Assembly: GCA_963802635.1 (NCBI GenBank)
Contig: CAWDJJ010000003.1
Location: 636,553-700,552 of the forward strand
Length of the DNA: 64,000 bases
Direction of reading: 5' to 3'
From: an uncultured Chloroflexia bacterium
GTDB taxonomy: Bacteria; Chloroflexota; Ktedonobacteria; Ktedonobacterales; Ktedonobacteraceae
This document shows, piece by piece, positions 1-64,000 of this stretch. The notes beneath the pieces are model-generated. The model had not been told where the DNA came from. It did not search any database and saw only the letters and a list, made by a program, of their open reading frames with translations. Positions within the stretch are counted from its first letter, which is position 1, and each line of letters opens with the position of its first letter. The translations under genes and the position numbers were made by a program.

Positions 1-97
1 TTAAGCAAACAAAGAAAATAGTGCTCATCTTAAACACATTCTCAGAGTCCAGCCAAAAACAGGCCCATCCAGCCGGGTCGGAACACACGGGGGAAAC

Positions 98-1363
98 ATG
101 AACACAGACAGCGTTTTGTCCGGTAATCTGAAAGACTTTGGCCTGGTAGAAATTCTGCAAATAGTAGAAATGGGAGCGATGACTGGTGCCATTCACCTGA
201 AGGGTATAAATGGACGCCTGGGTATCCTCTACTTCAACGAAGGAAAACTCGCGAACTGTTCCGAGGTCTACCTCGGCGCACTGACCTTAGGGGATGTGCT
301 CCAGCAATTGGGCATGACAACTTACCAACAGATCGAGGAAGCCTTCGCGCGACAATTGCAAGATCCACTGGGCAAACGCATCGGTGAACGCCTGATAATG
401 ATGGGGGCCATTAGCGATCAGCAGTTGCACGAGGCACTACGTACGAAAGCGCTCTGGACAGCACGCGAATTGTCATTGTGGCAAGAGGGGACATACGAAT
501 TCATCGCCAGCCCAAATCTACAGAAGCTCATCCCTTATGGCGAGGCATCACTGGATATTGAGGTGGTACGGGCAACAATGGAAATGGTACGCTACGGTGA
601 TGAGTGGCAAGCAATGGGAAAATTTCTTCCAGAGGGTGTCCATACGACATTACGCCTATCGCCTGCTATTCCTTATACTATGCGTTTTGATATGCGCACG
701 CTGGAATTGTTCACCCACATAAATTTATATCGCAAAATACGACGCATTGCGACCGCGTTGCGGCAGCCAGAAATCGAAGTGGCACGTAACATAGCACAGC
801 TAGTGCAGCAGAAATTCCTCCTGCCAGTTTTTCAGGAAATAACGCCGAACATAAATGGACACAAAATGCGCCTTCCCGATCCTGCTGAGCGATTACGCAT
901 GGAGAACTTTGAGTTATTAGACTTGATCAGCCGCATGGAGCAGGAATGGGAAAAGCGGCACACGCCCATGGAACAGTTACCAGCCCTGGTCGATTTTATC
1001 AATTGGACGATGGATGCACTACATGAAACCTGCTGCAACAATGGTATCGCGCTGGACGCCAATACCCTGCACTCGCTGATGGTAAACGAAAATCTCTGGC
1101 ACATGGGCAATTATGAGTTCCGCGTTGATCAGAATCATATCGATGTCACCAGTTTCACTGCGCTCTGTAATGATGTCTTAAGTGGCAACATCAAAGAGGC
1201 AGCAGGCTTTTATGATGAAGCCTCAATGGTACTTCAGCGTTTGCTCTGCTGCATTTTTGAGATGATCAATGCACGCATCGCTAATCCTCGCGAACGCCTG
1301 GAAAACCAGGAGGTGTGGGAGGCCATGTTCGAGCAATTTGCCTTACAGCGTAGCGAAGCCTGA
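98..1363 (+). CDS. DUF4388 (PATAN-like) domain protein
   Basis: 421-aa ORF; N-terminal 'GNLKDFGLVEILQIVEMGAMTGAIHL' resembles the DUF4388 signature; hairpin terminator follows. Confidence 0.55.
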   Translation: MNTDSVLSGNLKDFGLVEILQIVEMGAMTGAIHLKGINGRLGILYFNEGKLANCSEVYLGALTLGDVLQQLGMTTYQQIEEAFARQLQDPLGKRIGERLIMMGAISDQQLHEALRTKALWTARELSLWQEGTYEFIASPNLQKLIPYGEASLDIEVVRATMEMVRYGDEWQAMGKFLPEGVHTTLRLSPAIPYTMRFDMRTLELFTHINLYRKIRRIATALRQPEIEVARNIAQLVQQKFLLPVFQEITPNINGHKMRLPDPAERLRMENFELLDLISRMEQEWEKRHTPMEQLPALVDFINWTMDALHETCCNNGIALDANTLHSLMVNENLWHMGNYEFRVDQNHIDVTSFTALCNDVLSGNIKEAAGFYDEASMVLQRLLCCIFEMINARIANPRERLENQEVWEAMFEQFALQRSEA

Positions 1364-1384
1364 CACCCATATGCATGCAGACAG

Positions 1385-1419
1385 AAAAGAGATACGTTCG
1401 CGTGGGACGTATCTCTTTT
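1385..1419. terminator. bidirectional hairpin terminator (13-bp perfect stem aaaagagatacgt/acgtatctctttt)
   Basis: perfect inverted repeat between convergent genes ending at 1363 (+) and 1440 (-). Confidence 0.5.
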
Positions 1420-1439
1420 CTGTGATTAAAGAATGTCGA

Positions 1440-1733
1440 TCAAGCTGATTCTATAGTCGGATCACTACTTGGAACGGGAGCCTCCTGGCTAGTCGCCGGA
1501 GGAGTGGCCTCCGCGTAATCACCCTCTTGCGCTGGACGCTTGAAGGTGTAATATGCCGAGTTAGCGGTCAGCGGCTGGACCGTCACCAGCTCCCAACCGT
1601 CATGGCCTAGGCCATTTAGATAACGACGCGCAAAAGTGCTGCGTCGTTCGTTGCCAATCAGGGTCTCAACGCCTTCACAAGAGATGCGCCCGCGAAAATC
1701 AATGTAGACAACCTTGTATGCCCACTGCCCCAT
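1440..1733 (-). CDS. DUF4177-like small protein
   Basis: 97-aa ORF starting 'MGQWAYKVVYIDF', typical of the DUF4177 family; Pro/Ser-rich tail. Confidence 0.5.
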   Translation of the reverse strand: MGQWAYKVVYIDFRGRISCEGVETLIGNERRSTFARRYLNGLGHDGWELVTVQPLTANSAYYTFKRPAQEGDYAEATPPATSQEAPVPSSDPTIESA

Positions 1734-2094
1734 GGCGTACTCCTTCCTGGTGCATGATCAATTGATCTTTTTCTCATTTGTGCCACGCGAGTTCCCACCA
1801 GTATAGTACCATCAACGCCATATCCGATAGCGTCTCACGCTGAGCAGTCTTTCTCCGAGTAGCTGAGAGCACCTGACCTCGCTTACAGGCGCTGCCCCCG
1901 AGAACAAAACGCTACACGCACAACTGATTCGACACCGGGTTCCACAATCGGTGTCCTCCAGTTGCAGGTACCATACTGGCAGTTCCTCTGCACAAGTAGA
2001 GTATAGTCGCCAGCACGACGAATAGTACCGCTATTTCCAACAGTTTTTGCAACAGCAGAAACTACCTGGAACATACCTGTCTATTTCTACAGGT

Positions 2095-2131
2095 TATACC
2101 CATATTTCTCATCTGAATGCAAGGTAATATA
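2095..2131. repeat. MITE-family minimal copy (ends fused: tataccc|atatttctcatctgaatgcaaggtaatata)
   Basis: shares both terminal motifs with the full copies at 12.9, 21.4, 47.96 and 55.55 kb. Confidence 0.6.
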
Positions 2132-2133
2132 AG

Positions 2134-2637
2134 TTATTTCTGCTTCGCCTGCCGCTCCTGTGCTTCATCAATCAAACTTACCAGATACTGGAGTTTCTTG
2201 ATGGTATGCTCCACATTGCGCTTGTTGCGCTCGTAGCCATCAGGGGCAAGTTGCTGAAACCAGGAATGGATATCTTCTTCAGAGATATCAAACCATTTAG
2301 CATCAGCTTGTAAACGCAAATAGACGCGCATCTGTGGGTCTTGTTTTTTGCGTAGCGGCTCCGGCTGCGTTTGAACCTCGCTAGCACTCTCACGCTCATC
2401 GACGGCAACCGCCTCTGCGATTTCAGTTGTCGGGTGCAATTCGTTATATAAAGCTTCGACATCTCCCGTACGGAAGAAAGCTTCACGACCAACGCCGCGA
2501 TGTGTCTTGATACGTCCTTCTTTGACCCAGGTATCAAGCGTCACACGGTCCACTCCTAAGCGCCGCGCCGTTTCTCCCGCATCCAAAAAAGCGAAGCGTC
2601 CCGCTGGCTTATTCAGCATTGTTTTTATCTCTTTCAC
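2134..2637 (-). CDS. helix-turn-helix (MerR/excisionase-type) DNA-binding protein
   Basis: 'RRLGVDRVTLDTWVKEGRI' HTH near the N-terminus; 167 aa. Confidence 0.5.
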   Translation of the reverse strand: MKEIKTMLNKPAGRFAFLDAGETARRLGVDRVTLDTWVKEGRIKTHRGVGREAFFRTGDVEALYNELHPTTEIAEAVAVDERESASEVQTQPEPLRKKQDPQMRVYLRLQADAKWFDISEEDIHSWFQQLAPDGYERNKRNVEHTIKKLQYLVSLIDEAQERQAKQK

Positions 2638-3165
2638 ACACGTTTCTTTCTGGAAGCCCCGCGTTTTTAAAGCGGGGATGAAAGAAAGACTGCCCGCAGG
2701 CAGCTTCTTCCATTCTTGTCAATAGGACCTCTTTCCTTTCTTTTGCATCCATACACGCATTCTGCTATCCTCCTTATGAGGCTTAGGCACTCTGGTTCGC
2801 CAGAGAGAGACAGTTCGCCTCAGAGTCCCTCTTCAACAGAAGAGAGGCGTTCCAGGCAAGAACCGATGCCTGGGGAACATGGTCGACGTCACAAGAACGC
2901 TCGTTATCCGGTATATCTGGATGACGACGGGGCAGTTGCCCCATTGCCCCTCAAGAGCATGGATGTATCGGTCGTTGAAGCCAAAGCTGCACGCCTGAAA
3001 CGGTTTGCAGAGTTGCGGTGGAGGCCAGATACAAGCCTCTGGTCTTCAGACCAAGAGGTAACTGACTCAATAGTAACGCACTTAGCATCTGTGTGTCTGC
3101 TCACGCAGGGAGGACCCTACGCGATCATCTATGTTAGCTTCGCTCTATTATTCTGCACTCCCATG

Positions 3166-3747
3166 CTAGTGGCGACGATAAAAGAGCAAGAGCGTGCTGC
3201 CATAGCGCCGCTCGTCGGTGAGTTCCAGTTGCTGGCAAGCCACAGCCAGTAGACCGGAGCGCTCTTTCGGATGAATCTGTACAATGACCAGCGCATCCTC
3301 CGTCATCAAAGCAGAACTATCCACCAGAGCCAGCGCACGGGCAGCCAATTCTTCGTACTGTGGTGGTGCAATATAGATGATATGGTATATGCTGCCTGCG
3401 TTATCCACGAGAACTGGTGCACCCTGGCGCGCCTGTAAGAACTTAAAAGAGTCGCCGTGGATGACATCTGCGCGCTCGGTGAGGCCAGTAATGTGCAGAT
3501 TTTCGCGCACCAACTTCACGATCTTATGGTTCATCTCAATAAAAGTTGCATGCTGTGCTCCACGGCTCAAAGCCTCAATACCAACACCCCCCGTACCCGC
3601 GAACAGATCCAGGAAACGCGCAGCATCTACCTCAGCCGAGATAATATCAAAGAGCGCAGTCTTCACACGGTCCATAATCGGACGCGTGCCTACGGTCTTG
3701 GGCGACTTTAAGCGACGCCCCTTCGCCTCACCTGTTACCACGCGCAT
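3166..3747 (-). CDS. rsmD: 16S rRNA (guanine966-N2)-methyltransferase RsmD
   Basis: 'LDLFAGTGGVGIEALSRGA' SAM-binding motif and 'IIYIAPPQY' (D/N-PP-Y) motif; start set at MRVVTGEAKGRR rather than the upstream track M. Confidence 0.8.
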   Translation of the reverse strand: MRVVTGEAKGRRLKSPKTVGTRPIMDRVKTALFDIISAEVDAARFLDLFAGTGGVGIEALSRGAQHATFIEMNHKIVKLVRENLHITGLTERADVIHGDSFKFLQARQGAPVLVDNAGSIYHIIYIAPPQYEELAARALALVDSSALMTEDALVIVQIHPKERSGLLAVACQQLELTDERRYGSTLLLFYRRH

Positions 3748-4930
3748 AGTGTTCCTCCTCCAGAACAACCAGTACAGCATCTACTTCTTCAACAAAGTAG
3801 TCCTGCTTAGCCCAGGAGATCAATGCCTCTACCTGATCAACTTTGAGCTTTTTCAGTGCCGAAATGCCCCATATGCCCTGAGCAACTGCTTGCAATTGCT
3901 CTTCAGAGATCTGCGAAATCGCCACCGTATTCAGCACTTGCAAACGCTTCGGACTAGCAATGGCAGCACCCTGAGATTCGCGCAAGGCATTGATCATGGT
4001 CCGCGCCTGCTCCAATAATTGTGGACTCACATTATCAGCCAGTCGAGCAAAATCTTCCACCTCTTCCAGGGCATCGTCCTCATCCGGGCTGATCTCTTCA
4101 TTGAAGCCATAGGCAGGACGTGCCTCCCGCATGCGCCCGGCATCTGTTCCAGGCTCATGTACTGCCTCCGCCTGGAAAGCCGAATCGTTCGCATGCACCA
4201 CTACAGCATTAGAGATGGGAATAGGCGCTGGCGGAGTTTCCTCAGCGCTCGGATCTGTTGGCACCGTAGCAGTACCGTCCCTGGGAGCAAGAGACATCAG
4301 ATGCTCCAACGCTTCACGCAGATTAATGCCAGTCGAGAGAGACTTGACCTTCAAGAGTTCCATCGCCTGCTTGGGAGTCAGATCCAGATTTTCTTTGATG
4401 TACTGAATGAATTCAGGGAGCGAAAGAGTGCTACTCGTATCGCCACTCGTTGGACCCAGAGTAAGGGGCATGCTAGCACCAACATTCGGACGGGTCGGAG
4501 GCAGTGTAGCGGCGGCACTACCCGCCGTGGCTTGCTCAAGTTCACCAGCATCGCCTCCAGCCGTAGATGGCTGAGGAGCAGTCAACGGTGCAGGTGTAGA
4601 AGCAGGTCTGGTATGCGTGTTTGCCGACCGCTGTGGCGGGGCTGGTCTTGTCCCTGGTACAGGAACTGGAGCAGTCTGAGCATTGTGCGCCAATTGCGGC
4701 ACACGCTGCTCCACGTGGTTTACCAACTGACGCATACCAACTTCAGCCTCGCAGAAGAGCTGCTCACGCGTCTCTGCAGTCGCCCCCAATGGTACAGGGA
4801 TACTCATTTCAATCGTATGAGTACGACCATCTTTTGTATATTGAGTCGCGTAGCGCAACCAGATATATGGACCGGTCTCACTCAAATTATTCACCTTCCC
4901 TATGAAATGACGTGACCTGATTTCTTGCAA
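3728..4930 (-). CDS. hypothetical protein with Pro/Thr/Ala-rich central linker
   Basis: 400-aa ORF with plausible N- and C-terminal halves joined by a low-complexity 'PAPPQRSANTHTRPASTPAPLTAPQPS' stretch; overlaps the rsmD start by about 20 bp. Confidence 0.5.
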   Translation of the reverse strand: MQEIRSRHFIGKVNNLSETGPYIWLRYATQYTKDGRTHTIEMSIPVPLGATAETREQLFCEAEVGMRQLVNHVEQRVPQLAHNAQTAPVPVPGTRPAPPQRSANTHTRPASTPAPLTAPQPSTAGGDAGELEQATAGSAAATLPPTRPNVGASMPLTLGPTSGDTSSTLSLPEFIQYIKENLDLTPKQAMELLKVKSLSTGINLREALEHLMSLAPRDGTATVPTDPSAEETPPAPIPISNAVVVHANDSAFQAEAVHEPGTDAGRMREARPAYGFNEEISPDEDDALEEVEDFARLADNVSPQLLEQARTMINALRESQGAAIASPKRLQVLNTVAISQISEEQLQAVAQGIWGISALKKLKVDQVEALISWAKQDYFVEEVDAVLVVLEEEHYARGNR

Positions 4931-5328
4931 CCAACGCCACCTGCGCTTGAAGTATGAGTATGTCGATTATGTAATAGCAAATCTTGCTACCCATATGCAT
5001 TTATTTAGAAGAGATGTGCTCACAGCAGCGTCCAGCTAAAGAAACAACGCTGCAAAGGCAAGGACACTACATGCGAATGGTTGCGCTAGCAACTACGCCC
5101 CCTATTATACCAAATTGGGTGCACCCCTGTCTGGTTAATTGAAGTAAAATATCTTGCCAAACGATGATATCTAGTGTATGGTAGAAGAATAAGAATATTG
5201 ACCTACTGAAATTACCTGTATCGGATTGTAACCGCTTACCCGTTGTAAAACATGAGCAATACATACAAACAAGATCCGTTTTGTTATTAGCCAGCTATTC
5301 TGTTCGAGAAAGTTGAGATGAGAGACTG

Positions 5329-5985
5329 ATGATTAGCCCTTCACCTACTCGACCACCAGCGACACAACCGCCAGAGGAAGTCAAAATAGTACGGACAGCA
5401 ACCACAAGAGTCAGACCCGGGCAAACGCCAACAGCCCTTACGATTAAAGCTATTTTCCGTCCTATCATTAAAGTGTTTTACTATATCATTACGGCAATCA
5501 AGAAGTACAAACTCATCACGTTGGGGGTAATTGTACTCCTTCTGGCGAGTATCGCAGCTACAACTTTTCTCACCACTGGCCAGCTTCCGCTAGGCATCGC
5601 CAGTGATCCCTTCAATTTCCACATCAATGGTGGCGATGGAGGCGGTAGCACGGTCAAAAACTGGCTGTATGCGTTGCGCTCGGGGAATGTGACTCAGTTA
5701 GAGTACCTGGATAAAAATATCTCATCGCCACCAGATGTCAGTACACTCGTTAGCACCTATAGCCAGGCAAAATCGAACTTCACCTGGAAAGCTATACATG
5801 TCGTGGGAGCCTATCAAGAGTCTGATACGACGGTGGACAGCTTCATACAGGTTGATCTCTCTGCCGATGGACCAGGCGGACCCACGACAGGATACCTGTT
5901 GTGGCATTTCGTTACCTACACGTCGGGAACAAACAATATTCTCGTAGAAGTGGCGCTTGTAGATAATCGCCCTAATGAGTCATAG
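5329..5985 (+). CDS. hypothetical membrane-anchored protein
   Basis: 218 aa; single TM 'LITLGVIVLLLASIAATTFL' after a Pro-rich N-terminus. Confidence 0.45.
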   Translation: MISPSPTRPPATQPPEEVKIVRTATTRVRPGQTPTALTIKAIFRPIIKVFYYIITAIKKYKLITLGVIVLLLASIAATTFLTTGQLPLGIASDPFNFHINGGDGGGSTVKNWLYALRSGNVTQLEYLDKNISSPPDVSTLVSTYSQAKSNFTWKAIHVVGAYQESDTTVDSFIQVDLSADGPGGPTTGYLLWHFVTYTSGTNNILVEVALVDNRPNES

Positions 5986-5993
5986 CTGCACGT

Positions 5994-6026
5994 TATATTG
6001 CCTTGCATTCAGATGCATATGGGTAT
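5994..6026. repeat. MITE-family minimal copy (reverse orientation)
   Basis: tatattgccttgcattcagatgcatatgggtat. Confidence 0.55.
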
Positions 6027-6063
6027 CTAGGAACAACGCAGCGCAAGATATTTCCCTCTGCTA

Positions 6064-7962
6064 GTGGAAGGAACAAGTACCATGCCACAACAAGCAAGCA
6101 TGAAAGATAGGAACGAACTGGATAGATCCATAGATCAGGGTATGGACCAGTTCGGGCGCTTTCTCAGGAGCTTCTGGATCTGGATCGTCCTGGTTATCTT
6201 CCTGATCCTTTTCTTTACATCAACCATCCATATAGGCAATCTCAACCCAGGCACCATTCTGGCTTACGCCTTCGAGATAGTCTTCGCCATTTTGTTTGCC
6301 ATCATGCAATTCGTGGCTATCTTCTGGTTCATGGGTCGTCCGCGACTCTACTGGGTAATGCCGGGCGAAACCGGTGTCAAGTTTGAAGACTACAAAGGCA
6401 ACCCGGAAGTCCTTGAGGCAGCGCGGCGTATCGTGACACTCCTCCAGGGCAACGAAAACTTTAAAGAGATGGGCGGTCAGCCGGTCCGTGGTTTGCTGCT
6501 TTCCGGCCCTCCAGGCACAGGTAAGAGCTACCTGGCACAATGCATGAGTACAGAGGCCGGTGTGCCTTTCGCGTATGCCAGCGCAGCCAGCTTCCGCGCG
6601 ATGTTTGTGGGTATGGACGTGTTGATGATGAAGAGGCTGTACGGGAAAGCACGCAAGCTCGCTCGTGAATACGGCGCGTGCGTCATATTCATGGACGAAA
6701 TCGATGCTATTGGCGGCTCACGCGGCGGACGCAATGGCACAATGGGCATGGGTATGGGTATGGGTATGGGCATGATGGGCGGCGGCACCGGTGGGCTGAA
6801 CGAATTGCTGATGCAGATGGACCCACCAAATATTGAGACCGGATGGTTCAAGAAGATCTTGCGCACACTCGGCCTCGTACATAGCCGTGTACAGTCCCAA
6901 CCGGTGCTCACCGTTGGCGCAACCAACTTGCCCGAAGCGCTCGACCCCGCACTGCTGCGTCCAGGACGCTTTGACCGCCAGATCAAGGTTGCAGCACCAA
7001 CCGATAAATATCGTCCCGAGGTTATCGAGTACTACCTCAACAAGGTCGAACACGAGCCAAATATCTCTATCGCCACATTGTCCGCACGCCTGGTACGATA
7101 TACACCAGTCGCTATCAAACACGTTGTCAATGAAGCTGTGATCATCGCCCACTTCGATAATCGCGAAAAGATCACCTATCGCGATCTGGTCGAAGCGCAG
7201 GACGTGCACGAATATGGCATGCGCCAGTTAAGTGAGTTGACCGCAGTCGACCGTCGTCGCCTCGCTTACCATGAAGCTGGACATGCAGTAGCCTGTTACT
7301 ACCTGATGGACCGCTACTTCCCAGCTTTTGTGACCATCCACCAGCATGGTGAATTGGAAGGTGCAGCAGGCTTTGCCTCCTGGAGACAAAAAGAGGCTAT
7401 CAAGACGTTGTCCCGGGAAGATATTCTCGCGCGCATCCAGGTTGGATTAGCCTCACGTGCCGCTGAAGAGATTTTCCTCAACTTACAAATGAGCGGCGTC
7501 TCCGGCGACTTTGAGGGTGCAACTCAGCAAGCGGCTGCCTATATCGGCATCTATGGCATGGATGGTACACTTACGTCCATCGCAGCCTTTAGCAATGGCC
7601 TTGGCGGTGGCAGCATACCCAGATTCACAGAACGCGTGGAAGAATTGCTGCAATCTCAAATGCGAGCTGTCAAGCAACTCTTGCTGGAACACTACGAGGC
7701 AGTTATAGCGCTGGCTGAAGCATTGATCGAGCGAGATGAACTGGTGACAGAGGAGATTAAACAACTCATCGACGAGGCCGATGCTAGAACGGCTGCTAAA
7801 AAGATCTTCAGCGAGTTTACTCCACTCCTGGAAGCTGGCAACCACGGCAACGGACACAATGGTGGCTCAGGCTATCTACCAGAGCCACGGGTCGATACAC
7901 CAACGTTTAATAGCGATGTGCCCAACCAGGATTTCCCACTGAACTCCAAAGACACATACTAA
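6064..7962 (+). CDS. ftsH: FtsH-family AAA+ zinc metalloprotease paralog
   Basis: two N-terminal TM segments; Walker A 'GPPGTGKS', Walker B 'VIFMDEIDA', SRH 'ATNLPEALDPALLRPGRFDRQI', zinc motif 'HEAGH'; Gly/Met-repeat insertion in the AAA loop. Confidence 0.8.
   Translation: MEGTSTMPQQASMKDRNELDRSIDQGMDQFGRFLRSFWIWIVLVIFLILFFTSTIHIGNLNPGTILAYAFEIVFAILFAIMQFVAIFWFMGRPRLYWVMPGETGVKFEDYKGNPEVLEAARRIVTLLQGNENFKEMGGQPVRGLLLSGPPGTGKSYLAQCMSTEAGVPFAYASAASFRAMFVGMDVLMMKRLYGKARKLAREYGACVIFMDEIDAIGGSRGGRNGTMGMGMGMGMGMMGGGTGGLNELLMQMDPPNIETGWFKKILRTLGLVHSRVQSQPVLTVGATNLPEALDPALLRPGRFDRQIKVAAPTDKYRPEVIEYYLNKVEHEPNISIATLSARLVRYTPVAIKHVVNEAVIIAHFDNREKITYRDLVEAQDVHEYGMRQLSELTAVDRRRLAYHEAGHAVACYYLMDRYFPAFVTIHQHGELEGAAGFASWRQKEAIKTLSREDILARIQVGLASRAAEEIFLNLQMSGVSGDFEGATQQAAAYIGIYGMDGTLTSIAAFSNGLGGGSIPRFTERVEELLQSQMRAVKQLLLEHYEAVIALAEALIERDELVTEEIKQLIDEADARTAAKKIFSEFTPLLEAGNHGNGHNGGSGYLPEPRVDTPTFNSDVPNQDFPLNSKDTY
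6742..6780 (+). repeat. coding microsatellite (ATGGGY)n, giving GMGMGMGMGMGMMGG in the FtsH paralog
   Basis: atgggcatgggtatgggtatgggtatgggcatgatgggc, in frame. Confidence 0.8.
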
Positions 7963-7985
7963 ATAAGCCATATATGTGAGATTGA

Positions 7986-8016
7986 GAGGCATCCGTTTCC
8001 TGGATGCCTCTTTTTA
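7986..8016 (+). terminator. rho-independent terminator (gaggcatcc-N7-ggatgcctc + TTTTT)
   Basis: 9-bp perfect stem then T-run right after the FtsH stop; shows the next ORF's track start is too far upstream. Confidence 0.7.
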
Positions 8017-8029
8017 TAGAGAAAGACAT

Positions 8030-9589
8030 ATGAGTTCTACGACAACCGAAACAAACACATCTCATAATAGCAATACACATAGAGCATTCATCACGCAAAA
8101 TCCTCGCAGGTACATTATACTGGTATACGTTGTCGCGCTAGCGTTGCTGGTCGCCGCAATCTGGATGCGCCTCCACACACTATATGTGCTATTTGACCGT
8201 GACTCTTATGACGAGGGCGTCTACTGGCAATCGCTGCGAGCAATGAGTACGGGAGATGGACTCTATCAGCAGATCTTCTACTCGCAGCCCCCGTTTTTTC
8301 TGTTATCAATCTTTCCTATCTACCAGTTCTTCGGTCAGAGTATCTGGGCTGCCCGTCTGGGGATTGTGATCATTTCACTCGTCGGCCTGCCAGGGGCATT
8401 TTTGCTGGGGAAAGCGTTACGTGGATACAGCGGGGCTATCACCGCGCTCCTTTTGCTCATAGTTGCACCAATCTATCTGGCAGAATCACAGATCTTGCAA
8501 GCGGACGCACCTTCTGCCGCCTTATCGATGTTAGCAGTAGCGCTGGCCTATTTGTGGTGGGAACACCCGGAAGGTCTGACTGGATGCGGTCTGGCCGCTT
8601 CGACAACCTTTACCCTGGCGTTGGGTATCTTTAGCAAGCTGCTAGTTGTCACAGCGATAGTGCCAGTTGGCCTGCTGGCGCTAGTCCATCTCTGGAGGAT
8701 TACCCATCAGCCAGCAGGCACACGTCTGAAAGCTGCACGTTCTCTACTAGTTGGTAGCGCAATCTTTATTATTGTTACAGTGCTCATTTTCTTGCCCTTC
8801 ATAGGCAGCTTCTCAGCGCTGTGGAGCGACATGGTCACATTTCATACCGTTGCCAGCAGCGTCTTCCGTGCAGAACACACTGGCAATACCGCGACACTAC
8901 GACATTTTCTCTTCACTACACCACTTACCTATCTCGCATGTTTCTCCAGCATTGTCGCGCTCTTACGCAGAGACTGGCGAGTTATTCCATTGTTTGCCTG
9001 GCTGATCGCAACGGCCATCCTGGTCTGGCAACAGACACCACTCTTCCAACACCATCTGGTAGCTCTTTTGCCACCATTGGTGGCCCTCGCGATCATGGGG
9101 ATTGGACCTATCACATGGACGAGACAGCGCAGTGCCATGCTCCAGAATAGTATCGTCGCACTCACCGTTGTATTGATGCTAGCCACCACGCTCATCAATA
9201 TCGAGCAAATACGCATCTTTTATAGAGGCATTGAGGCGCAAGCCAACTCAGTAAACACACAAGTAGAGCTACAAGTGGTGCGTGACCTGCAACAGAGCAT
9301 CCAGCCCCAGCAGCAGGTGATTACCGATGCGCAATTCCTGGCAGCACAGGCTGGACGCGCTACACCGCCCTCTCTGGTCGATACATCAACGGTGCGCATC
9401 GATTCTGGCTATGTGACCAGCGCACAACTGATTCAGGCCGCCGAGCAGCCACAGGTACAGGCCGTGCTCTTTTATACAGATCGCCTCGTTACCCAGAAAG
9501 CATTCTATACCTGGGTAAGTCAACATTTTCGTCTTGTCCATACGTATGGCAAAGACCAGGGGCTATGGGTTAAAGTGGACCACCGCTGA
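8030..9589 (+). CDS. GT-C family glycosyltransferase (PMT_2/ArnT-like, GT39/GT83-type) membrane protein
   Basis: multi-pass membrane protein; the N-terminal 'YDEGVYWQSLRAMS...QPPFF' region resembles dolichyl-phosphate-mannose/ArnT-type transferases; start moved to the ATG after the terminator. Confidence 0.55.
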   Translation: MSSTTTETNTSHNSNTHRAFITQNPRRYIILVYVVALALLVAAIWMRLHTLYVLFDRDSYDEGVYWQSLRAMSTGDGLYQQIFYSQPPFFLLSIFPIYQFFGQSIWAARLGIVIISLVGLPGAFLLGKALRGYSGAITALLLLIVAPIYLAESQILQADAPSAALSMLAVALAYLWWEHPEGLTGCGLAASTTFTLALGIFSKLLVVTAIVPVGLLALVHLWRITHQPAGTRLKAARSLLVGSAIFIIVTVLIFLPFIGSFSALWSDMVTFHTVASSVFRAEHTGNTATLRHFLFTTPLTYLACFSSIVALLRRDWRVIPLFAWLIATAILVWQQTPLFQHHLVALLPPLVALAIMGIGPITWTRQRSAMLQNSIVALTVVLMLATTLINIEQIRIFYRGIEAQANSVNTQVELQVVRDLQQSIQPQQQVITDAQFLAAQAGRATPPSLVDTSTVRIDSGYVTSAQLIQAAEQPQVQAVLFYTDRLVTQKAFYTWVSQHFRLVHTYGKDQGLWVKVDHR

Positions 9590-9811
9590 GCTGAAAGACT
9601 CAAAAGATGATAACTCACTTCCAGGATCTACTGCCCTCTATCATTTTTCTACCCTTTTCATTTGCATTATGCTATGATGTGTTTGGAAACATGAACACAG
9701 TAGACTCCAATGAAATTTTAACTGATACAGACTGAAAAGCCGTCACTTTTCATGGAGAAGCGGTGCAGAAATCATGCAGAAGTCAGGCGGAATGTGTGAA
9801 GGAGTAGAGCA

Positions 9812-11209
9812 ATGACCAACGCCCACCAGAAATATCCGAATCGTTTAAGACGAACAATCAAGCAATCAGGCTTTACCATTGAGCAGATAGCAGAAGAAAC
9901 AGAAATCCCGCTACGGACGTTATTTGACTATTGCGCCGGGCGTGTGCCTATCCCTAGAAATCGCCTGGAGGTGCTCGCAAGTGCGCTGGGTTATCCAACC
10001 GAATATTTGGTACCGACCTATCCTGACCGTGATACTATCGAACAACCAATTCGTGATTTACTTGTGTGGGTAGATAGCGAAATATCAGTAGCTAGTAAGC
10101 AAGCGAAAGATATTACGGATCAACTGCGTCCTGTCTCCAGGAGTATAATTGCGGAGGAGCAAGAGCTAGGAGCTAATCTTGATATGGATACCTTACGTCG
10201 CCAGCTGCTTAAACAACTGTTAGAAGCTGGAGGTCTTGTTATCCTCTCGCCAGCAGAAATAGAGCGTGTTGATGCACAGCCAAGATATCCTATATCTATT
10301 TCAATCGAAGAGTTCTTATCTCACTGTGAAGCAAGCGTACAAACTTGTTGGCAACTCTACTATAATGGGGGAAGTTTGCCGGAACTTCATAAGAAAACGA
10401 CTACGTACATTACGCAACTAGACCCTCTGGTAAACACATCTGTGCATCAAGCAACTGCAGCTAGCCTGGCCTCACAAACCTACCAACTTGCATCTATGGT
10501 TTCCCTGGAAAATGAGGACTATAGCGCTGCACTATCACAAGCTAACCATGCAGTAGAATACGCGCAACTCACACACGATCCAAATATGGAAGTTGCTGCA
10601 TTGATGCGAAAAGTCACTGTCCTTTTTTACCATAAGCGTTACAGGCAGGCAAGTAGTGTACTTCAACTAACTCTCCAACACATTCATCATGTTAGTCCAC
10701 TTATGCAAGCTCGTATCTACTCTGAACTGGCAGCAGATACCGCCTCAAATGAACAGATGCAAGATATTGTCCGTCATATTAAGATGGGAGTTGACACTTG
10801 CCCACAAGATGCCGCAAAAGATCCTGCTTTTAACTATACACACACCTCTCCATATTTGATTCATTTTAATGAGGGAATAGCATATACAAATCTAAGCTTA
10901 TATAAAGATGCCTGGAGGGCGCTAGAACAAGCTGAAAAATACGTACTAAATGCGTCAAGTACGCGGCGCATGGAATTACTTACGTATCAAGTTTCAGTTG
11001 CTACAAATCTTGGTGATCTAGATTTAAGTAGTGAAAAAATGAAGGAAACCATCGTACTGGGTAAAGTTCTCAACTCAAATTTGTGGTTTAGTGATATTGA
11101 AACCATCTACGAAAAACTACAATGCAAGTGGAGAGGTGAACCAACAATAGAGGATTTAGGAGAGATGATAAAATATGAAGGATACTACAAAGATGCAGAT
11201 AAGAAATAA
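9812..11209 (+). CDS. XRE-family HTH transcriptional regulator with C-terminal TPR-like domain
   Basis: 'FTIEQIAEETEIPLRTLFDYCAG' HTH; long helical C-terminal region; RBS gaaggag upstream. Confidence 0.55.
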   Translation: MTNAHQKYPNRLRRTIKQSGFTIEQIAEETEIPLRTLFDYCAGRVPIPRNRLEVLASALGYPTEYLVPTYPDRDTIEQPIRDLLVWVDSEISVASKQAKDITDQLRPVSRSIIAEEQELGANLDMDTLRRQLLKQLLEAGGLVILSPAEIERVDAQPRYPISISIEEFLSHCEASVQTCWQLYYNGGSLPELHKKTTTYITQLDPLVNTSVHQATAASLASQTYQLASMVSLENEDYSAALSQANHAVEYAQLTHDPNMEVAALMRKVTVLFYHKRYRQASSVLQLTLQHIHHVSPLMQARIYSELAADTASNEQMQDIVRHIKMGVDTCPQDAAKDPAFNYTHTSPYLIHFNEGIAYTNLSLYKDAWRALEQAEKYVLNASSTRRMELLTYQVSVATNLGDLDLSSEKMKETIVLGKVLNSNLWFSDIETIYEKLQCKWRGEPTIEDLGEMIKYEGYYKDADKK

Positions 11210-11462
11210 GCAAAATAAGCAAAATAAGCAGAGCAATTGTTTTATAGTTGCTTCGAAGGATACCAGTTTTATAGTGTATAGGGTACTTGCAGATGACATC
11301 TCCACCCATAGGCCATTAAAAACAGAACAGGTAGAGACGCACATCTATGCAGAGAGGTGGTTAGCGTTGAATATATGCGAACAACTAGAAAAAGAGTTAC
11401 ACCGTCTCAATAAGTATGGGTTCACCGATTTGGAGATTGTCCTCCGACGGCATATAAAATAG
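11175..11462 (+). CDS. doubtful small ORF (NKQ-repeat N-terminus)
   Basis: 95 aa; overlaps the end of the regulator gene and reads through the 9-bp tandem repeat; no clear RBS. Confidence 0.2.
   Translation: MKDTTKMQIRNKQNKQNKQSNCFIVASKDTSFIVYRVLADDISTHRPLKTEQVETHIYAERWLALNICEQLEKELHRLNKYGFTDLEIVLRRHIK
11207..11236 (+). repeat. 9-bp tandem repeat (gcaaaataa)x3 creating three in-frame TAA stops
   Basis: aag aaa TAA gca aaa TAA gca aaa TAA gcagag. Confidence 0.7.
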
Positions 11463-11505
11463 CATAATGACAGCCAGCAGTTGTTAAGAGAGAAGGAGGT
11501 AAATC

Positions 11506-11829
11506 ATGGCAGAATTTATCGAGGTGCGTACAACGATAGATAGTAGAGAAGGTGCAAGAAAGATTGCTGATGCGGTCGTGGAAAGCCGCCTTGCGGCATG
11601 TGCTCAGATATCAGGGCCAATTACCAGCGTCTATTGGTGGAAAGGCCAAAGAGAAGTCGCGCAAGAATGGATATGTACAGTAAAGACAAGAGGTGATCTC
11701 TATGTCAATCTCGAAAAGGCCATTCGTGATGCACATTCTTATGAAGAACCTGAGATCATCGCTACTGCGGTTACTGCCGGAAGTCAAGGATACCTTGATT
11801 GGATTGCGAATGAAACGGTAAAAAAGTAG
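11506..11829 (+). CDS. cutA: divalent-cation tolerance protein CutA
   Basis: 107 aa; 'RLAACAQISGPITSVYWWKG...EEPEIIA' matches the CutA1 fold signature; RBS aggagg. Confidence 0.8.
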   Translation: MAEFIEVRTTIDSREGARKIADAVVESRLAACAQISGPITSVYWWKGQREVAQEWICTVKTRGDLYVNLEKAIRDAHSYEEPEIIATAVTAGSQGYLDWIANETVKK

Positions 11830-11856
11830 CAGATTACATACGAAGGAGTAGCTAAC

Positions 11857-11967
11857 ATGCAAAAGAAGAAAACATTCAGCACCATGGAGATCATCCTGGT
11901 CGGTGTCCTGGTCGGCTCACTTATCCTCTCGTTTTTGCAGACCCGGCGTGAGGAACAGGAGAAGTAA
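11857..11967 (+). CDS. small membrane peptide (36 aa), not in the ORF track
   Basis: MQKKKTFSTMEIILVGVLVGSLILSFLQTRREEQEK; RBS gaaggag 8 nt upstream; one TM helix; hairpin follows. Confidence 0.3.
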   Translation: MQKKKTFSTMEIILVGVLVGSLILSFLQTRREEQEK

Positions 11968-11977
11968 TTAAGTAAGA

Positions 11978-12004
11978 GAGCGTCACTTTGAGCCGGTGAC
12001 GCTC
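11978..12004. terminator. hairpin (gagcgtcac-N9-gtgacgctc) between convergent genes
   Basis: 9-bp stem; weak T-tract. Confidence 0.35.
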
Positions 12005-12056
12005 GCTCTGCAGATCTTATATTGCATCGAGCTGAAACCAAACACTATCGTAGCAT

Positions 12057-12401
12057 TTATTCTTCGCGCAGACTTTTTTTCAGCTCTTTGACGAAACCAA
12101 CAACGCCCTCAGTCCAGGTCATCCTGGGCTGGCGTTGCGCCTGTTCGCGCTGACGCAGGATCACATCCAACAAAATCGCACGCCTCAGTTCCTCCAGGCG
12201 TTGGATATCATAGGCCGTGCGCCGTGCGACATCGCTCAGCACGGTATAGGCTTCGTTCAATTGCTTAATGCGACTATCCTCTGCCTGTTTGTTCAGATCG
12301 GGATGATAGCGACGCGCCAGGCGACGATACGCCTGTTTGATCTGCTCAGGTGTTGCCCGCGAAGACACTTCGAGAATCGCATAGTAATCTGGTAGCGTCA
12401 T
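12057..12401 (-). CDS. J-domain (DnaJ-like) protein
   Basis: 'DYYAILEVSSRATPEQIKQAYRRLARRYHPDLN' with HPD motif; 114 aa; translationally coupled to dut. Confidence 0.7.
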   Translation of the reverse strand: MTLPDYYAILEVSSRATPEQIKQAYRRLARRYHPDLNKQAEDSRIKQLNEAYTVLSDVARRTAYDIQRLEELRRAILLDVILRQREQAQRQPRMTWTEGVVGFVKELKKSLREE

Positions 12402-12403
12402 AA

Positions 12404-12853
12404 TTATACACCTGTACTTCCGAAGCCCCCACGGCCCGCTCCCATCTGCTCCACCTCGTTCCAGACAACGCGTGCGATAGGGACAAATAGCCCTTGCGCA
12501 ATACGCTCACCACGTAGCACGGTGACTACTTCATCACGAAAATTATAGACAGATAACAACAACTCATCACCCTCGCCAGCGTAATCCTGGTCGATAACTC
12601 CGACCCCATTGGGCATCAATAGTCCCTTACGGCGCGCAGTACTACTACGCATCGTCAACAACAACATATAACCCACTGGCGTTTGTACAATCAGGTTAGC
12701 AGGAATCAGCCCGAGTTCGCGCGCAGCAATCTCAGTATCCTCGCGGCACAACAAGTCAAAACCAACCGACCCAGCAGTGGCATAGACAGGCAAGGGTAAG
12801 CTTGTATCAATTCGCTTGATATGTACGTTTAAAACTTGTACAAAAGTGTCCAT
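12404..12853 (-). CDS. dut: dUTP diphosphatase
   Basis: 'AGSVGFDL', 'GLLMPNGVGVIDQDYAGE' dUTPase motifs. Confidence 0.8.
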   Translation of the reverse strand: MDTFVQVLNVHIKRIDTSLPLPVYATAGSVGFDLLCREDTEIAARELGLIPANLIVQTPVGYMLLLTMRSSTARRKGLLMPNGVGVIDQDYAGEGDELLLSVYNFRDEVVTVLRGERIAQGLFVPIARVVWNEVEQMGAGRGGFGSTGV

Positions 12854-12898
12854 ATGCGTTATTCTAGAGAATAGAAAACGTCACGTCAAGGGATTTCG

Positions 12899-13050
12899 TA
12901 ATACCCATAGGCATTCAGAAACGCAACTTTCGTTCCTCTTGGACTGTCAGAAACGCCACTGCCGTGGCTAGCCTTCGGCTCATCTGACAGAGCGGAGGTT
13001 GCTAGAACTGTGCTGAGGCACATTTCTCATCTGAATGCAAGGCAATATAA
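12899..13050 (+). repeat. MITE-family full copy (~150 bp)
   Basis: tacccataggcattcagaaacgc...ctcatctgacagagcg...catttctcatctgaatgcaaggcaatata with internal palindromes. Confidence 0.7.
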
Positions 13051-13072
13051 GTTGGAGTGTGTTCTTTTGAGT

Positions 13073-13486
13073 ATGCGTAGTCGCTTCATCGCTACCTGCA
13101 CCTTACTTTTAATTGCCCTCGGTGGAACGGCACTAGCAGCAAATGCGACCGTAAGAGCAATACAAAGTTTTCACCAACAACAATCTCAGGCCCAGGCTGG
13201 CGATGTTCATCTGCTACAATCCTGGATGACCATCCCCTACATCGCTCACACATATCATATACCCGAGAGCGTATTGTACCAATCATTGCAACAAGACCCA
13301 CATACAGCACATCACAAAACCCTGGCGATGCTTGCCGCAAAAAGCAAGCTTCCGGTTAAAGTGATCATTCAAGATGTGCAAAACACGATTTTACAGTATC
13401 GCAAGCAACACCCATTCAAACCACAAAGCAGACCGCCACTGTCGCCTATGCCATCCCAAATGACAGCGAAAGGGAGAGAATATTGA
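13073..13486 (+). CDS. hypothetical secreted protein
   Basis: signal peptide 'MRSRFIATCTLLLIALGGTALAANA'; the track start at 13010 lies inside the MITE copy and is rejected. Confidence 0.45.
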   Translation: MRSRFIATCTLLLIALGGTALAANATVRAIQSFHQQQSQAQAGDVHLLQSWMTIPYIAHTYHIPESVLYQSLQQDPHTAHHKTLAMLAAKSKLPVKVIIQDVQNTILQYRKQHPFKPQSRPPLSPMPSQMTAKGREY

Positions 13487-14190
13487 GTATTATCTTACCT
13501 TATCTGGTCAATGGTCTACAAACATATGGCTACCCGGCGCTCTGGCTCAGTATTTTTATAGCTGCATTGGGAGCACCACTGCCAATAGGGCTGATGATGC
13601 TGGCAGCAGGCGCGTTCGCCGCACTTGGCGACTTTAATATCATTCTACTCGCCCTCATCTCCATCACAGCCTCTATATGCGGCGATAATGCAGGCTACTG
13701 GATCGGACGCCGCATAGGTAGCAAGGTCTTGCTCTGGTTAGCACAGAAGCCCCGCTTCGGCATTATCTCACCACAGGTCATTGCACGCTCACAAAGCTAC
13801 TTTCAGAAACGCGGCGCATGGGCCATACTGCTCAGTCGCTGTCTGGTGACTGCACTAGGAGGCAGCACAAATATCGTCGCAGGCGCAGAAGTCTATCCCT
13901 ATCACCGCTTCCTGATCTTTGATGCCATTGGAGAAACCATTGGCTCAATGATTCCACTCGTGCTCGGTTATATCTTTGGAGCAAGCCTGGAAGCTGTTGG
14001 TGATATGCTCACCACCATATCACTCCTGATTATTGCATTACTCTTGCTCATCTATTGTGCTTTCACGCTTGCAAAACTACTTCGACGTATGAAAGCAACA
14101 CAAAAAAGCACTGAAGCACGAGGTATGAAAAAAAATCGGCAGGTAAAATTAAAGATAAAGCAAAATGGGTGGGATTCTTTGCCACTTTGA
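13483..14190 (+). CDS. DedA/VTT-family membrane protein
   Basis: 'GDNAGYWIGRRIG' core motif of DedA (SNARE-associated) proteins; multi-TM. Confidence 0.7.
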   Translation: MSIILPYLVNGLQTYGYPALWLSIFIAALGAPLPIGLMMLAAGAFAALGDFNIILLALISITASICGDNAGYWIGRRIGSKVLLWLAQKPRFGIISPQVIARSQSYFQKRGAWAILLSRCLVTALGGSTNIVAGAEVYPYHRFLIFDAIGETIGSMIPLVLGYIFGASLEAVGDMLTTISLLIIALLLLIYCAFTLAKLLRRMKATQKSTEARGMKKNRQVKLKIKQNGWDSLPL

Positions 14191-14496
14191 AGGGGGGTCA
14201 AACGTATAAGAAAAAGACGGAAAACACCCTGGTTATAGGTTTCCCGACGAAATTCCGTCAAAAAAACGCCGTAGGTACTGGAATGAAAGGGGGACTTGCG
14301 TTATAATTAGAACAGGAATAATTTCCGGCCTGGCAATGTTTCTACTAGTAGAGACAAAAAGGCATGTCATTGATTTCCTCCCACTCGGCGCGCGGACATA
14401 TGGGTCCGTTGAAGGCTCGCTTTCCCTGAGTGTAGGACCAGACTGACATCTATATCTTGCTGCTTAGGATATACTACTTTTCATGGAGGGCGCACA

Positions 14497-15738
14497 ATGA
14501 TAGATACCAAGCGTGCCATGACGGGAACAACGCTTACATTACATAAATCAACAGAGCAAGTCAATTCTGAGAAGCCATTCGACATTGTCGAGCAACTCCT
14601 TTCCAAGGAGCTTGATTATACACCCGAGGATGACGTGGAAACAGACGAGGATAAGGGTGAGCCAGAGCTGGAGGAGGATCTCGGCACGCTAGAAACGGGA
14701 CCACTTGAGTTAGAGACAGGGCCGCTTGAGATGGAAGAGGCAGGCAATGTACACGAAGAAATAACTCCATTAGCTAGCGTAGCGGATCTGGAAGATGCCA
14801 TCGCGGCATTACCAACGATACCCAGCGGGGGAGAGCATCCTACACGTCGTCCTGCTGCTGTACGCCGTCGGCGTTCAGAAGACCAGGACGAGCACGCGGT
14901 CAATCCCGCAGATGTAGGTGAGTCTGATGCGGTAATGACGTATTTACGCGAAATTGGCCGCGTTCCGATGATTACACATGAGCGGGAAGTTGAACTGGCG
15001 AAGCGTATTGAAAATGGCGACCGCGACGCTATGAAACAGTTTATTCTGGCAAACCTGCGCCTCGTTGTGAGCATTGCGAAACGCTATGTCGGACGTGGCC
15101 TGACTTTACTGGACCTGATCCAGGAAGGCAATATCGGTTTGATCCGCGCGGTGCAACGCTACGACTGGCGGCGTGGGCATCGGTTCTCTACTCATGCTAC
15201 CTGGTGGATTCGCCAGGCCATTAGCCGCGCCGTGGCAGACAAGGGCCGCACGATCCGTCTACCTGTTTACGTCAATACGGCCTTGAACCGTATTCGCCGC
15301 GAACGTCAGCGTCTGTTGCAGGAACTTGGACGTGAGCCAACAGAAGTAGAATTGGCGGAGGCAACTGGCCTTGATCCGCTACGCATGATCGAGTTACAAT
15401 CAGCACCCGGCGCGCCTGTTTCTCTGGAGTTGCCCGTTGGCGAGGACGAAGAGCAGGAACTGGGCGATGTGCTGGCCGACACAGAATCAGCCTCACCCGA
15501 GGAGCTAGCAACGACCCAGACCCTCAAAGATGAAGTACAGAGCGTGCTGGAATCGGTGCTTACACCACGTGAGCAACTGGTTTTACAGTTGCGTTTTGGT
15601 TTGGGCAATGGTCAGGCACATCCGCTCGAACAGGTAGGACGTGAACTGGGTATTACGCGCGAGCGGGTCCGCCAGATTGAAGCCGGTGCCCTGGCAAAAC
15701 TACGTCAGCCACCCGTGCTTGATCGCTTACGTGGCTAA
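14497..15738 (+). CDS. sigA: RNA polymerase sigma-70 factor (principal-type)
   Basis: acidic region 1.1; region 2 'LIQEGNIGLIRAVQRYD...FSTHATWWIRQAI'; region 4 'LTPREQLVLQLRFGL...ELGITRERVRQIE'. Confidence 0.85.
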   Translation: MIDTKRAMTGTTLTLHKSTEQVNSEKPFDIVEQLLSKELDYTPEDDVETDEDKGEPELEEDLGTLETGPLELETGPLEMEEAGNVHEEITPLASVADLEDAIAALPTIPSGGEHPTRRPAAVRRRRSEDQDEHAVNPADVGESDAVMTYLREIGRVPMITHEREVELAKRIENGDRDAMKQFILANLRLVVSIAKRYVGRGLTLLDLIQEGNIGLIRAVQRYDWRRGHRFSTHATWWIRQAISRAVADKGRTIRLPVYVNTALNRIRRERQRLLQELGREPTEVELAEATGLDPLRMIELQSAPGAPVSLELPVGEDEEQELGDVLADTESASPEELATTQTLKDEVQSVLESVLTPREQLVLQLRFGLGNGQAHPLEQVGRELGITRERVRQIEAGALAKLRQPPVLDRLRG

Positions 15739-15763
15739 TTCAAACATGTAAACATAACCGATC

Positions 15764-15820
15764 AAAGTCCCCCAGGAGGGCGTACTCATCCTAAGCAAGT
15801 ACATCCTCCTGGGGGACTTT
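15764..15820. terminator. long bidirectional hairpin (16-bp perfect stem aaagtcccccaggagg/cctcctgggggacttt)
   Basis: between convergent sigA and rel; inner loop holds the gtact...agtacatcctcc sub-hairpin. Confidence 0.6.
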
Positions 15821-15830
15821 GTTTCCACAG

Positions 15831-18314
15831 CTATCTGGATCTTTTTTGCCTGCCTAGATCACGTTCGATATGCTGGACATCTTTGACTCTCTCAAGGCGC
15901 GTAAAGAGGCGCTGCAGTTGTTCCTGGTCGCTAATTTCCACTGTGACATTCACTACAATCGTCTCTTTATTGCCGCCGATATGGAAATTCACGGACATCA
16001 AGTTTGCCCCGGTATCAGAAACGACGGTCGCCAAGTCACGGATCAAGCCACTACGATCACGAGCCGTAATCACAATCGGCGCGTGGTATGTTTGCTGCTG
16101 CATGCCATGCCAGCTCACAGGAACCAGCCGTTCACTATCACGTTCGCGGAAGCGGGCCAGGTTGCGGCAATCAACACGATGCACAATGACCCCTTTCCCG
16201 CGACTGACAAAGCCCACAATCTCATCTCCCGGCAGAGGACAACAACAATTCGCCAGCTTCGTCAGCAAGCCGCTCACCCCGGCAACTTCCATTTGCCCAC
16301 TACTGACCTGCTTCGCACTGGTCGTAGGCAACGAGATTGGCTCCTCACTCTCCTTTGTATCCTTGCTCTCTTTGCCCTCACGGAGTTGCCAGTATTCAGC
16401 GAGCTTGACAATAGCCGCACGCGGACGCACATCATCAGCACCAATAGCCGCCAACAGGTCATCTAACGACTCCACATTTAGCTCTTTGCACAGCCAATCC
16501 GCAGCGTCCTCAGTCACACTATCCAGACTGCGCTGGCTCATCGCCTTCAACTCACGATCCAGCCGCTCACGCCCAATCTGGATATTGATAGGGCGTTCAT
16601 AGGTTTTGAGATAACGCCGAATCTTGTTGCGAGCTGCCGCCGTCCGCGCAAAATTTAACCAATCGCGCGTAGGATGCGCCGTACGGTTCGTCACAATATC
16701 GACGATGTCCCCGCTCTTCAATTCATAGTCCAGCGGCACCATACGCGTGACCAGGCGTTCCCCATCGTTATTGCCCACCTGCGTGATAATACGCGCGCCC
16801 GCACATCTATCACCAACCATCGTATGGATACGATAGGCAAAATCGAGCGGCGTCGAACCAACCGGCAGATCTTTCACCTCACCCTTAGGCGTAAAGACAA
16901 AAATCTGCTCCTGGAAGATATCCCCTTTGACGGCTTCAACAAACTCAGCGTCACTCGCATTGGCAGTGCGCAGATCATGCTGCCAATCAGCCAATTGGTG
17001 CAACCAAGTCAACAGTTCTTTGGCAGACGCCGAAGCATGATCACCAACGTCCTTGTAGTGCCAGTGCATGGCGACACCGTACTCGGCCATCTCATGCATC
17101 GCGTGCGTACGAATCTGGATCTCTACCAATTGATCATCCAGGCAGAAAACAGTCGTATGGAGCGCACTATATCCATTGGGCTTAGGATTGGCAATAAAAT
17201 CCTTGATACGCCCTTCTTTCGGCTTCCAGAGACTGTGTACATGTCCCAGCGCAATATAGCAATCAGTTGTGGTATCCACCAGAATACGGAAGGCAATCAG
17301 ATCGTGGATCTGGCTGATATCAGCCGCAGCTTTCAAATGCTCCAGGTCTTCAGTATCACCCATGTTGCGCGCCAGCTTGCGATAGAAACTATACGCGTGC
17401 TTCACACGTCCAGATATCTCCGCATTGACACCGACTGCAGCCATCTCTGTGCGCAACACACCACACACACGCTCAACGTAAGAACGCCAGTGCTCGCTCT
17501 CCATTTCGACGATATCGCTGACCCAGCTATATTTATCTGGCTCAAGCACCTGAAAAGCGAGATCCTGCAATTCACTCTCCACCTTCGACATACCCAGACG
17601 TCCAGCTAGCGGCGCATAAATCTCGCGCGTCTCCTCTGCCATCATCAGCATCTCTTGACGATCACCTTGATAGAAAGGCACACACACAAGGCGCATCGCA
17701 TGCAAACGATAAGCGAGCTTAAGCAAGACAACGCGTGGATCATCAGCCATCGCCATAAACATCTTACGCACTGTTTCTGCCTGCTGACGACGCATAGCTT
17801 CACGGATGCGTGGCTTCTTGCTTTCAACAGACTGAGGCATACCCGTACTCTCGCGCTCATCATATACTTTTTTGGAAGTTATAGCTGGCAGGCTCTGAAT
17901 AGCGAGCATAGCACCTGTCGCAACATTCTGCTTCTTGCGCTCCAGGATATTAAGACGTGCCATGCTCCCGACGACGCGCGCAGTAGGAGCACCTAGCACC
18001 TGTTCGACCCGCTCAAGCAAGAGGAGATCGGCATCGACGGCCTCGAAGACCAGGCCAGCAGAGATACCAATCGCATCAACATGCATGACCTGCGCAAGAA
18101 TAGTTGTGACCGCTAGCGCATGTTCCAACGGAGGAATTGGACGCGTTGCCATAGCAGGAACATCCTGACAGGTCTCTTGCGCAAGATTGAAGGCCAGCAA
18201 CACCCTATCAACGTCACCAGGAGTCATATAGGAACTCACAAGTGAGAGCAGGTGTGCCATAGCATCCGGGTAGGTATGGCCTACATAATGTTGTTCTACA
18301 GACCTATCTATCAT
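15831..18314 (-). CDS. relA: RelA/SpoT-homolog (p)ppGpp synthetase with degenerate hydrolase domain
   Basis: 827 aa; synthetase motifs 'RVKHAYSFYRK', 'NGYSALHTTV', 'EIQIRTHAMHEMAEYGVAMHWHYK'; TGS and ACT present; HD motif replaced ('LVFEAVDAD' instead of 'LLHDVVEDT', 'RLHAMR' instead of 'RLHNMR'). Confidence 0.85.
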   Translation of the reverse strand: MIDRSVEQHYVGHTYPDAMAHLLSLVSSYMTPGDVDRVLLAFNLAQETCQDVPAMATRPIPPLEHALAVTTILAQVMHVDAIGISAGLVFEAVDADLLLLERVEQVLGAPTARVVGSMARLNILERKKQNVATGAMLAIQSLPAITSKKVYDERESTGMPQSVESKKPRIREAMRRQQAETVRKMFMAMADDPRVVLLKLAYRLHAMRLVCVPFYQGDRQEMLMMAEETREIYAPLAGRLGMSKVESELQDLAFQVLEPDKYSWVSDIVEMESEHWRSYVERVCGVLRTEMAAVGVNAEISGRVKHAYSFYRKLARNMGDTEDLEHLKAAADISQIHDLIAFRILVDTTTDCYIALGHVHSLWKPKEGRIKDFIANPKPNGYSALHTTVFCLDDQLVEIQIRTHAMHEMAEYGVAMHWHYKDVGDHASASAKELLTWLHQLADWQHDLRTANASDAEFVEAVKGDIFQEQIFVFTPKGEVKDLPVGSTPLDFAYRIHTMVGDRCAGARIITQVGNNDGERLVTRMVPLDYELKSGDIVDIVTNRTAHPTRDWLNFARTAAARNKIRRYLKTYERPINIQIGRERLDRELKAMSQRSLDSVTEDAADWLCKELNVESLDDLLAAIGADDVRPRAAIVKLAEYWQLREGKESKDTKESEEPISLPTTSAKQVSSGQMEVAGVSGLLTKLANCCCPLPGDEIVGFVSRGKGVIVHRVDCRNLARFRERDSERLVPVSWHGMQQQTYHAPIVITARDRSGLIRDLATVVSDTGANLMSVNFHIGGNKETIVVNVTVEISDQEQLQRLFTRLERVKDVQHIERDLGRQKRSR

Positions 18315-18538
18315 AAATCATCTATAACTATCTGGCGATCCAGAGTACCTTGAACAAATAACAACTCCACTGACCAATATACACTATACGATATACGCCG
18401 CCTGCTAATTTACAAGAACATCTTTTAAAATATACGTATCATGCCACTACTAGTTAGATTGACGCAGGTCAACATACAGAACAAAAAAATAGGGTAACGC
18501 TAACGCACAACATTGCGGATATGCCTGGGATTGGGAGA

Positions 18539-18571
18539 GGATACCCGGGTCCTGATTTAATCAGGGTATCT
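18539..18571. repeat. nested palindrome ggataccc-gggt-cctgatttaatcagg-gtatc
   Basis: near-perfect 15-bp palindrome cctgatttaatcagg flanked by gataccc/gggtatc arms, about 37 bp downstream of the second rel gene. Confidence 0.5.
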
Positions 18572-18607
18572 ACAATAGATTGAGAGCACCCACAAGCAAA
18601 GCTAGCC

Positions 18608-21064
18608 CTATTTTCCTATTGCACGCTCTACATTGACAACATTTTTCACCTGGCGCAGACGACGTAAAATACGTTCAATCTGGTCGATGACACCCGTCTC
18701 CGCCGCAATTTCCAGCGTGGCTGTAATCACGGCTTTCTGTAAAGAAGCATTGGTGGTAGAGGTAACAGCCGCCATATTGATACTCGAATCAGCGACCACA
18801 GCCGCCACATCGCGCAACAAGCCCGCACGATCATGCGCAACCAGCGTTATCGGCACCAGATAGTACTCCGGCTTTATACGTAACCAGTCGAGGTCTACCA
18901 GCGCACTGGTGTTATCACGGTAACGGCGTAATGTACGACAGTCGGCGCGATGTACCAGCATACCCTTGCCCGGTGAAAAAAAGCCCACTATCGCATCCCC
19001 CAGGATAGGACAACAACATTGCGCCAGTTTCACCAGACGCACAATCGCGCCATCTTTGTCCTGAAGATAATCATTTTCATACTCATCAGGATGGTTGTCA
19101 TTTTCGGCGTTGACCTCATCTCGTTTTGGCAAGAGCGGAAGCAGATGCTCTAGCACCTGCTCGATGAGCAAATCTTCACGACCAAGTGCGATGTAGATGT
19201 CGTCACGCGTGGCATACTTTTTGAAGGTTGTACTGGCCGCCACGCTGTCCGTGCAGAGATGTAGCAGTAGATCCTCAACAACATCACAGATACCACCCTG
19301 ACCAGTAGCCTTCAAAGCCAGATCCAGCCGCTCACGGCCCAATTGCAAATTGATCTCACGTTCATAGGTTTTAAGATAACGCCGAATTTTGTTACGAGCC
19401 GCCGCCGTCCGCGCAAAAGAGAGCCAGTCACGCGTCGGATGCACCGTACGATTCACCATGATATCGACAATCTCGCCGCCTTTCAATTCATAGTCGAGTG
19501 GCACGAGACGAGTGACCAAGCGGCCACTCTCATCCTGATTGGTAATAATACGCGCACCGGCACAATGATCACCCAGATCGGTATGAATACGGTAAGCCAT
19601 ATCCAATGGCGTCGAACCACGCGGCAGATCCTTTACATCACCTTTCGGCGTAAACACAAAGATCTGCTCTTGAAAGATATCCCCTTTGACTGCCTCAACA
19701 AATTCATCTGCACTGCGCTGTGGCAATTCACGCTGCCACTCGCGTAGCTGCTCGATCCAGGCCACCATCTCACGATACGAGAGACGCCAACTGCTCGGCA
19801 CAGGCTCTTTTTTGCTACTCCCCGCCTTTTCGTCCTTGCCCACTCGCTCCTTCAGATACCAGTAGCTGGCAATGCCATAATCAGCAGTGCGCTGCATATC
19901 ATAGGTGCGGATCTGGATCTCTGCCAGACGGTCCTGCAAACAAAAAACAGTCGTATGCAACGACTGATAGCCATTTAATTTAGGAGTGGCAATAAAATCT
20001 TTAATCCGACCGTCCTTCGGTCGCCACAACGCGTGGATATGTCCTAAAGACAGGTAGCATTCATAATCGCTATCAACCAGGATACGGAAGGAAACAAGAT
20101 CGTGGATCTGGCTGAGTTCGTTGCTACTTGCCAGCGGCATATCCTCCAACTTGCGATTGATGCTAGCCAGGTGCTTACGCCACGCCAGCACATCGGCATG
20201 AATACCGGCTCGCTCCATCTCCTCACGCAGAATATGACACACCTCGTCCACAAACGGCTGGCGTTTCTGTACTTCATCCTCAACTTGCCGGGCCAGGCGC
20301 GTATATTTTTCAGGTTCGAGATAGCTAAAGACGAGATCCTCTAACTCAGCCTGCGCAATATACATACCCAGACGACAGGCCAACGGAGCATAAATCTCAC
20401 TGGTCTCACGCGACGTATTTTGTTGCTGGGCAGGCGACATAGCACTGAGCGTTCGCATATTATGCAAGCGATCAGCAATCTTGAGCACAACCACACGCGG
20501 ATCTTCAGCCATCGCCAGTAGCATTTTACGCACAGTTTCAATGCGCTGACGTCGCTTGTCAACCAGGGACGGCGGCGCGGGGAGTAGTGGGTCTGCACAC
20601 TGTGCTTCGGAGGAGGCAGCTTTTCTCGCTGTCGTAGCAGGCTTGCCAGCCAACGCATCAAACTTCGTCACCCCATCAACAATGTTAGCAACCACCGCAC
20701 CAAACTGCTCGCGTAAGTTGTCAAGGGAAAAATCAGTATCTTCAACCACATCATGCAACAGCGCTGCGACGATACCGTCCGCATCAATGCGCATGACAGC
20801 TAGCAGGAAGGCTACCTCTAAGGGATGCTGGATGTATGGCTCACCAGAACGGCGCACAACCCCAACATGTGCCTGATCGGCCAGATCATAGGCACACTGA
20901 ATTTTCTCCATATCGTGCGGAGCAAGATACTGACCTGTTTCGGCCAGCAGGTCCTCAAGAGTCATTTGCGAAGGAGACAAGTTCGCCTCCGATGCTGTCG
21001 CCGTTCTCATCAAAGGTATAGCGGACCCAGACTGATCAGCAACTTTTTCGAAATTGGTAGCCAT
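18608..21064 (-). CDS. rel: bifunctional Rel/SpoT-type (p)ppGpp synthetase/hydrolase
   Basis: intact HD motifs 'QHPLEVA...LLHDVVEDT', 'RLHNMRT'; synthetase 'NGYQSLHTTV', 'EIQIRTYDMQ'; TGS, ACT; track start is a TTG at 21079, first ATG at 21064. Confidence 0.85.
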   Translation of the reverse strand: MATNFEKVADQSGSAIPLMRTATASEANLSPSQMTLEDLLAETGQYLAPHDMEKIQCAYDLADQAHVGVVRRSGEPYIQHPLEVAFLLAVMRIDADGIVAALLHDVVEDTDFSLDNLREQFGAVVANIVDGVTKFDALAGKPATTARKAASSEAQCADPLLPAPPSLVDKRRQRIETVRKMLLAMAEDPRVVVLKIADRLHNMRTLSAMSPAQQQNTSRETSEIYAPLACRLGMYIAQAELEDLVFSYLEPEKYTRLARQVEDEVQKRQPFVDEVCHILREEMERAGIHADVLAWRKHLASINRKLEDMPLASSNELSQIHDLVSFRILVDSDYECYLSLGHIHALWRPKDGRIKDFIATPKLNGYQSLHTTVFCLQDRLAEIQIRTYDMQRTADYGIASYWYLKERVGKDEKAGSSKKEPVPSSWRLSYREMVAWIEQLREWQRELPQRSADEFVEAVKGDIFQEQIFVFTPKGDVKDLPRGSTPLDMAYRIHTDLGDHCAGARIITNQDESGRLVTRLVPLDYELKGGEIVDIMVNRTVHPTRDWLSFARTAAARNKIRRYLKTYEREINLQLGRERLDLALKATGQGGICDVVEDLLLHLCTDSVAASTTFKKYATRDDIYIALGREDLLIEQVLEHLLPLLPKRDEVNAENDNHPDEYENDYLQDKDGAIVRLVKLAQCCCPILGDAIVGFFSPGKGMLVHRADCRTLRRYRDNTSALVDLDWLRIKPEYYLVPITLVAHDRAGLLRDVAAVVADSSINMAAVTSTTNASLQKAVITATLEIAAETGVIDQIERILRRLRQVKNVVNVERAIGK

Positions 21065-21370
21065 ACTGAATACCTGCAACTACATTCTGTACCATCTGTC
21101 CGCGCCTGATCGGTTCTCCCCACGCTTTCGGCACTACAATTACAAGTATATACCCATCCTGGACAAAACAAATGTTACCACTCTATTATAAAGAGCAAAA
21201 TTTGACTGTCAAGCGGATACTGTTTGCCATCCCAAATCCCAAAATGCTTGAGGAAGATAAAACCAGGTACGCAATGGAGGTACATACCATGTACATTCGT
21301 CTATAAGAGGAAACGCAAACGCAGCCTGCATTATTCCACGAGAGAAAGCAACCAGGCTGGCTCCATAATA

Positions 21371-21600
21371 TACCCATAGGCATTCAGAAACGCGTGCTTA
21401 ATTCCGCCTGGCAACGAAGCTGACGCTTCTACTGCTGCGCAGTCAGCCAGGCGGATCAGCAACTGCCGTGGCTCCTCGTAGGCTGTCAGAAACGAGGCTG
21501 TCGCCGCTAGCTTCGCTCATGTGGCGGAGCGGCGTGCGCCCTGACGGCTCATCTGACAGAGCGGCGTGCGCTTCGCTCATCTGAATGTAAGGCAATATAT
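21371..21600 (+). repeat. MITE-family full copy (~230 bp)
   Basis: same termini as the 12.9 kb copy with a longer internal palindromic region. Confidence 0.7.
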
Positions 21601-21751
21601 ACGACAAAGGCAAAGCCAAGAACACACCATGGCTTAGCCTCTTTTTTTGTTCTGATGGGAAATTCCTGTAGGCGCTCCCTGTTATTGAACTGGGTATATG
21701 CTCGTAGGAAAAGCACAACTCAACACAGCAGACAAACGCGAACAGACCATG

Positions 21752-22060
21752 TTAACTGCGCGCGACGCTGCGTACCTTATCATAGCAAGGACTACAGTAG
21801 ACCGGGCGGTCATTCTTAGGCAAGAATGGGACCTGAGTCTCAGTACCACATTCAGCACAAATCACTGTATGCATTTCTCGCGGTGCACGCTCTCGACTAC
21901 CGGAACCACCAGCCGAATTACGGCGATTGGCTCGGCAGGAAGGGCAGCGACCAGGCTGATTCATCAGACCTTTTTGCTGGTAGAACTCTTGTTCTCCGGC
22001 AGTGAACACGAAGTCAACTCCGCACTCACGGCACTTTAGGGTTTTGTCATCGAAGCTCAA
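21752..22060 (-). CDS. zinc-ribbon (zf-trcl-type) protein
   Basis: two CxxC...CxxC units ('CRECG...CPSCR', 'CAECG...CSPCY'); 'FVFTAGEQEFYQQKG' matches the probable zinc-binding domain family. Confidence 0.6.
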   Translation of the reverse strand: MSFDDKTLKCRECGVDFVFTAGEQEFYQQKGLMNQPGRCPSCRANRRNSAGGSGSRERAPREMHTVICAECGTETQVPFLPKNDRPVYCSPCYDKVRSVARS

Positions 22061-22265
22061 CTAGGGACCTCCTTGTGATATGTTGGTAATCCTCAGGGCC
22101 ATATCCTAGCAGATGTCACCAGTTTTTTCCCCTACCAGCGTGGGATTTTATACCCTGGACGAGCACTGTATGCGAGACCGAGATTGGATACCGGTGGAAA
22201 GCATACACTATCTTTTAAGGATTTGCAAGCGTTCTTATGACAATTTCCGACTATGCTACATATTT

Positions 22266-22604
22266 TTATGTATCTTTTATATTATCTTTATACGATTCTG
22301 ACTTGACGTTTATGAGACAATAACCAAAAGGAATAATGGGCTGTAAAAATCTGGTAGCTCTCCACTTCAATCGCTCAATAAAAGCCGTATTGAACTCGGT
22401 ACATCCTTTTGTCTTCAAGAGAAGCTCTTTTGCTTTCTCACTTGTGCCCTTTGTCAGTTTTCTTGTGATCTCCACGACCCGCTTTTCCTTGCTATGCTTG
22501 ATGACCGTGGTAATGCAGAGATACAGCAGGTCTCTGGACGCTGGCTTTTTTTCAAGCTCCCCCTCCTTTTTCACCAGTTCGTGGAGAGCTACCGAAGTCG
22601 GCAC
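22266..22604 (-). pseudogene. transposase C-terminal remnant (DDE 'ER' region)
   Basis: 'NTAFIERLKWRATRFLQPIIPFGYCLINVKS' resembles IS1-like transposase C-termini; no N-terminal catalytic part. Confidence 0.3.
22300..22356. repeat. 57-bp IS-end-like sequence, copy A
   Basis: gacttgacgtttatgagacaataaccaaaaggaataatgggctgtaaaaatctggta, about 90% identical to copy B. Confidence 0.7.
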
Positions 22605-22620
22605 TCCGCTTTTTTAGCTG

Positions 22621-23595
22621 CTACTTTGCCGCTGGTGACAGCAACCTTAACTCCACCCCTGATTGGGGTCCGACGGTGGATTTCCTTCTGTCGGCGGCGG
22701 CGCTCCCCCTGGCTGCGGCCCGTAGTTCGGATGCAGCGGCACTCCCCCTGGCTGCGGCCCGTAGTTCGGATACTGCCCATAGTTCGGATGCTGCTGCACT
22801 CCCCCTTGCTGTTGCACGTAGTTCGGATGCTGCTGCACTCCCCCTTGCAATATCTGCTTTTGGTCGTAATTCATATTTTGCCTCCTCTGCACTTCTAGCT
22901 GATACGGCGCGTTGTGCTGATTTTGCTGCAATTGTATATTTTGATTTTTTTTGCATCTTTCGTAGCTCTCGTAACGCTTGGAGCGCTGCTTTTTGCTCCG
23001 GCGTTCCCCTGTGCCCTATGGCTCTGATTTGCTGGGAAAGCCTAGCCTCCTCAGGATGTTCCCTCTTCATCCGCTCTACGCCTCCTTTCCCTGAGTAGGA
23101 GGACATGTACAAGGCTTCAGCCGCCAGGTGCGCTTCCGCCAGTTGGATACCATCGATCTGTATAGGCAAAACTGCTGGCCTACTTCGTAGCTCTCGTAAC
23201 GCTTGGAACGCTGCTTTTTGCTCCGGTGTTCCCCTGTGCCCTACGGCTTTGAGTTCCTGGAAACGCCTGGCCTCCACAGGATAGTCCCTCTCCATCTGAT
23301 CTACGCCTCCTTTCCCTGAGTAGGAGACGTTGTACAAGTTTTCAGCGAGCAGATGATCTTCCGTTAGTTGGACATTTGTGATGTCTATTTTTGGTCTTCT
23401 CCCCGATCCAGAGGAAGTCTGGCCCGGTGCAGGGCCTGATGGGAGGTCTCCGGACCTCACCGCTTGCGTCACATCCAAACCACCAGCAGAACTCCACCCA
23501 GCGTTCGGCGAGGTTTCTCCCTCTACGTATTCTGGACCCCAATATGGGTTCCACGGCAGCGATTGGTTCCCCGGCGAGTCGCCGCGTCCTGACAT
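22621..23595 (-). CDS. hypothetical protein with internal duplications (frame uncertain in 3' repeats)
   Basis: RBS aaaggag before ATG 23595; two ~75-aa repeats ('YSGKGGV...HRGTPEQKAA(F/L)QALRELR'); an alternative frame gives a PNYGPQPGG tail. Confidence 0.35.
   Translation of the reverse strand: MSGRGDSPGNQSLPWNPYWGPEYVEGETSPNAGWSSAGGLDVTQAVRSGDLPSGPAPGQTSSGSGRRPKIDITNVQLTEDHLLAENLYNVSYSGKGGVDQMERDYPVEARRFQELKAVGHRGTPEQKAAFQALRELRSRPAVLPIQIDGIQLAEAHLAAEALYMSSYSGKGGVERMKREHPEEARLSQQIRAIGHRGTPEQKAALQALRELRKMQKKSKYTIAAKSAQRAVSARSAEEAKYELRPKADIARGSAAASELRATARGSAAASELWAVSELRAAARGSAAASELRAAARGSAAADRRKSTVGPQSGVELRLLSPAAK
22700..22860. repeat. about 40-bp imperfect tandem repeats (about 4 units)
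   Basis: ctccccctggctgcggcccgtagttcggatgc(a/t)gc... repeated. Confidence 0.65.
22961..23410. repeat. 225-bp tandem duplication (2 units)
   Basis: units begin cgtagctctcgtaacgcttgga at 22961 and 23186. Confidence 0.7.
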
Positions 23596-23609
23596 CTTGT
23601 GCTCCTTTC

Positions 23610-24185
23610 TCAATGACCTTGTTCATCCTGAGTGGTGTTCCACCTGATGGTCTCCTTTTCCGATCCTCCTCTTCTTCTCATATTATACCAGCTCTTTCTT
23701 GCATCAACGGCTGCTGAGCGCTTCTTCTCCGAAAACTGACCCTCCCTTGCCCATTTTCTCCCACAACTGCTCTTCGGCATCTCCGCCACGCACCCGCCTC
23801 GTATCATCTCTTCTCCGGCGACAGGAATGCGGCTCTTCTGGGCCGGTCCCCTTGAGGTCGGCACGCACGCGCACCAAGCGCAAAGAGATGGACTCTTTTT
23901 TCGTCGCTGTCCAGCCCAGGATAATGCCAGACTTGCCACACCATGGTGGATACCCCCATATCCGTAGTCTTGGCTGCCCCATCGGTCGCCCAAGCGCTCC
24001 ACCCAATGCTTCGCAGAGTCGTAGGACCATCCATCAGCCGCATCATCCGTCGGCAACACCCTGGATGCTACCGGAGCCACTGGCTCCTCGATCACGCCTG
24101 CCGTGGCTGGCTCCTCGGCAACCCTATGCTTGGAGCCAGGAACATCGCTGGCTTCCTCCTCTGGCTCCTGGTGATGCTTCACCAT
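23610..24185 (-). CDS. hypothetical protein (possibly decayed; 3' half may be UTR)
   Basis: acidic plausible N-terminal half; C-terminal half is purine-rich basic sequence that looks like the 5'UTR/RBS of the downstream gene; alternative frames also open. Confidence 0.25.
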   Translation of the reverse strand: MVKHHQEPEEEASDVPGSKHRVAEEPATAGVIEEPVAPVASRVLPTDDAADGWSYDSAKHWVERLGDRWGSQDYGYGGIHHGVASLALSWAGQRRKKSPSLCAWCACVPTSRGPAQKSRIPVAGEEMIRGGCVAEMPKSSCGRKWAREGQFSEKKRSAAVDARKSWYNMRRRGGSEKETIRWNTTQDEQGH

Positions 24186-24365
24186 AAACAGCCTCCGACG
24201 ATCTTCGGCGGCGGCGATATCTCGTGCCAGGTGCTCATCTCCCCAAAGGGTCCTGCGGCCCTGTCAGCCACGAAGCGGCTCAACATCGTACAGAAGAGGG
24301 GCATCTTGTTATCGCCGTCTGGGTGCCGCCGCTCTGGCCCAATCACCTTCGTCTCCTGCGCGACC

Positions 24366-24422
24366 GACTTGACGTTTATGAGATAATAACCAATAAGAAT
24401 AATGGGCTGTAAAAATCTAGTA
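24366..24422. repeat. 57-bp IS-end-like sequence, copy B
   Basis: direct repeat of copy A just upstream of tgt; minus-strand translation '...RFLQPIILIGYYLINVKS'. Confidence 0.7.
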
Positions 24423-24476
24423 AAACGCTTTCTACAGGCCCATTGCACATTTTTAGTGAACATATGTTTGGGGTTC

Positions 24477-25658
24477 ATGTCAACATTTTCCTTTACCATC
24501 GACGCCGATAGCTCGACGAGCTGGGCACGAGCGGGCACTATCCAGACCCCTCATGGCACGATTCAGACGCCCATTTTCATGCCGGTAGGGACGCAAGCAA
24601 CAGTCAAGAGTGTCGCGCCTGAAGAGCTACACGCGGCAGGGGTACAGATTATCCTTGCCAATACCTATCATCTCATGCTCAGACCAGGTTCTGAACTGAT
24701 TGCGTCCTTTGGCGGACTGCACTCATTTATGCACTGGGACGGTCCTATCCTCACCGATAGCGGGGGCTTCCAGGTCTGGAGCCTGGGACATCTACGCAAG
24801 CTAAGCAAGGAAGGCGTAGTCTTCAAATCACATCTTGACGGCTCACAACACATCTTGACACCCGAGCGTGTGATGCAAATCGAAGCAGAACTGGGCGCAG
24901 ATATTATCCTGCCGCTCGACATTTGCGCGCCTTATCCCTGTAGCACACATGAGGCTCAGCAAGCCATGGAGTGGACCCATCATTGGGAAGAACGCGCCCT
25001 GCTAGCCAAAGAACAGTATAATCCTTCTCAGAGCTTATTCGGGATCATTCAAGGAGCCTTTGAGCCAGCACTGCGCCAGCAAAGTGCGCAAGTCATCGCC
25101 AGTATGCCATTTCCAGGGCTTTCCATCGGCGGACTCTCAGTGGGCGAACCAAAAGAAATGATGTGGGAGATGCTGCGCGCTGTCACGCCAGTACTGCCAC
25201 GCCACAAGCCACGTCATTTACTAGGAGTTGGCTCACCCGAAGATCTGGTAGAGGGTGTGGGCCTGGGTATGGATATGTTTGATTGTGTTTTACCAACACG
25301 CGTGGCACGTCACGGCGGACTCTTCACCGCCAATGGACGCGTCAGCATCAAAAACGCTCGTTTTCGCAGCGAGCATGGACCCATAGAGGCAGGCTGTGAT
25401 TGCTACACGTGCCAGCATTACAGCGCCGCGTACGTCCACCATCTCGCGCGCACAGAAGAGCAGCTGTATTATCGTCTAGGTAGCATTCATAATATTCGCT
25501 TCATGTTGCGCCTCGCCAGTCAGTTGCGGGAAGCGATTATCGCAGATCGCTACAGTGACTTCCGCAGCGAATTTCAGGCCCGCTATGTTCCGGCATCGGA
25601 GCAGGTACGCGAAGCACAACGCGAGAAGTGGAAAGCAGCGAGAGAACGTCCAACATAG
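24477..25658 (+). CDS. tgt: queuine tRNA-ribosyltransferase
   Basis: 'TPIFMPVGTQATVK', 'LGVGSPEDL', zinc site 'CDCYTCQHYS...H'; the track N-terminus (MGCKNLV...) is the repeat and is rejected. Confidence 0.85.
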   Translation: MSTFSFTIDADSSTSWARAGTIQTPHGTIQTPIFMPVGTQATVKSVAPEELHAAGVQIILANTYHLMLRPGSELIASFGGLHSFMHWDGPILTDSGGFQVWSLGHLRKLSKEGVVFKSHLDGSQHILTPERVMQIEAELGADIILPLDICAPYPCSTHEAQQAMEWTHHWEERALLAKEQYNPSQSLFGIIQGAFEPALRQQSAQVIASMPFPGLSIGGLSVGEPKEMMWEMLRAVTPVLPRHKPRHLLGVGSPEDLVEGVGLGMDMFDCVLPTRVARHGGLFTANGRVSIKNARFRSEHGPIEAGCDCYTCQHYSAAYVHHLARTEEQLYYRLGSIHNIRFMLRLASQLREAIIADRYSDFRSEFQARYVPASEQVREAQREKWKAARERPT

Positions 25659-25681
25659 CAAGCATATCGCAAGGAACAAGT

Positions 25682-26503
25682 ATGCAAAAGGCACCATACC
25701 GCTTTATCAACACAGGAGTACAAGACGCAGCCCTCAATATGGCTATCGATGAAGCTATACTCCGTCACCACCTCAAAGACGCAGTTCCACCAACTTTGCG
25801 GGTATTCCGCTGGTCGCAACCGGCGATCTCGCTGGGACGATTTCAAAACGTCAAGCGCGAAATCGCCGTCGATGTCTGCCAACAACAAGGCATCGCGCTT
25901 GTACGCCGTCCCACTGGAGGAAGAGCTGTCTATCACCGAGACGAATTTACCTACAGCATCGTCATTAGCAAGCACAATGGCATCCCCTCAGGAGTCGTCG
26001 CCGCATACGCCTACCTCTGCCAGGGATTGCTTGTCGCGCTTGCCAGCCTGGGAATACAGGCCGAAATCAGTGATGAACATGTAAGTAAAAATCCCTCAGC
26101 AGCTTGCTTCGCATCATCAACGCAGGCTGACGTGATCAGCAATAATTTTAAGCTGGTAGGTAGCGCTCAGGTATGGAAGCAAGATGGACTGCTCCAACAA
26201 GGATCATTGCCGCTAGATGATTGCTCAGCAGAATTCTTTAGCATGCTGCGCTTTGCTAGCACAGAAGAGCGCCAGGCGGCCCTGAGCCTCTACCAGCAGA
26301 AAACCGCCCCATTACATGCCTTTGCCCCGACAGCCACATGGGATACAGCAGCTCAGGCATTTCAAAATGGCTTTAGCACACTTCTGCAAAGGCAATTTGC
26401 GCCGGGCGAATTGAGTACATCAGAGTGGGAACTGGCCCGGCAACTTGTGGAGCAGAAATACAGCGAGCTAACGTGGAGTAAAGAACATATCACATTAGCC
26501 TGA
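25682..26503 (+). CDS. lipoate-protein ligase / octanoyltransferase family protein (LplA/LipM-like catalytic domain)
   Basis: 'RRPTGGRAVYHRDEFTYSIV' BPL_LplA_LipB motif; RBS aaggaacaag. Confidence 0.7.
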   Translation: MQKAPYRFINTGVQDAALNMAIDEAILRHHLKDAVPPTLRVFRWSQPAISLGRFQNVKREIAVDVCQQQGIALVRRPTGGRAVYHRDEFTYSIVISKHNGIPSGVVAAYAYLCQGLLVALASLGIQAEISDEHVSKNPSAACFASSTQADVISNNFKLVGSAQVWKQDGLLQQGSLPLDDCSAEFFSMLRFASTEERQAALSLYQQKTAPLHAFAPTATWDTAAQAFQNGFSTLLQRQFAPGELSTSEWELARQLVEQKYSELTWSKEHITLA

Positions 26504-26697
26504 TGTGCTTATACCCACATTGCATGCAGGCAATCAGTGCGGTACAATAGGCCCGATAGAGATACATCATAGCAGCAGAAGAGGGTGAAAGCAATGGATA
26601 TAAGAAAATCTATCACGCTCTCCCTGCGAAACGTCTTTTGCGGTCCTGATAAGCAAGGAAGCAGCATTTATAGCATTGAGTTAAGGAGTATCTGGGC

Positions 26698-27329
26698 GTG
26701 AGCATATCTGTCGAAATGGCACGAAGTATCCTGGAAGCCAGCAAACAACGTGCCAGAGAACTACGCAGCCCCGTAAGCATCGCCATCGTAGACGCAGGAG
26801 GGCATCTGGTCCTTTTCGAGCGCATGATGGCCCCCTATGGTTGGGCAACAGGCAATATCAGCCTTGCCAAAGCAAGTACAGTGTGATGTTTAACCAGTCC
26901 ACAGACGCAGTTGCGCAATGGGGTGCGGGTATCCCAGGCTTCGCCGCCAGTCTGGCGGCGATGACCAACGGACAATTCATCATGGCGGCTGGCGGCTGGC
27001 CCATTCGCGTCAACGGTATCACCATTGGCGGTATTGGAGTAAGTGGAGGCAACGCACCTGGCCGCGATGATGAGATCGCATGTGCAGGACTTGCCGTGGT
27101 AGAAGCATTGAGCGCACCCATCCCAACACAACCAGCACAAGTAGCTGTCAGAGCAGGCTATGAGCAGAACAGTGCATCACTCGCGGGCAATAACGATAGG
27201 GTTTCACGCCCGCAGGATCTTCCCCCCATGACCCAGCACTTGCCAGTAGATAATAATGATCCTTACAGTGCTTTTGGTATGCCTACCTCTAGCCAATCAA
27301 ACGAGAACCGTTCAGGAGACCAACTATGA
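26698..27329 (+). pseudogene. DUF336 (GlcG/HbpS-like) protein with apparent frameshift near 26880
   Basis: GTG start with RBS aaggag; 'PVSIAIVDAGGHLVLFERM...ISLAKASTV*' then continues in another frame 'MFNQSTDAV...GGWPIRVNGITIGGIGVSGG'. Confidence 0.45.
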
Positions 27330-28126
27330 GTCAGGAATATAGCACAACACCAAGCAAAAAGATACGGCGTACACGCTCACAGCGCAATCGTCCCGTACTC
27401 GTCACCGACGAGGAAAACAAAACACTTGCACAGACTAGCCCCGCAGTAGACACAACGGCAGTAGAAACGCCGCCAGCAGTAGAGGAAGATCCTGTAGAAG
27501 TAGTTGCAGAAACACCAAAACGGCAGTCGCGACTCCCCAATTTCTTCTCACGCGTTGATAAAAGCGAGCAAGAGACAAACCCTAACCAGGAAGATGTTGT
27601 GCAAGCACGCCTCGCACGAGCCACGCGAAAGCAAGCTGGCAATAATGCAGCAGCCGTAGCAAAGGAAGAGACAGCGACCAGTGATGGAAAAGTCACAAAG
27701 GCCAGGGCTACGCAACCGCCGAAGCTGTTTAAGTCCCGCCATTTTCTCGGCTTTGCAATTTACCTGCTCGGCGCGGAATTCCTCTTGCCCTACGAGACCA
27801 ACGCTCTCGCCAAGTTGGGATTAAACAAACCGTTATTCACCCTCCCACTTTTTGGCGCGACGGCCACGGTTAGTACATCATTTCTGTTCAATATTTTTAC
27901 GCTGATCCTCTTACTGTATATTCTGGTCAAAATGGACCTGCTGCCAAGCAGCCTTGCTGGAAGCGGTGCCGCGCAGAGGAACGCTAAAGCCACGCAGAGC
28001 AGGAATAATCAGCAAGAGCCAGGAGTGAAACAAACTCCACCGTCAACGAGACAGGGCGTACAGGGCACAGACGATGATCTCTACCAGGAGTATCGCGCCA
28101 ACCAGAGACGCGACAAGAAACGCTAA
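27326..28126 (+). CDS. hypothetical membrane protein
   Basis: 266 aa; disordered basic N-terminus, two or three TM helices, Gln/Arg-rich tail. Confidence 0.45.
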   Translation: MSQEYSTTPSKKIRRTRSQRNRPVLVTDEENKTLAQTSPAVDTTAVETPPAVEEDPVEVVAETPKRQSRLPNFFSRVDKSEQETNPNQEDVVQARLARATRKQAGNNAAAVAKEETATSDGKVTKARATQPPKLFKSRHFLGFAIYLLGAEFLLPYETNALAKLGLNKPLFTLPLFGATATVSTSFLFNIFTLILLLYILVKMDLLPSSLAGSGAAQRNAKATQSRNNQQEPGVKQTPPSTRQGVQGTDDDLYQEYRANQRRDKKR

Positions 28127-28146
28127 TGCCCGATAACCATTCCCTC

Positions 28147-28176
28147 TTGACAGAGGTAGCATCAACCCTTTATAAT
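28147..28176 (+). promoter_or_regulatory. sigma-70-type promoter (TTGACA-18 bp-TATAAT)
   Basis: ttgaca at 28147-52, tataat at 28171-76; about 250 bp upstream of DAHP synthase. Confidence 0.45.
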
Positions 28177-28231
28177 TACTCACACAGGCTGGAGTAAGGC
28201 TCCAGTAATACGACACTTATGGAAAATATCA

Positions 28232-28306
28232 ATGCTCAGCGACCAGACAGACAAACAAATTAGTTTCCAATATAGCTTTTATTATTGGTTTAGCCCTCCA
28301 GCATGA
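28232..28306 (+). CDS. aromatic-rich leader peptide (MLSDQTDKQISFQYSFYYWFSPPA)
   Basis: 24-aa ORF between the promoter and an intrinsic terminator; 7 of 9 consecutive codons are Phe/Tyr/Trp; weak SD gga. Confidence 0.4.
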   Translation: MLSDQTDKQISFQYSFYYWFSPPA

Positions 28307-28356
28307 TGGTGGGCCCTTTGGGCTGAGCAAAATTTGACCACCAGCGTGCTGGAGAG

Positions 28357-28388
28357 AGCAGAGGACAAATCCTCTGCTTTTTTGTTTC
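28357..28388 (+). terminator. leader (attenuator) terminator agcagagg-acaaat-cctctgct + TTTTTTGTTT
   Basis: 8-bp stem and T-run inside the 5' leader of the DAHP synthase gene, before its RBS. Confidence 0.5.
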
Positions 28389-28423
28389 CCCAAATTGAGT
28401 CAACAGTAGAGAGGATGACGTTC

Positions 28424-29482
28424 ATGATTATCACACTTCACAACCAGGCGACCAGCGACGAACGAGCGCAATTGATGACACTACTCTGCCGCATCACCGG
28501 CAGTCAATGTCCAATCACCACGACTGTCATAAGCGAGCGCGAAGTAATTGCGCTCGATAGCAACCTGATTAATAGCCAGGCACAAAGCGCATTAGAAGCG
28601 TTAAACGCCGTTGATAGCATCCTTAGCATCAAAACTGCCTACCAGCTAGTCAGCCGCACGTTCCAGGCAAGCACAAGTAGCATTGCCGTAGGTAATGCGC
28701 GCGACTGTAATCCGGTGACTATTGGCAGTGGGGCACCTGTGATGATGGCAGGACCTTGCGCCGTCGAGAGCCGGGAACAGTTGCTTGCCACTGCACGCGC
28801 CGTCAAACAGGCTGGCGCGCAAATCTTGCGCGGAGGAGCCTTCAAACCTCGTACATCGCCCTACCAGTTCCAGGGACTCGGCGTTGAAGGGCTGCACATG
28901 CTGGCGGAAGCACGCGAGATTACGGGACTACCCGTGATTACCGAAGTCATGGAACCCGCTATGGTAGAGCCTGTAGCGCAGTTCGCGGACATATTACAGA
29001 TCGGTTCGCGCAATATGCAGAATTTCCCGCTGCTATCGACGGTAGGTAGACATAGTAAGCAGCTTCCAGTGCTACTCAAGCGTGGATTGTCAGCCACCAT
29101 CGACGAATGGTTATTGGCGGCTGAATACATTGCCGCGGCAGGCAACCCTAACATCATCCTCTGCGAACGCGGCATACGCAGCTATGATCCCCAGACGCGC
29201 AATGTGCTTGACCTGACCTGTGTGCCATTGCTCCACGAATTAACCCACTTGCCGATTATTGTTGACCCAAGCCATGCTACTGGTCGCCGCGAATTAGTGC
29301 CAGCCATGTCGCGCGCCAGCATTGCCGCTGAAGCCGATGGCCTGATCATCGAGACCCATCTTGATCCCAACACAGCCTTATGCGACGGGCGACAATCGAT
29401 TACGCCCGAGCAACTAGCAAAAATCGTGCGCGAAACCAGGCTTTTCACACGCATGATGCACGAGGAGACACGTGTGGCATAA
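28424..29482 (+). CDS. aroG: 3-deoxy-7-phosphoheptulonate (DAHP) synthase, type I-beta with N-terminal ferredoxin-like regulatory domain
   Basis: collinear with Thermotoga-type DAH7PS: 'MIITLH' N-domain, 'AGPCAVES', '[19 protein letters not shown]', 'KRG', 'ILCERGIR', 'VDPSH'; the track TTG start at 28334 is rejected. Confidence 0.8.
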
Positions 29483-29605
29483 GCGCTGTAAGATTCCCAG
29501 GCAACAGCTATCGACTCACAACACACACTTATGCTATACTCTGCGTAGGTAGAAAGAGTATTTTCTATGACGGTGGGGGATAGACCAAGGCTTTGAGGAG
29601 ACACT

Positions 29606-30179
29606 ATGCCAACACGAATTATTATTGCCGATGACGAAGCCATTCAGCGCATGGACTTAAAAGATGTGCTGACCAAGCAGGGATACCTCGTAATTGGGGA
29701 GGCGGGCGACGGCCAAAGTGCCATCAATCTGGCCCGCGAACTGCGACCGGATCTGCTTATTATGGACATTCGTATGCCCGATATGGATGGCATTGCCGCC
29801 GCCGAAACACTTACGCAGGAAAAGATCGCACCAGTATTGTTGCTCACGGCCTTCGGGGACCAGCAACTCGTGGAACGAGCAAAAGAGGCAGGCGTGGTTA
29901 ATTACATTGTGAAACCACTGCGTGAGAGCGAAGTTACGCCTGCTATCGAAGTTACACTGGCTCGCTACAGCGAGTTCCGCGCTCTGGAGGAAGAGAATCG
30001 CAGCCTCTCAGATGAAACTCGAGACACGCAAAGTCGTCGAACGAGCAAAAGGACTCTTGATGGAAAAGCAAGGACTCAGCGAACAGGAAGCTTTCCGTAA
30101 GATCCAGAAGGCAAGCATGAACAATCGTAAGTCTATGCGCGAGGTAGCTGAAGCTATCTTGTTGACGAACGAAATGTAA
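29606..30179 (+). CDS. two-component response regulator with ANTAR RNA-binding output domain (apparent +1 frameshift between REC and ANTAR)
   Basis: REC 'IIIADDE...DLLIMDIRMPDMDG...LLLTAF'; ANTAR 'LETRKVVERAKGLLMEKQGLSEQEAFRKIQKASMNNRKSMREVAEAIL' lies in the next frame from about 30030. Confidence 0.55.
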
Positions 30180-30238
30180 CCGTAAAAGGATAGGGCAAAT
30201 GGAGCAACGCTGCTACACACTGCCCTCATCTAGTAAAG

Positions 30239-31162
30239 ATGGAAATACTCATGTCATTGACAACGAGCATAGCACAAACTGTTGTTGTCGTAGGCATTCG
30301 TTTTCGTCCTGCCGGTCGTATCTATTACTTTGACCCTGTAGAGCACACGTTTACGACAGGCCAGTACGTCATTGTGGAAACCGTGCGTGGGGTTGAGGCA
30401 GGGCGCGTGGTGATTGCCTCTAAGAAGATCGCAGAGAGTGATCTGAGTGATCCACTGAAACCCGTCTTGCATTTGGCAACCGAAGACGAATTGCGCATGA
30501 TGCTTGCATACAAAAGTAAAGAGAAAGAAGCGCTGACGCGCTGCCACGAACGTATCGTGCAACATCGTCTGCCCATGAAGCTCGTGGAGGCTGAATATAC
30601 GTTTGATGGTAGTCGGCTGACTTTTTACTTTACAGCGGATGAACGCGTTGATTTCCGCGCACTCGTACGTGATCTGGCCGCGACATTTCGCACACGCATC
30701 GAATTGCGCCAGATCGGCGCACGAGATCAAGCGAAGCTGCAGGGGGGCGTTGGCCCATGTGGCAAAACTCTCTGTTGTAGTTCCTGGATCACTGACTTTG
30801 GTATTGTTTCGATCAAGATGGCGAAAGAGCAAGGACTACCGCTCAATCCTTCAAAAATATCTGGTGTCTGTGGCCGTCTGATGTGTTGTCTCTCGTACGA
30901 AAACGACAACTACATTCAGGCCAAAAGACAGATGCCACAGATCGGAACCTTTCTCGACACACTCAGTGGTCCCGGTAAAGTAGTCTCGGTGAATGTGCCG
31001 CAAAATTCAGTCGAAGTCATGCTAGAGAGCGGTGTCACCATTCACATCCCTGTTGATATACCAGAAGAGCAGCCACGCAGTTGCGGTAGCGGCGGCTGTG
31101 GGAGCTGTGGAAACACCAGGAGCAGCGGCGGCTGTGGTTCTTGTAACATCAAAAAGAAATAA
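30239..31162 (+). CDS. ricT: PSP1-domain protein RicT (YaaT)
   Basis: collinear with B. subtilis YaaT: 'VVGIRF..AGRIYYFDP', 'VIVETVRGVE', 'MKLVEAEYTFDGSRLTFYFTADERVDFRALVRDLAATFRTRIELRQIG', 'GPCGKTLCC', 'CGRLMCCLSYEN'; Cys/Gly-rich tail. Confidence 0.8.
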   Translation: MEILMSLTTSIAQTVVVVGIRFRPAGRIYYFDPVEHTFTTGQYVIVETVRGVEAGRVVIASKKIAESDLSDPLKPVLHLATEDELRMMLAYKSKEKEALTRCHERIVQHRLPMKLVEAEYTFDGSRLTFYFTADERVDFRALVRDLAATFRTRIELRQIGARDQAKLQGGVGPCGKTLCCSSWITDFGIVSIKMAKEQGLPLNPSKISGVCGRLMCCLSYENDNYIQAKRQMPQIGTFLDTLSGPGKVVSVNVPQNSVEVMLESGVTIHIPVDIPEEQPRSCGSGGCGSCGNTRSSGGCGSCNIKKK

Positions 31163-31211
31163 TTACGCTTGAAGCATCCTGGTGCAGAGATGAGAGGAAG
31201 GTGTGTAATAT

Positions 31212-32789
31212 ATGTCGTCAGACGGGCAAGACCCAGGGGCCATCTGGCACGGTCCCGCAAATGCTAATTTGAACCAGCCATCTGAGCAAGTTCCAGGATC
31301 AGACCTCGAAGAACTGCCACTTTCTCCTCATCAGAAGCAAGCTAGCGCATTTTATGCTGGCACACCGCTTCCTGCCGATAGCATAGACGATCAGCATAAT
31401 ATGGGTCCAGATGACGATATCGATGCAACTGACCAGAGAGCAGACGCATCGCCCAGAGGGCTACTCGACCGACTTAAACAATACCTCACGTCGATGATTG
31501 CGCCCTTGCTTTTTGGCGGCATTACCGGCCTGATCGTGCTTTCAGAGATCGCGCTCAGGCACGCAGCAACCCCACCAGCAGCTTTCTGGCCTGTCACTAT
31601 CGTCCTCATCGCCATTGCTATCGCACAAGGGATAGCGATCTACCATGCGGGTGACGATAACGGCCTATGGGCACTCAGTATGCTAGGCGGGTTTTTCCTC
31701 TTCCTGCTTGTTGCATGTTTTGCACTATTTGGACCAATTCCAGGCTTTCTGCTGCTCGTAGTCCTGACTATCGTAGCTATCTTCACGGCAAGACGCAGCA
31801 TTCATCCGGTCCCCGAAGGCTTTGCCGATATCGTATTTAGCGCCAAAAAGTATAGCCGCACCCTTTATCCTGGCTTCAACGTCCTGCTGCCCTGGGAAGA
31901 GATCGCCGCGCAACTCAACACAGCCGAGACACAGTGGATATGCCCAGCTCAAACAGTCCAATTATCGCGAGACGAAGACGTGGTTTTGCGTGCAGTCATT
32001 GCCTACCAATTATTGCCAGAAGATGCGCACCTGGCGATCACACAGGTCAACAACTGGGAAGAGAGTGTGCGCAACCTGTTTATCGTCACTTTACAAACGA
32101 TTGCGACGCTCTTTCAGCCAGAGGACTTTCTCAGTTGGCCCAATGGGCTGCAAGCGCGTCATAGCTACCAACCTGAGCAGCAGAGCGAAGACGATTTCAA
32201 AGGTGGTATAGCACGACGAGAGCGCATCAACACCTACCTGTTCCAGCGTATGCGCGATAAAGTAGCCCTCTGGGGTGTGCAAATCAACTGGGTCAGTATC
32301 CGCGACGTTGAACTTGCACCACATGGTGTCATTGTTGTCGATACACAACAAGCTGAGCCGGAGCCACAAGCACAGCCACAGCCTGCAGCACAACCCGCAC
32401 AGGTGGTGCTACCAGCGGCCCCAGCGAAACAAGCAACACCTGCAGTTACGGCACAAAAGAGCACGACCGTACCCAAACCATCAGAAACAACAATTGTCAG
32501 CTCACCGCCTGCAGCAGCAACACCCACGCAACTGCCCAAAGAGGAGTTCCTGATCAAAATATATAAAGAAGTGCAAAATGGTCACATCACCGACTCAGAT
32601 ACGATTCGCGGCTTCGCAGCGAAATTCGAGCAGGTTGCGCAAGATCCCCAGGCAAGCCAGACCGTCAGCTTTGATGCCGCGCGCGCCGCGCTGAACTTAT
32701 ATGAGCAAGCCAGGAAGTATGAAGAACGACAGTCCCACACCTATAACGACGCCACAAAGCCTGATTGGAAGGTTGCTCCACCGCACTAA
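31212..32789 (+). CDS. membrane protein with SPFH/band-7-like domain and Pro/Gln-rich C-terminus
   Basis: two TM helices then a region resembling SPFH ('FNVLLPWEEIAAQLNTAETQW...VQLSRDEDVVLRAVIAYQL'); low-complexity 'EPEPQAQPQPAAQPAQ'. Confidence 0.5.
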   Translation: MSSDGQDPGAIWHGPANANLNQPSEQVPGSDLEELPLSPHQKQASAFYAGTPLPADSIDDQHNMGPDDDIDATDQRADASPRGLLDRLKQYLTSMIAPLLFGGITGLIVLSEIALRHAATPPAAFWPVTIVLIAIAIAQGIAIYHAGDDNGLWALSMLGGFFLFLLVACFALFGPIPGFLLLVVLTIVAIFTARRSIHPVPEGFADIVFSAKKYSRTLYPGFNVLLPWEEIAAQLNTAETQWICPAQTVQLSRDEDVVLRAVIAYQLLPEDAHLAITQVNNWEESVRNLFIVTLQTIATLFQPEDFLSWPNGLQARHSYQPEQQSEDDFKGGIARRERINTYLFQRMRDKVALWGVQINWVSIRDVELAPHGVIVVDTQQAEPEPQAQPQPAAQPAQVVLPAAPAKQATPAVTAQKSTTVPKPSETTIVSSPPAAATPTQLPKEEFLIKIYKEVQNGHITDSDTIRGFAAKFEQVAQDPQASQTVSFDAARAALNLYEQARKYEERQSHTYNDATKPDWKVAPPH

Positions 32790-32934
32790 ATAAAACGGCA
32801 TATGTCATGCGGATAATTCACGTTCTTTTGAGCTTGAGACGGTGAGCATTTCCCGTGTGTGTTTCGCCGTTTTATTTAGTAGAACAAATAGCTGCCCTCA
32901 TTTGCTCTACAAGGGTAGCATCCTAATAAGATAA

Positions 32935-33912
32935 TTAGCGCACGGCAGTCCCGGCAAACTCACGAATAAGGTTGTTTATCTGAGCCGCTTGCTCATCTTG
33001 CAATTGTAGACTGCTCTTGTCAATAATGCGCACATCTACACGAGCGTTCGCGCGCTTGAAAGTGGCACTGGCTTCGGACGGCGTCAACAGCCCCTCGCGT
33101 CCCCACACAGCAAGTACTGGTACCTGCAAATGGGTGAAAGGCTCATGGACATCCAGATCCAGATAACCACTGAGCAAAGCAGCTAGCGCATAGTGACTAT
33201 TGGGTTGATGCGCGCTGGTGTAGATGTATTCAACCAGTTCATCTGTGATCAGACCCGGATTGTGATAGCCTTGTCGATCATAATAGCTACGAACGGCCTG
33301 GCGCGAGGTCAGGATATTGTAGATGAACTGACCAACAATCGGCGCACGCAGGACGAACTTTAACAGCCCATTGAGAGGCCCCAGATAAGATTCCTGCAAC
33401 AGAGTTGGCGGTGGAGCAAGCAGCACCAACCGCTCAAATAATTGTGGCTGGCGATAAGCGCCAGCGATAGCATAAGCACAGGTCAGACCATGTGCAACCA
33501 CAACCGCTGGTTTGCCAACCACCTCCGCAACGAAGTCGCTGAGCAGGTCCGCAAAGATTTCGGCTTCATACTCAATTGCCGGACGATCAGAGAGGCCAAA
33601 ACCGAGCAAGTCCAGTGTATAGACGCGAAACTGTTCTGATAGTGCGGAAATATTCTTGCGCCACTCATAGGACGAAGCGCCTGGACTAAAACCATGAATG
33701 AGGACAAGCGGTTTTGCCGCAGACTCGCCCTGTACAGTATAAAACGCATCTCCATATTTCCAAGGATAGCGGCGCTCCTCACCGCTCAATACCGTATCAA
33801 GCTCACCGGCCATCGCCTCTGTTACTTTATTAAAAAGAGCAAGTACCCCTAAAGTACCGCCAACAAGCAAACCTGTAGTAAATACTTTTTTTGCAAATGC
33901 CATGGACAACAC
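32935..33912 (-). CDS. alpha/beta-hydrolase fold protein
   Basis: signal/TM N-terminus; 'LVLIHGFSPGASSYEW' core; the expected GxSxG nucleophile elbow reads 'HGLTCAY'. Confidence 0.65.
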   Translation of the reverse strand: MLSMAFAKKVFTTGLLVGGTLGVLALFNKVTEAMAGELDTVLSGEERRYPWKYGDAFYTVQGESAAKPLVLIHGFSPGASSYEWRKNISALSEQFRVYTLDLLGFGLSDRPAIEYEAEIFADLLSDFVAEVVGKPAVVVAHGLTCAYAIAGAYRQPQLFERLVLLAPPPTLLQESYLGPLNGLLKFVLRAPIVGQFIYNILTSRQAVRSYYDRQGYHNPGLITDELVEYIYTSAHQPNSHYALAALLSGYLDLDVHEPFTHLQVPVLAVWGREGLLTPSEASATFKRANARVDVRIIDKSSLQLQDEQAAQINNLIREFAGTAVR

Positions 33913-34025
33913 TCCTACTTTGTTCCTAAGGAAATTTCAATCCCCTTCAGCGGGCCACAAAAGAACAGACATTCCCGCCACTCCGTCAGGAAGAAAGTAT
34001 AACACGAAACCCTGAGAGATCAAGT

Positions 34026-34412
34026 ATATTGCCTTGCATGGGTGAGCGTCAGATTTTTGCAAACGGGTAGGGGCGGCGCTTGCCTCCGCCCCACAGGCCG
34101 TCCCAGGCACATCCAGGGCGCACGCGAGGTCCGCCCCTACCCGTTTGCTCCTGCCTCTACTCAACCGGTCAGGTGCTCCAGTGCAAAAAATTGACGGCCA
34201 CCCGCCTTGCATTCAGATGAGAACTGTGCTGCCGCACATTTCTAGCAACCTCCGCTCTGTCAGATGAGTCGAAGGCTAGAGGCGGTAGCCTCGTTTCTGA
34301 CAGACCAAGAGGGACGAGAGTTGCTGATCCGCCTGACTGACTGCGCAGCAGTAGCTGCGTCAGCAGCGTTGTCAGGTGGAACAAGAACGCATTTCTGAAT
34401 GCATATGGGTAT
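34026..34412 (-). repeat. compound MITE-family region (reverse orientation) with embedded 16-bp perfect inverted repeat
   Basis: tatattgccttgcat... ; aaacgggtaggggcgg (34061-76) / ccgcccctacccgttt (34131-46); then ccttgcattcagatgag...ctgtcagatgag...gcatatgggtat. Confidence 0.6.
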
Positions 34413-34573
34413 GAAGATACATTAAGCAGTAATATAGCATGTGCAATGAGATGGCGCAAACATCTGCACTAGCCTTTCAGGGCTTTGCAACGTATCATAT
34501 GTAGGCTATAGTTCTTAATTATGGAAGCAGGCTTCCTTCACTGAAGAGAGGTCCAAGGACAAAGTGAGGAAAC

Positions 34574-35491
34574 ATGTCAGACCTATCATCATTCCTGCAT
34601 ATTTCACCCGAAGTACAGACCGCATTGAACGAGCAACAGCCAGTTATTGCCCTCGAATTGACGGTTATTTCTCACGGCCTACCTTTTCCGGCTAATCTGG
34701 AGATAGCGCAAACCATGGAAGAGACAATTAGAGCAGAAGGAGCAATTCCAGCAACTATCGGCATTCATGATGGGAAGATTGTGATCGGTCTATCCCAGAA
34801 AGAGATTACGTACCTGGCAACCGCATCACCTATCCAAAAAGTCAGTCGACGCGATCTTGCGATCACGCTAGCGGCAGGCACCTGGGGAGCAACAACCGTC
34901 GCAGGTACCATGCTATGCGCCAGCCTGGTTGGCATTCACTTTTTCGCCACTGGAGGTATCGGCGGAGTCCACCGTGGAGCAGAGAAGAGTATGGATATTT
35001 CCGCCGATTTACAAGAGTTGAGCCGCACACCCGTGCTGGTAACGTGCGCTGGAGCAAAATCTATTCTTGATCTCGACCTCACCCTTGAGTATCTTGAGAC
35101 CCAGGGAGTACCGGTGATCGGTTGGCAAACCGACAAGTTTCCCGCCTTCTATATACGGCAGAGTGGACGCTACATTCCGCATCGTGTCGATGCAGTCAAT
35201 ACTATCGCTGACATTGCACACGCCCAATGGACATGCGGCTTACATGGGCTGGTTGTAGGCTGTCCACTACCAGAAGAGTATGCGTTGGAAGCTGGCGCAC
35301 TAGAAACCGCCATTAGCGAGGCGCTCATAGCCGCAGAGATACAGAGTATACGCGGCGCAGAGATTACGCCATTTCTCATGGCACGTGTAGCAGAAGCGAC
35401 AACAGGCAAAAGCGTTGCCGCGAACAAAGCACTCTTACTCAACAATGCTCAATGGGCTGCTCGTTTTGCGTGCGCATATTACCAGCGCTAA
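34574..35491 (+). CDS. psuG: pseudouridine-5'-phosphate glycosidase
   Basis: 'FFATGGIGGVHRGAEKSMDISADLQEL', 'VTCAGAKSILDL' match YeiN/PsuG. Confidence 0.85.
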   Translation: MSDLSSFLHISPEVQTALNEQQPVIALELTVISHGLPFPANLEIAQTMEETIRAEGAIPATIGIHDGKIVIGLSQKEITYLATASPIQKVSRRDLAITLAAGTWGATTVAGTMLCASLVGIHFFATGGIGGVHRGAEKSMDISADLQELSRTPVLVTCAGAKSILDLDLTLEYLETQGVPVIGWQTDKFPAFYIRQSGRYIPHRVDAVNTIADIAHAQWTCGLHGLVVGCPLPEEYALEAGALETAISEALIAAEIQSIRGAEITPFLMARVAEATTGKSVAANKALLLNNAQWAARFACAYYQR

Positions 35492-35512
35492 GGCATGGTT
35501 TTGAACCATGCC
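35492..35512 (+). terminator. hairpin ggcatggtt-ttg-aaccatgcc after psuG
   Basis: 9-bp stem, short loop, T-rich tail. Confidence 0.45.
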
Positions 35513-35589
35513 AGATGTTGATTTATTCAGGCGTAAGGACTACAATATGAAACGCGCAGAGATTTCATGCATGCGTACTGGACAGTTCA

Positions 35590-36021
35590 TTGCATACTGA
35601 ATGGCATAGGGTAAATCCTCCTCGAAAGGAGCCATATACTGTGAATCACGTGATAGATAAGCGTAAGGTGATGTGGGGTGTGATCCTCACCTTTCTATGG
35701 ATGCTCATTTTCATATTTATCAAAAGCAGCATTGTCATAGACTGGAACGACAATTACCAAAACCTCACCTCCCTCAAGCCTATCCTCGAAGTAGTCGGCC
35801 TGCTGGTCATCGTTTTCTTTAACATCTTCTATAGGTCCAACGACGAGACCACAAAACTCAGCCTGACTGCAACGCTTACCATTTCCTGGCTTGCACTCAT
35901 TATCTTCTACCCCTTTAAAACTGACATTAGCGGCGGCGCTGTCGGTTTCTTTGCGCTGATTGGCGGCCTGGCCGTCTGCGTACTATGGGTGCATTTCTTC
36001 TCTGATGAAATAGTGGCGTAA
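35590..36021 (+). CDS. hypothetical membrane protein
   Basis: 3-4 TM helices; start uncertain (alternative MWGVILTF). Confidence 0.4.
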   Translation: MHTEWHRVNPPRKEPYTVNHVIDKRKVMWGVILTFLWMLIFIFIKSSIVIDWNDNYQNLTSLKPILEVVGLLVIVFFNIFYRSNDETTKLSLTATLTISWLALIIFYPFKTDISGGAVGFFALIGGLAVCVLWVHFFSDEIVA

Positions 36022-36207
36022 GCTCATAAGCAGACACATGGAGGAGAGCATTGAGTCTGGTGCTATGCAGTACTCAGTACATCCTCCATACAGCCTGCCT
36101 GCCTGCTATGAGCTTCCGCAGCAAACGCCATACAACAGGAAAATCTATTTATAATTCCACTTTCCTAATAAAAGTCTTGTTTCTCTACGTACACAGAGGA
36201 GTATTAG

Positions 36208-36216
36208 TGTTATAAT
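36208..36216 (+). promoter_or_regulatory. extended -10 element TGtTATAAT
   Basis: tgttataat about 75 bp upstream of the response-regulator gene. Confidence 0.25.
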
Positions 36217-36290
36217 ACACTTACGCCTGAGCGGGGTACTGTGTTGACTGCTAGTGCCTTGCCCGTGCCATGTTGTTTTTGAGATAAGGG

Positions 36291-36686
36291 ATGGCTTCTA
36301 TGGCAAAAAAAATACTTATTATGGATGATGATCCAACCATTGCTGATCTGCTGACCGAAGCTCTGGCGGATGAAGGCTACGAAACGCATATGACGACACA
36401 GAGCTTGCGCTTTTACGATTCTGTCCGCGAACACCAGCCAGATCTCGTGTTACTCGATCTGATGATGCCTTACCTGGACGGACGTGACGAATTGAAACTG
36501 ATGGCAATGAACATCGATTACCAGATCCCTGTGATCGTGGTTACAGCTTTCCTGGGTGCCGCGAGCGAAGAGCAAGAGTTCCGTGAAGCTGGCGTCGTCC
36601 ACATCGTCTACAAGCCCTTCGACCTGGACAAGCTAGTTGATCTGGTCAAAAGAACGATTGGAGAACCTGGGGGTTGGGAAGCATGA
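36291..36686 (+). CDS. single-domain response regulator (CheY-like receiver)
   Basis: 'KKILIMDDD...DLVLLDLMMPYLDG...PVIVVTAF...K' receiver motifs. Confidence 0.7.
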   Translation: MASMAKKILIMDDDPTIADLLTEALADEGYETHMTTQSLRFYDSVREHQPDLVLLDLMMPYLDGRDELKLMAMNIDYQIPVIVVTAFLGAASEEQEFREAGVVHIVYKPFDLDKLVDLVKRTIGEPGGWEA

Positions 36687-37741
36687 GTGCTAGCGCTTCT
36701 GCTCCTGTGCGCGTTGCCCTTGATGTTATGGGCGGTGACAATGCACCCGCTGAAACCGTGCTAGGCGCAGTACAGGCAGCTCGTGAATATGGCATCGGCG
36801 TCTACCTCGTTGGGTACGAGGATGTTATTCGCAGCGAACTAGCGAAACACGATTGCAGTGGTCTTGATCTGCCCATCGTCCACACCGACGAAGTCATAGA
36901 GATGGACGAGCATCCAGCCAATGCGGTGCGCCGTAAGAAAAATGCATCGATGATCCTTACCTTACAACTGGTACGCGATAGTGCGGCACTTGGAGCGGTC
37001 TCGGCTGGCAATAGCGGAGCCATGATGGCGGCTTCACTTTTCACGCTCAAACGTCTCCCGGGAGTCGACCGTCCCGCACTGGGCGGTGTTTTCCCGGCCC
37101 AAAATGGTGTTTGTCTGATTGTTGACATGGGCGCAAACACCGATTGCAAACCTGAGTACCTGCAACAATTTGCACTGATGGGTTCCATCTACATGCAGCG
37201 CATCTTTCACATTGCTGCACCACGGGTTGGACTCCTCGCCAATGGCGAAGAAGAGAGCAAGGGCAATCAGCAGGTCATTGAAACCCACCATTTGCTTAAA
37301 GCGAACGCTGGCACGCTGGATATCAACTTCATCGGTAACATCGAAGGTCGCGACATTGCCACAAATGGTGCAGACGTCGTCGTGTGCGACGGCTTCGTAG
37401 GCAATGTCGTGTTGAAGCTCAGCGAAGGGCTAGCAGAGACATTGATCAGCTTGTTGCACACACAGATGACCAGTTCTTTCGTTAATAAACTTGCTGCTGC
37501 CGTACTCCAACCAGGCTTGCGCAAAACCTTTAAGCGTCTCGATTATGCTGAATATGGCGGTGTACCACTGCTTGGCGTCAACGGTTCGGCGATTATCGCA
37601 CACGGTCGCTCCAATGCAAAGGCCATCAAAAATGCATTACGTGTGGCACGTCAAACGGCAGAAACAGGCGTAGCAAGCGCCATCGCCGAGGGACTGGCCC
37701 GGCTCGGAGCGTCTGAAGATAAGCAACAAGCAGAGGTTTAG
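36674..37741 (+). CDS. plsX: phosphate acyltransferase PlsX
   Basis: 'VALDVMGGDNAP', 'AVSAGNSGAMMA', 'VCDGFVGNVVLK' PlsX motifs. Confidence 0.85.
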   Translation: MGSMSASASAPVRVALDVMGGDNAPAETVLGAVQAAREYGIGVYLVGYEDVIRSELAKHDCSGLDLPIVHTDEVIEMDEHPANAVRRKKNASMILTLQLVRDSAALGAVSAGNSGAMMAASLFTLKRLPGVDRPALGGVFPAQNGVCLIVDMGANTDCKPEYLQQFALMGSIYMQRIFHIAAPRVGLLANGEEESKGNQQVIETHHLLKANAGTLDINFIGNIEGRDIATNGADVVVCDGFVGNVVLKLSEGLAETLISLLHTQMTSSFVNKLAAAVLQPGLRKTFKRLDYAEYGGVPLLGVNGSAIIAHGRSNAKAIKNALRVARQTAETGVASAIAEGLARLGASEDKQQAEV

Positions 37742-37810
37742 TACTCGTGCCAATTCTTTGCGCTGCTTCTAGCTTGATCAGGTACAGTGAATTGGCAGGC
37801 GCTCTCGTCT

Positions 37811-37877
37811 ATACCCATATGCATTCAGATGAGAAATATGGTCTGGCACATTTCTCATCTGAGTGCATGGCAATATA
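37811..37877 (+). repeat. MITE-family short copy
   Basis: tacccatatgcattcagatgagaaatatggtctggcacatttctcatctgagtgcatggcaatatat. Confidence 0.6.
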
Positions 37878-37963
37878 TGCGTTATTCCGATGCCGTTGAA
37901 ATGTAGATACTCTCTTGCTGAAACACAAAGCTGGCTTTCTACGCCGCGCGCAATACCAGCAGG

Positions 37964-38302
37964 TTATTCTGAGGATTTCTTCTGGCGCTTCGCGGCTCCC
38001 CCCAACCTCCCAATACGACTATAGAAGCCCGGGTCCTGACGAGATTTCGTCGTATTGCCACCTTTCTTCCCCATTTCTGAGAAATGGTCCGGGCCATACT
38101 TACTAACATTCGCCTGACCGCCTTTCTGCGCAATGGTGCGGTAATATTCACTACCTCGCTTCTCCTTCAACGTCGTTCCACCTTTTTTACCGATACGACG
38201 ATAGTAATCCTCGCCATATTTATCACGTACCGTACTCCCACCTTTGCGTCCCGCCTCCGCAGTGGACATATGCACGGGTTTCTCTTCATCTTCAGACAAC
38301 AT
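37964..38302 (-). CDS. KGG-repeat general stress protein
   Basis: repeats 'RKGGSTVRDKYG', 'GKKGGTTLKEKRGSEYY', 'AQKGGQANVSKYG', 'GKKGGNTTK'; start set at MLSEDEE; AT-rich 450-bp upstream region. Confidence 0.65.
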   Translation of the reverse strand: MLSEDEEKPVHMSTAEAGRKGGSTVRDKYGEDYYRRIGKKGGTTLKEKRGSEYYRTIAQKGGQANVSKYGPDHFSEMGKKGGNTTKSRQDPGFYSRIGRLGGAAKRQKKSSE

Positions 38303-38710
38303 AACTAACCCCTTTCCCCGATCTAATATCGAACCGTCGGAAGTGCTTACTACATGTTCGTGAAATGTTCTCTCAACACATTTCTGTCCATGTATTTGCA
38401 TAATGTAAAATAGGACATCCTCTAAAGATGCATCTATGATACAATTCAAACTTCTTTTAGATTATACTAGATAATTTCTCTTTTTGTCAATGAATGATTT
38501 GTTAGATCATTGAGTATATTACAAATATATACTAAATTTTAAGAATAACAAAAGAAATCAATATAGCAAAAAGTACGTATAACTGGTACGTCGCCCGTTA
38601 CAGTGGGAGTAATCGTGCAGTACAGGAGATAAAAAAATTGCGAAGATACATTTTTGTTGAGGGGATATTCATTGCGATGTTTGCCCAACATTTTTTTAGC
38701 CGCTACGATT

Positions 38711-38752
38711 GCCTTGCATTCATACCCATAGGCATTCAGATGAGAAGTGTGA
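38711..38752. repeat. MITE-family fragment
   Basis: gccttgcattcatacccataggcattcagatgagaagtgtgag. Confidence 0.5.
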
Positions 38753-38762
38753 GTTTCTCGTA

Positions 38763-40064
38763 TCAACTTTTACCGGGCTGATCAAAGAACAAATCTCCGG
38801 TACGCCTGATGCGTGGGAGATGTGTCCTTTGTGGCGATCTCTGGCGTAGAGCTTCGGGATATTTACGCGCTAAACGTGCCTGCTGCCGATGCTCTTTCAA
38901 CTCCCTGAACTCAGCCGCCAGACGACGATAAAGCAGCTCCCACTGATCCAGGACCTTTACGCGGTCATGTGCAGCGATAATATTGAGACTCTGCGCTCCC
39001 ATGCGAGCACGCAGTTCTTCATCGGACAGCAGTTGATCAAGGTAGTGAGCCAACTCCTCACTATTACCTGGCTGAAACAAGAAACCGTTTTTACCGTGAT
39101 GTATCAGTTCGGGTAACGCGTATGCATTAGCTGCCACTACAGGCAAGCCACAGGCCATAGCCTCCATAGTGGACAGACTCTGCAAATCGGCTTCAGAGGG
39201 AATCGCAAATATAGCCGCTGCACGGCGCAACTGCAACAAATCAACATCACGCACGAAGCCCAGAAAGCTGACGCGATCAGCGATCTGCAAGCGCTCCACC
39301 TGAGCACGCAACTCGGCTTCAGCAGGACCAGAACCCACCAGCACTACGTGCGCCCTGCCCGGTAGCTTGACCATGGCATCCAGCAGCACATCAATGCGCT
39401 TCTCCTCACTTAGTCGGTTGACATGGATGATCAGTGGACGATCTTCGGGGAGCCTAAAACGGCGCAACACCTGTAGATCAGGCTTGCCAGGAGAAAACTT
39501 CGTCAAATCGATACCATTGGAGATAGCAGCCGCCGGAGCGCGCAAACCGTGCTCATAGAGCAAATTCAGGGCTGTGCTCGTCGGTGCCGTCACATATTCG
39601 CAGCGATTACAGAAATGTACCAGATACGAATATGTAATAGTACTGAATGGCTTGCCAATCAGCGGGTCATTCATCAGCGAGCGGCTAATATTAACCGGCA
39701 GATAGTGGTTCGTCGCGATGATTGGTTTACGTAAACCACCAGCTAGGATCTGCGCAATATTGCCCAGTACAATAGGCGAGTGGATATGAATAATATCCGG
39801 GTCACAGCGCTTGATTAAATTACGAACAGGCATAAAGGGCAGAAACGGAATGCGCAGATCTTTATATGTAGGCCATTCAAAAGAAGAATAGCGATAGACA
39901 CGCACTTTGTGTTCCACGCGATGCACGTCACGTACCCCATAGCTTGGTGCTGCAACCCAGACCTGATGTCCTCGCTCTGCGAAGTCAACAGCCAGGCCAC
40001 AGGTTACGGTGGGCACACCACCCACCATCGGCGGATACTGGTCAGTTACGATCATTATGCGCAT
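38763..40064 (-). CDS. GT4-family (GT-B) glycosyltransferase
   Basis: 'MRIMIVTDQYPPMVGGV' N-terminus; C-terminal 'EAMACGLPVVAANAYALPELIHHGKNGFLF'; Arg-rich tail. Confidence 0.75.
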   Translation of the reverse strand: MRIMIVTDQYPPMVGGVPTVTCGLAVDFAERGHQVWVAAPSYGVRDVHRVEHKVRVYRYSSFEWPTYKDLRIPFLPFMPVRNLIKRCDPDIIHIHSPIVLGNIAQILAGGLRKPIIATNHYLPVNISRSLMNDPLIGKPFSTITYSYLVHFCNRCEYVTAPTSTALNLLYEHGLRAPAAAISNGIDLTKFSPGKPDLQVLRRFRLPEDRPLIIHVNRLSEEKRIDVLLDAMVKLPGRAHVVLVGSGPAEAELRAQVERLQIADRVSFLGFVRDVDLLQLRRAAAIFAIPSEADLQSLSTMEAMACGLPVVAANAYALPELIHHGKNGFLFQPGNSEELAHYLDQLLSDEELRARMGAQSLNIIAAHDRVKVLDQWELLYRRLAAEFRELKEHRQQARLARKYPEALRQRSPQRTHLPRIRRTGDLFFDQPGKS

Positions 40065-40166
40065 GTTTATCGCTCACTTCTTGTTGGCTGCCTCTTCCAC
40101 ACGAACATCCCCTCCAAACACAATATTCTTTATGTATTACCGTTTAGTGATCCTAATGTATTAGCG

Positions 40167-40811
40167 CTATGCCTCCGCATTCTCAGCATTACCAGCCACT
40201 GGAGCAGTTCCAGTCTCCGCTGGAACGGTAGCCGTTGCTCCAGGAAGTTCGGTCCTGGGAGCGATCACTTTTACAATTGGCTCCTCCGCGTCGATAGCGA
40301 GAGCGTAATGCGCAGGTAGTTTGATATCGCGTGCATAGATGGTTGCATCAATATCTTCCAGAAGCGCGAGGTCCACTACAATATTCTCGACGATATCTGA
40401 TGCCCGACATTCGACTGGCAATGCGTCAATCAGATGTAACAGCACACCACCTAGATTCTTTACTGCTAAGGAAACACCCACAAAGTTTAGTGGAACCTTG
40501 ACTTCAATACTCTCATCCAAACTGACACGGGAAAAGTCTACGTGCAGTACCTTGCCCGCAATCGGGTCACGCTGCACATGACGGATCAATGCCATCTGAG
40601 CTGGTGCATTGGGCAAATGCAGCGAGAGTACACTTCTTGCTCCATGTGCACGCTGCAAACGCTCGAATGCAAGTGCATCAACCTGCACCGCCAATGATGC
40701 TTCATGGTATCCATAGATGTTCGCTGGAATAATACCGGCTCTACGTAGACGCTTTGTCGCCTTCCCTGCTATTTCACGCGGTGTAACTTCTAACACAGTT
40801 TGTCTTGCCAT
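40167..40811 (-). CDS. rplY: 50S ribosomal protein L25 / general stress protein Ctc
   Basis: 'GKATKRLRRAGIIPANIYG' and beta-barrel domains; start at MARQTVLEV with RBS aggag (track start upstream rejected). Confidence 0.8.
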   Translation of the reverse strand: MARQTVLEVTPREIAGKATKRLRRAGIIPANIYGYHEASLAVQVDALAFERLQRAHGARSVLSLHLPNAPAQMALIRHVQRDPIAGKVLHVDFSRVSLDESIEVKVPLNFVGVSLAVKNLGGVLLHLIDALPVECRASDIVENIVVDLALLEDIDATIYARDIKLPAHYALAIDAEEPIVKVIAPRTELPGATATVPAETGTAPVAGNAENAEA

Positions 40812-40894
40812 CCTACTTTTCTCCTCTTTCTCTAGACAGTGTGCACAATGATCATGGCCTATCCAAGATCTATGTGGAATGCCACGCCTATACA

Positions 40895-42688
40895 TCATTG
40901 CATAGGTACACTGCCCTTACTTCTTCTTGTGCGAAAGAAGGTCTGTAGCGCTTCAAAATTCATGGTGTTGAGGACATCAGTCGCACGCAACCAACCTTTG
41001 CGCGCGACCCCTATACCATAGCGCATATCGTCTATTCCGGCAAGTGTATGAGCATCAGGGTCCACTGGAATCTTGATGCCCTTATTGCGGACCTTATGCA
41101 CCAGCCGCCAGTCCAGATCTAGTCGCGATGGGTGCGCATTAATTTCAATGCAGACACCATGCTGTGCAGCGGCTTCAATGACAGCGTCCATATCCAGCGT
41201 ATAGCCTGCTCTTCCCAACAGGATACGCCCCGTCGGGTGCCCAATAATATCCACAAAAGGGTTGGCAAGCGCATGCAGCATACGCTGTGTTTGCTCTTCA
41301 GATGACAGTGTGAAATTGCTGTGGATTGAAGCCACCACAAAATCCAGCCGAGCCAACACTTCATCGGCGAAATCAAGTGAACCATTGCGCAAAATATCAC
41401 ACTCGGTCCCCTTGAGAATATGGAAGCGACCAGCAAACTCTGCGTTCAACTGATCAATCTCTTCTCCCTGACGCAACAGATCGTCCTGGCTCAGTCCATG
41501 CGCATAAGCCGCTACTTTGCTGTGATCGGTAATACCGAGATAGGAGTAACCACGCGCGATACAAGCCTCCGCCATTTCGCGAATGGTATTATGTCCATCG
41601 CTCCAGGTCGAGTGAGCATGCAAGACACCACGCAAATCGCTCTCCTGTACCAGCACAGGCAGGTTATGCTGGACGGCGGCTTCAATCTCGCCCATATCTT
41701 CGCGCAACTCAGGCTCGACATAATCCATAGCGAGCGCAGCATAGATATCCGCCTCTGTTTTGCAGGGAATGAGTTCTTCCTGCGCACCACTGGTCTTAAA
41801 CAATCCATAATCATTGATCGTCATACCCATACTCAGCGCACGCCGCCGCAGCGGAATATGATGCTCACGCGAGCCGCTAAAATGGTGCAAGATATAAGGA
41901 AACTGACTGTCTCTCACCAGGCGTAGATCCATGGCGATACCGCCACTCAAAATCACACTCGATTTTGTCTCACCCTGACCGGTAATGGCTCTTACCGATG
42001 GCTGGCTGGTGAAAAATTCCATGATTGAGCGGCGCACCTCGTCGCTGGCATCATCCGCGACGCTTGCCACCATATCGATATCTTTTACCGTCTCAAGCCG
42101 CCGTCGCAGGCTCCCCGCGACCTGCAAACGCACAAGCTCCGGCAATGTTGAGAGTGCTGCACGAATACGCTCAGCCTTTTGCTCAGCGACAGGATACAGG
42201 AAACGCTCGGCATGTTGCTGTAGAAATGTAATACCCAGTATAATCTTATCCTGGGTCTTCTTGCCAAATCCCGCTAGATGCGCTACACGATCATTTTTGC
42301 ATGCCTGCTCTAATTCGGCAATACTTGTTACATGCAGTTGATCATAAATAGTATTAATGCGCTTGGGACCCAGCCCCACGATACGCAGCATATCCAGCTT
42401 GACTGCAGGCGTGTTGGCAACCAGTTCATCATAGAAAGCAATATGCTCTGTTTCGACGGCTTCCTCGATACGTTTGATGATCGTCGGACCCAGGCCGGTT
42501 GTCCCTTTTAGCTTCCCTTCTCTCGTCAACTGAACCAGATCTCCATCCAGAGCGTTCACCGTGCGAGCCGCGTTCTCATACGCTCGCACCTCGAAGGCAT
42601 TGCTGCCTTCCTTAAGCGCCAGCAGAGTACCAATACCTTCCAATAACTGGACAACTTGATTTTTATCCATGCTATCAACCTTTAACAC
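40895..42688 (-). CDS. polX: DNA polymerase/3'-5' exonuclease PolX (Pol-beta-like + PHP domain)
   Basis: HhH-rich N-domain, 'GSLRRRLETVKDIDMV' nucleotidyltransferase, PHP 'LHAHSTWSDG...GITDHS'. Confidence 0.85.
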   Translation of the reverse strand: MLKVDSMDKNQVVQLLEGIGTLLALKEGSNAFEVRAYENAARTVNALDGDLVQLTREGKLKGTTGLGPTIIKRIEEAVETEHIAFYDELVANTPAVKLDMLRIVGLGPKRINTIYDQLHVTSIAELEQACKNDRVAHLAGFGKKTQDKIILGITFLQQHAERFLYPVAEQKAERIRAALSTLPELVRLQVAGSLRRRLETVKDIDMVASVADDASDEVRRSIMEFFTSQPSVRAITGQGETKSSVILSGGIAMDLRLVRDSQFPYILHHFSGSREHHIPLRRRALSMGMTINDYGLFKTSGAQEELIPCKTEADIYAALAMDYVEPELREDMGEIEAAVQHNLPVLVQESDLRGVLHAHSTWSDGHNTIREMAEACIARGYSYLGITDHSKVAAYAHGLSQDDLLRQGEEIDQLNAEFAGRFHILKGTECDILRNGSLDFADEVLARLDFVVASIHSNFTLSSEEQTQRMLHALANPFVDIIGHPTGRILLGRAGYTLDMDAVIEAAAQHGVCIEINAHPSRLDLDWRLVHKVRNKGIKIPVDPDAHTLAGIDDMRYGIGVARKGWLRATDVLNTMNFEALQTFFRTRRSKGSVPMQ

Positions 42689-42727
42689 AATATAGATAGG
42701 AAAAACACGAATTATGTCTGTAATATA

Positions 42728-43195
42728 CTAAATTAAACGCAAATCAAAAAATTCAGGCTGATACGCCGTCACTTCAAAAGGGTTACGCCCCTTGAGATCA
42801 CGGTTGAGGTAGCGTTTACAGTCGAAGTGCACCAGCAACCAGCAGTAAATCTCGGTTGTGACAAAAACTGCGTCCCAGGGTTTCTCGTCGCTCATATCCA
42901 GCAACTGATTACACACAAAACAGCGCCCCATACTGGCCTCGATGGCCTTCTCCAACCACGTGAAGACAAACTGGTGCATATCATCCATGACCATCATATC
43001 CAGGGACGCCTCGGGATAGCCGAACACGATGGGATCTGGACACTCACGGAAATCATGGTTGGCTCGACTGAGTGCCACAATGGGAGCCTTTATGGCTATT
43101 TTAATTTCATCATGCTCTGGATCATCTGACGCCAGCGTGGCAGTGCTCAGAACCAGCCCTTCACGCATAAACCAGGACAATAACTCATTGCGCAT
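42728..43195 (-). CDS. hypothetical protein
   Basis: 155-aa ORF upstream of polX on the same strand. Confidence 0.4.
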   Translation of the reverse strand: MRNELLSWFMREGLVLSTATLASDDPEHDEIKIAIKAPIVALSRANHDFRECPDPIVFGYPEASLDMMVMDDMHQFVFTWLEKAIEASMGRCFVCNQLLDMSDEKPWDAVFVTTEIYCWLLVHFDCKRYLNRDLKGRNPFEVTAYQPEFFDLRLI

Positions 43196-43329
43196 ACCCT
43201 ATTTTACAACATCATGATCTGAATGATTGAGATTGCGCTGCTTCGTTTGCAGCGTTGACAGAACGTAATGTATAAAAAAGGAGAGAAGATAATGCTATTT
43301 GTCCTCAATTAACACAAAGGCTTCACACA

Positions 43330-43935
43330 ATGCAAATGCTACAGCAAGATCTCAGGCCCGGTACATGGCGATTGTTCTGTATATGGGCAGGTATTGGACT
43401 GCAATCATTTGGCGGTGGCGCGTCCACTATCTTCCTAATCCAACGCACGTTCATCGAAAAATACCACTGGCTAAGCATGGAAGAATTTCTGCATCTCTGG
43501 AATTTGTGCCTTTTTGCTCCCGGTATCAACCTGATCGCAATTACCATCCTCATCGGGCGCAAGCTGGGTGGCGCATGGGGTATCATCAGTTCATTGGCAG
43601 GTATGTTGCTACCAAGCGCAACGATCACCTGCCTGCTTACTGCGGGCTTTACACATATAGAACACCTGCCAGCAGTACAAGCAGTGCTGAGTGGTGTCAT
43701 CCCGGCGACCGCAGGCATTATGTTCCTGGTTTCGCTACGCTTCATGCAGCCGCAGATCAAAATCGCGCGCCAGGAAGGACCAGTCAGCCTGGCTACCAGT
43801 ATCATTGTCATCCTGGCCTGTACGCTAGCTATCCTGCTGCTCCGGGTGTCAGTGTTCGTCATCTTGCCAACAGTAGCGCTGCTCGGTATTGTCCTCTTCA
43901 CGCGCCCTCTCAGACTGAAACGAGAAGAGAGCTAG
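43330..43935 (+). CDS. chromate transporter, short-chain CHR family (N-type half)
   Basis: 'FLIQRTFIEKYHWLSMEEF', multi-TM; paired with a second half-size CHR gene. Confidence 0.7.
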   Translation: MQMLQQDLRPGTWRLFCIWAGIGLQSFGGGASTIFLIQRTFIEKYHWLSMEEFLHLWNLCLFAPGINLIAITILIGRKLGGAWGIISSLAGMLLPSATITCLLTAGFTHIEHLPAVQAVLSGVIPATAGIMFLVSLRFMQPQIKIARQEGPVSLATSIIVILACTLAILLLRVSVFVILPTVALLGIVLFTRPLRLKREES

Positions 43936-43939
43936 TAGC

Positions 43940-44452
43940 ATGATTGACCCTCTAATCTATTTTCTGCTCTTCCTCAAAGCTACCCTATTCTCATCAGGCG
44001 GTTTTGGCAATTTTGCCAGTCTGCACCAGGACCTGATCGGCAATGGCTGGGCCACAGAAACAGACTTCGGCCAGTCTCTCGCTATTGGACAGATTAGTCC
44101 CGGCCCGAATGGCTTATGGGTTATTTGCCTGGGCTACCTGACATATGGATATTTAGGTGCTTTGCTTGTTTTACTAGCGATTACCGTCCCTCCACTGTTT
44201 GTGCTGGCCATCTCTGCTATCTATGGTAGCATCGAACATCAGCGCTGGATGCCTGGTCTCATGCGTGGTATCTCCCTGGCAGTCGTTGGCATCTCTCTGA
44301 CCGTGGTCTGGACGATCATGAGTCGTTCCATCGCAGATTGGAGAAGCTGGCTGATCGCTGTCGCCGCATGCATCCTGGGATTGAACCGTCACATAAATAT
44401 ACTTGTTCTACTAGCATTATCGGCTATAGCTGGTTATTTGCTTTATCGCTGA
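43940..44452 (+). CDS. chromate transporter, short-chain CHR family (C-type half)
   Basis: 'FSSGGFGNFASLHQDLIGNGW...ISPGPNGLWVI' CHR motifs. Confidence 0.7.
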   Translation: MIDPLIYFLLFLKATLFSSGGFGNFASLHQDLIGNGWATETDFGQSLAIGQISPGPNGLWVICLGYLTYGYLGALLVLLAITVPPLFVLAISAIYGSIEHQRWMPGLMRGISLAVVGISLTVVWTIMSRSIADWRSWLIAVAACILGLNRHINILVLLALSAIAGYLLYR

Positions 44453-44684
44453 TTTTTCTCTCCTGCTCAACCTGCATTATCCCGTATGCAGGTTGAGTAC
44501 TTTTACGCAAAGCAGAAATAGACCCTAGAATTGACTAGTCAAATAGCCTTTATTCTTTCATACTTCTTTATAAGAGCTCTTTTGACATATACATCTATGC
44601 CCGAAGTGACACATATTTCTGTCACTCCTTACGACAACATTCTTAGGAACAAGGAGGTAGTACACAGTTTTTTCTGTCCCTGTT

Positions 44685-44848
44685 GCCTTGCATTCAGATG
44701 AGCCAAAGGCTAACCACCTCCGCTCTGTCAAATGAACCGAAGGTTAGAACGAGTAGAGTTTCCTGATCCTCCTGACCGATTGACTGATCGATCACGCAAC
44801 ATTGTTGTTGGGTGGAACAAGAACACGCTTCTGAATGTCTATGGCTAT
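44685..44848 (-). repeat. MITE-family full copy (reverse orientation)
   Basis: gccttgcattcagatgag...ctgtcaaatgaacc...cttctgaatgtctatggctat. Confidence 0.65.
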
Positions 44849-44877
44849 TACTAACCCGACAGAGAAATCTGTGTCCA

Positions 44878-45618
44878 ATGAGCATGAAGGAAGTTCAAAA
44901 TAAGCGGCATACACTCATACCACGGTCGCGTATTGCCCACGCAACCTTGTTGGTTGTGTGTCTCAGTTGCGTCATCGCATTCTTTATGAGTCCTTTTTCT
45001 CCGATTCACGCAGATTCTTCGGCTCCTGCATGGAATGGAAATTACGTCTCTTATAATGTAGGCGACGTTGTTAGCTATAATGGTAACACGTATGTATGCA
45101 CCACAGCTCATACATCCGAGCCTAACTGGGACCCGGCTGATAGTACTGATTTATGGCAGCCACAAACCAGCGGTGCACCGGTTACAAACCCGACACCGGC
45201 ACCACCGGCACCGGCACCACCGGCGGCACCACCGGCAGCGGCAGCCGCACCGCCTAGCGGGATGACTTCTGTTGCAGTGACCATCTATACAGACATTGGC
45301 TATATGGCAGACGGTAATCAGACTTACCAGGGAGCTTGTTCGGTCTGGACTCCGCAATTTCCATTTGGCACAACGTTCAATCTCTATTACCCTAATGATC
45401 TCAGCCAGGTGGTATTTAGTTGTACCGCCGAAGATACTGGTGTCCATATCTGCCAAAACGATGTTGACGTTGCGCTGCCAGGACAAGTTCAAGAAGCCAT
45501 CCAGTTCGGCGTCCAAACCATGGAACTGCAGACCACAGGATTTAACCAGACTGTGGCTAATGAAGCAGCAGCAAACCATGCGACTAGCCAGGGATGTGAG
45601 GGAGGTTCAACGCATTAA
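44878..45618 (+). CDS. secreted CBM5/12 (chitin-binding-type) plus 3D-domain protein
   Basis: signal peptide; 'AWNGNYVSYNVGDVVSYNGNTYVCTTAHTSEPNWDPADSTDLWQP' CBM5/12 signature; PA-rich linker; C-terminal 3D-like domain 'VAVTIYTD...AEDTGVHICQNDVDVA'. Confidence 0.6.
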   Translation: MSMKEVQNKRHTLIPRSRIAHATLLVVCLSCVIAFFMSPFSPIHADSSAPAWNGNYVSYNVGDVVSYNGNTYVCTTAHTSEPNWDPADSTDLWQPQTSGAPVTNPTPAPPAPAPPAAPPAAAAAPPSGMTSVAVTIYTDIGYMADGNQTYQGACSVWTPQFPFGTTFNLYYPNDLSQVVFSCTAEDTGVHICQNDVDVALPGQVQEAIQFGVQTMELQTTGFNQTVANEAAANHATSQGCEGGSTH

Positions 45619-45645
45619 TACCCTTTGAGGAAACAACCCGGTTGC

Positions 45646-46941
45646 TTACCTACTCGGCAAGACTTGCGTAATAGCATCACAGATATCTTCTGGTGCAATG
45701 CGATTAATCAGAGCAGTGTTGCCCCAGGTCACAGCGGCAACCAGTTGTTGATAGCTAAAAGGGTTAGGCTCTAGCGTCACCCCGTGATGCCAGAGACTCG
45801 ATGACCAGATATGCTGCGCGTAGATATTGCCTGGTAGGTAGATAGTTACGGTGGGTATGCCTAGCGCACCAGCGATATGGCTCCCACCGGTATCATCAGA
45901 GAGCGCCAGCGCAGCATGACTGGTCAAGAGCGCCAGATCTCGCAACGAGGAGGTACTGCGCACCAGGACACGCGTATTGCCATTGACACCGGTAAAATCT
46001 TGTAACCACTCTGCCATGTCCGCTTTTTTGAAACCCTCCGGCAGATCAGCATCGGGACCACAGGCGAGCAAGAAATCGATTTTTTGACCAGGATCGTGAG
46101 CAGCTACGTAGGTACAAAATAGTTGCAAAACCTCGTCCCAGCGCTCATAGCATTTCGCCAATACGACCGATTGGAAGAAGCACATGATCTGCAAAGCTGC
46201 TGGATCAAGCGCAAAATCGGTAGCTAAAAACTGATAACGCACGTTTTCTGCGTCTGTGAGCAAGATACACGGCTGCACCAACGCACCATCTATGCTAGCA
46301 GCAGGCAAAGCAAACAGGTCTTCGATGAAGTCTGCATACCTGCGCACAGGACCCCGTTGAGCATAATCGCGCACAGCCACGCGAAATAGTTGAGTGACGA
46401 GGGTCACTTTGCTCATATCCTCTGTAGAGAGCATATCGCCCTCCTCTATCTGAAGTGTAGGTAGACCGTCGTTTGCACCATGAAAATCCAGCACCAGTAT
46501 ATGCTGATTGATAACCTCACTTACGAGAGTTGCCTGGATACTTGAAGACTGATCTGAGAATGTAATGGTAATCTCAGGCCAATATTTCTCTTGATAGAGT
46601 TGCTCATCAAATAGTGCTGCCAGCCCTGCATCAATAATGATATGTACAAAAGTTCCCACTTTGCCTGCAAAGCTGAGCGCTTGCAGCGTACCCTCTAGTA
46701 GAGCTGTGCTCACTACGCCTTCACCCAATCGGCCAGCTTTGCCTCCCAGATGAACAACAACACAATCTGCCTGCAACAGAGCTTCGTGGACAATATGCGT
46801 TGTGAGCAATTCGTGCTCAGCTCTGTGATTACGGTCGGATGCCCAGGTCTGCAAAAAGGACATGGAGCAGGTTGTACTGGTTGAATGATGTGCTTCCACG
46901 TATGCCTTCCCATTTATTTCGAACGTACCATCACCTGGCAA
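45646..46941 (-). CDS. GT9-family glycosyltransferase (ADP-heptose:LPS heptosyltransferase-like)
   Basis: C-terminal 'LALSDDTGGSHIAGALGIPTVTIY' GT9 motif; start may be the internal MSFLQ at 46863. Confidence 0.65.
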   Translation of the reverse strand: MPGDGTFEINGKAYVEAHHSTSTTCSMSFLQTWASDRNHRAEHELLTTHIVHEALLQADCVVVHLGGKAGRLGEGVVSTALLEGTLQALSFAGKVGTFVHIIIDAGLAALFDEQLYQEKYWPEITITFSDQSSSIQATLVSEVINQHILVLDFHGANDGLPTLQIEEGDMLSTEDMSKVTLVTQLFRVAVRDYAQRGPVRRYADFIEDLFALPAASIDGALVQPCILLTDAENVRYQFLATDFALDPAALQIMCFFQSVVLAKCYERWDEVLQLFCTYVAAHDPGQKIDFLLACGPDADLPEGFKKADMAEWLQDFTGVNGNTRVLVRSTSSLRDLALLTSHAALALSDDTGGSHIAGALGIPTVTIYLPGNIYAQHIWSSSLWHHGVTLEPNPFSYQQLVAAVTWGNTALINRIAPEDICDAITQVLPSR

Positions 46942-47054
46942 ACGTCACAAAAGGTGTTATCACCTGGCAATATAAGCAGACAAAGCAGCAAAGAAAAAGC
47001 AAACCAGAGCGACCAGTTTGATGGCTCCGGTTTGCTTTACCAATGCAACAATGG

Positions 47055-47666
47055 TTATCTGTGCGCACGAGCGTAGCGTTTGGCGACCTCATCCCAGTTC
47101 ACCACATTCCACCAGGCGGCAAGATACTCGGGACGACGGTTCTGATATTTCAGATAATAGGCGTGCTCCCATACATCATTGCCCAGCACCGGGAAGCTCC
47201 CATCGCTGAGCGGGCTATCCTGGTTAGCCGTTGAGACGACTGCCAGTCCACCGCTCCTATCAACAATCAGCCAGGCCCAGCCAGAGCCAAAGCGCTTGAC
47301 ACCAGCATCGTTAAACGCAGTTTTGAAGGCGTCAAACGAACCAAATTTGGCATTGATGGCGTTTGCCAGTTCGCCAGTAGGCTGTTTGCTACCGCCGGGA
47401 GTCATAATTTCCCAGAACATCGTATGGTTAGAATGACCACCACCATTGTTACGTACAGCAGTACGGGCGCTCTCTGGCACCTCGTTGAGGCGGCGAAGCA
47501 CTTCATCCACAGCTAGATTGGCGAAAGGATGTCCCTGTAAAGCGTTATTCAAGTTAGTAACATAGGCTTGATGATGTTTGTCATGATGCAAGTGCATCGT
47601 CTCAGTATCGATGTACGGCTCAAGCGCAGCATAGTCGTAGGGCAACGCAGGAACTTCAAAAGCCAT
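47055..47666 (-). CDS. sodA: Fe/Mn-family superoxide dismutase
   Basis: '[29 protein letters not shown]', 'DVWEHAYY'; RBS gaaggag. Confidence 0.85.
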
Positions 47667-47957
47667 TGTAAATACTCCTTCATAACTCATATAGTAGCGA
47701 GTTGCCTCCCTTGCGTCTTGTCTAGCGGAGTAGCAAACTCACTAAGATCGAAACATCTTCAGGTATAGCGTTCTTGAGAGGACACTATCCCCACGATTAG
47801 TTGTATGCGATGAAGCATGACAATGTCAAGCAGAAGCGTAAATCTGTATCAAAAAGGCTGGACAGTTGCTTGTTTTCGCCGCTCCATGTAGTCAGTATAG
47901 CTCAATGGAGCAAGGTATGGCCTGTCCTTTGTGCCAGATTTCTATAGATTATTGATA

Positions 47958-48040
47958 ATACCCATAGGCATTCAGAAACGCCACTCTCGTGGCTAGCACT
48001 GTGCTGCGGCACATTGCTCATCTGAATGCAAGGCAATATA
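47958..48040 (+). repeat. MITE-family copy (~83 bp)
   Basis: atacccataggcattcagaaacgccactctcgtggctagcactgtgctgcggcacattgctcatctgaatgcaaggcaatata. Confidence 0.7.
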
Positions 48041-48090
48041 GCTATCGGATAGCATGAAGATGTATCAAGATAGATTGTACACAACGACAT

Positions 48091-48651
48091 TTACTGATGA
48101 ACGTGCGCGAAGATATTACTTGCGTCGGGAAGCAAGCCAAAATTATTCACGTTGAAGGGCCAGTAGATGGCAATGGCCTTGCCGAGGATGTTGCTACGTG
48201 GTACAAGACCCCACACGCGCGAGTCTGAGCTATTACCTCGATTGTCTCCCATCACGAAATATTGGTTCGGGCCGATAATATGCTTGATAATTGGAGCATA
48301 AGGATTATCTGCATCAGCTTTGTTGACGTATGTTTCGTGCAAGGTAATATCATCGACAATCACCTTCTGACCGACGATGCTGATGATGTCACCAGGAGTA
48401 GCAATAATGCGCTTGACAAAAGTTTCTCGTCGGTTCAGAGGATTTTGAAACACAATCACGTCTCCGCGGGCTGGTGGTTGAAAGAAGTAGGCAGCTTTAT
48501 TGATCATAATGAACTCCTGATCATGGAGTGTCGGTTCCATGCTATGACCCAGGATATGAAAATCCTGGAACGGCACCTGCATGAGCAGGAGCAGTATGAG
48601 TATCAGCGTCATTGATGCTGAAATTCGGCGTAGTGATGGGCGTCGTCGCAT
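48091..48651 (-). CDS. lepB: signal peptidase I
   Basis: 'GHSMEPTL' (SMxP box), 'VKRIIATPGD', 'GDNRGNSSDSR' boxes; start chosen at MRRRPSL before the TM. Confidence 0.75.
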   Translation of the reverse strand: MRRRPSLRRISASMTLILILLLLMQVPFQDFHILGHSMEPTLHDQEFIMINKAAYFFQPPARGDVIVFQNPLNRRETFVKRIIATPGDIISIVGQKVIVDDITLHETYVNKADADNPYAPIIKHIIGPNQYFVMGDNRGNSSDSRVWGLVPRSNILGKAIAIYWPFNVNNFGLLPDASNIFAHVHQ

Positions 48652-48762
48652 AGCACGCACTTCCTGGTTCACGTTCCATTCCTCCCAACAGCTATGGTGA
48701 TTGATCATGTCATCGGGACGAGAGCAGCATCCTGCGGTTTGATCCTGCTCGTCCGCTTGCAG

Positions 48763-49647
48763 TTATTTTTCCTCAATCGGCGCTGGCAATGTAAAATCAG
48801 GCGGAGTTTTCCCTTTCCGTCCGGCAGCTTCAGCTTTCAGACGCTCGACAGCTTCGTAGGGAACGTAGCGACCGCCCAATGGCGTTGGATGGATGCCTGG
48901 TCCGTGGTAGTCGCTACCACCGGTAGGAATGAGTTGATACTCGTCGGCAAGGTGGCGAATTTGCTGTTCTTCTTCAGTTGTGTAAGAACCATAGTATGTC
49001 TCTACGCCTACCAGACCAGCGACGCGTAATGCTGGCAGCCAGTTGCGTAGTTCGGTCAGCCCCGGTAATCCGATGGGATGAGCAATGACCGGCAAGCCAT
49101 TAGCACTGGCAATCAAGCGAATGGCATCTTCTGGCATGAGCTTATAGCGCGGCACGTAGGCCGGGCAGCCAGTACCGATATATTTCTCAAATGCTTCCCC
49201 GTTACTCTGCACATAGCCTGCTTCCAACAGCGCCTTAGCGATATGCGGACGACCGACTGCCCCCTGTGCTATCTCGCGAACACGCTCCCATGAGATGTGA
49301 ACACCCTGCTCGTTGAGCCGTTCTACCATGCGCTGTCCTCGTAACACCCGAGCATCTCGTAGCACTTGTAATATGTTTTGAAATGCCGGACGTTGATACT
49401 CAAGAAAGTAGCCCAGTACATGGATTTCGTCTTTGCCCACGTCGGTGTTCAACTCGACGCCTGGAATGAAATCGATACTTAGTTGTTGAGCTGCTGTTGC
49501 TGCTTCCTCAATACCCCCTGTGGTGTCGTGATCGGTCAATGCCAGTGCTTGTAAGCCTGCCTCGTGGGCAAGTTGCAACAATCTAGCTGGTGAGTAGATA
49601 CCATCAGAAGCGGTAGAATGTGTATGAAGATCAACAAAATTAGCCAT
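48763..49647 (-). CDS. PHP-domain phosphoesterase (TrpH/YciV-like)
   Basis: 'VDLHTHSTASDG...ALTDHDT' PHP motifs. Confidence 0.7.
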   Translation of the reverse strand: MANFVDLHTHSTASDGIYSPARLLQLAHEAGLQALALTDHDTTGGIEEAATAAQQLSIDFIPGVELNTDVGKDEIHVLGYFLEYQRPAFQNILQVLRDARVLRGQRMVERLNEQGVHISWERVREIAQGAVGRPHIAKALLEAGYVQSNGEAFEKYIGTGCPAYVPRYKLMPEDAIRLIASANGLPVIAHPIGLPGLTELRNWLPALRVAGLVGVETYYGSYTTEEEQQIRHLADEYQLIPTGGSDYHGPGIHPTPLGGRYVPYEAVERLKAEAAGRKGKTPPDFTLPAPIEEK

Positions 49648-49742
49648 GTTGTGCTCTGTTTCCCCTTGAGACGAACCAGATGAACGTAGTGATAACGGAA
49701 GTCATAACGTTCACCGGGTTTGTATACTATGCCATTCAGCGG

Positions 49743-51299
49743 CTAGCGAGCGTAATCAACGGCGCGCGTTTCGCGCACGACGCAAACCTTAATCTGCCCT
49801 GGATAATCAAGGCTCTCCTCAATCCTATGCGCAATATCGCTAGCCAGCCGCGAAGCCGTGTATTCATCGATCTCCTCTGGCTTGACGATAATGCGCACCT
49901 CGCGTCCAGCCTGGATGGCGAAGGATTTCTCTACACCGGTAAATGAGTTCGCGATACGTTCCAGTGCCTCTAAACGTTTAATATAGAGGTCTATCGTTTC
50001 GCGCCTGGCTCCGGGTCTGGCTGCCGAGATTGCATCTGCTGCCTGTACGACAGCTGATTTCAATGACTGAGGTTCAGTTTCGGACGCGTGATGAGCGACA
50101 ATAGCATGGATAACTCTTGGTGATTTGCCGAATCTGCGTGCCACTTCTCCACCGATGATCGCATGGGGTCCTTCGACCTCCTGGTCAATAGCTTTGCCCA
50201 TATCATGGAGCAGCGCGGCGGTCTTGCAGATGGTAACATCTGCGCCTAGCTCGTGTGCGATTGTGGCGGCCAGAATAGATACTTCGACGGAATGGGCCAG
50301 CACGTTCTGCCCATAGCTGGTACGAAAATGTAATCGCCCAAGGATCTTGAGCAATTCTGGTTGGAAGCCATGGACATTCGCTTCGAGCGCGGCATTTTCG
50401 CCCGCTTCGCGTACGATGATGTCAACCTCCTGACGTGCTTTGGCAACAACATCTTCAATACGTGCAGGATGAATACGTCCATCCAGGATTAACTTTGTCA
50501 ATGCAACACGAGCAACTTCGCGCCGTACTGGATCGAAGCCAGAGAGAATCACGGCTTCCGGCGTATCATCGATGATCAGATCAACGCCCGTTGCAGCCTC
50601 CAGTGCGCGGATATTGCGACCTTCGCGACCAATGATGCGTCCTTTCATCTCGTCGTTGGGTAGTGGCACAACTGAGACAACTGCTTCAGCAACTTGATCG
50701 GATGCACAGCGTTGAATCGCCAGGGTGATGATCTCGCGTGCACGCGCATCGGCCTCTTCTCGCACTTGCTCTTCGATCCTGCGCACGCGCTGTGCGGCCT
50801 CTTTGCGTACTTGACTTTCGATGTGCTCTAACAGCAGATCTTTCGCTTGCTCCTCAGTGAGTTGCGCGATGTGCTCAAGCTCAGCCAACTGCTGTTGCTT
50901 GATGGCTTCAATTTCATCATGAGCCTGCTCCAAGGCGCGCTCTTTGTTATTCAGCTTGTGCTCACGCTGTTCCAGGGTATCAATCTTTCTTTCGAGGTTT
51001 TCCTCCTTTTGTTGTATACGGCGTTCCTGACGTTGCAATTCCGCGCGGCGTTCGGCATTTTCGTGCTCGATACTCGTGCGAAAGCGAGCTGTTTCGTCGT
51101 AGGCATCACGTAATGCTTCGTTTTGTTGCTCCTGGGCAAGCATAAGACGTTGCTCACTGGCTTCCTTTTGCGCGCGCAGGTTCTCCTCAAATCGTACTTT
51201 ATTGCGCGTCGACCCTATGTAATATCCGGCAAAAAGAGCGATAATAGCTCCCAGGGGTATTGCGATAATGAGGGCTACGACGATGATGATATTTGACAC
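49743..51299 (-). CDS. rny: ribonuclease Y
   Basis: N-terminal TM, coiled coil, KH domain, HD domain '[10 protein letters not shown]...HHA'. Confidence 0.85.
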
Positions 51300-51580
51300 G
51301 TCGACTTACCTCCAATGTAAGGCGAACAGGCCTGATAAAGGCTCGAAAATGACAACAAATGACAACATATGGATTATATATGTTTGCACTCGCTGGGCAA
51401 TGTGCAAAAGTGTACTATGCGCCAAGCATACTATATAAGAGTGTTAACAATACGTCAAGAAGAAAAATGGGAAACGGCTCAAAATATAGAGCAGGAATGT
51501 TTATCTGATGAGGTTTTTGGACAGCTATTTTGCAGAGAGGTGCGCTCTATCCAGCAGCGAACTGATGTGTTGTTACTAGA

Positions 51581-52855
51581 CTAAAAGCTCCAGTGGTCTG
51601 TAAATAGCTGCAATACCAGAAATGTGAGTATGGGCAGCACAATCAGCAGATAGCTGTAGTGGAACCAGGAACGCCGTCCGATCTTTGCCAGTAGTATAAA
51701 AACGACAAAAACGGTCAAAATATTATATTGTATGGCAGGTAAGGGATCATACGCAGAGTAAATCCCTGCAGGTAGATTAGGCAGGAATAACGTGTAGACA
51801 AGGACGAGCAGTCCAAATAAGGGGAACGCCCATTGACTTTTGTCCAATTGCAGTGGACCGACGTAGCATAGCACAAGCGCCGTACAGAAAAGAGCAAGGA
51901 TCAATAGCTCTACAAGACTATGGGTCGCTGCGAAGGTGTATATCCCTCCACTCAGCATGTTATGGATAGCTGTGAACACAGCGCTCCAGGGAGTGCTCAG
52001 AAGTGCGCCTCCTTGCGGATGAAGAAAGGCCAATGCATCGTGAAATTTCTTTTCCAGCGTATACATATAGATGCCAAGACCCAACGGAATCAGCAGTGCA
52101 GCCAGCATGGGCATGAGTAAGCGCAGCGTTTGCGTGATCTGCTTAGCTTGCCATGTCAAGCGCAGTTCGGTTCTGTTCTGACCCAGGAATTCATACAGGA
52201 AGACGACAAATAATAGAAAACCTGATGCATGCGTCAGAGCCGCCAATCCCCCAAAAAGCCCCGCCAGCCACCATGAACCTTGTCGCAGTGTATAGAAGCA
52301 AAGCAGAATGAAGAGGAGGAACAGAGAGACATCATACGCAGTAAAGAAGAACAGCGAAGTGGGAAAAATCGCCAGATAGAGGATGCTGCGCCGCGCGGTT
52401 TCAGTATCAAATTCTTGCTCTGCCAGCCGAAAGAAAACAATCAATGTAGCGAGAAACGCTAGATTAGCGATGAGCATGCCAACCAGCAGCGCATCCTGGT
52501 GTGTAAGCGCACTGACTGTATGGACAACTGCTGGATATAACGGAAAGAAGCCAGTATCGCTCTGATCCAGGTAACTTTGTGTGGCGATAGTCAGATAATG
52601 AGTGGCGTCCCAATGGTACCAGCTATACAATACGCTCTTAAATGTTAAGGCAAACGATGAATAGTTGGGAACATTGAAAAGAACTCCCCCCAGATATGTC
52701 AGCATGAGCATGAGCAGGCGCGTGATAAGAAAGATAGGCAGGACTGCTAGTGTTGTTTTCCACCAGGGTTCAACAATTTTGTGCCAATCCTGTAATATTC
52801 CATGAAGGGGAGCGGTCTCTTCTGTCGACGTGAGCGATTGATTGCGTGCTTGCAT
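51581..52855 (-). CDS. integral-membrane mannosyltransferase-like protein (PIG-V/Gpi18-like, COG5542-type)
   Basis: 'WYHWDATHYLTIA...GFFPLYP' motif typical of GPI-mannosyltransferase-2-like GT-C enzymes; about 10 TM helices. Confidence 0.5.
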   Translation of the reverse strand: MQARNQSLTSTEETAPLHGILQDWHKIVEPWWKTTLAVLPIFLITRLLMLMLTYLGGVLFNVPNYSSFALTFKSVLYSWYHWDATHYLTIATQSYLDQSDTGFFPLYPAVVHTVSALTHQDALLVGMLIANLAFLATLIVFFRLAEQEFDTETARRSILYLAIFPTSLFFFTAYDVSLFLLFILLCFYTLRQGSWWLAGLFGGLAALTHASGFLLFVVFLYEFLGQNRTELRLTWQAKQITQTLRLLMPMLAALLIPLGLGIYMYTLEKKFHDALAFLHPQGGALLSTPWSAVFTAIHNMLSGGIYTFAATHSLVELLILALFCTALVLCYVGPLQLDKSQWAFPLFGLLVLVYTLFLPNLPAGIYSAYDPLPAIQYNILTVFVVFILLAKIGRRSWFHYSYLLIVLPILTFLVLQLFTDHWSF

Positions 52856-53011
52856 ACTAGCTACCTTGCCTCTCTCTCTTCTTTGTGAGGCAGAGTATAC
52901 ATGAATAAGCTGAAATGGTCAATTGACTATGCACCGAGATACGCTCATATATAAGTTTCGGTTTATCAGCACCAATTGTTTTGTTTACCAACGTTAACGT
53001 TGATAACGACA

Positions 53012-54424
53012 TTAGTAATCAGGCGGCTCATTATTGAAGCCCGCAGCGATATCTACCACCCTGTTTGCCTCCACCTGAATCTTTTTTACTGCTGATCTAG
53101 CATCATCATGTTCTGTTTCTAAGGCTTCTAACGCTTCCCTTGTAGAAGACAAAAGCCCTGTGCTCTTTACCATTTTGTTTAGATAATTCTGCTCCACAAA
53201 GTTCTTTGCACGTTCCTCTGCATTCTGTTGAACTTCGGAGTATTTCAAGGGACTTGAGGATCTGGCATTTTCCACTAAATCCTCCGCAAAAAATTCGGAA
53301 GTTATTATATCAAGTGCTTTGTTGTTTATATTATTAAATATTTCGTCTTCTCTCCTTTTTATTACTTTTTTTATTGCATATCTTACTATTTTAGCATGTT
53401 GTTCATTAATGCGTTCACCTCTTGGAACTCCATCTAATTCAGCATTCACTTGTCTTTGTGTTGCAACCTTTATATCATCATTCCTTCTTATCGCAGATTC
53501 AACCGCCTCATTCTGTTCTTCACGGTAATGCTCTAGCAATTCTGATCTCAATATAGGCGTTTCAGAACGACCTTCACGAGCTTCATATGCTCGTTGCTGT
53601 TCCATGAGGTCATTTAGAGAAAGACCAGATCGTGCTCCATCATCTGTCCCGAGATGCTCTGTTACACGAGATGGACCTGCACCGGCATCCTGAAAAGCTT
53701 CATATGCTCGTTGTTGTGCCTGGAGGTCCTCTGGAGAAAGTTCTAGTTGTCGTGCTATGTCATCAAGGCCTGTTCTAGCGTCCTGAAGAGCTTTATATGC
53801 TTGTCGTTGTTCCAGGAGGTCCTCTGAAGAAAGATCCAGTTGTTGCATTAGATCACTAAGGCCTTTCTCCGTGTTACCTAACCCGGAATACTCTGTTAAA
53901 CGAGATGAACTTGGAACGGGAGGATCTGTTAAGGAACGCGGCGGCAACTCACGTTTAGAATCATCGAGATTCCGACCTGGTTGGCGAGGACCCATTGGTC
54001 TCTTTGGATCTGCATCCAGTTGGTGCGGATTAAATTCACCTGATGGCCGATTACCAGACCCATCTGGAGGATGACCCTCCCGCATATCAGATCCATCACT
54101 TGAAGAACCTGCCAGAGAAGCTCTCATTTGTCGCATTTGACGTAGCCGCTGCTGGAGTGTCGATGGCCGATCACCGGAATCACCTGATATATCGGAGCCA
54201 CCACCTGAAGAATTTGTTAAGGAACGCGGCGGTCGCCCACGGCTAGACTCATTAGAGCGAGGTCCCATCCGTCGCCTTCCTAGATTTGCTTGCTCTCGGA
54301 GCACGTTAGCACCATCTGATGGCTGATTACCAGACCCATCTGGAAGACCGGATTCATTGCCTTCTAAAGGATGACCTCTACCTGGCATACCAATTTTCTC
54401 CGCTATTATAGCAGTATATAACAC
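53012..54424 (-). CDS. low-complexity hypothetical protein with nested internal repeats
   Basis: 470 aa; DNA repeats of about 80 bp (x3, 53570-53830) and about 140 bp (x2, 53925/54216); protein repeats 'SPEDLQAQQRAYEAFQDA'; AT-rich segment. Confidence 0.5.
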   Translation of the reverse strand: MLYTAIIAEKIGMPGRGHPLEGNESGLPDGSGNQPSDGANVLREQANLGRRRMGPRSNESSRGRPPRSLTNSSGGGSDISGDSGDRPSTLQQRLRQMRQMRASLAGSSSDGSDMREGHPPDGSGNRPSGEFNPHQLDADPKRPMGPRQPGRNLDDSKRELPPRSLTDPPVPSSSRLTEYSGLGNTEKGLSDLMQQLDLSSEDLLEQRQAYKALQDARTGLDDIARQLELSPEDLQAQQRAYEAFQDAGAGPSRVTEHLGTDDGARSGLSLNDLMEQQRAYEAREGRSETPILRSELLEHYREEQNEAVESAIRRNDDIKVATQRQVNAELDGVPRGERINEQHAKIVRYAIKKVIKRREDEIFNNINNKALDIITSEFFAEDLVENARSSSPLKYSEVQQNAEERAKNFVEQNYLNKMVKSTGLLSSTREALEALETEHDDARSAVKKIQVEANRVVDIAAGFNNEPPDY

Positions 54425-54933
54425 TAACTAGAGTGCAATAATTGATGCACATTATTGGCTACCTACTAATAGTAGCCTATGGCAGATACAACAAATAGTT
54501 CAGCGTGACAGCCCCTTCAGAGACGATATGGGCGTTCAATACCTTTGCCTATTGCGCGGAATTCTTATCCAAGGGTTTCTCTTTCATTCTTGTGTCCATG
54601 CTTATCCTGAGCACGCACTCTCTGAGAGAGTGTTTGGTTTCGGCTCAATCCTGACAAAAAGTGCGCGCTCTAAACACTAGCTGAGAGAAGCAGGAGGCGC
54701 GATGAACTTTAGCAAAATCATCGAGAGAGTCCGCGATGTCTCTGGTGACTGATGCAGAGTCGGTCGCCTCCCCACCTCCTGCTCCTCGACCTTACAGGAA
54801 TAAGTGTATTGGTTAACGTATGTATTGACAAGTACGCACAATTTTGTGGCATAGTATCAAAAATGATACCACATCAGGCCCGTTTTACCCCTTCCGCATA
54901 GTATCCCACCGAAGGAAATAAGGACAATTTTCT

Positions 54934-55527
54934 ATGTTCACCGTACGAGAAGAATTGGTCAAACGGTGCCATCATGGTCTCTTCCAGGAATCTTCTGGCT
55001 ATAGTATTATTAATACAGGAAATTTAGCTTGCTGTCACTTGAAATCTAAAGGAGGAATAGCCGTGAGTTTATCGAACGTTCCACTGCGTCCGACGCATGT
55101 CGTTACCAGTTTCCTGGAACGTACAGATGAAAAAACGCCTGCTATACTACTTGTTCGACGGAGTCAGCGTGTGGGAAGCTATCATGGGCACTGGGCAGGC
55201 ATAAGTGGCTTCGTGGAACAAAATGTGACACCGGATGAGCAGGCGTTTACAGAAATTCGTGAGGAGACTGGCTTGCAGCATGATCAGGTACGTATACTCA
55301 AGCAAGGAAAGGTCGTTGAGCACGTTGATGAAGGGTTGGGACGGCACTTCTACATCCATCCCTTTCTCTTCAAGGTGTTGACTCCCGAACAGATTCAGAC
55401 TGATTGGGAAGCAACTGAGATGCGCTGGGTTGATCCTGCTGCCTTGCACGATTATACGACGGTACCTAAATTGCAAGAGGCATATGCTTCGGCCATATCT
55501 GGCGAGCCGGTGGCTGATAGCCTTTGA
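54934..55527 (+). CDS. NUDIX hydrolase
   Basis: Nudix box 'GFVEQNVTPDEQAFTEIREETGL'. Confidence 0.65.
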   Translation: MFTVREELVKRCHHGLFQESSGYSIINTGNLACCHLKSKGGIAVSLSNVPLRPTHVVTSFLERTDEKTPAILLVRRSQRVGSYHGHWAGISGFVEQNVTPDEQAFTEIREETGLQHDQVRILKQGKVVEHVDEGLGRHFYIHPFLFKVLTPEQIQTDWEATEMRWVDPAALHDYTTVPKLQEAYASAISGEPVADSL

Positions 55528-55550
55528 AAAAATGGCCTGGCGATGTGAAA

Positions 55551-55629
55551 TACCCACAGACATTCAGAAACGCAACTCTCGTTGCTAGAAATATGCTGTG
55601 GCATATTTCTCATCTGAATGCAAGGCAAC
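55551..55629 (+). repeat. MITE-family copy (~80 bp)
   Basis: tacccacagacattcagaaacgcaactctcgttgctagaaatatgctgtggcatatttctcatctgaatgcaaggcaaca. Confidence 0.7.
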
Positions 55630-55721
55630 AAAACATCCAGACGCTAAGCCCTCGTGTGAGCAGGAAAAGAGTCGGGGGCAGCAACTCGTCATTCCATTGT
55701 GCCCCCGTAGTCGTGCTGCTT

Positions 55722-56498
55722 TTACTTGCCTTTAAACTGAGCTTTTCGCTTCTCAATAAAGGCCCGCATGCCTTCACGCATATCTTCTGTGGCAAAGAGC
55801 AAGAAGAAGTTTTTGCGCTCACTATCTAGTCCTTCGCTCAATGAGGTTTCGAACGCTGTCAGTACGGCTTCTTTCGCCAGGCGAACTGCGATGGGAGGCT
55901 GTGCAGCCACCGTCCTCGCCAGCTTGAGTGCTTCGGTGAGATGTTCACCTTTGGGCACAACGTGATTGACTAATCCCAGGCTTGCCAGTTCTTGCGCGCT
56001 CACTGGTATGCCAGTGAGCACCATCTCCATGGTCCGATATTTGCCTAAGGTGCGAGCCAGACGTTGTGTGCCACCTGCGCCAGGTATCACACCGATATTG
56101 ATCTCTGGTTGTCCGAAGCGCGCATTCTCGGAAGCAATTATCATATCGCAGTGCATCACCAGTTCGCATCCGCCGCCCAGTGCATAGCCATTGACGGCAG
56201 CAATCATTGGTGTACGAATACGTCGAATGCGCTCCCAGGACTCAAAGCCGCCCGTCAGCATATCGATGGGTGACTTATCCGCCATCTCTTTAATATCTGC
56301 ACCCGCAGCGAATGCCTTCTCGCCAGTTCCGGTGATGATGATACAGCCAACCGCCTCATTGCGGTCAAACTCCTCTAGTGCGTTAGCTAGTTCGCCGACG
56401 AGCTGAAAATTGAGCGCATTCAGCTCCTTTGGTCGGTTCAGCGTCACAATGCCCACACGCTCGTTCTGCTCGACAAGGATGTATTGGTAATCTTTCAT
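55722..56498 (-). CDS. enoyl-CoA hydratase/isomerase (crotonase)
   Basis: 'VGIVTLNRPKELNAL', 'FAAGADIKEM', 'AAVNGYALGGGCELVMHCD'. Confidence 0.8.
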   Translation of the reverse strand: MKDYQYILVEQNERVGIVTLNRPKELNALNFQLVGELANALEEFDRNEAVGCIIITGTGEKAFAAGADIKEMADKSPIDMLTGGFESWERIRRIRTPMIAAVNGYALGGGCELVMHCDMIIASENARFGQPEINIGVIPGAGGTQRLARTLGKYRTMEMVLTGIPVSAQELASLGLVNHVVPKGEHLTEALKLARTVAAQPPIAVRLAKEAVLTAFETSLSEGLDSERKNFFLLFATEDMREGMRAFIEKRKAQFKGK

Positions 56499-56535
56499 GC
56501 TGCTCCTTTACATGCATATATGCTCATTTATAACT

Positions 56536-56577
56536 CTTCAGGTCCAGCGCAAACCCGCAAGGGATCGTCTCTACGCG
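56536..56577. repeat. solo end of a second palindromic element family (ttcaggtc...aagggatcgtctctacgcg)
   Basis: matches the reverse complement of the 3' end of the 56696-56815 element. Confidence 0.5.
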
Positions 56578-56695
56578 ATTCACGTTTTAGCTAGCTCGAA
56601 GAGTTACGAAATCTTAACCACGAAGCTCCTGGAACATGTAGCAACTAAGACTTATGGTTCTTCTACACGAAACTCCTTACGCCAATTTTTGCTAA

Positions 56696-56815
56696 CTATT
56701 CAGGTCTGCTGGAGGTCGGCAGAGGCAAGCCCCGCCGCTACGCCATGGTGCGTCCCATCGGCCTGAACCCCGCGTAGCGACAATCCCTTGTGGTTGTCGT
56801 TTCCGACCTGAATAG
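56696..56815. repeat. 120-bp palindromic element with 11-bp perfect terminal inverted repeats (ctattcaggtc/gacctgaatag)
   Basis: nested internal inverted repeats (cgctacgc/gcgtagcg); abuts the M20 peptidase stop codon. Confidence 0.6.
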
Positions 56816-58177
56816 TTACAATTTTTGTAAGAAGCGTACGACTGTCCGAATGCCATTATAGAATTGGTCGAGTGAATATTTCTCATTTGGTGCGTGCAAA
56901 TTATCATCGGGCAGACCAAAACCCATCAGCACGACCGGTACCTGCAAGATCTCATGAAATAGTGCCGCGATGGGAATCGAACCACCTTCACGCAAGAAAA
57001 CTGGGGATTTTCCGTAGACTTCCTGCAAGGCTTCAGCGGCTGCTTGCATTGGCGGAGTATCGGGCGAGACCAGCACGCCCTCGCCGCCGTGTACGGACTG
57101 GACTTTCACGGTTACGTTTGCTGGTGCTGCCTCGTGTACAGCTTGCTCAAATAATCTAAACACCTCTGCTGATTGTAAATCTGGTGGGAGACGCAGGCTA
57201 ATCTTGGCTTTGGCTGAAGCTGGAATAACTGTTTTTGCGCCTTCACCGACGAAGCCGCCGCTGATGCCGTGAACTTCTAAGGTGGGACGTGCCGAGGCGC
57301 GTTCGAGTGCTGGATATTCCTGCTCCCCTGATAGCTGCGAGACGCCCATTTCATCACGTAGCGCTTTGCTCATATGCAGCGGATCTTCATGCCAGAATTG
57401 TTCCTCTGCGCGCGTTGGTTTGCGTAGTTTGTCGTAAAGTCCAGGAATATGTATATGTCCGTCAGCATCCTTTAGACGGCTGATAATAATCGCCAGGGCA
57501 TGCAGTGGATTGGGTGCAACCCCTCCATAGGTACCCGAGTGGAGGTCCTGCCTGGCACCCTGTACTTCAACCTCTGTATAGATGAGGCCGCGTAGGCCAT
57601 AGATCAGGGCTGGAATATCTTTCGCTGGCATATGGGTGTCACAGATAAAGGCGGCATCACAGCCCAGACGCTCTGGGTGGTCTTTGACGTATTGCTCAAT
57701 TGATACGCCACCTTCTTCCTCTTCTCCTTCGAGCAGCACTTTTACATTGATGGGCAAAGCTCCGTCGACGTTGACGAGCGTTTCAAGCGCTTTGAGGATC
57801 ACCATCACCTGTCCCTTATCGTCTGCTGCACCACGGCTGTAGAGGTTGCCATTGCGCTCTGTTGGCTCGAACGGGGGCGATTCCCATAGCTCAATCGGAT
57901 CGACTGGCTGGACGTCATAGTGCCCATAGACCAACAAAGTTGCTTTGCCGCTGGCCTTAAGCCATTCTGCATAGACCAGGGGATGCCTGGCAGTCTGGAT
58001 CAATGCGGCCTGCTCGAAGCCTATATGTTTGAGTTGCTCAACAGCATATGCCGCTGCCCTCTTTACATCTTCTGCATACTCTGGCTGCGTGCTGATACTG
58101 GGAATACGCAGCCAATCTTTAAGTTCGTCGAGGAAGCGTTGCTTATTTTCTGCAATGTATGTTTCTTGCCGGGTCAT
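56816..58177 (-). CDS. M20-family peptidase (dipeptidase/ArgE-DapE-like)
   Basis: 'LLVYGHYDVQPVD', 'GAADDKG' metal-binding motifs; start at MTRQETY. Confidence 0.8.
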   Translation of the reverse strand: MTRQETYIAENKQRFLDELKDWLRIPSISTQPEYAEDVKRAAAYAVEQLKHIGFEQAALIQTARHPLVYAEWLKASGKATLLVYGHYDVQPVDPIELWESPPFEPTERNGNLYSRGAADDKGQVMVILKALETLVNVDGALPINVKVLLEGEEEEGGVSIEQYVKDHPERLGCDAAFICDTHMPAKDIPALIYGLRGLIYTEVEVQGARQDLHSGTYGGVAPNPLHALAIIISRLKDADGHIHIPGLYDKLRKPTRAEEQFWHEDPLHMSKALRDEMGVSQLSGEQEYPALERASARPTLEVHGISGGFVGEGAKTVIPASAKAKISLRLPPDLQSAEVFRLFEQAVHEAAPANVTVKVQSVHGGEGVLVSPDTPPMQAAAEALQEVYGKSPVFLREGGSIPIAALFHEILQVPVVLMGFGLPDDNLHAPNEKYSLDQFYNGIRTVVRFLQKL

Positions 58178-58477
58178 ATGCGGTCCTTTCTTTACTGTGT
58201 CATTGTGAGTTATGGTAGCAGGAGAAACGAGGAATGTCCAGTGGGTATAGGTGTATATCAGAACCCTTTCTTTTCGTCCCTCATTTCCCCTGTTATAAAT
58301 GTGCACTGACCTCTATAATAATAATAACGCAAATGTATATTTGTTCTTTGCTAATTTTCAATAGATTTCAAAGAGCAACTATATAAATATTGGCTTGATA
58401 CTATCAGATATGGCCCATATGATTACAATTTCTTGCTATATTGGTAGTAGCACCAATTGCAAATCAAGGAGTAAAAT

Positions 58478-59374
58478 GTGCAAAAGAAAAGCCCTAAGCC
58501 CTTCGTTTTATTAAGTTTACTCGTGTCAGTCGTGCTCTCGATAACATTTACAGGGGTCGTAGCGGCCCATGGAGCCAGCACACCATTGCAATACGTAGCG
58601 CTGGGAGACTCATTGCCCTTTGGTTATCAACCAAATAATGACTTTACCCATGGCTACACAACTGATCTTTTCCAGGCTCTTCAAGCCCATAATAATTATA
58701 GTACTCTCGTTAACCTGAGTTGTACTGATGATACCACTACAACCTTTATCAATGGCGATCCACAGGCTCTCAATAGTAAGCGTGGCTGTTTGGTTCCGCA
58801 GGTGCAAAGTTCTAATCAACTCTCTGCCGCTGTAGCCTATATACAGCAACATGCGAGCGCAACAGGACTTGTGACATTACAGATTGGCGTTGACAATTTT
58901 TTGAACAATGGTGCGATTAACTCTGCCAACTGTGCGGTCGATACAGCTATATTTAATATAGAACTAGTTATAGTTGATCAGGATCTGACGAAAACGATCT
59001 TGCCACAATTAAAGCAAGCACTCAGTGCTGCTCCAGCTCATCAGGCCCAACTGGCTCTGATTGGGTATTACAACCCGCTCCAGCAGCTCTGTCCCAACAC
59101 TGAAGCTTATCTTAGGACATTCAATCGGCACTTAGAGCAAGATGCAAGAGGCTTCGCGTCCTTTGTCCCCATCGATAGACTCTTTACTAAGGCGAATCTG
59201 TGCCAGACAACCTGGATTTGCACCGCTGGTAATATTCACCCGACCGATCAGGGTTATACCTTGATTGCTGATCGCATCTATCGACTCCTTTTTCTTTATC
59301 ATCGTGACTCCAACCAATCCAATTGGTTTACCGCGGTGTCAGGCATTTTTTCTTCTTGCTTGTCAAAATTGTGA
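58478..59374 (+). CDS. secreted SGNH/GDSL-family hydrolase
   Basis: signal peptide; 'YVALGDSLPFGY' GDS(L) block I. Confidence 0.65.
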   Translation: MQKKSPKPFVLLSLLVSVVLSITFTGVVAAHGASTPLQYVALGDSLPFGYQPNNDFTHGYTTDLFQALQAHNNYSTLVNLSCTDDTTTTFINGDPQALNSKRGCLVPQVQSSNQLSAAVAYIQQHASATGLVTLQIGVDNFLNNGAINSANCAVDTAIFNIELVIVDQDLTKTILPQLKQALSAAPAHQAQLALIGYYNPLQQLCPNTEAYLRTFNRHLEQDARGFASFVPIDRLFTKANLCQTTWICTAGNIHPTDQGYTLIADRIYRLLFLYHRDSNQSNWFTAVSGIFSSCLSKL

Positions 59375-59460
59375 AGTTAGAATGCATTTTGAGCACTAAT
59401 CACAGCTCCTTATCGGAAATGCCGGAGACCCTGTACCAGGAATAACTGGTACACAAATGC

Positions 59461-59493
59461 TAGCCGCCATGTTAACGTGGCGGCTATTTTTTT
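59461..59493 (+). terminator. rho-independent terminator tagccgcca-N8-tggcggcta + TTTTTTT
   Basis: 9-bp stem followed by a 7-T run. Confidence 0.7.
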
Positions 59494-59663
59494 AGCCTAT
59501 CTTCCCGGAATCTAGGGATCAAAAGAGTGCGATTTGTAGTGACCGTGCTAAAAAAATACATGCTAGCTCATCGGCCTTTAACTGTGTTATAATGCGCCAG
59601 GAACACTCGTTCTTATTGATCGAACATTGTTGTATCGCTGTGGATGGGGGGAGTAGATACTTT

Positions 59664-61790
59664 ATGTCCATACGCCAACTTGCACCCGATGTGGCCGCTA
59701 AAATTGCTGCCGGTGAAGTGGTCGAGCGACCGGCTTCTGTAGTCAAAGAATTGATAGAAAATAGTATTGATGCCGGTGCAACGCAGATCCGCATAGATCT
59801 GGTGCATGGCGGCTTGCAGCTTATCCGTATCACCGACAATGGCTCTGGTATTCCTGTCGAAGAACTTACCCTGGCTCTAGCTCGTCATGCTACCAGCAAG
59901 GTGACACGCATCAATGATCTGGAGCATATCCGCTCACTTGGTTTTCGTGGTGAAGCTCTTGCCAGCATCGCTGCTGTGGCAGAAGTCAATTTGCTGAGTC
60001 GGCAGCGCGGTGCTGCTCAAGGTGCGCTGATTAGTGCTAGCGGTGGGCAACTCTCCACAATCACGCTTGCAGCATCTCCAGAGGGAACGACTATCACTGT
60101 ACGTGATCTTTTTAGCTCGGTGCCTGCGCGCCTCAAGTTCCTCAAGAGCCGCAATACTGAAGTGAGCCACTGTCATCATCTGCTCGAACAATATGCATTA
60201 GCCTACCCAGAAATCCATTTTAGCGTCTTCAGTGAAAACCGCCAGATCTTTGCGACGCCTGGGGATGGGCAGCTTTCGAGTGTGTTGGTCGAAGTGTATG
60301 GCTTGCCTGTTGTTGAGCAGATGGTACCTATCAGCAGCAGTGAGCGTTCTGCTACTAATGAATATCCGCTTGTCAATGGCTATGTCAGTCGCCCGAGTTG
60401 TTACAAGAGTACGCGCCAGTATATCTCCTTCTTTGTCAATCGACGTTGGGTTTTGAGTCGTATGCTCACCGCAGCCGTAGAAGGTGCGTATCATTCGCTG
60501 TTGCTGACCGGGCGACATCCTATTGCGGTTGTCAACATTGAACTTGATCCGGCATTGTTAGATGTTAACGTGCATCCTGCCAAGACAGAGATTCGCTTTC
60601 TCAAAGAGCGGCGTGTCTTTGCTGCTGTGCTACGCGCTACGCGTGCGGCTCTGTTAGAAGAGCCTGAAGTTCCTCAGTGGCGACCAAAGCAGGAGCAATC
60701 CGCTCGTTTTGCCACTTCTGTTTCAAAAACACAGATTACGCATACTGAAGAGAATCTGGATGAAGATATCTTTGCCGATGACGAAACCAATCAGCAGACA
60801 GAGACTTCAGCAACGACAGCATCGCATGTAGAGACACAGCAGTCATTCCCCATGGACAGTCCCTGGATTACTGTGACTGAGGAAGAAACGGGCACAAAAC
60901 CACCCCTGTCATCCCGTTTGTGGCAGAGTCATATACGCCCTTCTGAGCGTAGCCGTGATGATCGCTCTGACTCGCCACCATTCCCAGGCACTCAACGTCG
61001 CACGCCAGAGAACGCTCCTGACTATAAGCAACGAGAAGTACAGGATACTGCGCGGTTATCTCACACTGAAACTGCGCCACATAATGAGGCACTGTCATCG
61101 GCTAAGCCTGAAGGTTTGCCACAAAGGCAGGATAGAGAACAGCTTGCACCCACTACTGGAGCGGGTGAAGCGCCGCGCGGGGAGGTGGTTGACACACAGC
61201 AAAACCGTCATCTGCCGCGTTTACGTGTGGTTGGACAGGTTGCTCAGAGCTATATTGTTACTGAGAGCAACGATGGCATGTATCTGATCGACCAGCATGC
61301 TGCTCACGAGCGCATCTTATTAGAGCGCATGGTGGCAACGTTGAAAGCCCGCACGCCTATGTCACAGCTTCTGCTTACGCCGATCAAGCTTGAACTGGCT
61401 CCTCGCGAACTGGAAGCTATTGAGGAACATATGTCACAGCTTGAGCATATTGGCTTCGCCCTGGAGATTGCTGATGATGGTGCACTGGATGTGAAAGCGG
61501 TCCCTGGTGTGCTGGTCAAACAGATGAATGTGCGTTCGCTGCACGAACTATTGCTAGATCTGACGGCAGAGGAGAGCCTGGGTCATACGGAAACCTGGGA
61601 GGAGCGGGCGCTGGCAAATGTTGCTTGCAAGGCTGCGATCAAAGCAAATTACTTTTTGACCGTCAGTGAAATGCGCGAGATGCTCGAACAGTTGGAGCAG
61701 ACCAGGGCACCATATAGTTGTTGTCACGGTCGCCCCACAATGGTCCATTTTGACTTATCTACATTGGCGCATGCATTTGAGAGGCGTTAA
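59664..61790 (+). CDS. mutL: DNA mismatch repair protein MutL
   Basis: GHKL ATPase 'IAAGEVVERPASVVKELIENSIDAGAT', 'ITDNGSGI'; C-terminal dimerisation domain; RBS gggggag. Confidence 0.9.
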   Translation: MSIRQLAPDVAAKIAAGEVVERPASVVKELIENSIDAGATQIRIDLVHGGLQLIRITDNGSGIPVEELTLALARHATSKVTRINDLEHIRSLGFRGEALASIAAVAEVNLLSRQRGAAQGALISASGGQLSTITLAASPEGTTITVRDLFSSVPARLKFLKSRNTEVSHCHHLLEQYALAYPEIHFSVFSENRQIFATPGDGQLSSVLVEVYGLPVVEQMVPISSSERSATNEYPLVNGYVSRPSCYKSTRQYISFFVNRRWVLSRMLTAAVEGAYHSLLLTGRHPIAVVNIELDPALLDVNVHPAKTEIRFLKERRVFAAVLRATRAALLEEPEVPQWRPKQEQSARFATSVSKTQITHTEENLDEDIFADDETNQQTETSATTASHVETQQSFPMDSPWITVTEEETGTKPPLSSRLWQSHIRPSERSRDDRSDSPPFPGTQRRTPENAPDYKQREVQDTARLSHTETAPHNEALSSAKPEGLPQRQDREQLAPTTGAGEAPRGEVVDTQQNRHLPRLRVVGQVAQSYIVTESNDGMYLIDQHAAHERILLERMVATLKARTPMSQLLLTPIKLELAPRELEAIEEHMSQLEHIGFALEIADDGALDVKAVPGVLVKQMNVRSLHELLLDLTAEESLGHTETWEERALANVACKAAIKANYFLTVSEMREMLEQLEQTRAPYSCCHGRPTMVHFDLSTLAHAFERR

Positions 61791-61793
61791 CAC

Positions 61794-64000
61794 ATGCTTG
61801 TGACTGTGCTGACTTCTGCTGCTCGCTGGCATAGCGAGCATCCTCTGCTCAGCTATCTTGTGCCGAACGAGTTAGAGGCGGAAGTGTGCATTGGGCAGCT
61901 CGTGGCTGTACCTTATGGAGAGCGTCTTGTTGAGGGCATTATTTGGGATATGCCAGCGGAGCACGAAGTGCACGCTTTGCTGCTTGAAATTGAAAATGCC
62001 GACGAGGGATTGCGTCCCATACGTTCTATTCTGGATCTTGAACCTGCTTTGTTGCCTTATCAAATGGCACTGGCGCAATGGATCGCCGAGTATTACGTAA
62101 CGCCACTGGCTCAGGTTGCTTTGATGATGCTGCCTCCCGGCCTGGTACAGCGTTCGCGTTTCGTCTTGCGCCTGACCGAAAGTGATCCGCTGGTGGTAGA
62201 TGCCGCTATGCAAGACACATCTTTGCAGTTGCGCGCATTGATCGGTCTGTTGCTCTCGGAAGGTGAAATCAACGTTGAGCGCCTGAAAGAGATGCTAGGA
62301 GAGAAGCGCGCCAGGGAGATCGTCAAAGAAGCACGCGCACATGAGCTTATTACGCATGAAGCCATTCTGGACACTCCGCGTGCAAAAGCTCGTGTAAAGC
62401 GTGTTGTACGCATCGTCGCATCCGGGAAGACACTGGAGGCGTGGCGACACAAGCACGAGGCTATAGTACAACATGCTCTGATGGCCGCTGAACCTGTTAG
62501 TCTGGCTCCTGACAATGTGCTGCGACGTCCTGCACAAGGTAAAAAGGGTCACGAGCTGATCAGCCCGTGGACCAGTTCAGCGACGCTGACACTTACGGCG
62601 CAGGATAAAGAGAGTCTCCTGGCACAGCACAGGCTAGCGGCTATCGATCTATTACAACAGAGTACCGGATTGAGCACACCCTGGACGCCGCATGCGCTCT
62701 GTCGTGCCAGTGGGCTGACTGCAGCACAGTTACAGCAACTGGTGCGAGACGATATTATCCGTATCGAGGAGTCTGAAGTACGACGAGATCCCTTAGCGGG
62801 ACGTAACCCGCTTGCCAGTGTCCCGCTGCAGCTCACAACGGACCAGCAATGGGCGCTAGATTGTATTGTTGGGGATGATTATCAACCACAACCGATACTC
62901 CTGCATGGCGTAACTGGTAGTGGCAAAACCGAGGTCTACCTCCAGGCACTGGCGAAGATTATCGCGCAAGGCAAGCGTGGTATAGTCCTGGTGCCGGAGA
63001 TAGCGCTCACCACACAGGCCGTATTGCGTGTTGCGGGACGTTTCCCTAATCGTGTGGCGATCATGCATGGGGAGCTTGGGACTGGTGAGCGCTATGATGA
63101 GTGGCGACGTATCCGTGCTGGCGAGATCGACGTAGTGATTGGTTCGCGCTCCGCTCTCTTTGCGCCTGTACCTGACCTGGGCATTATTATTGTGGATGAA
63201 GAGCATGAAGCCGCTTATAAACAAAACGAGCGCAGGCCGACCTATCACGCTCGTGATGCTGCGCTTGCCCTGGGCACGATCTTGCATATTCCGGTCGTGT
63301 TAGGAAGTGCGACGCCAGCCGTCGAAAGCTTCTATAGGGCGATGCAGAACGACTACCGTATTGTCGAGTTACCGAGTCGTATCGGTGCATCTTTGCCGCC
63401 TGTAGAGATTGTGGACCTGCGTACCGAACTGCATGAGGGCAATACCAGTATTATCAGTCGTCGTTTATTCGCAGAACTTGAGCGCGTTTTACAGCAGAAG
63501 CAGCAGGCCATCCTCTTTCTCAACCGGCGTGGAGCGGCAAGTTGTGTGCTCTGCCGCGATTGTGGCTATGTGGCTATGTGTGATCGCTGTGACATTCCCT
63601 TCACATATCATTCAACTGAACGTATTTTGCTCTGCCATTATTGTGGACAGCGCAGCAAAGTGCTACATTTTTGTCCCAATTGTAAAAGTTCGGGCATGCG
63701 CTACTTTGGTCTGGGGACTGAGAAAGTGCAAGATACCATTCAGCGCAGTTTCCCCACGGCACGCCTCTTGCGCTGGGACCGCGATACGGCGCGCAATCGC
63801 CGTGCTCACGAGCAACTATTAGATCGTTTCGCCAATCGCGAAGCCGACATACTCATCGGTACACAAATGATCGCCAAGGGATTGGACCTGCCGGGTGTCA
63901 CACTGGTTGGTGTTGTTTCTGCAGATATTGCGCTCAACCTGCCCGACTATGCTGCCCCTGAGCGTGCATTCACGTTGTTAACACAAGTTGCCGGGCGCGC
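61794..64000 (+). CDS. priA: primosomal protein N' (replication-restart helicase PriA), 3'-truncated by the window edge
   Basis: open frame from ATG 61794 to the window end, so it is absent from the ORF track; Walker A 'GVTGSGKTEVY', 'IIIVDEEHE' (DEEH), Cys4 zinc cluster 'CRDCG...CDRCD...CHYCG...CPNCKS'. Confidence 0.85.
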   Translation, partial: MLVTVLTSAARWHSEHPLLSYLVPNELEAEVCIGQLVAVPYGERLVEGIIWDMPAEHEVHALLLEIENADEGLRPIRSILDLEPALLPYQMALAQWIAEYYVTPLAQVALMMLPPGLVQRSRFVLRLTESDPLVVDAAMQDTSLQLRALIGLLLSEGEINVERLKEMLGEKRAREIVKEARAHELITHEAILDTPRAKARVKRVVRIVASGKTLEAWRHKHEAIVQHALMAAEPVSLAPDNVLRRPAQGKKGHELISPWTSSATLTLTAQDKESLLAQHRLAAIDLLQQSTGLSTPWTPHALCRASGLTAAQLQQLVRDDIIRIEESEVRRDPLAGRNPLASVPLQLTTDQQWALDCIVGDDYQPQPILLHGVTGSGKTEVYLQALAKIIAQGKRGIVLVPEIALTTQAVLRVAGRFPNRVAIMHGELGTGERYDEWRRIRAGEIDVVIGSRSALFAPVPDLGIIIVDEEHEAAYKQNERRPTYHARDAALALGTILHIPVVLGSATPAVESFYRAMQNDYRIVELPSRIGASLPPVEIVDLRTELHEGNTSIISRRLFAELERVLQQKQQAILFLNRRGAASCVLCRDCGYVAMCDRCDIPFTYHSTERILLCHYCGQRSKVLHFCPNCKSSGMRYFGLGTEKVQDTIQRSFPTARLLRWDRDTARNRRAHEQLLDRFANREADILIGTQMIAKGLDLPGVTLVGVVSADIALNLPDYAAPERAFTLLTQVAGR

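Follow-up and report, generated by a model that had tools for sequence, protein, structure and literature searches.

A MITE-like family of branched-hairpin repeats between the genes of a soil Ktedonobacteraceae bacterium

The window, a 64,000-nt stretch of DNA from an uncultured Chloroflexia bacterium, carries 13 copies or remnants of one repeat family among housekeeping genes, with gene starts and stops close by. Seven are full copies (67-386 nt), two are mini copies, one is chimeric, and three are old remnants. All are intergenic. Copies lie on either strand, point in either direction with respect to neighbouring genes, and are found where the flanking genes converge, diverge, or run in tandem. 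Copies measure 33-386 nt, have no ORF of their own, and share the ends ATACCCATAGGCATTCAGA and TCTGAATGCAAGGCAATATA. The list below was defined by pairing left and right ends and by covariance-model searching.

1363..1381, plus strand: old remnant with the left end ACACCCATATGCATGCAGA only (3 mismatches), abutting the TGA stop codon of a DUF4388/PatA_N gene
2096..2131, plus strand: mini copy C1 (covariance model), left tip ATACCCATA fused to right part TTTCTCATCTGAATGCAAGGTAATATA, 2 nt from the stop codon of an HTH_17 gene
About 4987..5040, plus strand: old degenerate copy in which a hairpin follows left-end-like CTACCCATATGCAT
5994..6026, minus strand: mini copy C2 (covariance model), 33 nt, both ends fused, flanked by the stop codon of gene 5329-5985 on one side and an FtsH-like gene start on the other
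12901..13049, plus strand: full copy C3, 149 nt, in which the outer three-way junction encloses an inner module; left end 48 nt from the dUTPase start, right end 24 nt ahead of the start codon (ATG, 13073)
21370..21599, plus strand: full copy C4, 230 nt, with more branching than any other copy, containing module B and inner modules, between the divergent RelA/SpoT paralogue and gene 21698
26511..26536, plus strand: old remnant, ATACCCACATTGCATGCAGGCAATCAG, just after an LplA-like gene
34026..34411, minus strand: full copy C5, 386 nt, in which module B and an inner module are joined by a nested MITE of foreign origin, between divergent hydrolase and psuG genes
34040..34203, no strand assigned: unrelated MITE nested in C5, 164 nt, outside the family (direct sequence reading and inverted-repeat detection)
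37811..37877, plus strand: copy C6, a simple hairpin of 67 nt, near-perfect and without the P2 branch, between converging plsX and LEA/KGG genes
38705..38763, no strand assigned: chimeric copy C7, reverse-complemented right end ATTGCCTTGCATTCA joined to left end TACCCATAGGCATTCAGATGAG..., abutting the stop codon of a GT4 gene
44679..44848, minus strand: full copy C8, 170 nt, ends diverged; left end 30 nt upstream of the ATG at 44878 of a CBM5/12 gene
47958..48040, plus strand: full copy C9, which at 83 nt represents the basic form and matches the model best (109.8 bits), between the stop of lepB and the start of sodA
55550..55632, plus strand: full copy C10, 83 nt, between converging NUDIX and enoyl-CoA hydratase genes

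The repeat family is genuine. Within the window, the left-end 19-mer TACCCATAKGCATTCAGAW had 10 matches at up to 3 mismatches (0.06 expected by chance) and the right-end 29-mer had 5 (0.00 expected); the covariance model also matched, and the copies were related on proper alignment. Each position at which the first-pass annotation had placed a copy belongs to a true family member, with two starts moved, from 12899 to 12901 and from 44685 to 44679. The copy at 34026 exceeds the 35-230 bp range originally given, reaching 386 nt because the unrelated MITE is nested inside it; that MITE ends in inverted repeats of 22 nt and is accompanied by a target duplication of 9 bp (GCCTTGCAT). A short-read contig of the same genome starts inside the 34026 copy, as if assembly broke at the repeat. 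The copy at 38711 is in fact the junction between two truncated copies, and the family contains deletion derivatives besides this chimera. Intergenic placement and variable orientation, also proposed at first pass, were borne out, as was the suspicion that copies create false start codons: the ORFs drawn over copies (for example, 13010-13486 and that from 44812, both starting at GTG) are start-codon artefacts. The recorded protein start is 44878, and gene calls in a sister genome concur. Copies do adjoin 5′ regions, as C3 and C8 illustrate.

The interior of a copy forms a branched hairpin on either strand, a three-way junction of the form P1-AAC-P2-T-P3-CA-P1′. This outer junction can enclose a second, paralogous three-way junction, and the internal self-complementary motifs noticed earlier, CTGTCAGAAACG and CTCATCTGACAGAGCG, are real, being the two arms of that nested module. 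In structure prediction, both strands folded equally well (z = -4.7 to -6.2). The two element ends paired with each other in one global fold, and the folds of the copies contained no separate left-end or right-end subterminal hairpins. Covariation analysis revealed four double-sided pairs, with 95.9% of cells paired and a score reached by 0 of 500 shuffles. Seven variants of P2 and ten of P3 were recovered, with about 95% Watson-Crick pairs. The joining nucleotides AAC, T, and CA were invariant in 17 modules, and the stems co-vary. On the right-to-left strand, the P2 loops followed the pattern G-N-N-A in 16 of the 17 modules (GAGA, GAAA, GACA, GGCA, or GGTA) and the short P3 arms read GCGAAGC or CCGAAGG; these caps are DNA mini-hairpin loops of the G-N-N-A and G-A-A types, whose stability is exceptional. 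Comparison of G-T with A-C mismatches showed no clear strand bias.

We compared the window with the sister metagenome-assembled genome (MAG) MFD06714.bin.2.100, which is about 88% identical at the DNA level and syntenic over about 62 kb. The orthologous sites of five window copies (C2, C3, C4, C5, and C8) were empty in the MAG, with gaps that agree with the consensus ends to 1-2 nt. For C2, the empty site reads CTGTATGT joined directly to TAGGAAC. The C3 site reads TTTTGTAAGTTGG when empty and TTTCGTA[ATACCC..GGCAATATA]AGTTGG when filled, the C4 site CCATCATATACGAC and CCATAAT[ATACCC..GGCAATAT]ATACGAC, and the C8 site GTTAG-C-GGGAC and GTTAG[TAATAGCC..GGCAACA]GGGAC, respectively. For C5, BLAST blocks join at L010:9848, so that exactly 34026-34411 is missing. 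The MAG also lacks a sixth copy, C10; its spacer at that site measures 74 nt, and the flanks are too diverged for an exact junction. At the C1 site, the MAG has an unrelated 42-nt sequence, and at the C6 site, its intergenic DNA is unalignable and lacks a copy. C7 and C9 lie at synteny breakpoints; for C9, this follows from MAG homology that stops exactly at 47957 and resumes at 48075.

Three degenerate loci (1363, 4988, and 26517) are common to both genomes, and one is still intact in the MAG. Since the site orthologous to 1363..1381 holds a full 76-nt copy (L011:11266-11341), that copy is older than the split of the two genomes and was later truncated in the window. The degenerate copy at 4987..5040 has its counterpart at L011 about 15302, and the remnant at 26511..26536 corresponds to a longer degenerate version, CTACCCCGTTGTCCTCATAGACGGAGAGG...TGCATGCAGGCAATCAG. 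Copies differ in age, and the near-consensus ends of window copies at the empty-site loci suggest that these are young. Because the orthologous sites in the sister genome are precisely empty, we conclude that the family is mobile and recently multiplied in the window lineage; that the copies constitute a mobile repeat family is, in our view, very likely. The initial estimate, one copy in every 6 kb, is valid for the window and not beyond it, as the same approximately 62 kb contain seven full and two mini copies here and one full copy in the sister. This density is therefore a property of the lineage or region, not of the whole clade.

Scanning whole genomes with the exact right-end 24-mer, we found eight loci with the exact end on three contigs of the sister MAG, plus further copies. 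With at least three sister contigs and one unrelated soil metagenome contig carrying it, the family is dispersed, not window-specific, though rare in the sister genome. The 24-mer was absent from all other species representatives scanned, Tengunoibacter and another Ktedonobacteraceae MAG had no copy in about 42 kb around plsX, and the family was absent from the plasmids and viral contigs searched. It is limited to a narrow clade of Ktedonobacteraceae (Chloroflexota). Rfam 15 gave no hits for the whole window at gathering scores, and a search with C9 at E up to 10 returned only two chance matches (11-14 bits); thus, a known RNA gene or ribozyme is unsupported. The family was not found in the literature searched. 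It is a previously undescribed, small non-coding hairpin-forming mobile element and represents a new MITE-like family.

The classic hallmarks of a MITE are only partly present. A perfect 9-bp inverted block, GCATTCAGA/TCTGAATGC, occupies a subterminal position, and the outer 10-11 nt are asymmetric (ATACCCATAG versus the reverse complement TATATTGCCTT), with 11 of 18 positions matching overall. At C3, C2, and C4, a single TA at the empty junction is found on both sides when the site is filled, so that duplication of a TA target fits three of the five testable junctions, C2 and C4 only if 1-nt variation is allowed at the left tip. C5 and C8 do not fit: the C5 junction reads as a clean insertion without duplication, and C8 lacks a TA duplication. 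No target duplication of 3 bp or more was present at any of the five. TA flanks both sides in 10 of the 16 copies scored on both sides and the left side in 10 of 19, with no longer motif beside the left end. A transposase with matching ends was not found in about 230 kb of accessible DNA, where no copy brackets an ORF; the eight exact-end loci of the sister MAG likewise have no ORF between left and right end. The only nearby TnpB fragment shares nothing with the family, and the gene tables of the annotated sister loci L010-L014 list no Y1_Tnp domain.

The explanation we favour, with a probability of roughly 0.6 for the statement as a whole, is one non-coding, non-autonomous MITE-like family of a narrow clade, moved in trans and targeting TA. 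Whether the mechanism is specifically that of a TA-targeting DDE enzyme is close to an even bet. What moves would be a single, discrete element running from ATACCCATAGG... to ...AAGGCAATAT(A). It would insert in either orientation into intergenic DNA rich in A and T, mostly at TA and in many cases 0-40 nt from a start or stop codon, where it may affect neighbouring genes. Most likely, a transposase encoded elsewhere in the genome would mobilise it in trans by recognising the terminal TA and the 9-bp inverted block and inserting at TA dinucleotides, perhaps duplicating them as a rule. IS630-type enzymes presumably carry out TA insertion of RUP and Correia elements. The branched-hairpin interior would be a passenger, diversified as parts are deleted, duplicated internally or nested, and as template switching corrects the palindromes; the family multiplied in the window lineage after its split from the sister species. 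The window records the recent spread of a familiar type of bacterial 'junk' repeat between the ordinary genes of a soil Ktedonobacteraceae bacterium. Intergenic insertion in both orientations beside housekeeping genes, deletion derivatives, a chimera, copies at two synteny breakpoints, and the contig break within C5 are what a MITE would be expected to show. Against this explanation stand the two junctions lacking a TA duplication, the outer 10-11 nt that are not inverted, and the search for a matching transposase that found none; moreover, the invariant AAC, T, and CA joints and the G-N-N-A P2 loops are not required by a transposase that recognises only ends.

These features would be accommodated if folded single-stranded DNA were moved by an HUH/Y1-type transposase (IS200/IS605-like or a REP-associated RAYT) or another structure-specific recombinase, inserting beside a short target without duplicating it. 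C5 and C4 are explained if precisely ATACCC..GGCAATAT inserted and nothing was duplicated, and the ends show asymmetry instead of inversion. Compensatory changes keep the structure to a degree not reached in 500 shuffles, both the P2 loops and the G-A-A P3 caps sit on one strand, and the junction nucleotides are invariant. However, copies have neither the separate end hairpins of IS200/IS605 nor the GTAG/CGTC head of REPs, no conserved 4-5-nt target lies beside the left end, where TA occurs in 10 of 19, and the annotated sister loci have no Y1 transposase gene. The equal folding of both strands and the lack of clear mismatch bias also speak against a single-stranded intermediate, and covariation in a palindrome can come from template-switch correction without selection. 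We consider this route rather unlikely. It is doubtful, too, that the three-way junction is itself active, either as a folded single-strand substrate for a structure-specific transposase or recombinase or as a catalytic nucleic acid. Insertion of the element into a junction of its own kind would then account for the nested copies, and the family would represent a new, duplication-free class of bacterial 'hairpin transposon'.

Copies could also be structured RNAs, that is, genes or cis-elements (small RNA, self-cleaving ribozyme, mRNA stabiliser, or processing site) kept by function. The three-way junction with its invariant joining nucleotides and co-varying stems and the GNRA-like loops on one strand are what such a family would display; moreover, because their ends lie 7-24 nt from a start codon, several copies (C3 and those in L001, L004, L002, and L009) must be transcribed or supply promoter function. 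Yet neither the whole window nor the single copy hit Rfam, hammerhead and hairpin-ribozyme cores misfit by eye, and copies take both orientations to their neighbours in convergent, divergent, and tandem contexts. Presence or absence between sister species and decay into minis and remnants are at odds with a required function at each site, and no promoter or terminator signal is consistent among copies. Retention by RNA function is thus highly improbable. That the copies are not mobile, but an ancestral intergenic signal lost by deletion from the sister genome, is very unlikely: three sites do have decaying copies in both genomes, hairpins are readily deleted, and there are mini copies, but five independent deletions exact to 1-2 nt, with little or no microhomology, would be needed, near-consensus ends at the empty-site loci suggest youth, and the copy-free plsX regions and the missing 24-mer in all other species representatives argue the same way. 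We rejected integron attC sites, given the mixed orientations, the housekeeping neighbours, and the lack of GTTRRRY core sites.

Returning to the TA-targeting MITE-like family that we favour, the TA-duplicating bacterial MITEs include RUP, the presumed substrate of an IS630-type enzyme in Streptococcus pneumoniae, and the Correia/NEMIS elements of Neisseria. Like these, the window family is small (about 70-230 nt), non-coding, and dispersed intergenically in both orientations, with a long self-complementary fold, copies adjoining gene starts, size variants by internal deletion, and TA insertion at three of five testable sites. Unlike them, it has asymmetric terminal 10-11 nt, inconsistent TA duplication, a recursive three-way-junction interior rather than a plain hairpin, and no cognate insertion sequence identified. 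The BOX elements of S. pneumoniae have a modular boxA-boxB(n)-boxC organisation. They share with our family conserved, non-identical left and right modules around a variable number of internal modules, in an intergenic element that is stably folded as a whole. However, there is no sequence similarity, our internal modules are nested rather than tandem, and mobility is here directly supported by empty sites.

REPs are 20-40 nt long and number in the hundreds; their head is GTAG or CGTC, and they are associated with RAYT transposases. The window elements resemble REP/BIME and the IS200/IS605-derived palindrome-associated elements (cf. PMC3733652) in being intergenic palindromes that lack long target duplications and keep structure over sequence. 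An assignment to the REP/RAYT palindromes was rejected, as our elements are headless, measure 67-230 nt, are rare in the sister genome, and have no Y1 transposase in the annotated sister loci. Organelle genomes, too, contain selfish repeats that form hairpins. The Volvox palindromic repeats (PMC2670323) and the repetitive hairpin elements of sponge mitochondria (PMC2800124) are likewise short elements spreading through intergenic DNA, but they are organellar and simpler, with no evidence of kinship.

A second Ktedonobacteraceae family, GTAACTATTCAG...CTGAATAGTTAC, is present in L017. The covariance model of the window family does not detect it. Both are intergenic and multicopy, with a multi-branched hairpin interior inside an outer stem containing ATTCAG/CTGAAT, but the L017 family differs in sequence and has clean 12-19-bp terminal inverted repeats.

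In a scan of the window, the left-end motif of the repeat family matched 10 times at up to 3 mismatches (0.06 expected) and the right-end motif 5 times (0.00 expected), and repeat finding on the window grouped the same places. We defined full and mini copies by same-strand pairing of left and right ends. A covariance model trained on seven short copies found all of the copies listed here and nothing further in the window.

Copies of the repeat family (window coordinates)
1363, about 4987 and 26511: three degenerate remnants
2096-2131, + strand: mini copy C1, paired ends nearly fused
5994-6026, - strand: mini copy C2, paired ends nearly fused
12901-13049, + strand: full copy C3, paired ends
21370-21599, + strand: full copy C4, paired ends
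34026-34411, - strand: full copy C5, paired ends
37811-37877, + strand: full copy C6, paired ends
38705-38763: chimeric fragment C7
44679-44848, - strand: full copy C8, paired ends
47958-48040, + strand: full copy C9, paired ends
55550-55632, + strand: full copy C10, paired ends

With end-motif matches far above expectation, and repeat finding and the covariance model in agreement, the repeat family described in the first-pass annotation is real. As had also been claimed, every copy is intergenic, lying between real genes whose products are ordinary (FtsH-like, dUTPase, RelA/SpoT, LplA, PsuG, PlsX, SodA, LepB, NUDIX, enoyl-CoA hydratase). The false starts ascribed to the copies were borne out: the recorded CBM5/12 protein start at 44878 and the sister-genome gene calls show that ORFs overlapping copies are spurious, being read from GTG or TTG codons too far upstream.

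By its PsuG and PlsX, the window belongs to the Ktedonobacteraceae, its PlsX sharing 83% identity with that of Tengunoibacter tsumagoiensis and 80-81% with those of Dictyobacter alpinus and Ktedonosporobacter rubrisoli. Among species-representative genomes, the exact right-end 24-mer occurred at 8 loci, all on three contigs of one metagenome-assembled genome (MAG), 'uncultured Chloroflexia bacterium MFD06714.bin.2.100', and 0/8 overlapped the window. This sister MAG and the window genome are two different genomes (~91% PsuG identity); PsuG and PlsX of the MAG, both encoded on one of its contigs, share 90%-identity clusters with close relatives of the window. A JGI metagenome scan added 1 further contig with the family; its flanks are unrelated and the interior of its copy has diverged more strongly. 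Thus, the family is dispersed and not specific to the window. The viral contigs scanned held no family member (one chance match, in coding sequence), the plasmids scanned held no match, and no copy was present around plsX in Tengunoibacter or another Ktedonobacteraceae MAG. A known RNA family was rejected, as Rfam had no match at gathering scores anywhere in the window and none for one copy at E up to 10. The literature searched did not link Ktedonobacter to MITEs or palindromic repeats.

We compared the window with five syntenic sister-genome loci (L010-L014), which are 82-93% identical to it in nucleotide sequence.

Junctions of filled (window) and empty (sister MAG) sites, in element orientation
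C2: filled GTTCCTAG[ATACCC...GGCAATAT]AACGTG; empty GTTCCTAACAT
C3: filled TTTCGTA[ATACCC...GGCAATATA]AGTTGG; empty TTTTGTAAGTTGG
C4: filled CCATAAT[ATACCC...GGCAATAT]ATACGAC; empty CCATCATATACGAC
C5: filled ATCTTC[ATACCC...GGCAATAT]ACTTG; empty CTTCTTCACTTG
C8: filled GTTAG[TAATAGCC...GGCAACA]GGGAC; empty GTTAGCGGGAC

At C5, both alignment blocks join at one single MAG position. C10 is missing from the sister MAG too, with flanks too diverged for an exact junction. This comparison of filled and empty sites reveals that the unit gained or lost is exactly the repeat, and copies present in one sister genome and absent from the other support the initial 'MITE-like' reading. In the reverse case, the MAG has an intact copy directly after a PatA_N-type gene where the window retains the left end only, and two other remnants are common to both genomes; thus, the family was already in their common ancestor. 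The window lineage has gained at least 6 copies in ~62 kb and the sister none in the same region, a recent burst that the genome pair reveals.

The basic form of the family, 83 nt long, is ATACCCATAG - P1 (GCATTCAGA) - AAC - P2 (GCNAC, 4-nt loop, GTNGC) - T - P3 (AG....CT, 3-10 bp) - CA - P1' (TCTGAATGC) - AAGGCAATATA, a three-way junction with stems P1, P2 and P3. Structure prediction, which the first-pass annotation had suggested, returned this junction from either strand, in both cases with a much better fold than that of shuffled sequence (z = -4.7 to -6.2). Longer copies contain a paralogous second junction (CCTCTTAGACCGTCAGAAAC..P2..TAG..P3..CTCATCTGACGGAGAGGAGG), placed within the 3′ arm of P2 in C3, C5, L002 and L006 and between P2 and P3 in L004b. 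Another hairpin module, 'module B', is present in C4, C5 and C8. It occurs once alone in the sister genome (L012:15850-15960, TTCCGCCTGGCAACGA...CAGCCAGGTGGATCAGC, partly duplicated), inside a ~760-nt MAG-specific region that the window lacks (window 59489-59537). C6, which has no P2, is a near-perfect hairpin.

Across 17 modules, the stems are ~95% Watson-Crick and come in 9 (P1), 7 (P2) and 10 (P3) variants, those of P2 including GCCAC/GTGGC, GCAAC/GTTGC, GAGGC/GCCTC and ACGGC/GCCGT; the joints AAC, T and CA are constant in all 17. In a 7-sequence alignment, 95.9% of cells are paired, 4 pairs are altered on both sides, and a covariation score as high as that observed arose in 0/500 shuffles. 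This compensated variation may come from template-switch correction of quasi-palindromes and not from selection; such correction would alter stems faster than non-palindromic joints. On the R-to-L strand, P2 loops read G-N-N-A in 16 of the 17 modules, and short P3 arms are GCGAAGC or CCGAAGG. Comparing G-T with A-C mismatches gave no clear strand preference, the events being few and some of shared ancestry.

At C3, C2 and C4, a single TA stands at the empty-site junction and the inserted copy has TA to its left and right; 10 of the 16 copies scored on both sides have TA on both. This is the signature of TA-targeting, TA-duplicating transposition. Enzymes of the IS630/Tc1-mariner type target and duplicate TA, a route also proposed for RUP and Correia elements. 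The two family ends have a terminal TA in common, and also a 9-bp inverted block that is perfect; trans-mobilisation of a MITE into TA sites is therefore the most likely mechanism. The check for target-site duplications gave a mixed picture: TA fits C3, C2 and C4, but C5 was inserted cleanly, with nothing duplicated, and C8 is a misfit. With genomes ~12% divergent, two misfits among five do not decide for or against TA duplication. The outer 10-11 nt of the left and right ends, which are not inverted copies of each other, also speak against a TA-site MITE. A rival is single-strand, HUH/Y1-like transposition; the constancy of the junction and the loop caps seen on one strand hint that the folded single strand is what is recognised. 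It is quite unlikely that the element is a hairpin transposon which inserts into its own kind without any duplication, or that the junction is catalytic and does so.

No partner enzyme for the family was found among the neighbours of the copies, at L007, at the L014 edge or in a window-specific 2-kb segment. A transposase beside the copies was rejected, as all neighbours are housekeeping genes. L007, a right end without a left end, follows an ORF that looks oxidoreductase-like by eye from its translation and is no transposase. The TnpB fragment at the L014 edge (L014:20320-20468, - strand; C-terminus, Cas12f1-like_TNB) has a downstream end unrelated to the family. ORFs of the 2-kb segment had no Pfam match. 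Ribozymes were rejected as well: boxes resembling hammerhead (CUGAUGA / GAAA) and hairpin-ribozyme cores were, by eye, on opposite strands or misordered. No tRNA or tmRNA association was found, and simple consensus scans of the family ends revealed no consistent outward promoters or terminators; reading the right end as a weak TTCTCA-16 nt-TATAAG is speculative.

Family ends are often close to start or stop codons, at a distance of 0-40 nt. The right end of C3 is 24 nt from an ATG, the left end of C8 is 30 nt from the CBM5/12 ATG, and a start lies just 7 nt from the left end at L009; in L001 and L004, the MAG copies stop 17 nt short of starts preceded by AGGAG. Insertions lie 7-50 nt from housekeeping-gene start codons, and C3 splits a 69-nt divergent promoter region, its insertion point being 12 nt upstream of the predicted dUTPase -35 box. 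C7 and C9 mark the exact points at which synteny with the MAG is lost (window 38609-38767 and 47957-48075, against L010, L014 and L012); in the MAG, window segment 38767-47957 has been turned round and moved elsewhere relative to its flanks (MAG contig at about 1.47 Mb, 0.27 Mb and 0.34 Mb). At the first breakpoint, Tengunoibacter and the window have the same gene order, so this rearrangement occurred in the MAG lineage. One short-read contig of the window genome starts inside C5, as if assembly broke at the repeat.

The burst, the near-start insertions and the two breakpoint copies show that, in this clade, the family is actively changing intergenic DNA, and it may also drive changes in expression and genome rearrangement. 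It is of a familiar type, the bacterial MITE, REP or BOX-like repeats. The family had not been described before; it is restricted to one lineage, was active recently and has an unusual fold, a recursive three-way junction. For the Ktedonobacteraceae, large-genome soil Chloroflexota, it is the first small mobile repeat family to be characterised. The covariance model and the exact boundaries now in hand will aid annotation, since the copies give rise to false start codons and cause breaks in short-read assemblies. The recursive architecture and insertion chemistry offer a tractable case for finding the responsible enzyme.

A distinct multi-branched hairpin family with clean terminal inverted repeats (GTAACTATTCAG...CTGAATAGTTAC) occurs in another Ktedonobacteraceae MAG (L017, ERZ25039538 contig_43203) at 908-1006, 4388-4539 and 16242-16475, with three head-to-tail left halves at one site. 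Given this second, different family, branched-hairpin MITEs seem to be a recurring trait of Ktedonobacteraceae. At L005:4314-4377, between convergent genes, a perfect 25-bp hairpin (CCTACTCTATGCAGATGAGCAATGT...ACATTGCTCATCTGCATAGAGTAGG) bears the family box CAGATGAG/CTCATCTG without family ends; it may be a relative of the family or a terminator with the same box.

Nested within C5 is an unrelated 164-nt MITE (window 34040-34203). Its terminal inverted repeats are 22 nt long (GGGTGAGCGTCAGATTTTTGCA / TGCAAAAAATTGACGGCCACCC), and it is flanked by a clean target duplication of 9 bp (GCCTTGCAT, 34031-34039 and 34204-34212). Its inner motif CAAACGGGTAGGGGCGG also occurs in the sister MAG (L013:2763-2789, L013:10533-10560, L014:6128-6158). 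The ~2-kb segment missing from the sister genome (window 22356-24366) is bounded by a 57-nt direct repeat (22300-22356, 24366-24422), and its ORFs have internal tandem repeats at 22694-22848 and 22959-23372. In T. tsumagoiensis, a response-regulator and plsX operon is preceded upstream by a tandem array of four ~202-211-nt units, every one of which contains inverted repeats (L016:8629-9400). Window 15831-18314 and 18608-21079 are two paralogous genes of RelA/SpoT type in tandem, which share 70-79% DNA identity across several blocks; the pair is conserved in the sister genome.

What the first reader, a model, noticed from the sequence alone, without database searches (positions are those of the whole stretch)
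15831..21079. Tandem RelA/SpoT paralogs: hydrolase-dead synthetase next to a bifunctional enzyme
Two full-length RSH genes (827 and about 820 aa, about 40% identity by eye) lie head-to-tail on the minus strand. The upstream-transcribed copy (18608-21064) has intact HD hydrolase motifs (HPLEVA, LLHDVVEDT, RLHNMRT). The downstream copy (15831-18314) has them replaced (PPLEHALAV, LVFEAVDAD, RLHAMRL). Both keep the synthetase motifs. This mirrors the RelA/SpoT division of labour known from Gamma/Betaproteobacteria. Here it would be an independent duplication in a Gram-positive-type genome, which usually carries a single long Rel.
Basis: partly seen in the sequence, partly recalled or inferred. Interest (0 to 1): 0.55.

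Follow-up and report, generated by a model that had tools for sequence, protein, structure and literature searches.

The report
Tandem alarmone synthetase/hydrolase gene pair
Two neighbouring copies of the enzyme that makes and destroys the bacterial starvation signal (p)ppGpp have split the job between them in a whole class of soil bacteria (Ktedonobacteria), repeating independently what E. coli did with RelA and SpoT; this is real and tidy, but it is another case of a known evolutionary pattern.

Summary
Two full-length long RelA/SpoT-homologue genes lie head to tail on the minus strand: copy A at 15831-18314 (827 aa) and copy B at 18608-21064 (818 aa). They are 44% identical.

Copy A has lost the hydrolase metal and catalytic residues (HD to FE, ED to DA, D144Y, N148A) but keeps every conserved synthetase residue. 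Copy B keeps all hydrolase residues.

The genome belongs to the Ktedonobacteria (Chloroflexota). The B-then-A tandem recurs in 68 of 80 related loci, including Ktedonobacter racemifer and Thermogemmatispora, in a conserved tgt / B / A / sigma-70 neighbourhood.

A and B are each other's closest relatives (neighbour-joining bootstrap 100/100). They share a 7-12 residue insertion in the TGS domain that is absent from 160 other long RSHs. This is an old duplication within the lineage, independent of proteobacterial RelA/SpoT, and not a xenolog.

Its whole clade carries R241W (the adenine-stacking arginine), H342Y (the equivalent of E. coli RelA H354Y, reported to reduce synthesis) and Y345L/M. A more divergent lineage has a partner with a clearly dead synthetase.

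Best reading: A is a RelA-like monofunctional synthetase, and B is a SpoT-like hydrolase with an attenuated synthetase. It is a new member of a known kind.

The parts
15831..18314 (-). Copy A: long RSH of 827 aa, predicted [hS], meaning a pseudo-hydrolase domain with an intact (p)ppGpp synthetase, plus TGS, AH/RIS and ACT domains.
   Evidence: ORF and translation. Pfam and NCBIfam. Residue mapping.
17589..18194 (-). Copy A pseudo-HD domain (aa 41-242). Substitutions are F90/E91 for H77/D78, D94/A95 for E81/D82, Y202 for D144 and A206 for N148. H65 (= H53) is retained.
   Evidence: HD_4 scores 83 bits against 151 bits in copy B. All 78 orthologs are non-canonical at positions 77, 78, 81, 82, 144 and 148. 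The N-terminal HD part scores only 1.3 bits in the one PDB alignment that includes it (8fr8). Mean ortholog identity of 0.65 is well above the linker regions.
17049..17411 (-). Copy A synthetase domain (aa 302-422). R303, K305, S309, K313, D338, R343, K378, N380, Y382, H386, E398, Q400, R402, E411, H417 and Y420 are all canonical. The motif is RIKD. The catalytic loop carries a 12-aa insertion.
16725..16799 (-). TGS segment of copy A containing the clade-specific insertion (GARIITQVGNNDGERLVTRMVPLDY: 25 residues against 13 in other long RSHs).
18315..18607 (.). Intergenic spacer of 293 bp between B and A. It has no terminator-like site on the minus strand and only weak (9/12) promoter-like matches. 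The spacer is 15-636 bp in related genomes.
   Evidence: There is no Rfam match.
18608..21064 (-). Copy B: long RSH of 818 aa from the ATG (an alternative TTG start lies at 21079). Predicted hydrolase-competent, with a remodelled synthetase ATP pocket.
20363..20893 (-). Copy B HD hydrolase domain (aa 58-234). R71, H80, H104, D105, E108, D109, D198 and N202 are all canonical.
   Evidence: HD_4 at 151 bits and HD at 38 bits. Gap-free alignment to RelSeq residues 7-110. All 70 orthologs are canonical. Codons checked.
19847..20176 (-). Copy B synthetase domain (Pfam match, aa 297-406). The catalytic residues D322 and E382 and the G-nucleotide site are retained. It carries D395 (E336D), S400, Y401 (H342Y) and L404 (Y345L). 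A294 and W295 (G240A and R241W, codon 20180-20182) lie just N-terminal of this range.
   Evidence: BsRelQ R46 aligns with RelSeq R241.
19490..19558 (-). TGS segment of copy B with the same clade-specific insertion (GARIITNQDESGRLVTRLVPLDY: 23 residues against 13).
21185..21212 (-). Perfect sigma-70 consensus promoter-like site (TTGACA-16-TATAAT, 12/12), about 120 nt upstream of the copy B ATG. It is a candidate promoter for a B-A transcript.
   Evidence: with the sequence checked. This is a consensus match only; transcription is not shown.

Best explanation
This is a vertically inherited, chromosomal, probably co-transcribed pair of long RelA/SpoT-homologue paralogs. It arose by tandem duplication of a Rel gene in the Chloroflexota lineage leading to the Ktedonobacteria, and the two copies have divided the two opposing activities between them.

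- **Copy A (downstream).** A RelA-like monofunctional (p)ppGpp synthetase. Its hydrolase domain is a conserved pseudo-enzyme domain without metal ligands. Its synthetase site, the tRNA-sensing TGS histidine and the zinc-finger/RIS ribosome-binding region are intact. It is inferred to be the ribosome- and starvation-activated alarmone source.
- **Copy B (upstream).** The cell's long-RSH (p)ppGpp hydrolase, SpoT-like. Its synthetase domain is kept under purifying selection, but the ATP pocket is remodelled (R241W, H342Y, Y345L, G240A). It is inferred to have weak or conditional synthetase activity.
- **Linkage.** Placing the hydrolase gene first in the same transcription unit would guarantee that the potentially toxic synthetase is never made without its antagonist.

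Shown here: gene structure, residue states, conservation, phylogeny and synteny. Inferred: the enzymatic activities, co-transcription and the physiological roles.
For: **Paralogy and domain architecture**
- BLASTP and the family searches establish two full-length long RSHs.

**Hydrolase site**
- Copy A is non-canonical at H77, D78, E81, D82, D144 and N148 in 78/78 orthologs.
- Copy B is canonical in 70/70.
- The mapping is anchored on the 1VJ7 alignment, where the numbering reproduces the literature residues H53, H77, D78, D144, R241, D264 and E323.

**Synthetase site**
- Copy A is canonical at every column that is at least 90% conserved in 136 diverse long RSHs, except S310A and A341M.
- Copy B has R241W in 62/70 orthologs, H342Y in 70/70, Y345L/M in 68/70, E336D in 67/70 and A341S in 68/70.
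- No other cluster representative shows W241, Y342 or L345.

**Function of the changed residues**
- E. coli RelA H354 aligns with RelSeq H342. H354Y is reported to reduce ppGpp synthesis and G251E to abolish it (PMC4154780, citing Gropp 2001).
- RelSeq R241 aligns with BsRelQ R46. By identical motif spacing (R-x-K-x3-S-x3-K) it corresponds to SaRelP R78, which stacks on the ATP adenine (PMC5794853).
- R241 is listed among the RelSeq substrate and product contacts (PMC8801413; PMC13299517).

**A further step in the same direction**
- In a divergent lineage (L087) the same tandem exists. The upstream partner has an intact HD but a dead synthetase: R269T, E323D, Q325H and loss of the AAHWxYK helix motif.

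**Common origin**
- Neighbour-joining bootstrap for A+B monophyly is 100/100, both with and without the HD region.
- It is 91/100 and 72/100 after adding Chloroflexota outgroups and the long-branch L087 partner.
- The TGS insertion is present in all A-like and B-like proteins and in 0 of 160 others.

**Age and vertical inheritance**
- The B-then-A tandem is present in 68 loci across Ktedonobacterales and Thermogemmatispora.
- The tgt and sigma-70 neighbours are conserved.
- GC content resembles the surroundings.

**Operon**
- The intergenic gap is 50 bp or less in 14 loci and 5 bp in L087.
- There is no terminator-like site in the 293-bp spacer, and a 12/12 consensus promoter lies upstream of B.
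Against: - No activity was measured for either protein.
- Copy B's synthetase domain evolves as slowly as copy A's (mean ortholog identity 0.759 against 0.761).
- Copy B keeps K243, S247, K251, D264, R269, K297, K304, N306, Y308, H312, E323, Q325 and R327 in at least 69/70 orthologs. It may therefore still be a competent synthetase.
- Trp can stack on adenine as Arg does, and H354Y in RelA was reported as a reduction, not a loss.
- E336 is variable in other active-looking RSHs, so E336D carries little weight.
- A gapless alignment of the helix with RelQ does not place H342 on the ribose-binding His of the small synthetases. Its structural role is not established here.
- Whole genomes could not be scanned, so a third long RSH, or small alarmone synthetases or hydrolases elsewhere, cannot be excluded.
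- The phylogeny is neighbour-joining on corrected p-distances, not maximum likelihood.
- Co-transcription is inferred only from spacing and consensus scans.
Confidence: 0.75

Rival explanations
1. Copy B is a fully bifunctional Rel with normal synthetase and hydrolase activities, and copy A is an added monofunctional synthetase. The clade-specific changes in B's ATP pocket would then be functionally neutral or only tune kinetics.
For: - B retains all catalytic and G-nucleotide-binding residues in at least 69/70 orthologs.
- Its SYNTH domain is as conserved as A's.
- Trp at 241 could still stack on adenine. This is an inference from the stacking role of the equivalent Arg (PMC5794853).
- H354Y in RelA is described as a reduction rather than a loss.
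Against: - Positions 241, 342 and 345 are 98-99% invariant in 136 diverse long RSHs. The B residues at these positions occur in no other representative.
- The related L087 partner has gone on to lose the catalytic E323, Q325 and R269. This suggests the synthetase of the B lineage is dispensable once A exists.
- B has the longer stem branch outside the HD region (0.24 against 0.03).
Confidence: 0.3
2. Complete subfunctionalisation. Copy B is a pure hydrolase whose synthetase domain is catalytically dead and kept only as a regulatory or conformational module, as in Moraxellaceae SpoT[Hs].
For: - The ATP-pocket substitutions are fixed across the clade.
- There is the RelA H354Y precedent.
- The L087 partner is a clearly dead version.
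- Atkinson et al. 2011 describe SpoT[Hs] in Moraxellaceae (PMC3153485).
Against: A dead site would not be expected to keep D264, E323, K243, K251, R269, Q325 and the whole G-nucleotide site invariant across 70 orthologs, at the same overall conservation as the active paralog.
Confidence: 0.2
3. One copy is a horizontally acquired xenolog (for example, copy A derived from a proteobacterial relA) rather than a paralog.
For: - Copy A's best PDB match is E. coli RelA.
- Its pseudo-HD shares F77, D81 and A82 with E. coli RelA.
Against: - A groups with B at 100/100, away from E. coli RelA and 18 EXDD-type representatives.
- A has RIKD, not EXDD.
- A shares the unique TGS insertion with B.
- A scores 475 against the RelA equivalog cut-off of 728.
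- The tandem and its neighbours are conserved across the class.
Confidence: 0.02
4. Copy A is a decaying or non-enzymatic duplicate (a pseudo-enzyme overall) with no catalytic role.
For: Its HD domain is degenerate and less conserved than B's (0.65 against 0.79).
Against: - The ORF is intact in 78 genomes.
- Every conserved synthetase residue is retained in 78/78.
- SYNTH, TGS and RIS are conserved at 0.76-0.81.
- The substituted pseudo-HD residues are themselves fixed (E78, D81 and Y144 in 78/78).
Confidence: 0.03

Closest known systems
E. coli / gamma- and beta-proteobacterial RelA[hS] and SpoT[HS]
   Same: - Both are two long RSH paralogs derived from a Rel duplication.
- One has a dead but conserved pseudo-hydrolase domain and a fully intact synthetase.
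- The other has an intact hydrolase and a synthetase that is weak (known for SpoT, inferred for B).
- Both keep the TGS, zinc-finger and ACT regulatory regions.
- Copy A even shows the same residues as E. coli RelA at three HD positions (F77, D81, A82).
   Different: - The origin is independent.
- Copy A keeps the Rel-type RXKD motif instead of EXDD.
- Both proteins fail the RelA and SpoT equivalog cut-offs.
- The genes are adjacent and co-oriented in 68 of 80 related loci. From established knowledge, relA and spoT are unlinked in E. coli; here they were fetched at 2.91 Mb and 3.82 Mb.
- E. coli SpoT keeps R241, H342 and Y345, whereas copy B does not.
Moraxellaceae RelA[hS] / SpoT[Hs] (complete subfunctionalisation; Atkinson et al. 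2011, PMC3153485)
   Same: It has a hydrolase-only partner next to a synthetase-only partner. The divergent L087 pair looks like this.
   Different: In the window's clade, the B synthetase site is only partly altered and remains strongly conserved. The lineage and origin are different.
Lineage-specific Rel duplicates RshA (Actinobacteria), RshB (Bacteroidia), RshC (Bacillus) and RshD (delta-proteobacteria) of Atkinson et al. 2011
   Same: These are second long RSH copies nested within Rel that arose by duplication inside one phylum. RshB is described as having an HD domain that diverged 'similar to that for RelA'.
   Different: - The phylum is different. That survey listed only Rel[HS] for Chloroflexi and sampled no Ktedonobacteria.
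- Here both copies have changed reciprocally and are kept as a tandem.
- No Rsh sequences were compared directly.
Bifunctional Rel[HS] (RelSeq 1VJ7, RelMtb 5XNX, B. subtilis Rel)
   Same: This is the ancestral type. Copy B's N-terminal half aligns to these with E of about 1e-82 to 1e-86 and has all hydrolase residues. Both copies have RXKD.
   Different: A single Rel carries both activities in one protein. Here copy A has lost hydrolysis and copy B has an altered ATP pocket.

Membership tests
Long RSH (RelA/SpoT family, NCBIfam TIGR00691; Pfam HD_4 + RelA_SpoT + TGS + AH/RIS + ACT) | Score above the curated TIGR00691 cut-off (499.2 bits). | tested here: met
   A scores 555.4 bits and B scores 595.1 bits.
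Long RSH (RelA/SpoT family, NCBIfam TIGR00691; Pfam HD_4 + RelA_SpoT + TGS + AH/RIS + ACT) | Full multidomain architecture: HD, SYNTH, TGS, helical/zinc-finger (RIS) and ACT. | tested here: met
   All five Pfam domains are above the gathering score in both proteins; the AH_RIS match in B is weaker, at 28.7 bits.
RelA (proteobacterial monofunctional synthetase, NCBIfam NF008124 equivalog) | Score above the equivalog cut-off (728 bits). | tested here: not met
   A scores 475.5 bits and B scores 410.1 bits.
RelA (proteobacterial monofunctional synthetase, NCBIfam NF008124 equivalog) | EXDD motif in the synthetase domain (RelSeq positions 295-298). | tested here: not met
   Copy A has R-I-K-D, whereas E. 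coli RelA has E-F-D-D.
RelA (proteobacterial monofunctional synthetase, NCBIfam NF008124 equivalog) | Phylogenetic placement within the RelA clade. | tested here: not met
   A groups with B at 100/100, not with E. coli RelA or the EXDD-type representatives.
RelA (proteobacterial monofunctional synthetase, NCBIfam NF008124 equivalog) | Degenerate hydrolase site combined with an intact synthetase site. This is the functional character, not membership. | tested here: met
   Copy A is non-canonical at 77, 78, 81, 82, 144 and 148 in 78/78 orthologs, and all synthetase residues are canonical.
RelA (proteobacterial monofunctional synthetase, NCBIfam NF008124 equivalog) | Activation by deacylated tRNA on stalled ribosomes. 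| not testable with these tools
   Only the sequence prerequisites are seen: the TGS His equivalent to RelA H432 (AYRIHT) and the CCCP...HR.DC zinc-finger motif are present in A and B.
SpoT (proteobacterial, NCBIfam NF008303 equivalog) | Score above the equivalog cut-off (947 bits). | tested here: not met
   B scores 483.9 bits and A scores 458.1 bits.
SpoT (proteobacterial, NCBIfam NF008303 equivalog) | Intact HD hydrolase residues (R44, H53, H77, D78, E81, D82, D144, N148). | tested here: met
   Copy B and all 70 B orthologs are canonical.
Bifunctional Rel[HS] | All conserved synthetase substrate-binding and catalytic residues are present together with an intact HD. | tested here: inconclusive
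   Copy B has an intact HD. D264, E323 and the G-nucleotide site are intact, but R241W, H342Y and Y345L are fixed across the clade. The consequence for activity is unknown.
RshA-D lineage-specific Rel duplicates (Atkinson 2011) | Clustering with the named subgroup in a tree or HMM classification. | not tested
   No RshA-D reference sequences or HMMs were available. The taxonomic distributions given in the paper (Actinobacteria, Bacteroidia, Bacillus, delta-proteobacteria) do not include Chloroflexi.

The most novel reading that the evidence does not exclude
Copy B's synthetase domain may be neither weak nor dead but re-specialised. Its catalytic core is fully conserved, while the ATP/adenine pocket is uniquely remodelled (W241, Y342, L404; seen in no other long-RSH cluster representative) and is under purifying selection as strong as in the active paralog. 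That combination could mean a changed pyrophosphate donor, a different product (such as a (pp)pApp-like nucleotide), or an obligatory functional coupling with copy A (for example a heteromer encoded by one operon). That would make this a new catalytic or regulatory variety of long RSH.
Probability: 0.1. Interest if true: 0.7.

Novelty: new member of a known kind. Interest (0 to 1): 0.38.

Why it matters
- **Convergent evolution.** This is a clean, independent replicate of the RelA/SpoT division of labour in a distant phylum. The Ktedonobacteria are large-genome, mycelial, spore-forming Chloroflexota. Splitting a bifunctional alarmone enzyme into a dedicated synthetase and a hydrolase-dominant partner is therefore a recurrent solution.
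- **A graded series for study.** It offers a single-copy Rel sister group, then the Ktedonobacterial pair with a partly remodelled B synthetase, then the L087-type pair with a dead B synthetase. This lets the order of events in subfunctionalisation be studied.
- **Genetic insurance.** The conserved hydrolase-first tandem suggests selection to keep the antagonist genetically tied to the synthetase. The unlinked proteobacterial genes do not show this.
- **Annotation.** Public annotations seen in the search outputs name both proteins generically, as 'RelA/SpoT family protein', '(p)ppGpp synthetase' or bifunctional synthetase/hydrolase. Where a copy A ortholog carries the 'bifunctional' label, that is probably wrong.

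Tried and rejected
- **Xenolog or recent acquisition.** Rejected on class-wide synteny, phylogeny and the shared insertion.
- **Regulatory RNA in the leader or the 293-bp spacer** (riboswitch, T-box). There is no Rfam match at E of 1 or below apart from a spurious miRNA hit.
- **Mapping RelSeq H342 onto the ribose-binding His190 of SaRelP.** The L-INS-i alignment with BsRelQ is gapless in that helix and puts RelQ H155 on V339, not H342. This argument was dropped. Only the RelA H354Y mutagenesis report is used.
- **E336D as evidence of impairment.** It was down-weighted because K, D, Q and S occur at that position in other representatives.
- **The 50%-identity representative library as a source of a B-clade representative.** Its representatives (P0304, P0286) are truncated or fused, so orthologs were extracted from the 80 genome loci instead.
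- **Literature.** No paper in the held library links Ktedonobacteria with ppGpp enzymes. Supplements of Jimmy et al. 2020 are not held. Gropp et al. 2001 (PMC94912) is not held, so H354Y and G251E are cited second-hand.
- **Structure prediction.** It was not run, because the tool returns no coordinates from which residue distances could be measured.


Full report
**1. What is in the sequence**

Two long ORFs lie head to tail on the minus strand.
- Copy A is 15831-18314, with an ATG start, 827 aa.
- Copy B is 18608-21079 from a TTG, or 18608-21064 (818 aa) from the first ATG.

BLASTP gives 44% identity over the whole length, 637 bits.

Both proteins have the complete long-RSH architecture: HD_4, RelA_SpoT, TGS, RelA_AH_RIS and ACT_4. 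Both pass the NCBIfam RelA/SpoT subfamily model TIGR00691. Neither comes near the cut-offs of the RelA (NF008124) or SpoT (NF008303) equivalog models.

The HD_4 score of copy A (83 bits) is about half that of copy B (151 bits). Against solved structures, copy A's matches begin at about residue 167-178, and its N-terminal HD part scores only 1.3 bits in the one alignment that includes it (8fr8).

**2. Active-site residues**

I anchored the numbering on the RelSeq structure 1VJ7, using the alignment printed. The reconstructed numbering reproduces the literature residues H53, H77/D78, D144, R241, D264 and E323.

I then built an alignment of:
- 78 copy A orthologs;
- 70 copy B orthologs;
- 136 diverse long-RSH cluster representatives;
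- E. coli RelA and SpoT;
- RelSeq.

*Hydrolase site*
- Copy B and all 70 B orthologs are canonical at R44, H53, H77, D78, E81, D82, D144 and N148.
- In copy A, H77 is F/Y, D78 is E, E81 is D, D82 is A/S/G, D144 is Y and N148 is A/V/T/L. This holds in 78/78 orthologs, and the R44 segment is deleted.
- Three of the four Mn2+ ligands described for RelSeq, and the ED catalytic pair, are therefore gone. The role of these residues is established knowledge from Hogg et al. 2004, and PMC4154780 describes the HDXXED motif.
- The replacement residues are themselves fixed. The N-terminal HD part of A is 65% identical among orthologs, against 31-45% in the linker and insert regions. It is a conserved pseudo-enzyme domain, as in RelA, and not decaying sequence.

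*Synthetase site*
- I examined all columns that are at least 90% conserved in the 136 diverse representatives.
- The A clade is canonical everywhere except S310A and A341M.
- The B clade keeps K243, S247, K251, D264, R269, D298, K304, N306, Y308, H312, E323, Q325 and R327.
- The B clade has clade-wide changes: R241W (62/70), E336D (67/70), A341S (68/70), H342Y (70/70) and Y345L/M (68/70). In the window's B, G240 is A.
- Among the representatives, W241, Y342 and L345 occur only in the B-clade representative itself.
- E336 varies in other proteins and carries little weight.

*What these residues do*
- E. coli RelA H354 is the column of RelSeq H342. H354Y was reported to reduce ppGpp synthesis and G251E to abolish it (Gropp et al. 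2001, as cited in PMC4154780).
- R241 aligns with BsRelQ R46. It has the same R-x-K-x3-S-x3-K spacing as SaRelP R78, which stacks on the adenine of the ATP analogue (PMC5794853).
- R241 is also listed among RelSeq substrate and product contacts.

Against a dead synthetase in B: its SYNTH domain is exactly as conserved as A's (0.759 against 0.761), and the catalytic carboxylates are invariant. I therefore favour 'attenuated or conditional' over 'dead'.

**3. Whose genome, and how old is the pair**

The best protein hits to both copies are Ktedonobacteria. These include Dictyobacter, Tengunoibacter, Ktedonosporobacter and Ktedonospora. The closest is a MAG at 94-95% identity.

A scan of one genome per species returned 80 loci with a copy A ortholog at 60-95% identity. 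They include Ktedonobacter racemifer DSM 44963, strain brp13 and four Thermogemmatispora genomes.

Of 78 loci with a full-length copy A ortholog, 68 have a copy B ortholog (61-75% identity) directly upstream on the same strand. Several of the rest are cut by contig ends. The spacer ranges from 15 to 636 bp.

The neighbours are also conserved: tgt upstream in 44 loci, and a convergent sigma-70 family gene downstream in 60 loci at 78-96% identity. GC content matches the surroundings.

The pair is therefore a vertically inherited core-genome feature of the class, not a recent acquisition.

**4. Duplication or transfer**

A search of 1.84 billion cluster representatives with copy A returned the following:
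- the A cluster;
- two divergent A-like proteins (P0243, P0244), which also have degenerate HD sites and the A-specific M341;
- then a drop from 641 to 509 bits into generic Rel proteins at 35-43% identity.

Neighbour-joining trees used Kimura-corrected distances and 100 bootstraps. They give 100/100 for the monophyly of A, B and these A-like proteins against 136 diverse long RSHs and E. coli RelA and SpoT. This holds both for the full alignment and with the HD region removed, which guards against an artefact of A's fast-evolving HD.

After adding named Chloroflexota outgroups (Thermoflexus, Limnocylindrales, Chloroflexota MAGs) and a very long-branched partner protein, support is 91/100 and 72/100.

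The sister group is a set of MAG proteins around P0246. Its closest named relatives in the search are mainly Chloroflexota. They have an intact HD and no second RSH gene nearby.

A rare-change character agrees with the tree. All A-like and B-like proteins have 18-26 residues between GAR(I/V) and VPLDY in the TGS domain. All 160 other long RSHs examined, including P0246, E. coli RelA and SpoT, have 13-14.

Both copies have the Rel-type RXKD motif rather than RelA's EXDD. The duplication is thus lineage-specific and independent of the proteobacterial one.

Outside the HD region, B has the longer stem branch (0.24 against 0.03). Each copy has therefore stayed conservative in the half it is inferred to use.

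**5. A more advanced stage elsewhere**

The divergent A-like protein P0391 (in the P0244 cluster) sits 5 bp downstream of a 695-aa RSH (L087).
- That partner has a perfect HD site.
- Its synthetase has R241H, R269T, E323D, Q325H, E336D, H342L and Y345S, and it lacks the AAHWxYK segment.

This is a full [Hs]+[hS] pair. It shows that once copy A exists, the B-type synthetase can be lost. It also shares altered states at positions 241, 336, 342 and 345 with the Ktedonobacterial B clade.

**6. Expression**

A perfect sigma-70 consensus (TTGACA-16-TATAAT) lies at 21212-21185 on the minus strand, about 120 nt upstream of the B start.

The 293-bp spacer has no terminator-like site on the coding strand and only weak promoter-like matches. 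It has no Rfam family match.

Spacers of 50 bp or less occur in 14 related loci. Co-transcription as a B-A operon is therefore likely, but it is not shown.

**7. Mechanism proposed**

*Shown:* residue states, conservation, common ancestry and linkage.

*Inferred:*
- A is the dedicated synthetase. It is presumably activated by ribosomes and deacylated tRNA, since the TGS His equivalent to RelA H432 and the zinc-finger motif are present.
- B is the long-RSH hydrolase that resets the signal, with a weakened synthetase akin to SpoT.
- Hydrolase-first linkage couples production of the antagonist to that of the synthetase.
- B's RIS domain is less conserved than A's (0.58 against 0.77). This fits a looser ribosome dependence.

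**8. Comparison with what is known, and novelty**

Atkinson et al. 2011 (PMC3153485) describe the RelA/SpoT duplication, complete subfunctionalisation in Moraxellaceae, and further lineage-specific Rel duplicates RshA-D. These include RshB of Bacteroidia, with an HD that diverged 'similar to that for RelA'. Their Chloroflexi sample had only Rel[HS] and no Ktedonobacteria.

Jimmy et al. 2020 count 13 long-RSH subfamilies. None mentioned in the main text is Chloroflexi-specific.

No paper in the held library links Ktedonobacteria to ppGpp enzymes.

Among the 136 representatives, 12 Rel-type (RXKD) proteins also have degenerate HD sites. HD loss outside RelA is therefore recurrent.

The pair is a previously undescribed, but not unexpected, instance of a known pattern: a new member of a known kind. 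Its modest distinguishing features are the class-wide tandem arrangement and the unique ATP-pocket signature of B.

**9. Limits**
- No enzymology was done.
- The phylogeny is distance-based.
- Whole genomes were not scanned for other RSH genes.
- The H354Y evidence is second-hand, because the primary paper is not held.
- The structural role of H342 is not established.

Noticed in passing
window 21200-24400: Between the conserved tgt gene and copy B the window carries about 2-3 kb that has no counterpart in any of the 80 related loci, not even the 95%-identical L001. It contains orf330 (22621-23613, minus strand), which has internal repeats (GHRGTPEQKAAxQALRELR twice, and LRAAARGSAAASE several times), and orf191 (23610-24185, minus strand). 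Neither has a Pfam hit. The region has a strongly negative AT skew. It looks like a lineage-specific insertion.
   Followed up: partly
window 21752-22060 (minus strand): A small ORF of 102 aa has two CxxC...CxxC zinc-ribbon-like halves (KCRECG...CPSC and CAECG...CSPC). It lies upstream of the copy B promoter on the same strand. It was not searched against family libraries.
   Followed up: no
window 14497-15738 (plus strand): A 413-aa sigma-70 family protein (regions 1.2, 2, 3 and 4) is convergent with copy A. It is 78-96% identical in the related loci listed and matches in 60 of them, so it is a stable neighbour of the RSH pair and possibly the housekeeping sigma factor.
   Followed up: partly
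window 17304-17378 (copy A aa 313-337): The A clade has a 12-residue insertion in the synthetase catalytic loop between helix alpha13 and the D264 strand (25 residues against 13 in 135 other long RSHs). Copy B in the window has a 4-residue insertion there. The function is unknown.
   Followed up: partly
window 18036-18047 (copy A aa 90-95): The pseudo-HD of copy A has F, D and A at the positions of H77, E81 and D82. These are the same residues as in E. coli RelA, despite the independent origin. Most other EXDD-type representatives differ at these positions, so this may be parallel change or coincidence.
   Followed up: partly
locus L087:296-4839: A divergent metagenomic lineage has the same tandem with only 5 bp between the genes. 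Its upstream partner (695 aa) has an intact hydrolase but a clearly inactivated synthetase (R269T, E323D, Q325H). The organism is unidentified.
   Followed up: partly
representative proteins P0326, P0327, P0335, P0353, P0360, P0369, P0377, P0386 and others: Twelve of 136 diverse long-RSH cluster representatives combine a Rel-type RXKD motif with non-canonical hydrolase residues. This suggests further independent hydrolase losses in unnamed lineages.
   Followed up: no
window 24402-26503: tgt (queuine tRNA-ribosyltransferase, 503 bits) is followed by an overlapping lipoyl ligase/LipB-like gene. Both are conserved upstream neighbours in 34-44 related loci.
   Followed up: partly

Follow-up and report, generated by a model that had tools for sequence, protein, structure and literature searches.

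Target duplications are usually 2–14 bp long, and the attL and attR cores of integrated elements are usually direct repeats of about 50–60 bp. Template switching, or microhomology-mediated break-induced replication, can produce templated insertions with a flanking duplication, with no need for a recombinase or for element ends; most documented cases of such insertions come from E. coli amplification systems and from eukaryotes and, to our knowledge, none from Chloroflexi. Long, variable duplications have been documented for some insertion sequences (IS), including IS1549 and IS1634, the direct repeats of which range from 8 to 514 bp (PMC2266710). Decayed elements that keep attL and attR without integration genes are also an established concept (CIME; PMC5704250).

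The locus described here, in a 64-kb window (the whole stretch of DNA analysed, 64,000 nt from an uncultured Chloroflexia bacterium), has features in common with each of these systems. Like strain-specific islets and CIMEs, it is a short accessory segment that a close relative lacks and that lies between direct repeats of tens of bp, with orphan genes and IS debris and without integration genes of its own. Like IS1549 and IS1634 (IS1634 family), it displays a target duplication far longer than usual. As in template-switching insertions, an arbitrary-ended segment would have been copied in, with the target duplicated on both sides. The explanation that we prefer, with a probability of about 0.6, is that foreign or accessory DNA was inserted once, a long time ago, and that 57 bp of its target were duplicated in the process.

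The 57-bp repeats and the empty site in a relative

The first-pass annotation of this DNA reported two direct 57-bp repeats, about 90% identical. These repeats are present, at 22300..22356 (copy 1) and 24366..24422 (copy 2; neither copy being assigned to a strand), 2066 nt apart from start to start; they are identical at 53/57 positions (93%) and differ at positions 19, 29, 31 and 54. Copy 1 has native spacer from the zinc-ribbon-gene side on its left and the insert on its right, and copy 2 has the insert on its left and native tgt upstream sequence on its right. The 57-mer is a discrete unit: homology beyond the 57 nt is absent on both sides, with Smith-Waterman scores inside the shuffle distribution, and the extended homology hinted at by a MAFFT alignment was dropped on the basis of these scores. 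Allowing up to three mismatches, the 64-kb window contains no third copy (chance expectation 0). An exact 21-mer from the repeat, AATAATGGGCTGTAAAAATCT, occurs once among 185,579 species-representative genomes and not at all in 2.9 million viral contigs; the uniqueness of the 57-mer is that of an exact 21-mer in species representatives, the scan of the window's own genome covering these 64 kb. When both halves of the 57-mer were compared with the viral contigs, one yielded nothing and the other a chance 18-mer with no extension. No obvious inverted repeats were found within the 57-mer. An Rfam scan of 20500–26000, at E-values of up to 5, gave two chance-level matches, and no riboswitch or leader in the 57-mer. 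A promoter role is unsupported, as the scan for promoters and terminators gave nothing within the repeat.

The sole relative compared, by blastn against the window and by junction alignment, was a related Chloroflexia genome (L001; contig CAVTLG010000002.1) about 90% identical to it. This genome has the same spacer between the zinc-ribbon gene and tgt, with one 57-mer between native flanks on both sides and no insert. Two blastn matches (L001 5941–6701 to window 22352–21597, and L001 5888–5993 to window 24471–24366) overlap on this single 57-mer, tgt lies directly after the spacer (L001 4611–5797), and the flanks of the two genomes are collinear over about 10 kb. Because this empty site holds one 57-mer and no insert, it demonstrates the native origin of the repeat, which is, judging from the alignment, the host's own spacer DNA and the target of the insertion, not an IS end. 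The suggestion that the locus is variable was, therefore, correct. It had also been considered that the 57-mer might belong to a conserved gene; the outcome comes near to this without matching it, as the 57-mer turns out to be conserved native intergenic sequence instead of an IS end.

The single 57-mer of the relative differs from copy 1 at 3/57 positions, and likewise from copy 2, and each window copy has two private substitutions relative to the other copy and L001. This is comparable to the divergence of 7–8% between the two genomes in the surrounding spacer, and the insertion event would accordingly be old. The 57-mer of L001 is a 1-2-1-2 mosaic of the two window copies, a pattern that differs from the product of a simple crossover and that decides in favour of no scenario. 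With one relative compared, the polarity could also be the reverse, the segment being ancestral and lost in the L001 lineage through recombination between the repeats.

Flanking genes and gene content of the insert

The native flanks are two divergent genes: a treble-clef zinc-ribbon gene (zf_Tbcl + zf_Tbcl_2; 21752..22060, minus strand) and tgt, which encodes tRNA-guanine transglycosylase (24477..25658, plus strand). The tgt product gives full-length matches to the TGT models, above their curated cut-offs (PF01702, 503 bits; TIGR00430, 496 bits). The longest tgt ORF opens at ATG 24402, inside repeat copy 2, and these models match it only from residue 34–42. The similarity between the window and L001 at tgt begins at 24472, and in L001 the upstream ATG opens a separate short ORF ending in TGA. 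On these three grounds, the true start of tgt is ATG 24477, and the false N-terminus that the first-pass annotation attributed to repeat copy 2 is borne out.

The inserted segment, delimited by blastn, junction alignment and composition, is 2,009 bp long (22357..24365, minus strand) and is absent from L001. Its GC content is 55.8%, versus 50.2% for the window, and its tetranucleotide content is the most atypical of all 2-kb windows. Overlapping open frames are present on both strands, as previously described, and the plausible genes are all on the minus strand: a dead fragment of a probably IS1-like DDE transposase gene, an intact gene (gene B) and an orphan ORF (gene A). Domain profile searches of the ORFs of the insert detected neither recombinase nor transposase domains, DDE_Tnp_1 (IS1634/IS4-type transposase) included, and PHROGs and PADLOC gave no meaningful matches for any of these ORFs. 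No terminal inverted repeats pairing the two ends of the insert were found by a repeat search or by direct reading of the ends, the whole segment had no blastn match in phage and plasmid collections, and neither the window nor the catalogued proteins (clustering at 90% identity) yielded a second copy, genes A and B forming singleton clusters, each on one contig. The insert is probably strain-specific accessory DNA with arbitrary ends. Given the absence of a recombinase, of terminal inverted repeats and of a second copy in these searches, nothing suggests that it is still mobile.

The transposase remnant is an internal fragment of about 83 codons, truncated at both ends (22365..22613, minus strand). 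The 112-aa minus-strand ORF called here (22266–22604) is 60–88% identical to transposase-type fragments (P0009–P0015) that themselves have no family name, a match with 73% identity over 52 aa (E 8e-19) also being recorded for the fragment, and a decayed transposase is, thus, indeed present in the segment. The profile of these relatives matches an annotated IS1 transposase from Deinococcus peraridilitoris (WP_015231507; hhalign 92.5%, E 4.8e-7; 41% identity over 64 columns). The annotated "IS1 transposase" protein itself scores 21.2 bits on DDE_Tnp_IS1, for a cut-off of 24.1. The fragment shares the C-terminal block VIKH..RVVE....G......L.....NT..(I/V)ER.NGT.R with such single-ORF IS1 transposases, but only about 83 codons survive, with no match in Pfam or NCBIfam and with catalytic residues that are not assessable. 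No DDE_Tnp_1 signal was obtained for the remnant, IS240/rve_3 matches were sub-threshold only, and the remainder of the transposase gene is nowhere in the window or L001.

Homology ends at ...NTAFIERL, at a 3' break lying 8 nt from repeat copy 1, and real homologues continue with NGTFRERLASLTRKCRHAA... for at least 100 more residues. The peptide encoded by the 57-mer (ATRFLQPII...INVKS), which had been taken for the C-terminus of the transposase, is missing from the homologues, and this assignment was rejected. Both copies of the 57-mer are open on the minus strand and encode the same peptide, and the 112-aa ORF runs on through copy 1 by chance. The ORF through copy 2 contains no transposase part whatsoever; what lies upstream of copy 2 runs antisense to the 5' region of tgt and does not resemble a transposase. 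The "112-aa" and "119-aa" ORFs are read-through artefacts.

Gene B (22621..23613, minus strand) is an intact ORF of 330 codons, for which the source annotation gives 324 aa (P0001). It combines a disordered N-terminus with two four-helix repeats of 75 residues and an Ala/Arg/Ser/Glu tail of low complexity. The 225-bp tandem duplication noticed at first pass does exist (22959..23372, minus strand; 1.8 copies, 85% identical), but it is not a trace of decay: it encodes both 75-residue domains, the repetition of which characterises a conserved family of proteins. The tandem repeats of about 40 bp were also confirmed, as minus-strand arrays with periods of 39, 18 and 57 nt at 22694..22848, encoding the RGSAAASELRAAA tail of gene B. 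The ambiguity pointed out between this tail and a PNYGPQPGG frame resolves to the RGSAAASELRAAA frame by third-position bias: in the tail repeats, 6/7 variable sites are third positions of codons in this frame, a test that separates only the two minus-strand frames, as the antisense plus-strand frame shares those positions. A frameshift at the A8 run (22945–22952), joining gene B to the Q/N/PNYG frame, was rejected on the same evidence.

In phmmer searches, the best family match of gene B was P0003 (E 1.5e-33), and P0003–P0007 spanned E-values of 1.5e-33 to 5.6e-14. Members carry, one to three times in tandem, the motif ..QPT.AHL.AE.LY...Y.G.GG.E.M..E.P..A.L......A...RGT.EQK.A...LR., which gene B also contains, and the family alignment has 14 invariant columns. 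The AlphaFold model of gene B has confident helical units; Foldseek found no significant fold match for this model in the PDB. The dN/dS ratio between the two domain repeats is about 1.4, linkers included, and is uninformative. Members were few, their sources being a Chloroflexia-related window, metagenomes from soil and a single large genome of isolate type, and no relatives were found in the viral contigs; the relatives of gene B sit in IS-rich neighbourhoods, recurrently beside IS debris. On the strength of these alignments, gene B is a real member of a small, uncharacterised family of 75-residue helical-repeat proteins. Gene A (23610..24185, minus strand) is a 191-codon orphan ORF, the only match of which in a protein search was itself; it may be decayed, because its coding signal in a codon-usage scan is strong only over the first 60 or so codons (24010–24185).

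Origin of the 57-bp duplication

According to the preferred explanation, a stretch of the spacer between the zinc-ribbon gene and tgt would have been duplicated upon the one-time insertion of 2,009 bp, the left end of which would start in the middle of the dead IS1-like transposase gene and continue into the intact gene B and the orphan ORF. As for the origin of the duplication, an illegitimate or template-switch insertion is preferred to the remnant of an att-integrated element, which is itself preferred to transposition with a long duplication. We infer, tentatively, that the insertion was an illegitimate event mediated by neither a transposase nor an integrase, although this view is weakly held. 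It could have followed one of two routes. In one, a replication end that had stalled could have moved to another template, copied about 2 kb of DNA of foreign or accessory origin and returned 57 bp upstream of its exit; in the other, a fragment could have been captured at a break with long staggered ends, which was then filled in. Either route would leave the target duplicated and the insert with arbitrary ends. Against an illegitimate insertion, the donor locus was not found, so junction microhomology, a signature of template switching, lacks a comparison, and repeats of 57 bp also match the usual size of attL/attR cores. Speculatively, the insertion may have been tolerated because the same upstream sequence was kept beside both divergent genes.

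The match to att-core size leads to a second explanation, unlikely but the best placed of the alternatives to illegitimate insertion, in which the 57-mers are attL and attR and the segment is what remains of a site-specifically integrated element. A larger element (prophage, ICE or IME) would have entered a 57-bp attB in the spacer upstream of tgt and would then have lost its integrase and the bulk of its cargo through internal deletions. The result would be a CIME-like relic of 2 kb, possibly excisable in trans. Direct repeats of typical att-core length do bound a compositionally atypical segment missing from the empty site of L001, as in a CIME, for which there is precedent (PMC5704250), and orphan or accessory cargo with an IS fragment is usual for islands. 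However, no cognate integrase or attP is known, and no integrase was found in the segment or in the approximately 10 kb of the window collinear with L001. The insertion point falls within an intergenic spacer, and not in a tRNA gene, a tmRNA gene or the 3' end of a gene; no tRNA or tmRNA genes were found in the window, and the site is, therefore, not an att site of the tRNA type. The left att would adjoin a transposase gene broken in mid-codon 8 nt away, which would be an odd natural end, and the 57-mer has no obvious inverted repeats and a 21-mer core missing from the viral contigs and from all other representative genomes.

Transposition with an unusually long target-site duplication, of the IS1549/IS1634 type, is improbable. 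A transposon carrying genes A and B would have duplicated at least 57 bp, and later deletions would have taken its ends and most of its transposase, possibly trimming the duplication to 57 bp. A transposase remnant at one end of the insert, an insert of 2.0 kb, within the IS size range, and the long, variable duplications known for some IS (PMC2266710) are consistent with this. Yet the remnant appears to be IS1-like rather than IS1634-like, with no DDE_Tnp_1 signal, and there is no intact transposase and no terminal inverted repeat; at least 100 codons and an IS end would have had to vanish exactly up to the boundary of the duplication, and no further copies were found in the window or in the protein clusters.

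An assembly artefact, in the form of a chimeric join at a short repeat in a metagenome-assembled genome, is hardly credible: the window seems to derive from an environmental assembly, with proteins known from a single 1.23-Mb contig and nowhere else, but the repeat copies differ at four positions and have distinct flanks, whereas assembler-made repeats would be identical, and both junctions lie inside one long contig, with flanks collinear with L001. The first-pass view, that the 57-mers are IS ends encoding transposase C-termini and the segment the leftover of an IS-mediated rearrangement, is just as implausible, for although both copies encode an identical open peptide and copy 1 is immediately preceded, in frame, by a genuine transposase fragment, the empty site, with its single 57-mer between native flanks, already contradicts it, the homologues diverge from the peptide for at least 100 residues, copy 2 is preceded by no transposase, the genome collection has no second instance of the 21-mer core, and neither the absence of such ends from the empty site nor inverted repeats, an intact transposase or, in the window and the protein clusters, multiple copies were found. 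The variable locus and the transposase remnant of that proposal stand, but the 57-mers are not IS ends.

Significance for Chloroflexi genomes and the gene B family

The main value of these results lies in a cleaner annotation and interpretation of the locus: tgt should start at 24477, the ORFs of 112 and 119 aa are artefacts, what looked like a "tandem duplication" is a repeated protein domain and the "IS ends" are, by comparison with the relative, host sequence. Only one thing is out of the ordinary, a target duplication of 57 bp flanking an insert without element ends; the locus is otherwise an ordinary strain-specific insertion. It is very improbable that the segment is a non-autonomous cassette entering and leaving a specific 57-bp site in the spacer upstream of tgt via a recombinase acting in trans, or the product of a transposition mode that makes 57-bp duplications; if either were true, it would be a new type of small integrative element in Chloroflexi, with a helical-repeat protein as cargo. 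Gene B defines a small uncharacterised helical-repeat family and, if more such cases were found in repeat-rich Chloroflexi genomes, they would point to a recombinase-independent route for the entry of accessory DNA into housekeeping loci.

An empty site between the zinc-ribbon gene and tgt

The entire spacer between a treble-clef zinc-ribbon gene (21752-22060, minus strand; zf_Tbcl and zf_Tbcl_2 domain matches) and tgt, the tRNA-guanine transglycosylase gene on the plus strand, spans positions 22061-24476. It contains two 57-nt direct repeats (copy 1, 22300-22356, and copy 2, 24366-24422; 93% identical, 2066 nt apart), between which lie a 225-nt tandem repeat (22959-23372; 1.8 copies, 85%), tandem arrays with periods of 39, 18 and 57 nt (22694-22848) and overlapping ORFs on both strands. 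Repeat, pattern and ORF searches showed the first-pass annotation to be right in every particular about these repeats and frames. The 57-mer has just two copies in 64 kb (pattern search, up to 3 mismatches), for a chance expectation of zero.

A 21-mer taken from the repeat (AATAATGGGCTGTAAAAATCT) was scanned in 185,579 species, with one genome each, and gave one match, in L001 (CAVTLG010000002.1), a contig of 1.85 Mb from the MAG of an uncultured Chloroflexia bacterium, which is collinear with positions 20067-30097 at 89-93% identity (blastn). L001 5941-6701 corresponds to 22352-21597, L001 5888-5993 to 24471-24366 and L001 4611-5797 to tgt. The first two blocks share a single 57-mer, and the alignment of L001 therefore reads zinc-ribbon gene, one-57-mer spacer, tgt, without 22357-24365 (the insert). 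The native flanks lie to the left of copy 1 and to the right of copy 2, the inner flanks belong to the insert, and no homology extends past the 57 nt on either side (Smith-Waterman against shuffles). Given the single-copy site, the native outer flanks and this limit to the homology, the 57-mer is duplicated host spacer sequence and not the end of a mobile element. The segment is absent from a syntenic relative, in line with the earlier suggestion of a variable locus, but the 57-mer is native there, which contradicts their description as IS ends.

Contents of the insert

The credible coding of the insert is all on the minus strand, on the basis of AT skew and a codon-usage scan. Gene B (22621-23613, minus strand, 330 codons) matched only itself in a word-indexed search; when 1.84 billion representatives were searched in full with HMMER, the matches were P0003 (E 1.5e-33, 47% identity), P0004, P0005, P0006 and P0007, all with one to three tandem 75-residue units bearing the same motif. 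The 225-nt repeat of the window is exactly the 75-codon domain repeat of this family and does not indicate decay. The tandem repeats within each of P0003, P0004 and P0005 resemble each other more than those of other members; independent duplication or concerted evolution in each lineage is suggested. In an AlphaFold model based on a six-sequence alignment, two four-helix units (pLDDT above 90) are accompanied by a long helical tail and an N-terminus that is disordered; the model had no significant match in the PDB (Foldseek). P0003 is found next to IS66 transposase fragments in soil metagenome contigs, and P0005 amid DDE_5, IS256-type and ISL3 transposase genes and an integrase gene (NCBI assembly GCA_003967515.1). 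Gene B relatives sit in IS-rich surroundings; the repeat domain is the sole part common to these loci and the window, and no relatives were found in viral contigs. The protein family is uncharacterised and appears to be small.

An ambiguity had been noted between two tails for the insert genes, RGSAAASELRAAA and PNYGPQPGG. Both minus-strand frames are indeed open at a run of eight A (22945-22952, gene B coding strand), where deletion of one A would join them, but six of the seven variable sites in the 39-nt units of the tail are third codon positions in the 330-codon frame and second positions in the PNYG frame, a bias that favours the frame as assembled, and no frameshift need be invoked. A change of one base in the run would swap an Ala/Arg/Ser-rich C-terminal tail for a Gln/Asn/Pro/Gly/Tyr-rich one, and the run may be prone to sequencing errors or to slippage. 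Of the homopolymer runs of at least 7 A/T in the window, two lie inside the insert: this one (T8 on the plus strand) and a T7 at 22546-22552. The plus-strand frame over the tail has the same third positions, but it is antisense to the homology-supported gene B domain and is taken as a shadow. Gene A (23610-24185, minus strand, 191 codons) is an orphan with itself as sole database match; its coding signal is strong in 24010-24185 alone, other frames scoring better beyond (codon-usage scan), and it may have decayed.

The called 112-aa ORF over a transposase fragment (22365-22613, minus strand) has no Pfam or NCBIfam match, but a search of 5.8 billion proteins yielded seven relatives (P0009-P0015, 60-88% identity) with a common block, ...LCIATVIKH..KRVVEITRK..RGT.EKAKELL..TKG..EFNTAFIERLNGTFRERLASLTRKCRHAA...YNFC.PHQEL.... 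The family profile aligns with the C-terminal part of a Deinococcus peraridilitoris protein annotated as an IS1 transposase (hhalign 92.5%, E 4.8e-7), and the longer members give sub-threshold DDE_Tnp_IS240 and rve_3 signals where expected. In the window, the homology stops at ...NTAFIERL(K), at 22365, 8 nt short of copy 1, and from there the ORF (ATRFLQPIIPFGYCLINVKS...) simply runs on into host spacer; the transposase C-terminus once attributed to the 57-mer is thus not encoded by it. The upstream side is also truncated, at the 3' end of gene B, and no other parts of this transposase were found in the window or L001. What is left is a dead piece from the interior of the gene. Its closest long relative, P0010 (metagenome contigs L006/L007, 6001-6561 and neighbours), is itself a remnant. 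It has an ISL3 transposase gene and two tyrosine-recombinase genes nearby, and queE-like, queD-like, queC and Vut_1 transporter genes immediately adjacent. The last group, like tgt in the window, is part of the queuosine pathway, probably by coincidence.

The insert has a GC content of 55.8%, versus 50.2% for the window; among all 2-kb windows its tetranucleotide content is the most atypical, two other regions being nearly as atypical. Profile searches of its ORFs turned up neither a recombinase or transposase domain nor a defence or phage family; no Rfam family or tRNA gene was found, a repeat search revealed no terminal inverted repeats, and its DNA had no match in phage and plasmid collections.

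The tgt start and a neighbouring insertion

The longest tgt ORF begins at ATG 24402, within copy 2. TGT models align to it from residue 34-42, blastn similarity to L001 starts at 24472, and the matching upstream ATG in L001 opens a separate short ORF with a TGA stop ahead of tgt. These observations place the start at ATG 24477 (MSTFSFTIDADS...), and the suspicion that copy 2 lends tgt a false N-terminus was well founded. The region upstream of tgt is indel-rich between the two genomes: in the window, tgt lies just 54 nt from copy 2, and L001 has about 90 extra bp, with a TTGACG motif, between the 57-mer region and the start codon (5797-5888, opposite 24471/24472).

A MITE-like element is abundant and dispersed in the window, with conserved inverted termini (ATACCCATAGGCATTCAGAAAC ... 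CTCATCTGAATGCAAGGCAATATA, core GCATTCAGA / TCTGAATGC) and an internal length of about 70 to 230 bp. Copies lie at 21364-21593, 12901-13049, 34204-34412, 37810-37878, 44683-44848, 47958-48040 and 55550-55628, and end fragments at 2108-2131, 5994-6015 and 38722-38740. The copy at 21364-21593 is missing from L001 and has an imperfect direct repeat, CAT(A/C)ATATAC (about 10 bp), on its two sides; it thus adds another insertion polymorphism at a distance of 0.7 kb from the 2-kb insert.

Origin and age of the insertion

A one-off insertion of accessory DNA, duplicating 57 bp of its target, can be considered established from these comparisons. With one relative compared, the polarity could formally be either insertion in the window or loss from L001 by recombination between the repeats; under either, the insertion with its duplication happened once. 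The copies differ at four positions, L001 agreeing with copy 1 at 19 and 31 and with copy 2 at 29 and 54 (L001 alone has a change at position 57). Each copy thus has 2 private changes in 57 nt, much like the spacer around it, which has diverged by 7-8% between the genomes (blastn). The duplication would accordingly be about the same age as the separation of the two lineages, a date with a statistical basis of two substitutions per copy.

The favoured origin is an illegitimate, recombinase-independent event, since the ends of the insert are arbitrary, one lying within a gene that breaks off 8 nt from the repeat, and it lacks inverted termini, a recombinase and a second copy in the 64-kb window. 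Replication might have switched templates, or a fragment might have been taken up at a break whose long staggered ends were then filled in. The chief alternative is an att-integrated element of the CIME type that has since decayed (PMC5704250), which the repeat length would fit; the intergenic site, the end within a broken gene and the failure to find an attP-bearing relative argue against it. Transposition with a long target duplication, as documented for IS1549 and IS1634 (8-514 bp; PMC2266710), would resemble this locus in the length of the duplication, but both element ends would have had to be lost precisely, and the transposase remnant belongs to another family. An assembly artefact is unlikely, as the copies differ and the flanks are collinear with L001.

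As accessory DNA with IS debris between direct repeats, the insert falls into a familiar general class of islets specific to a strain or lineage; less usual is that it lacks element ends and yet has 57 bp of target duplicated around it.
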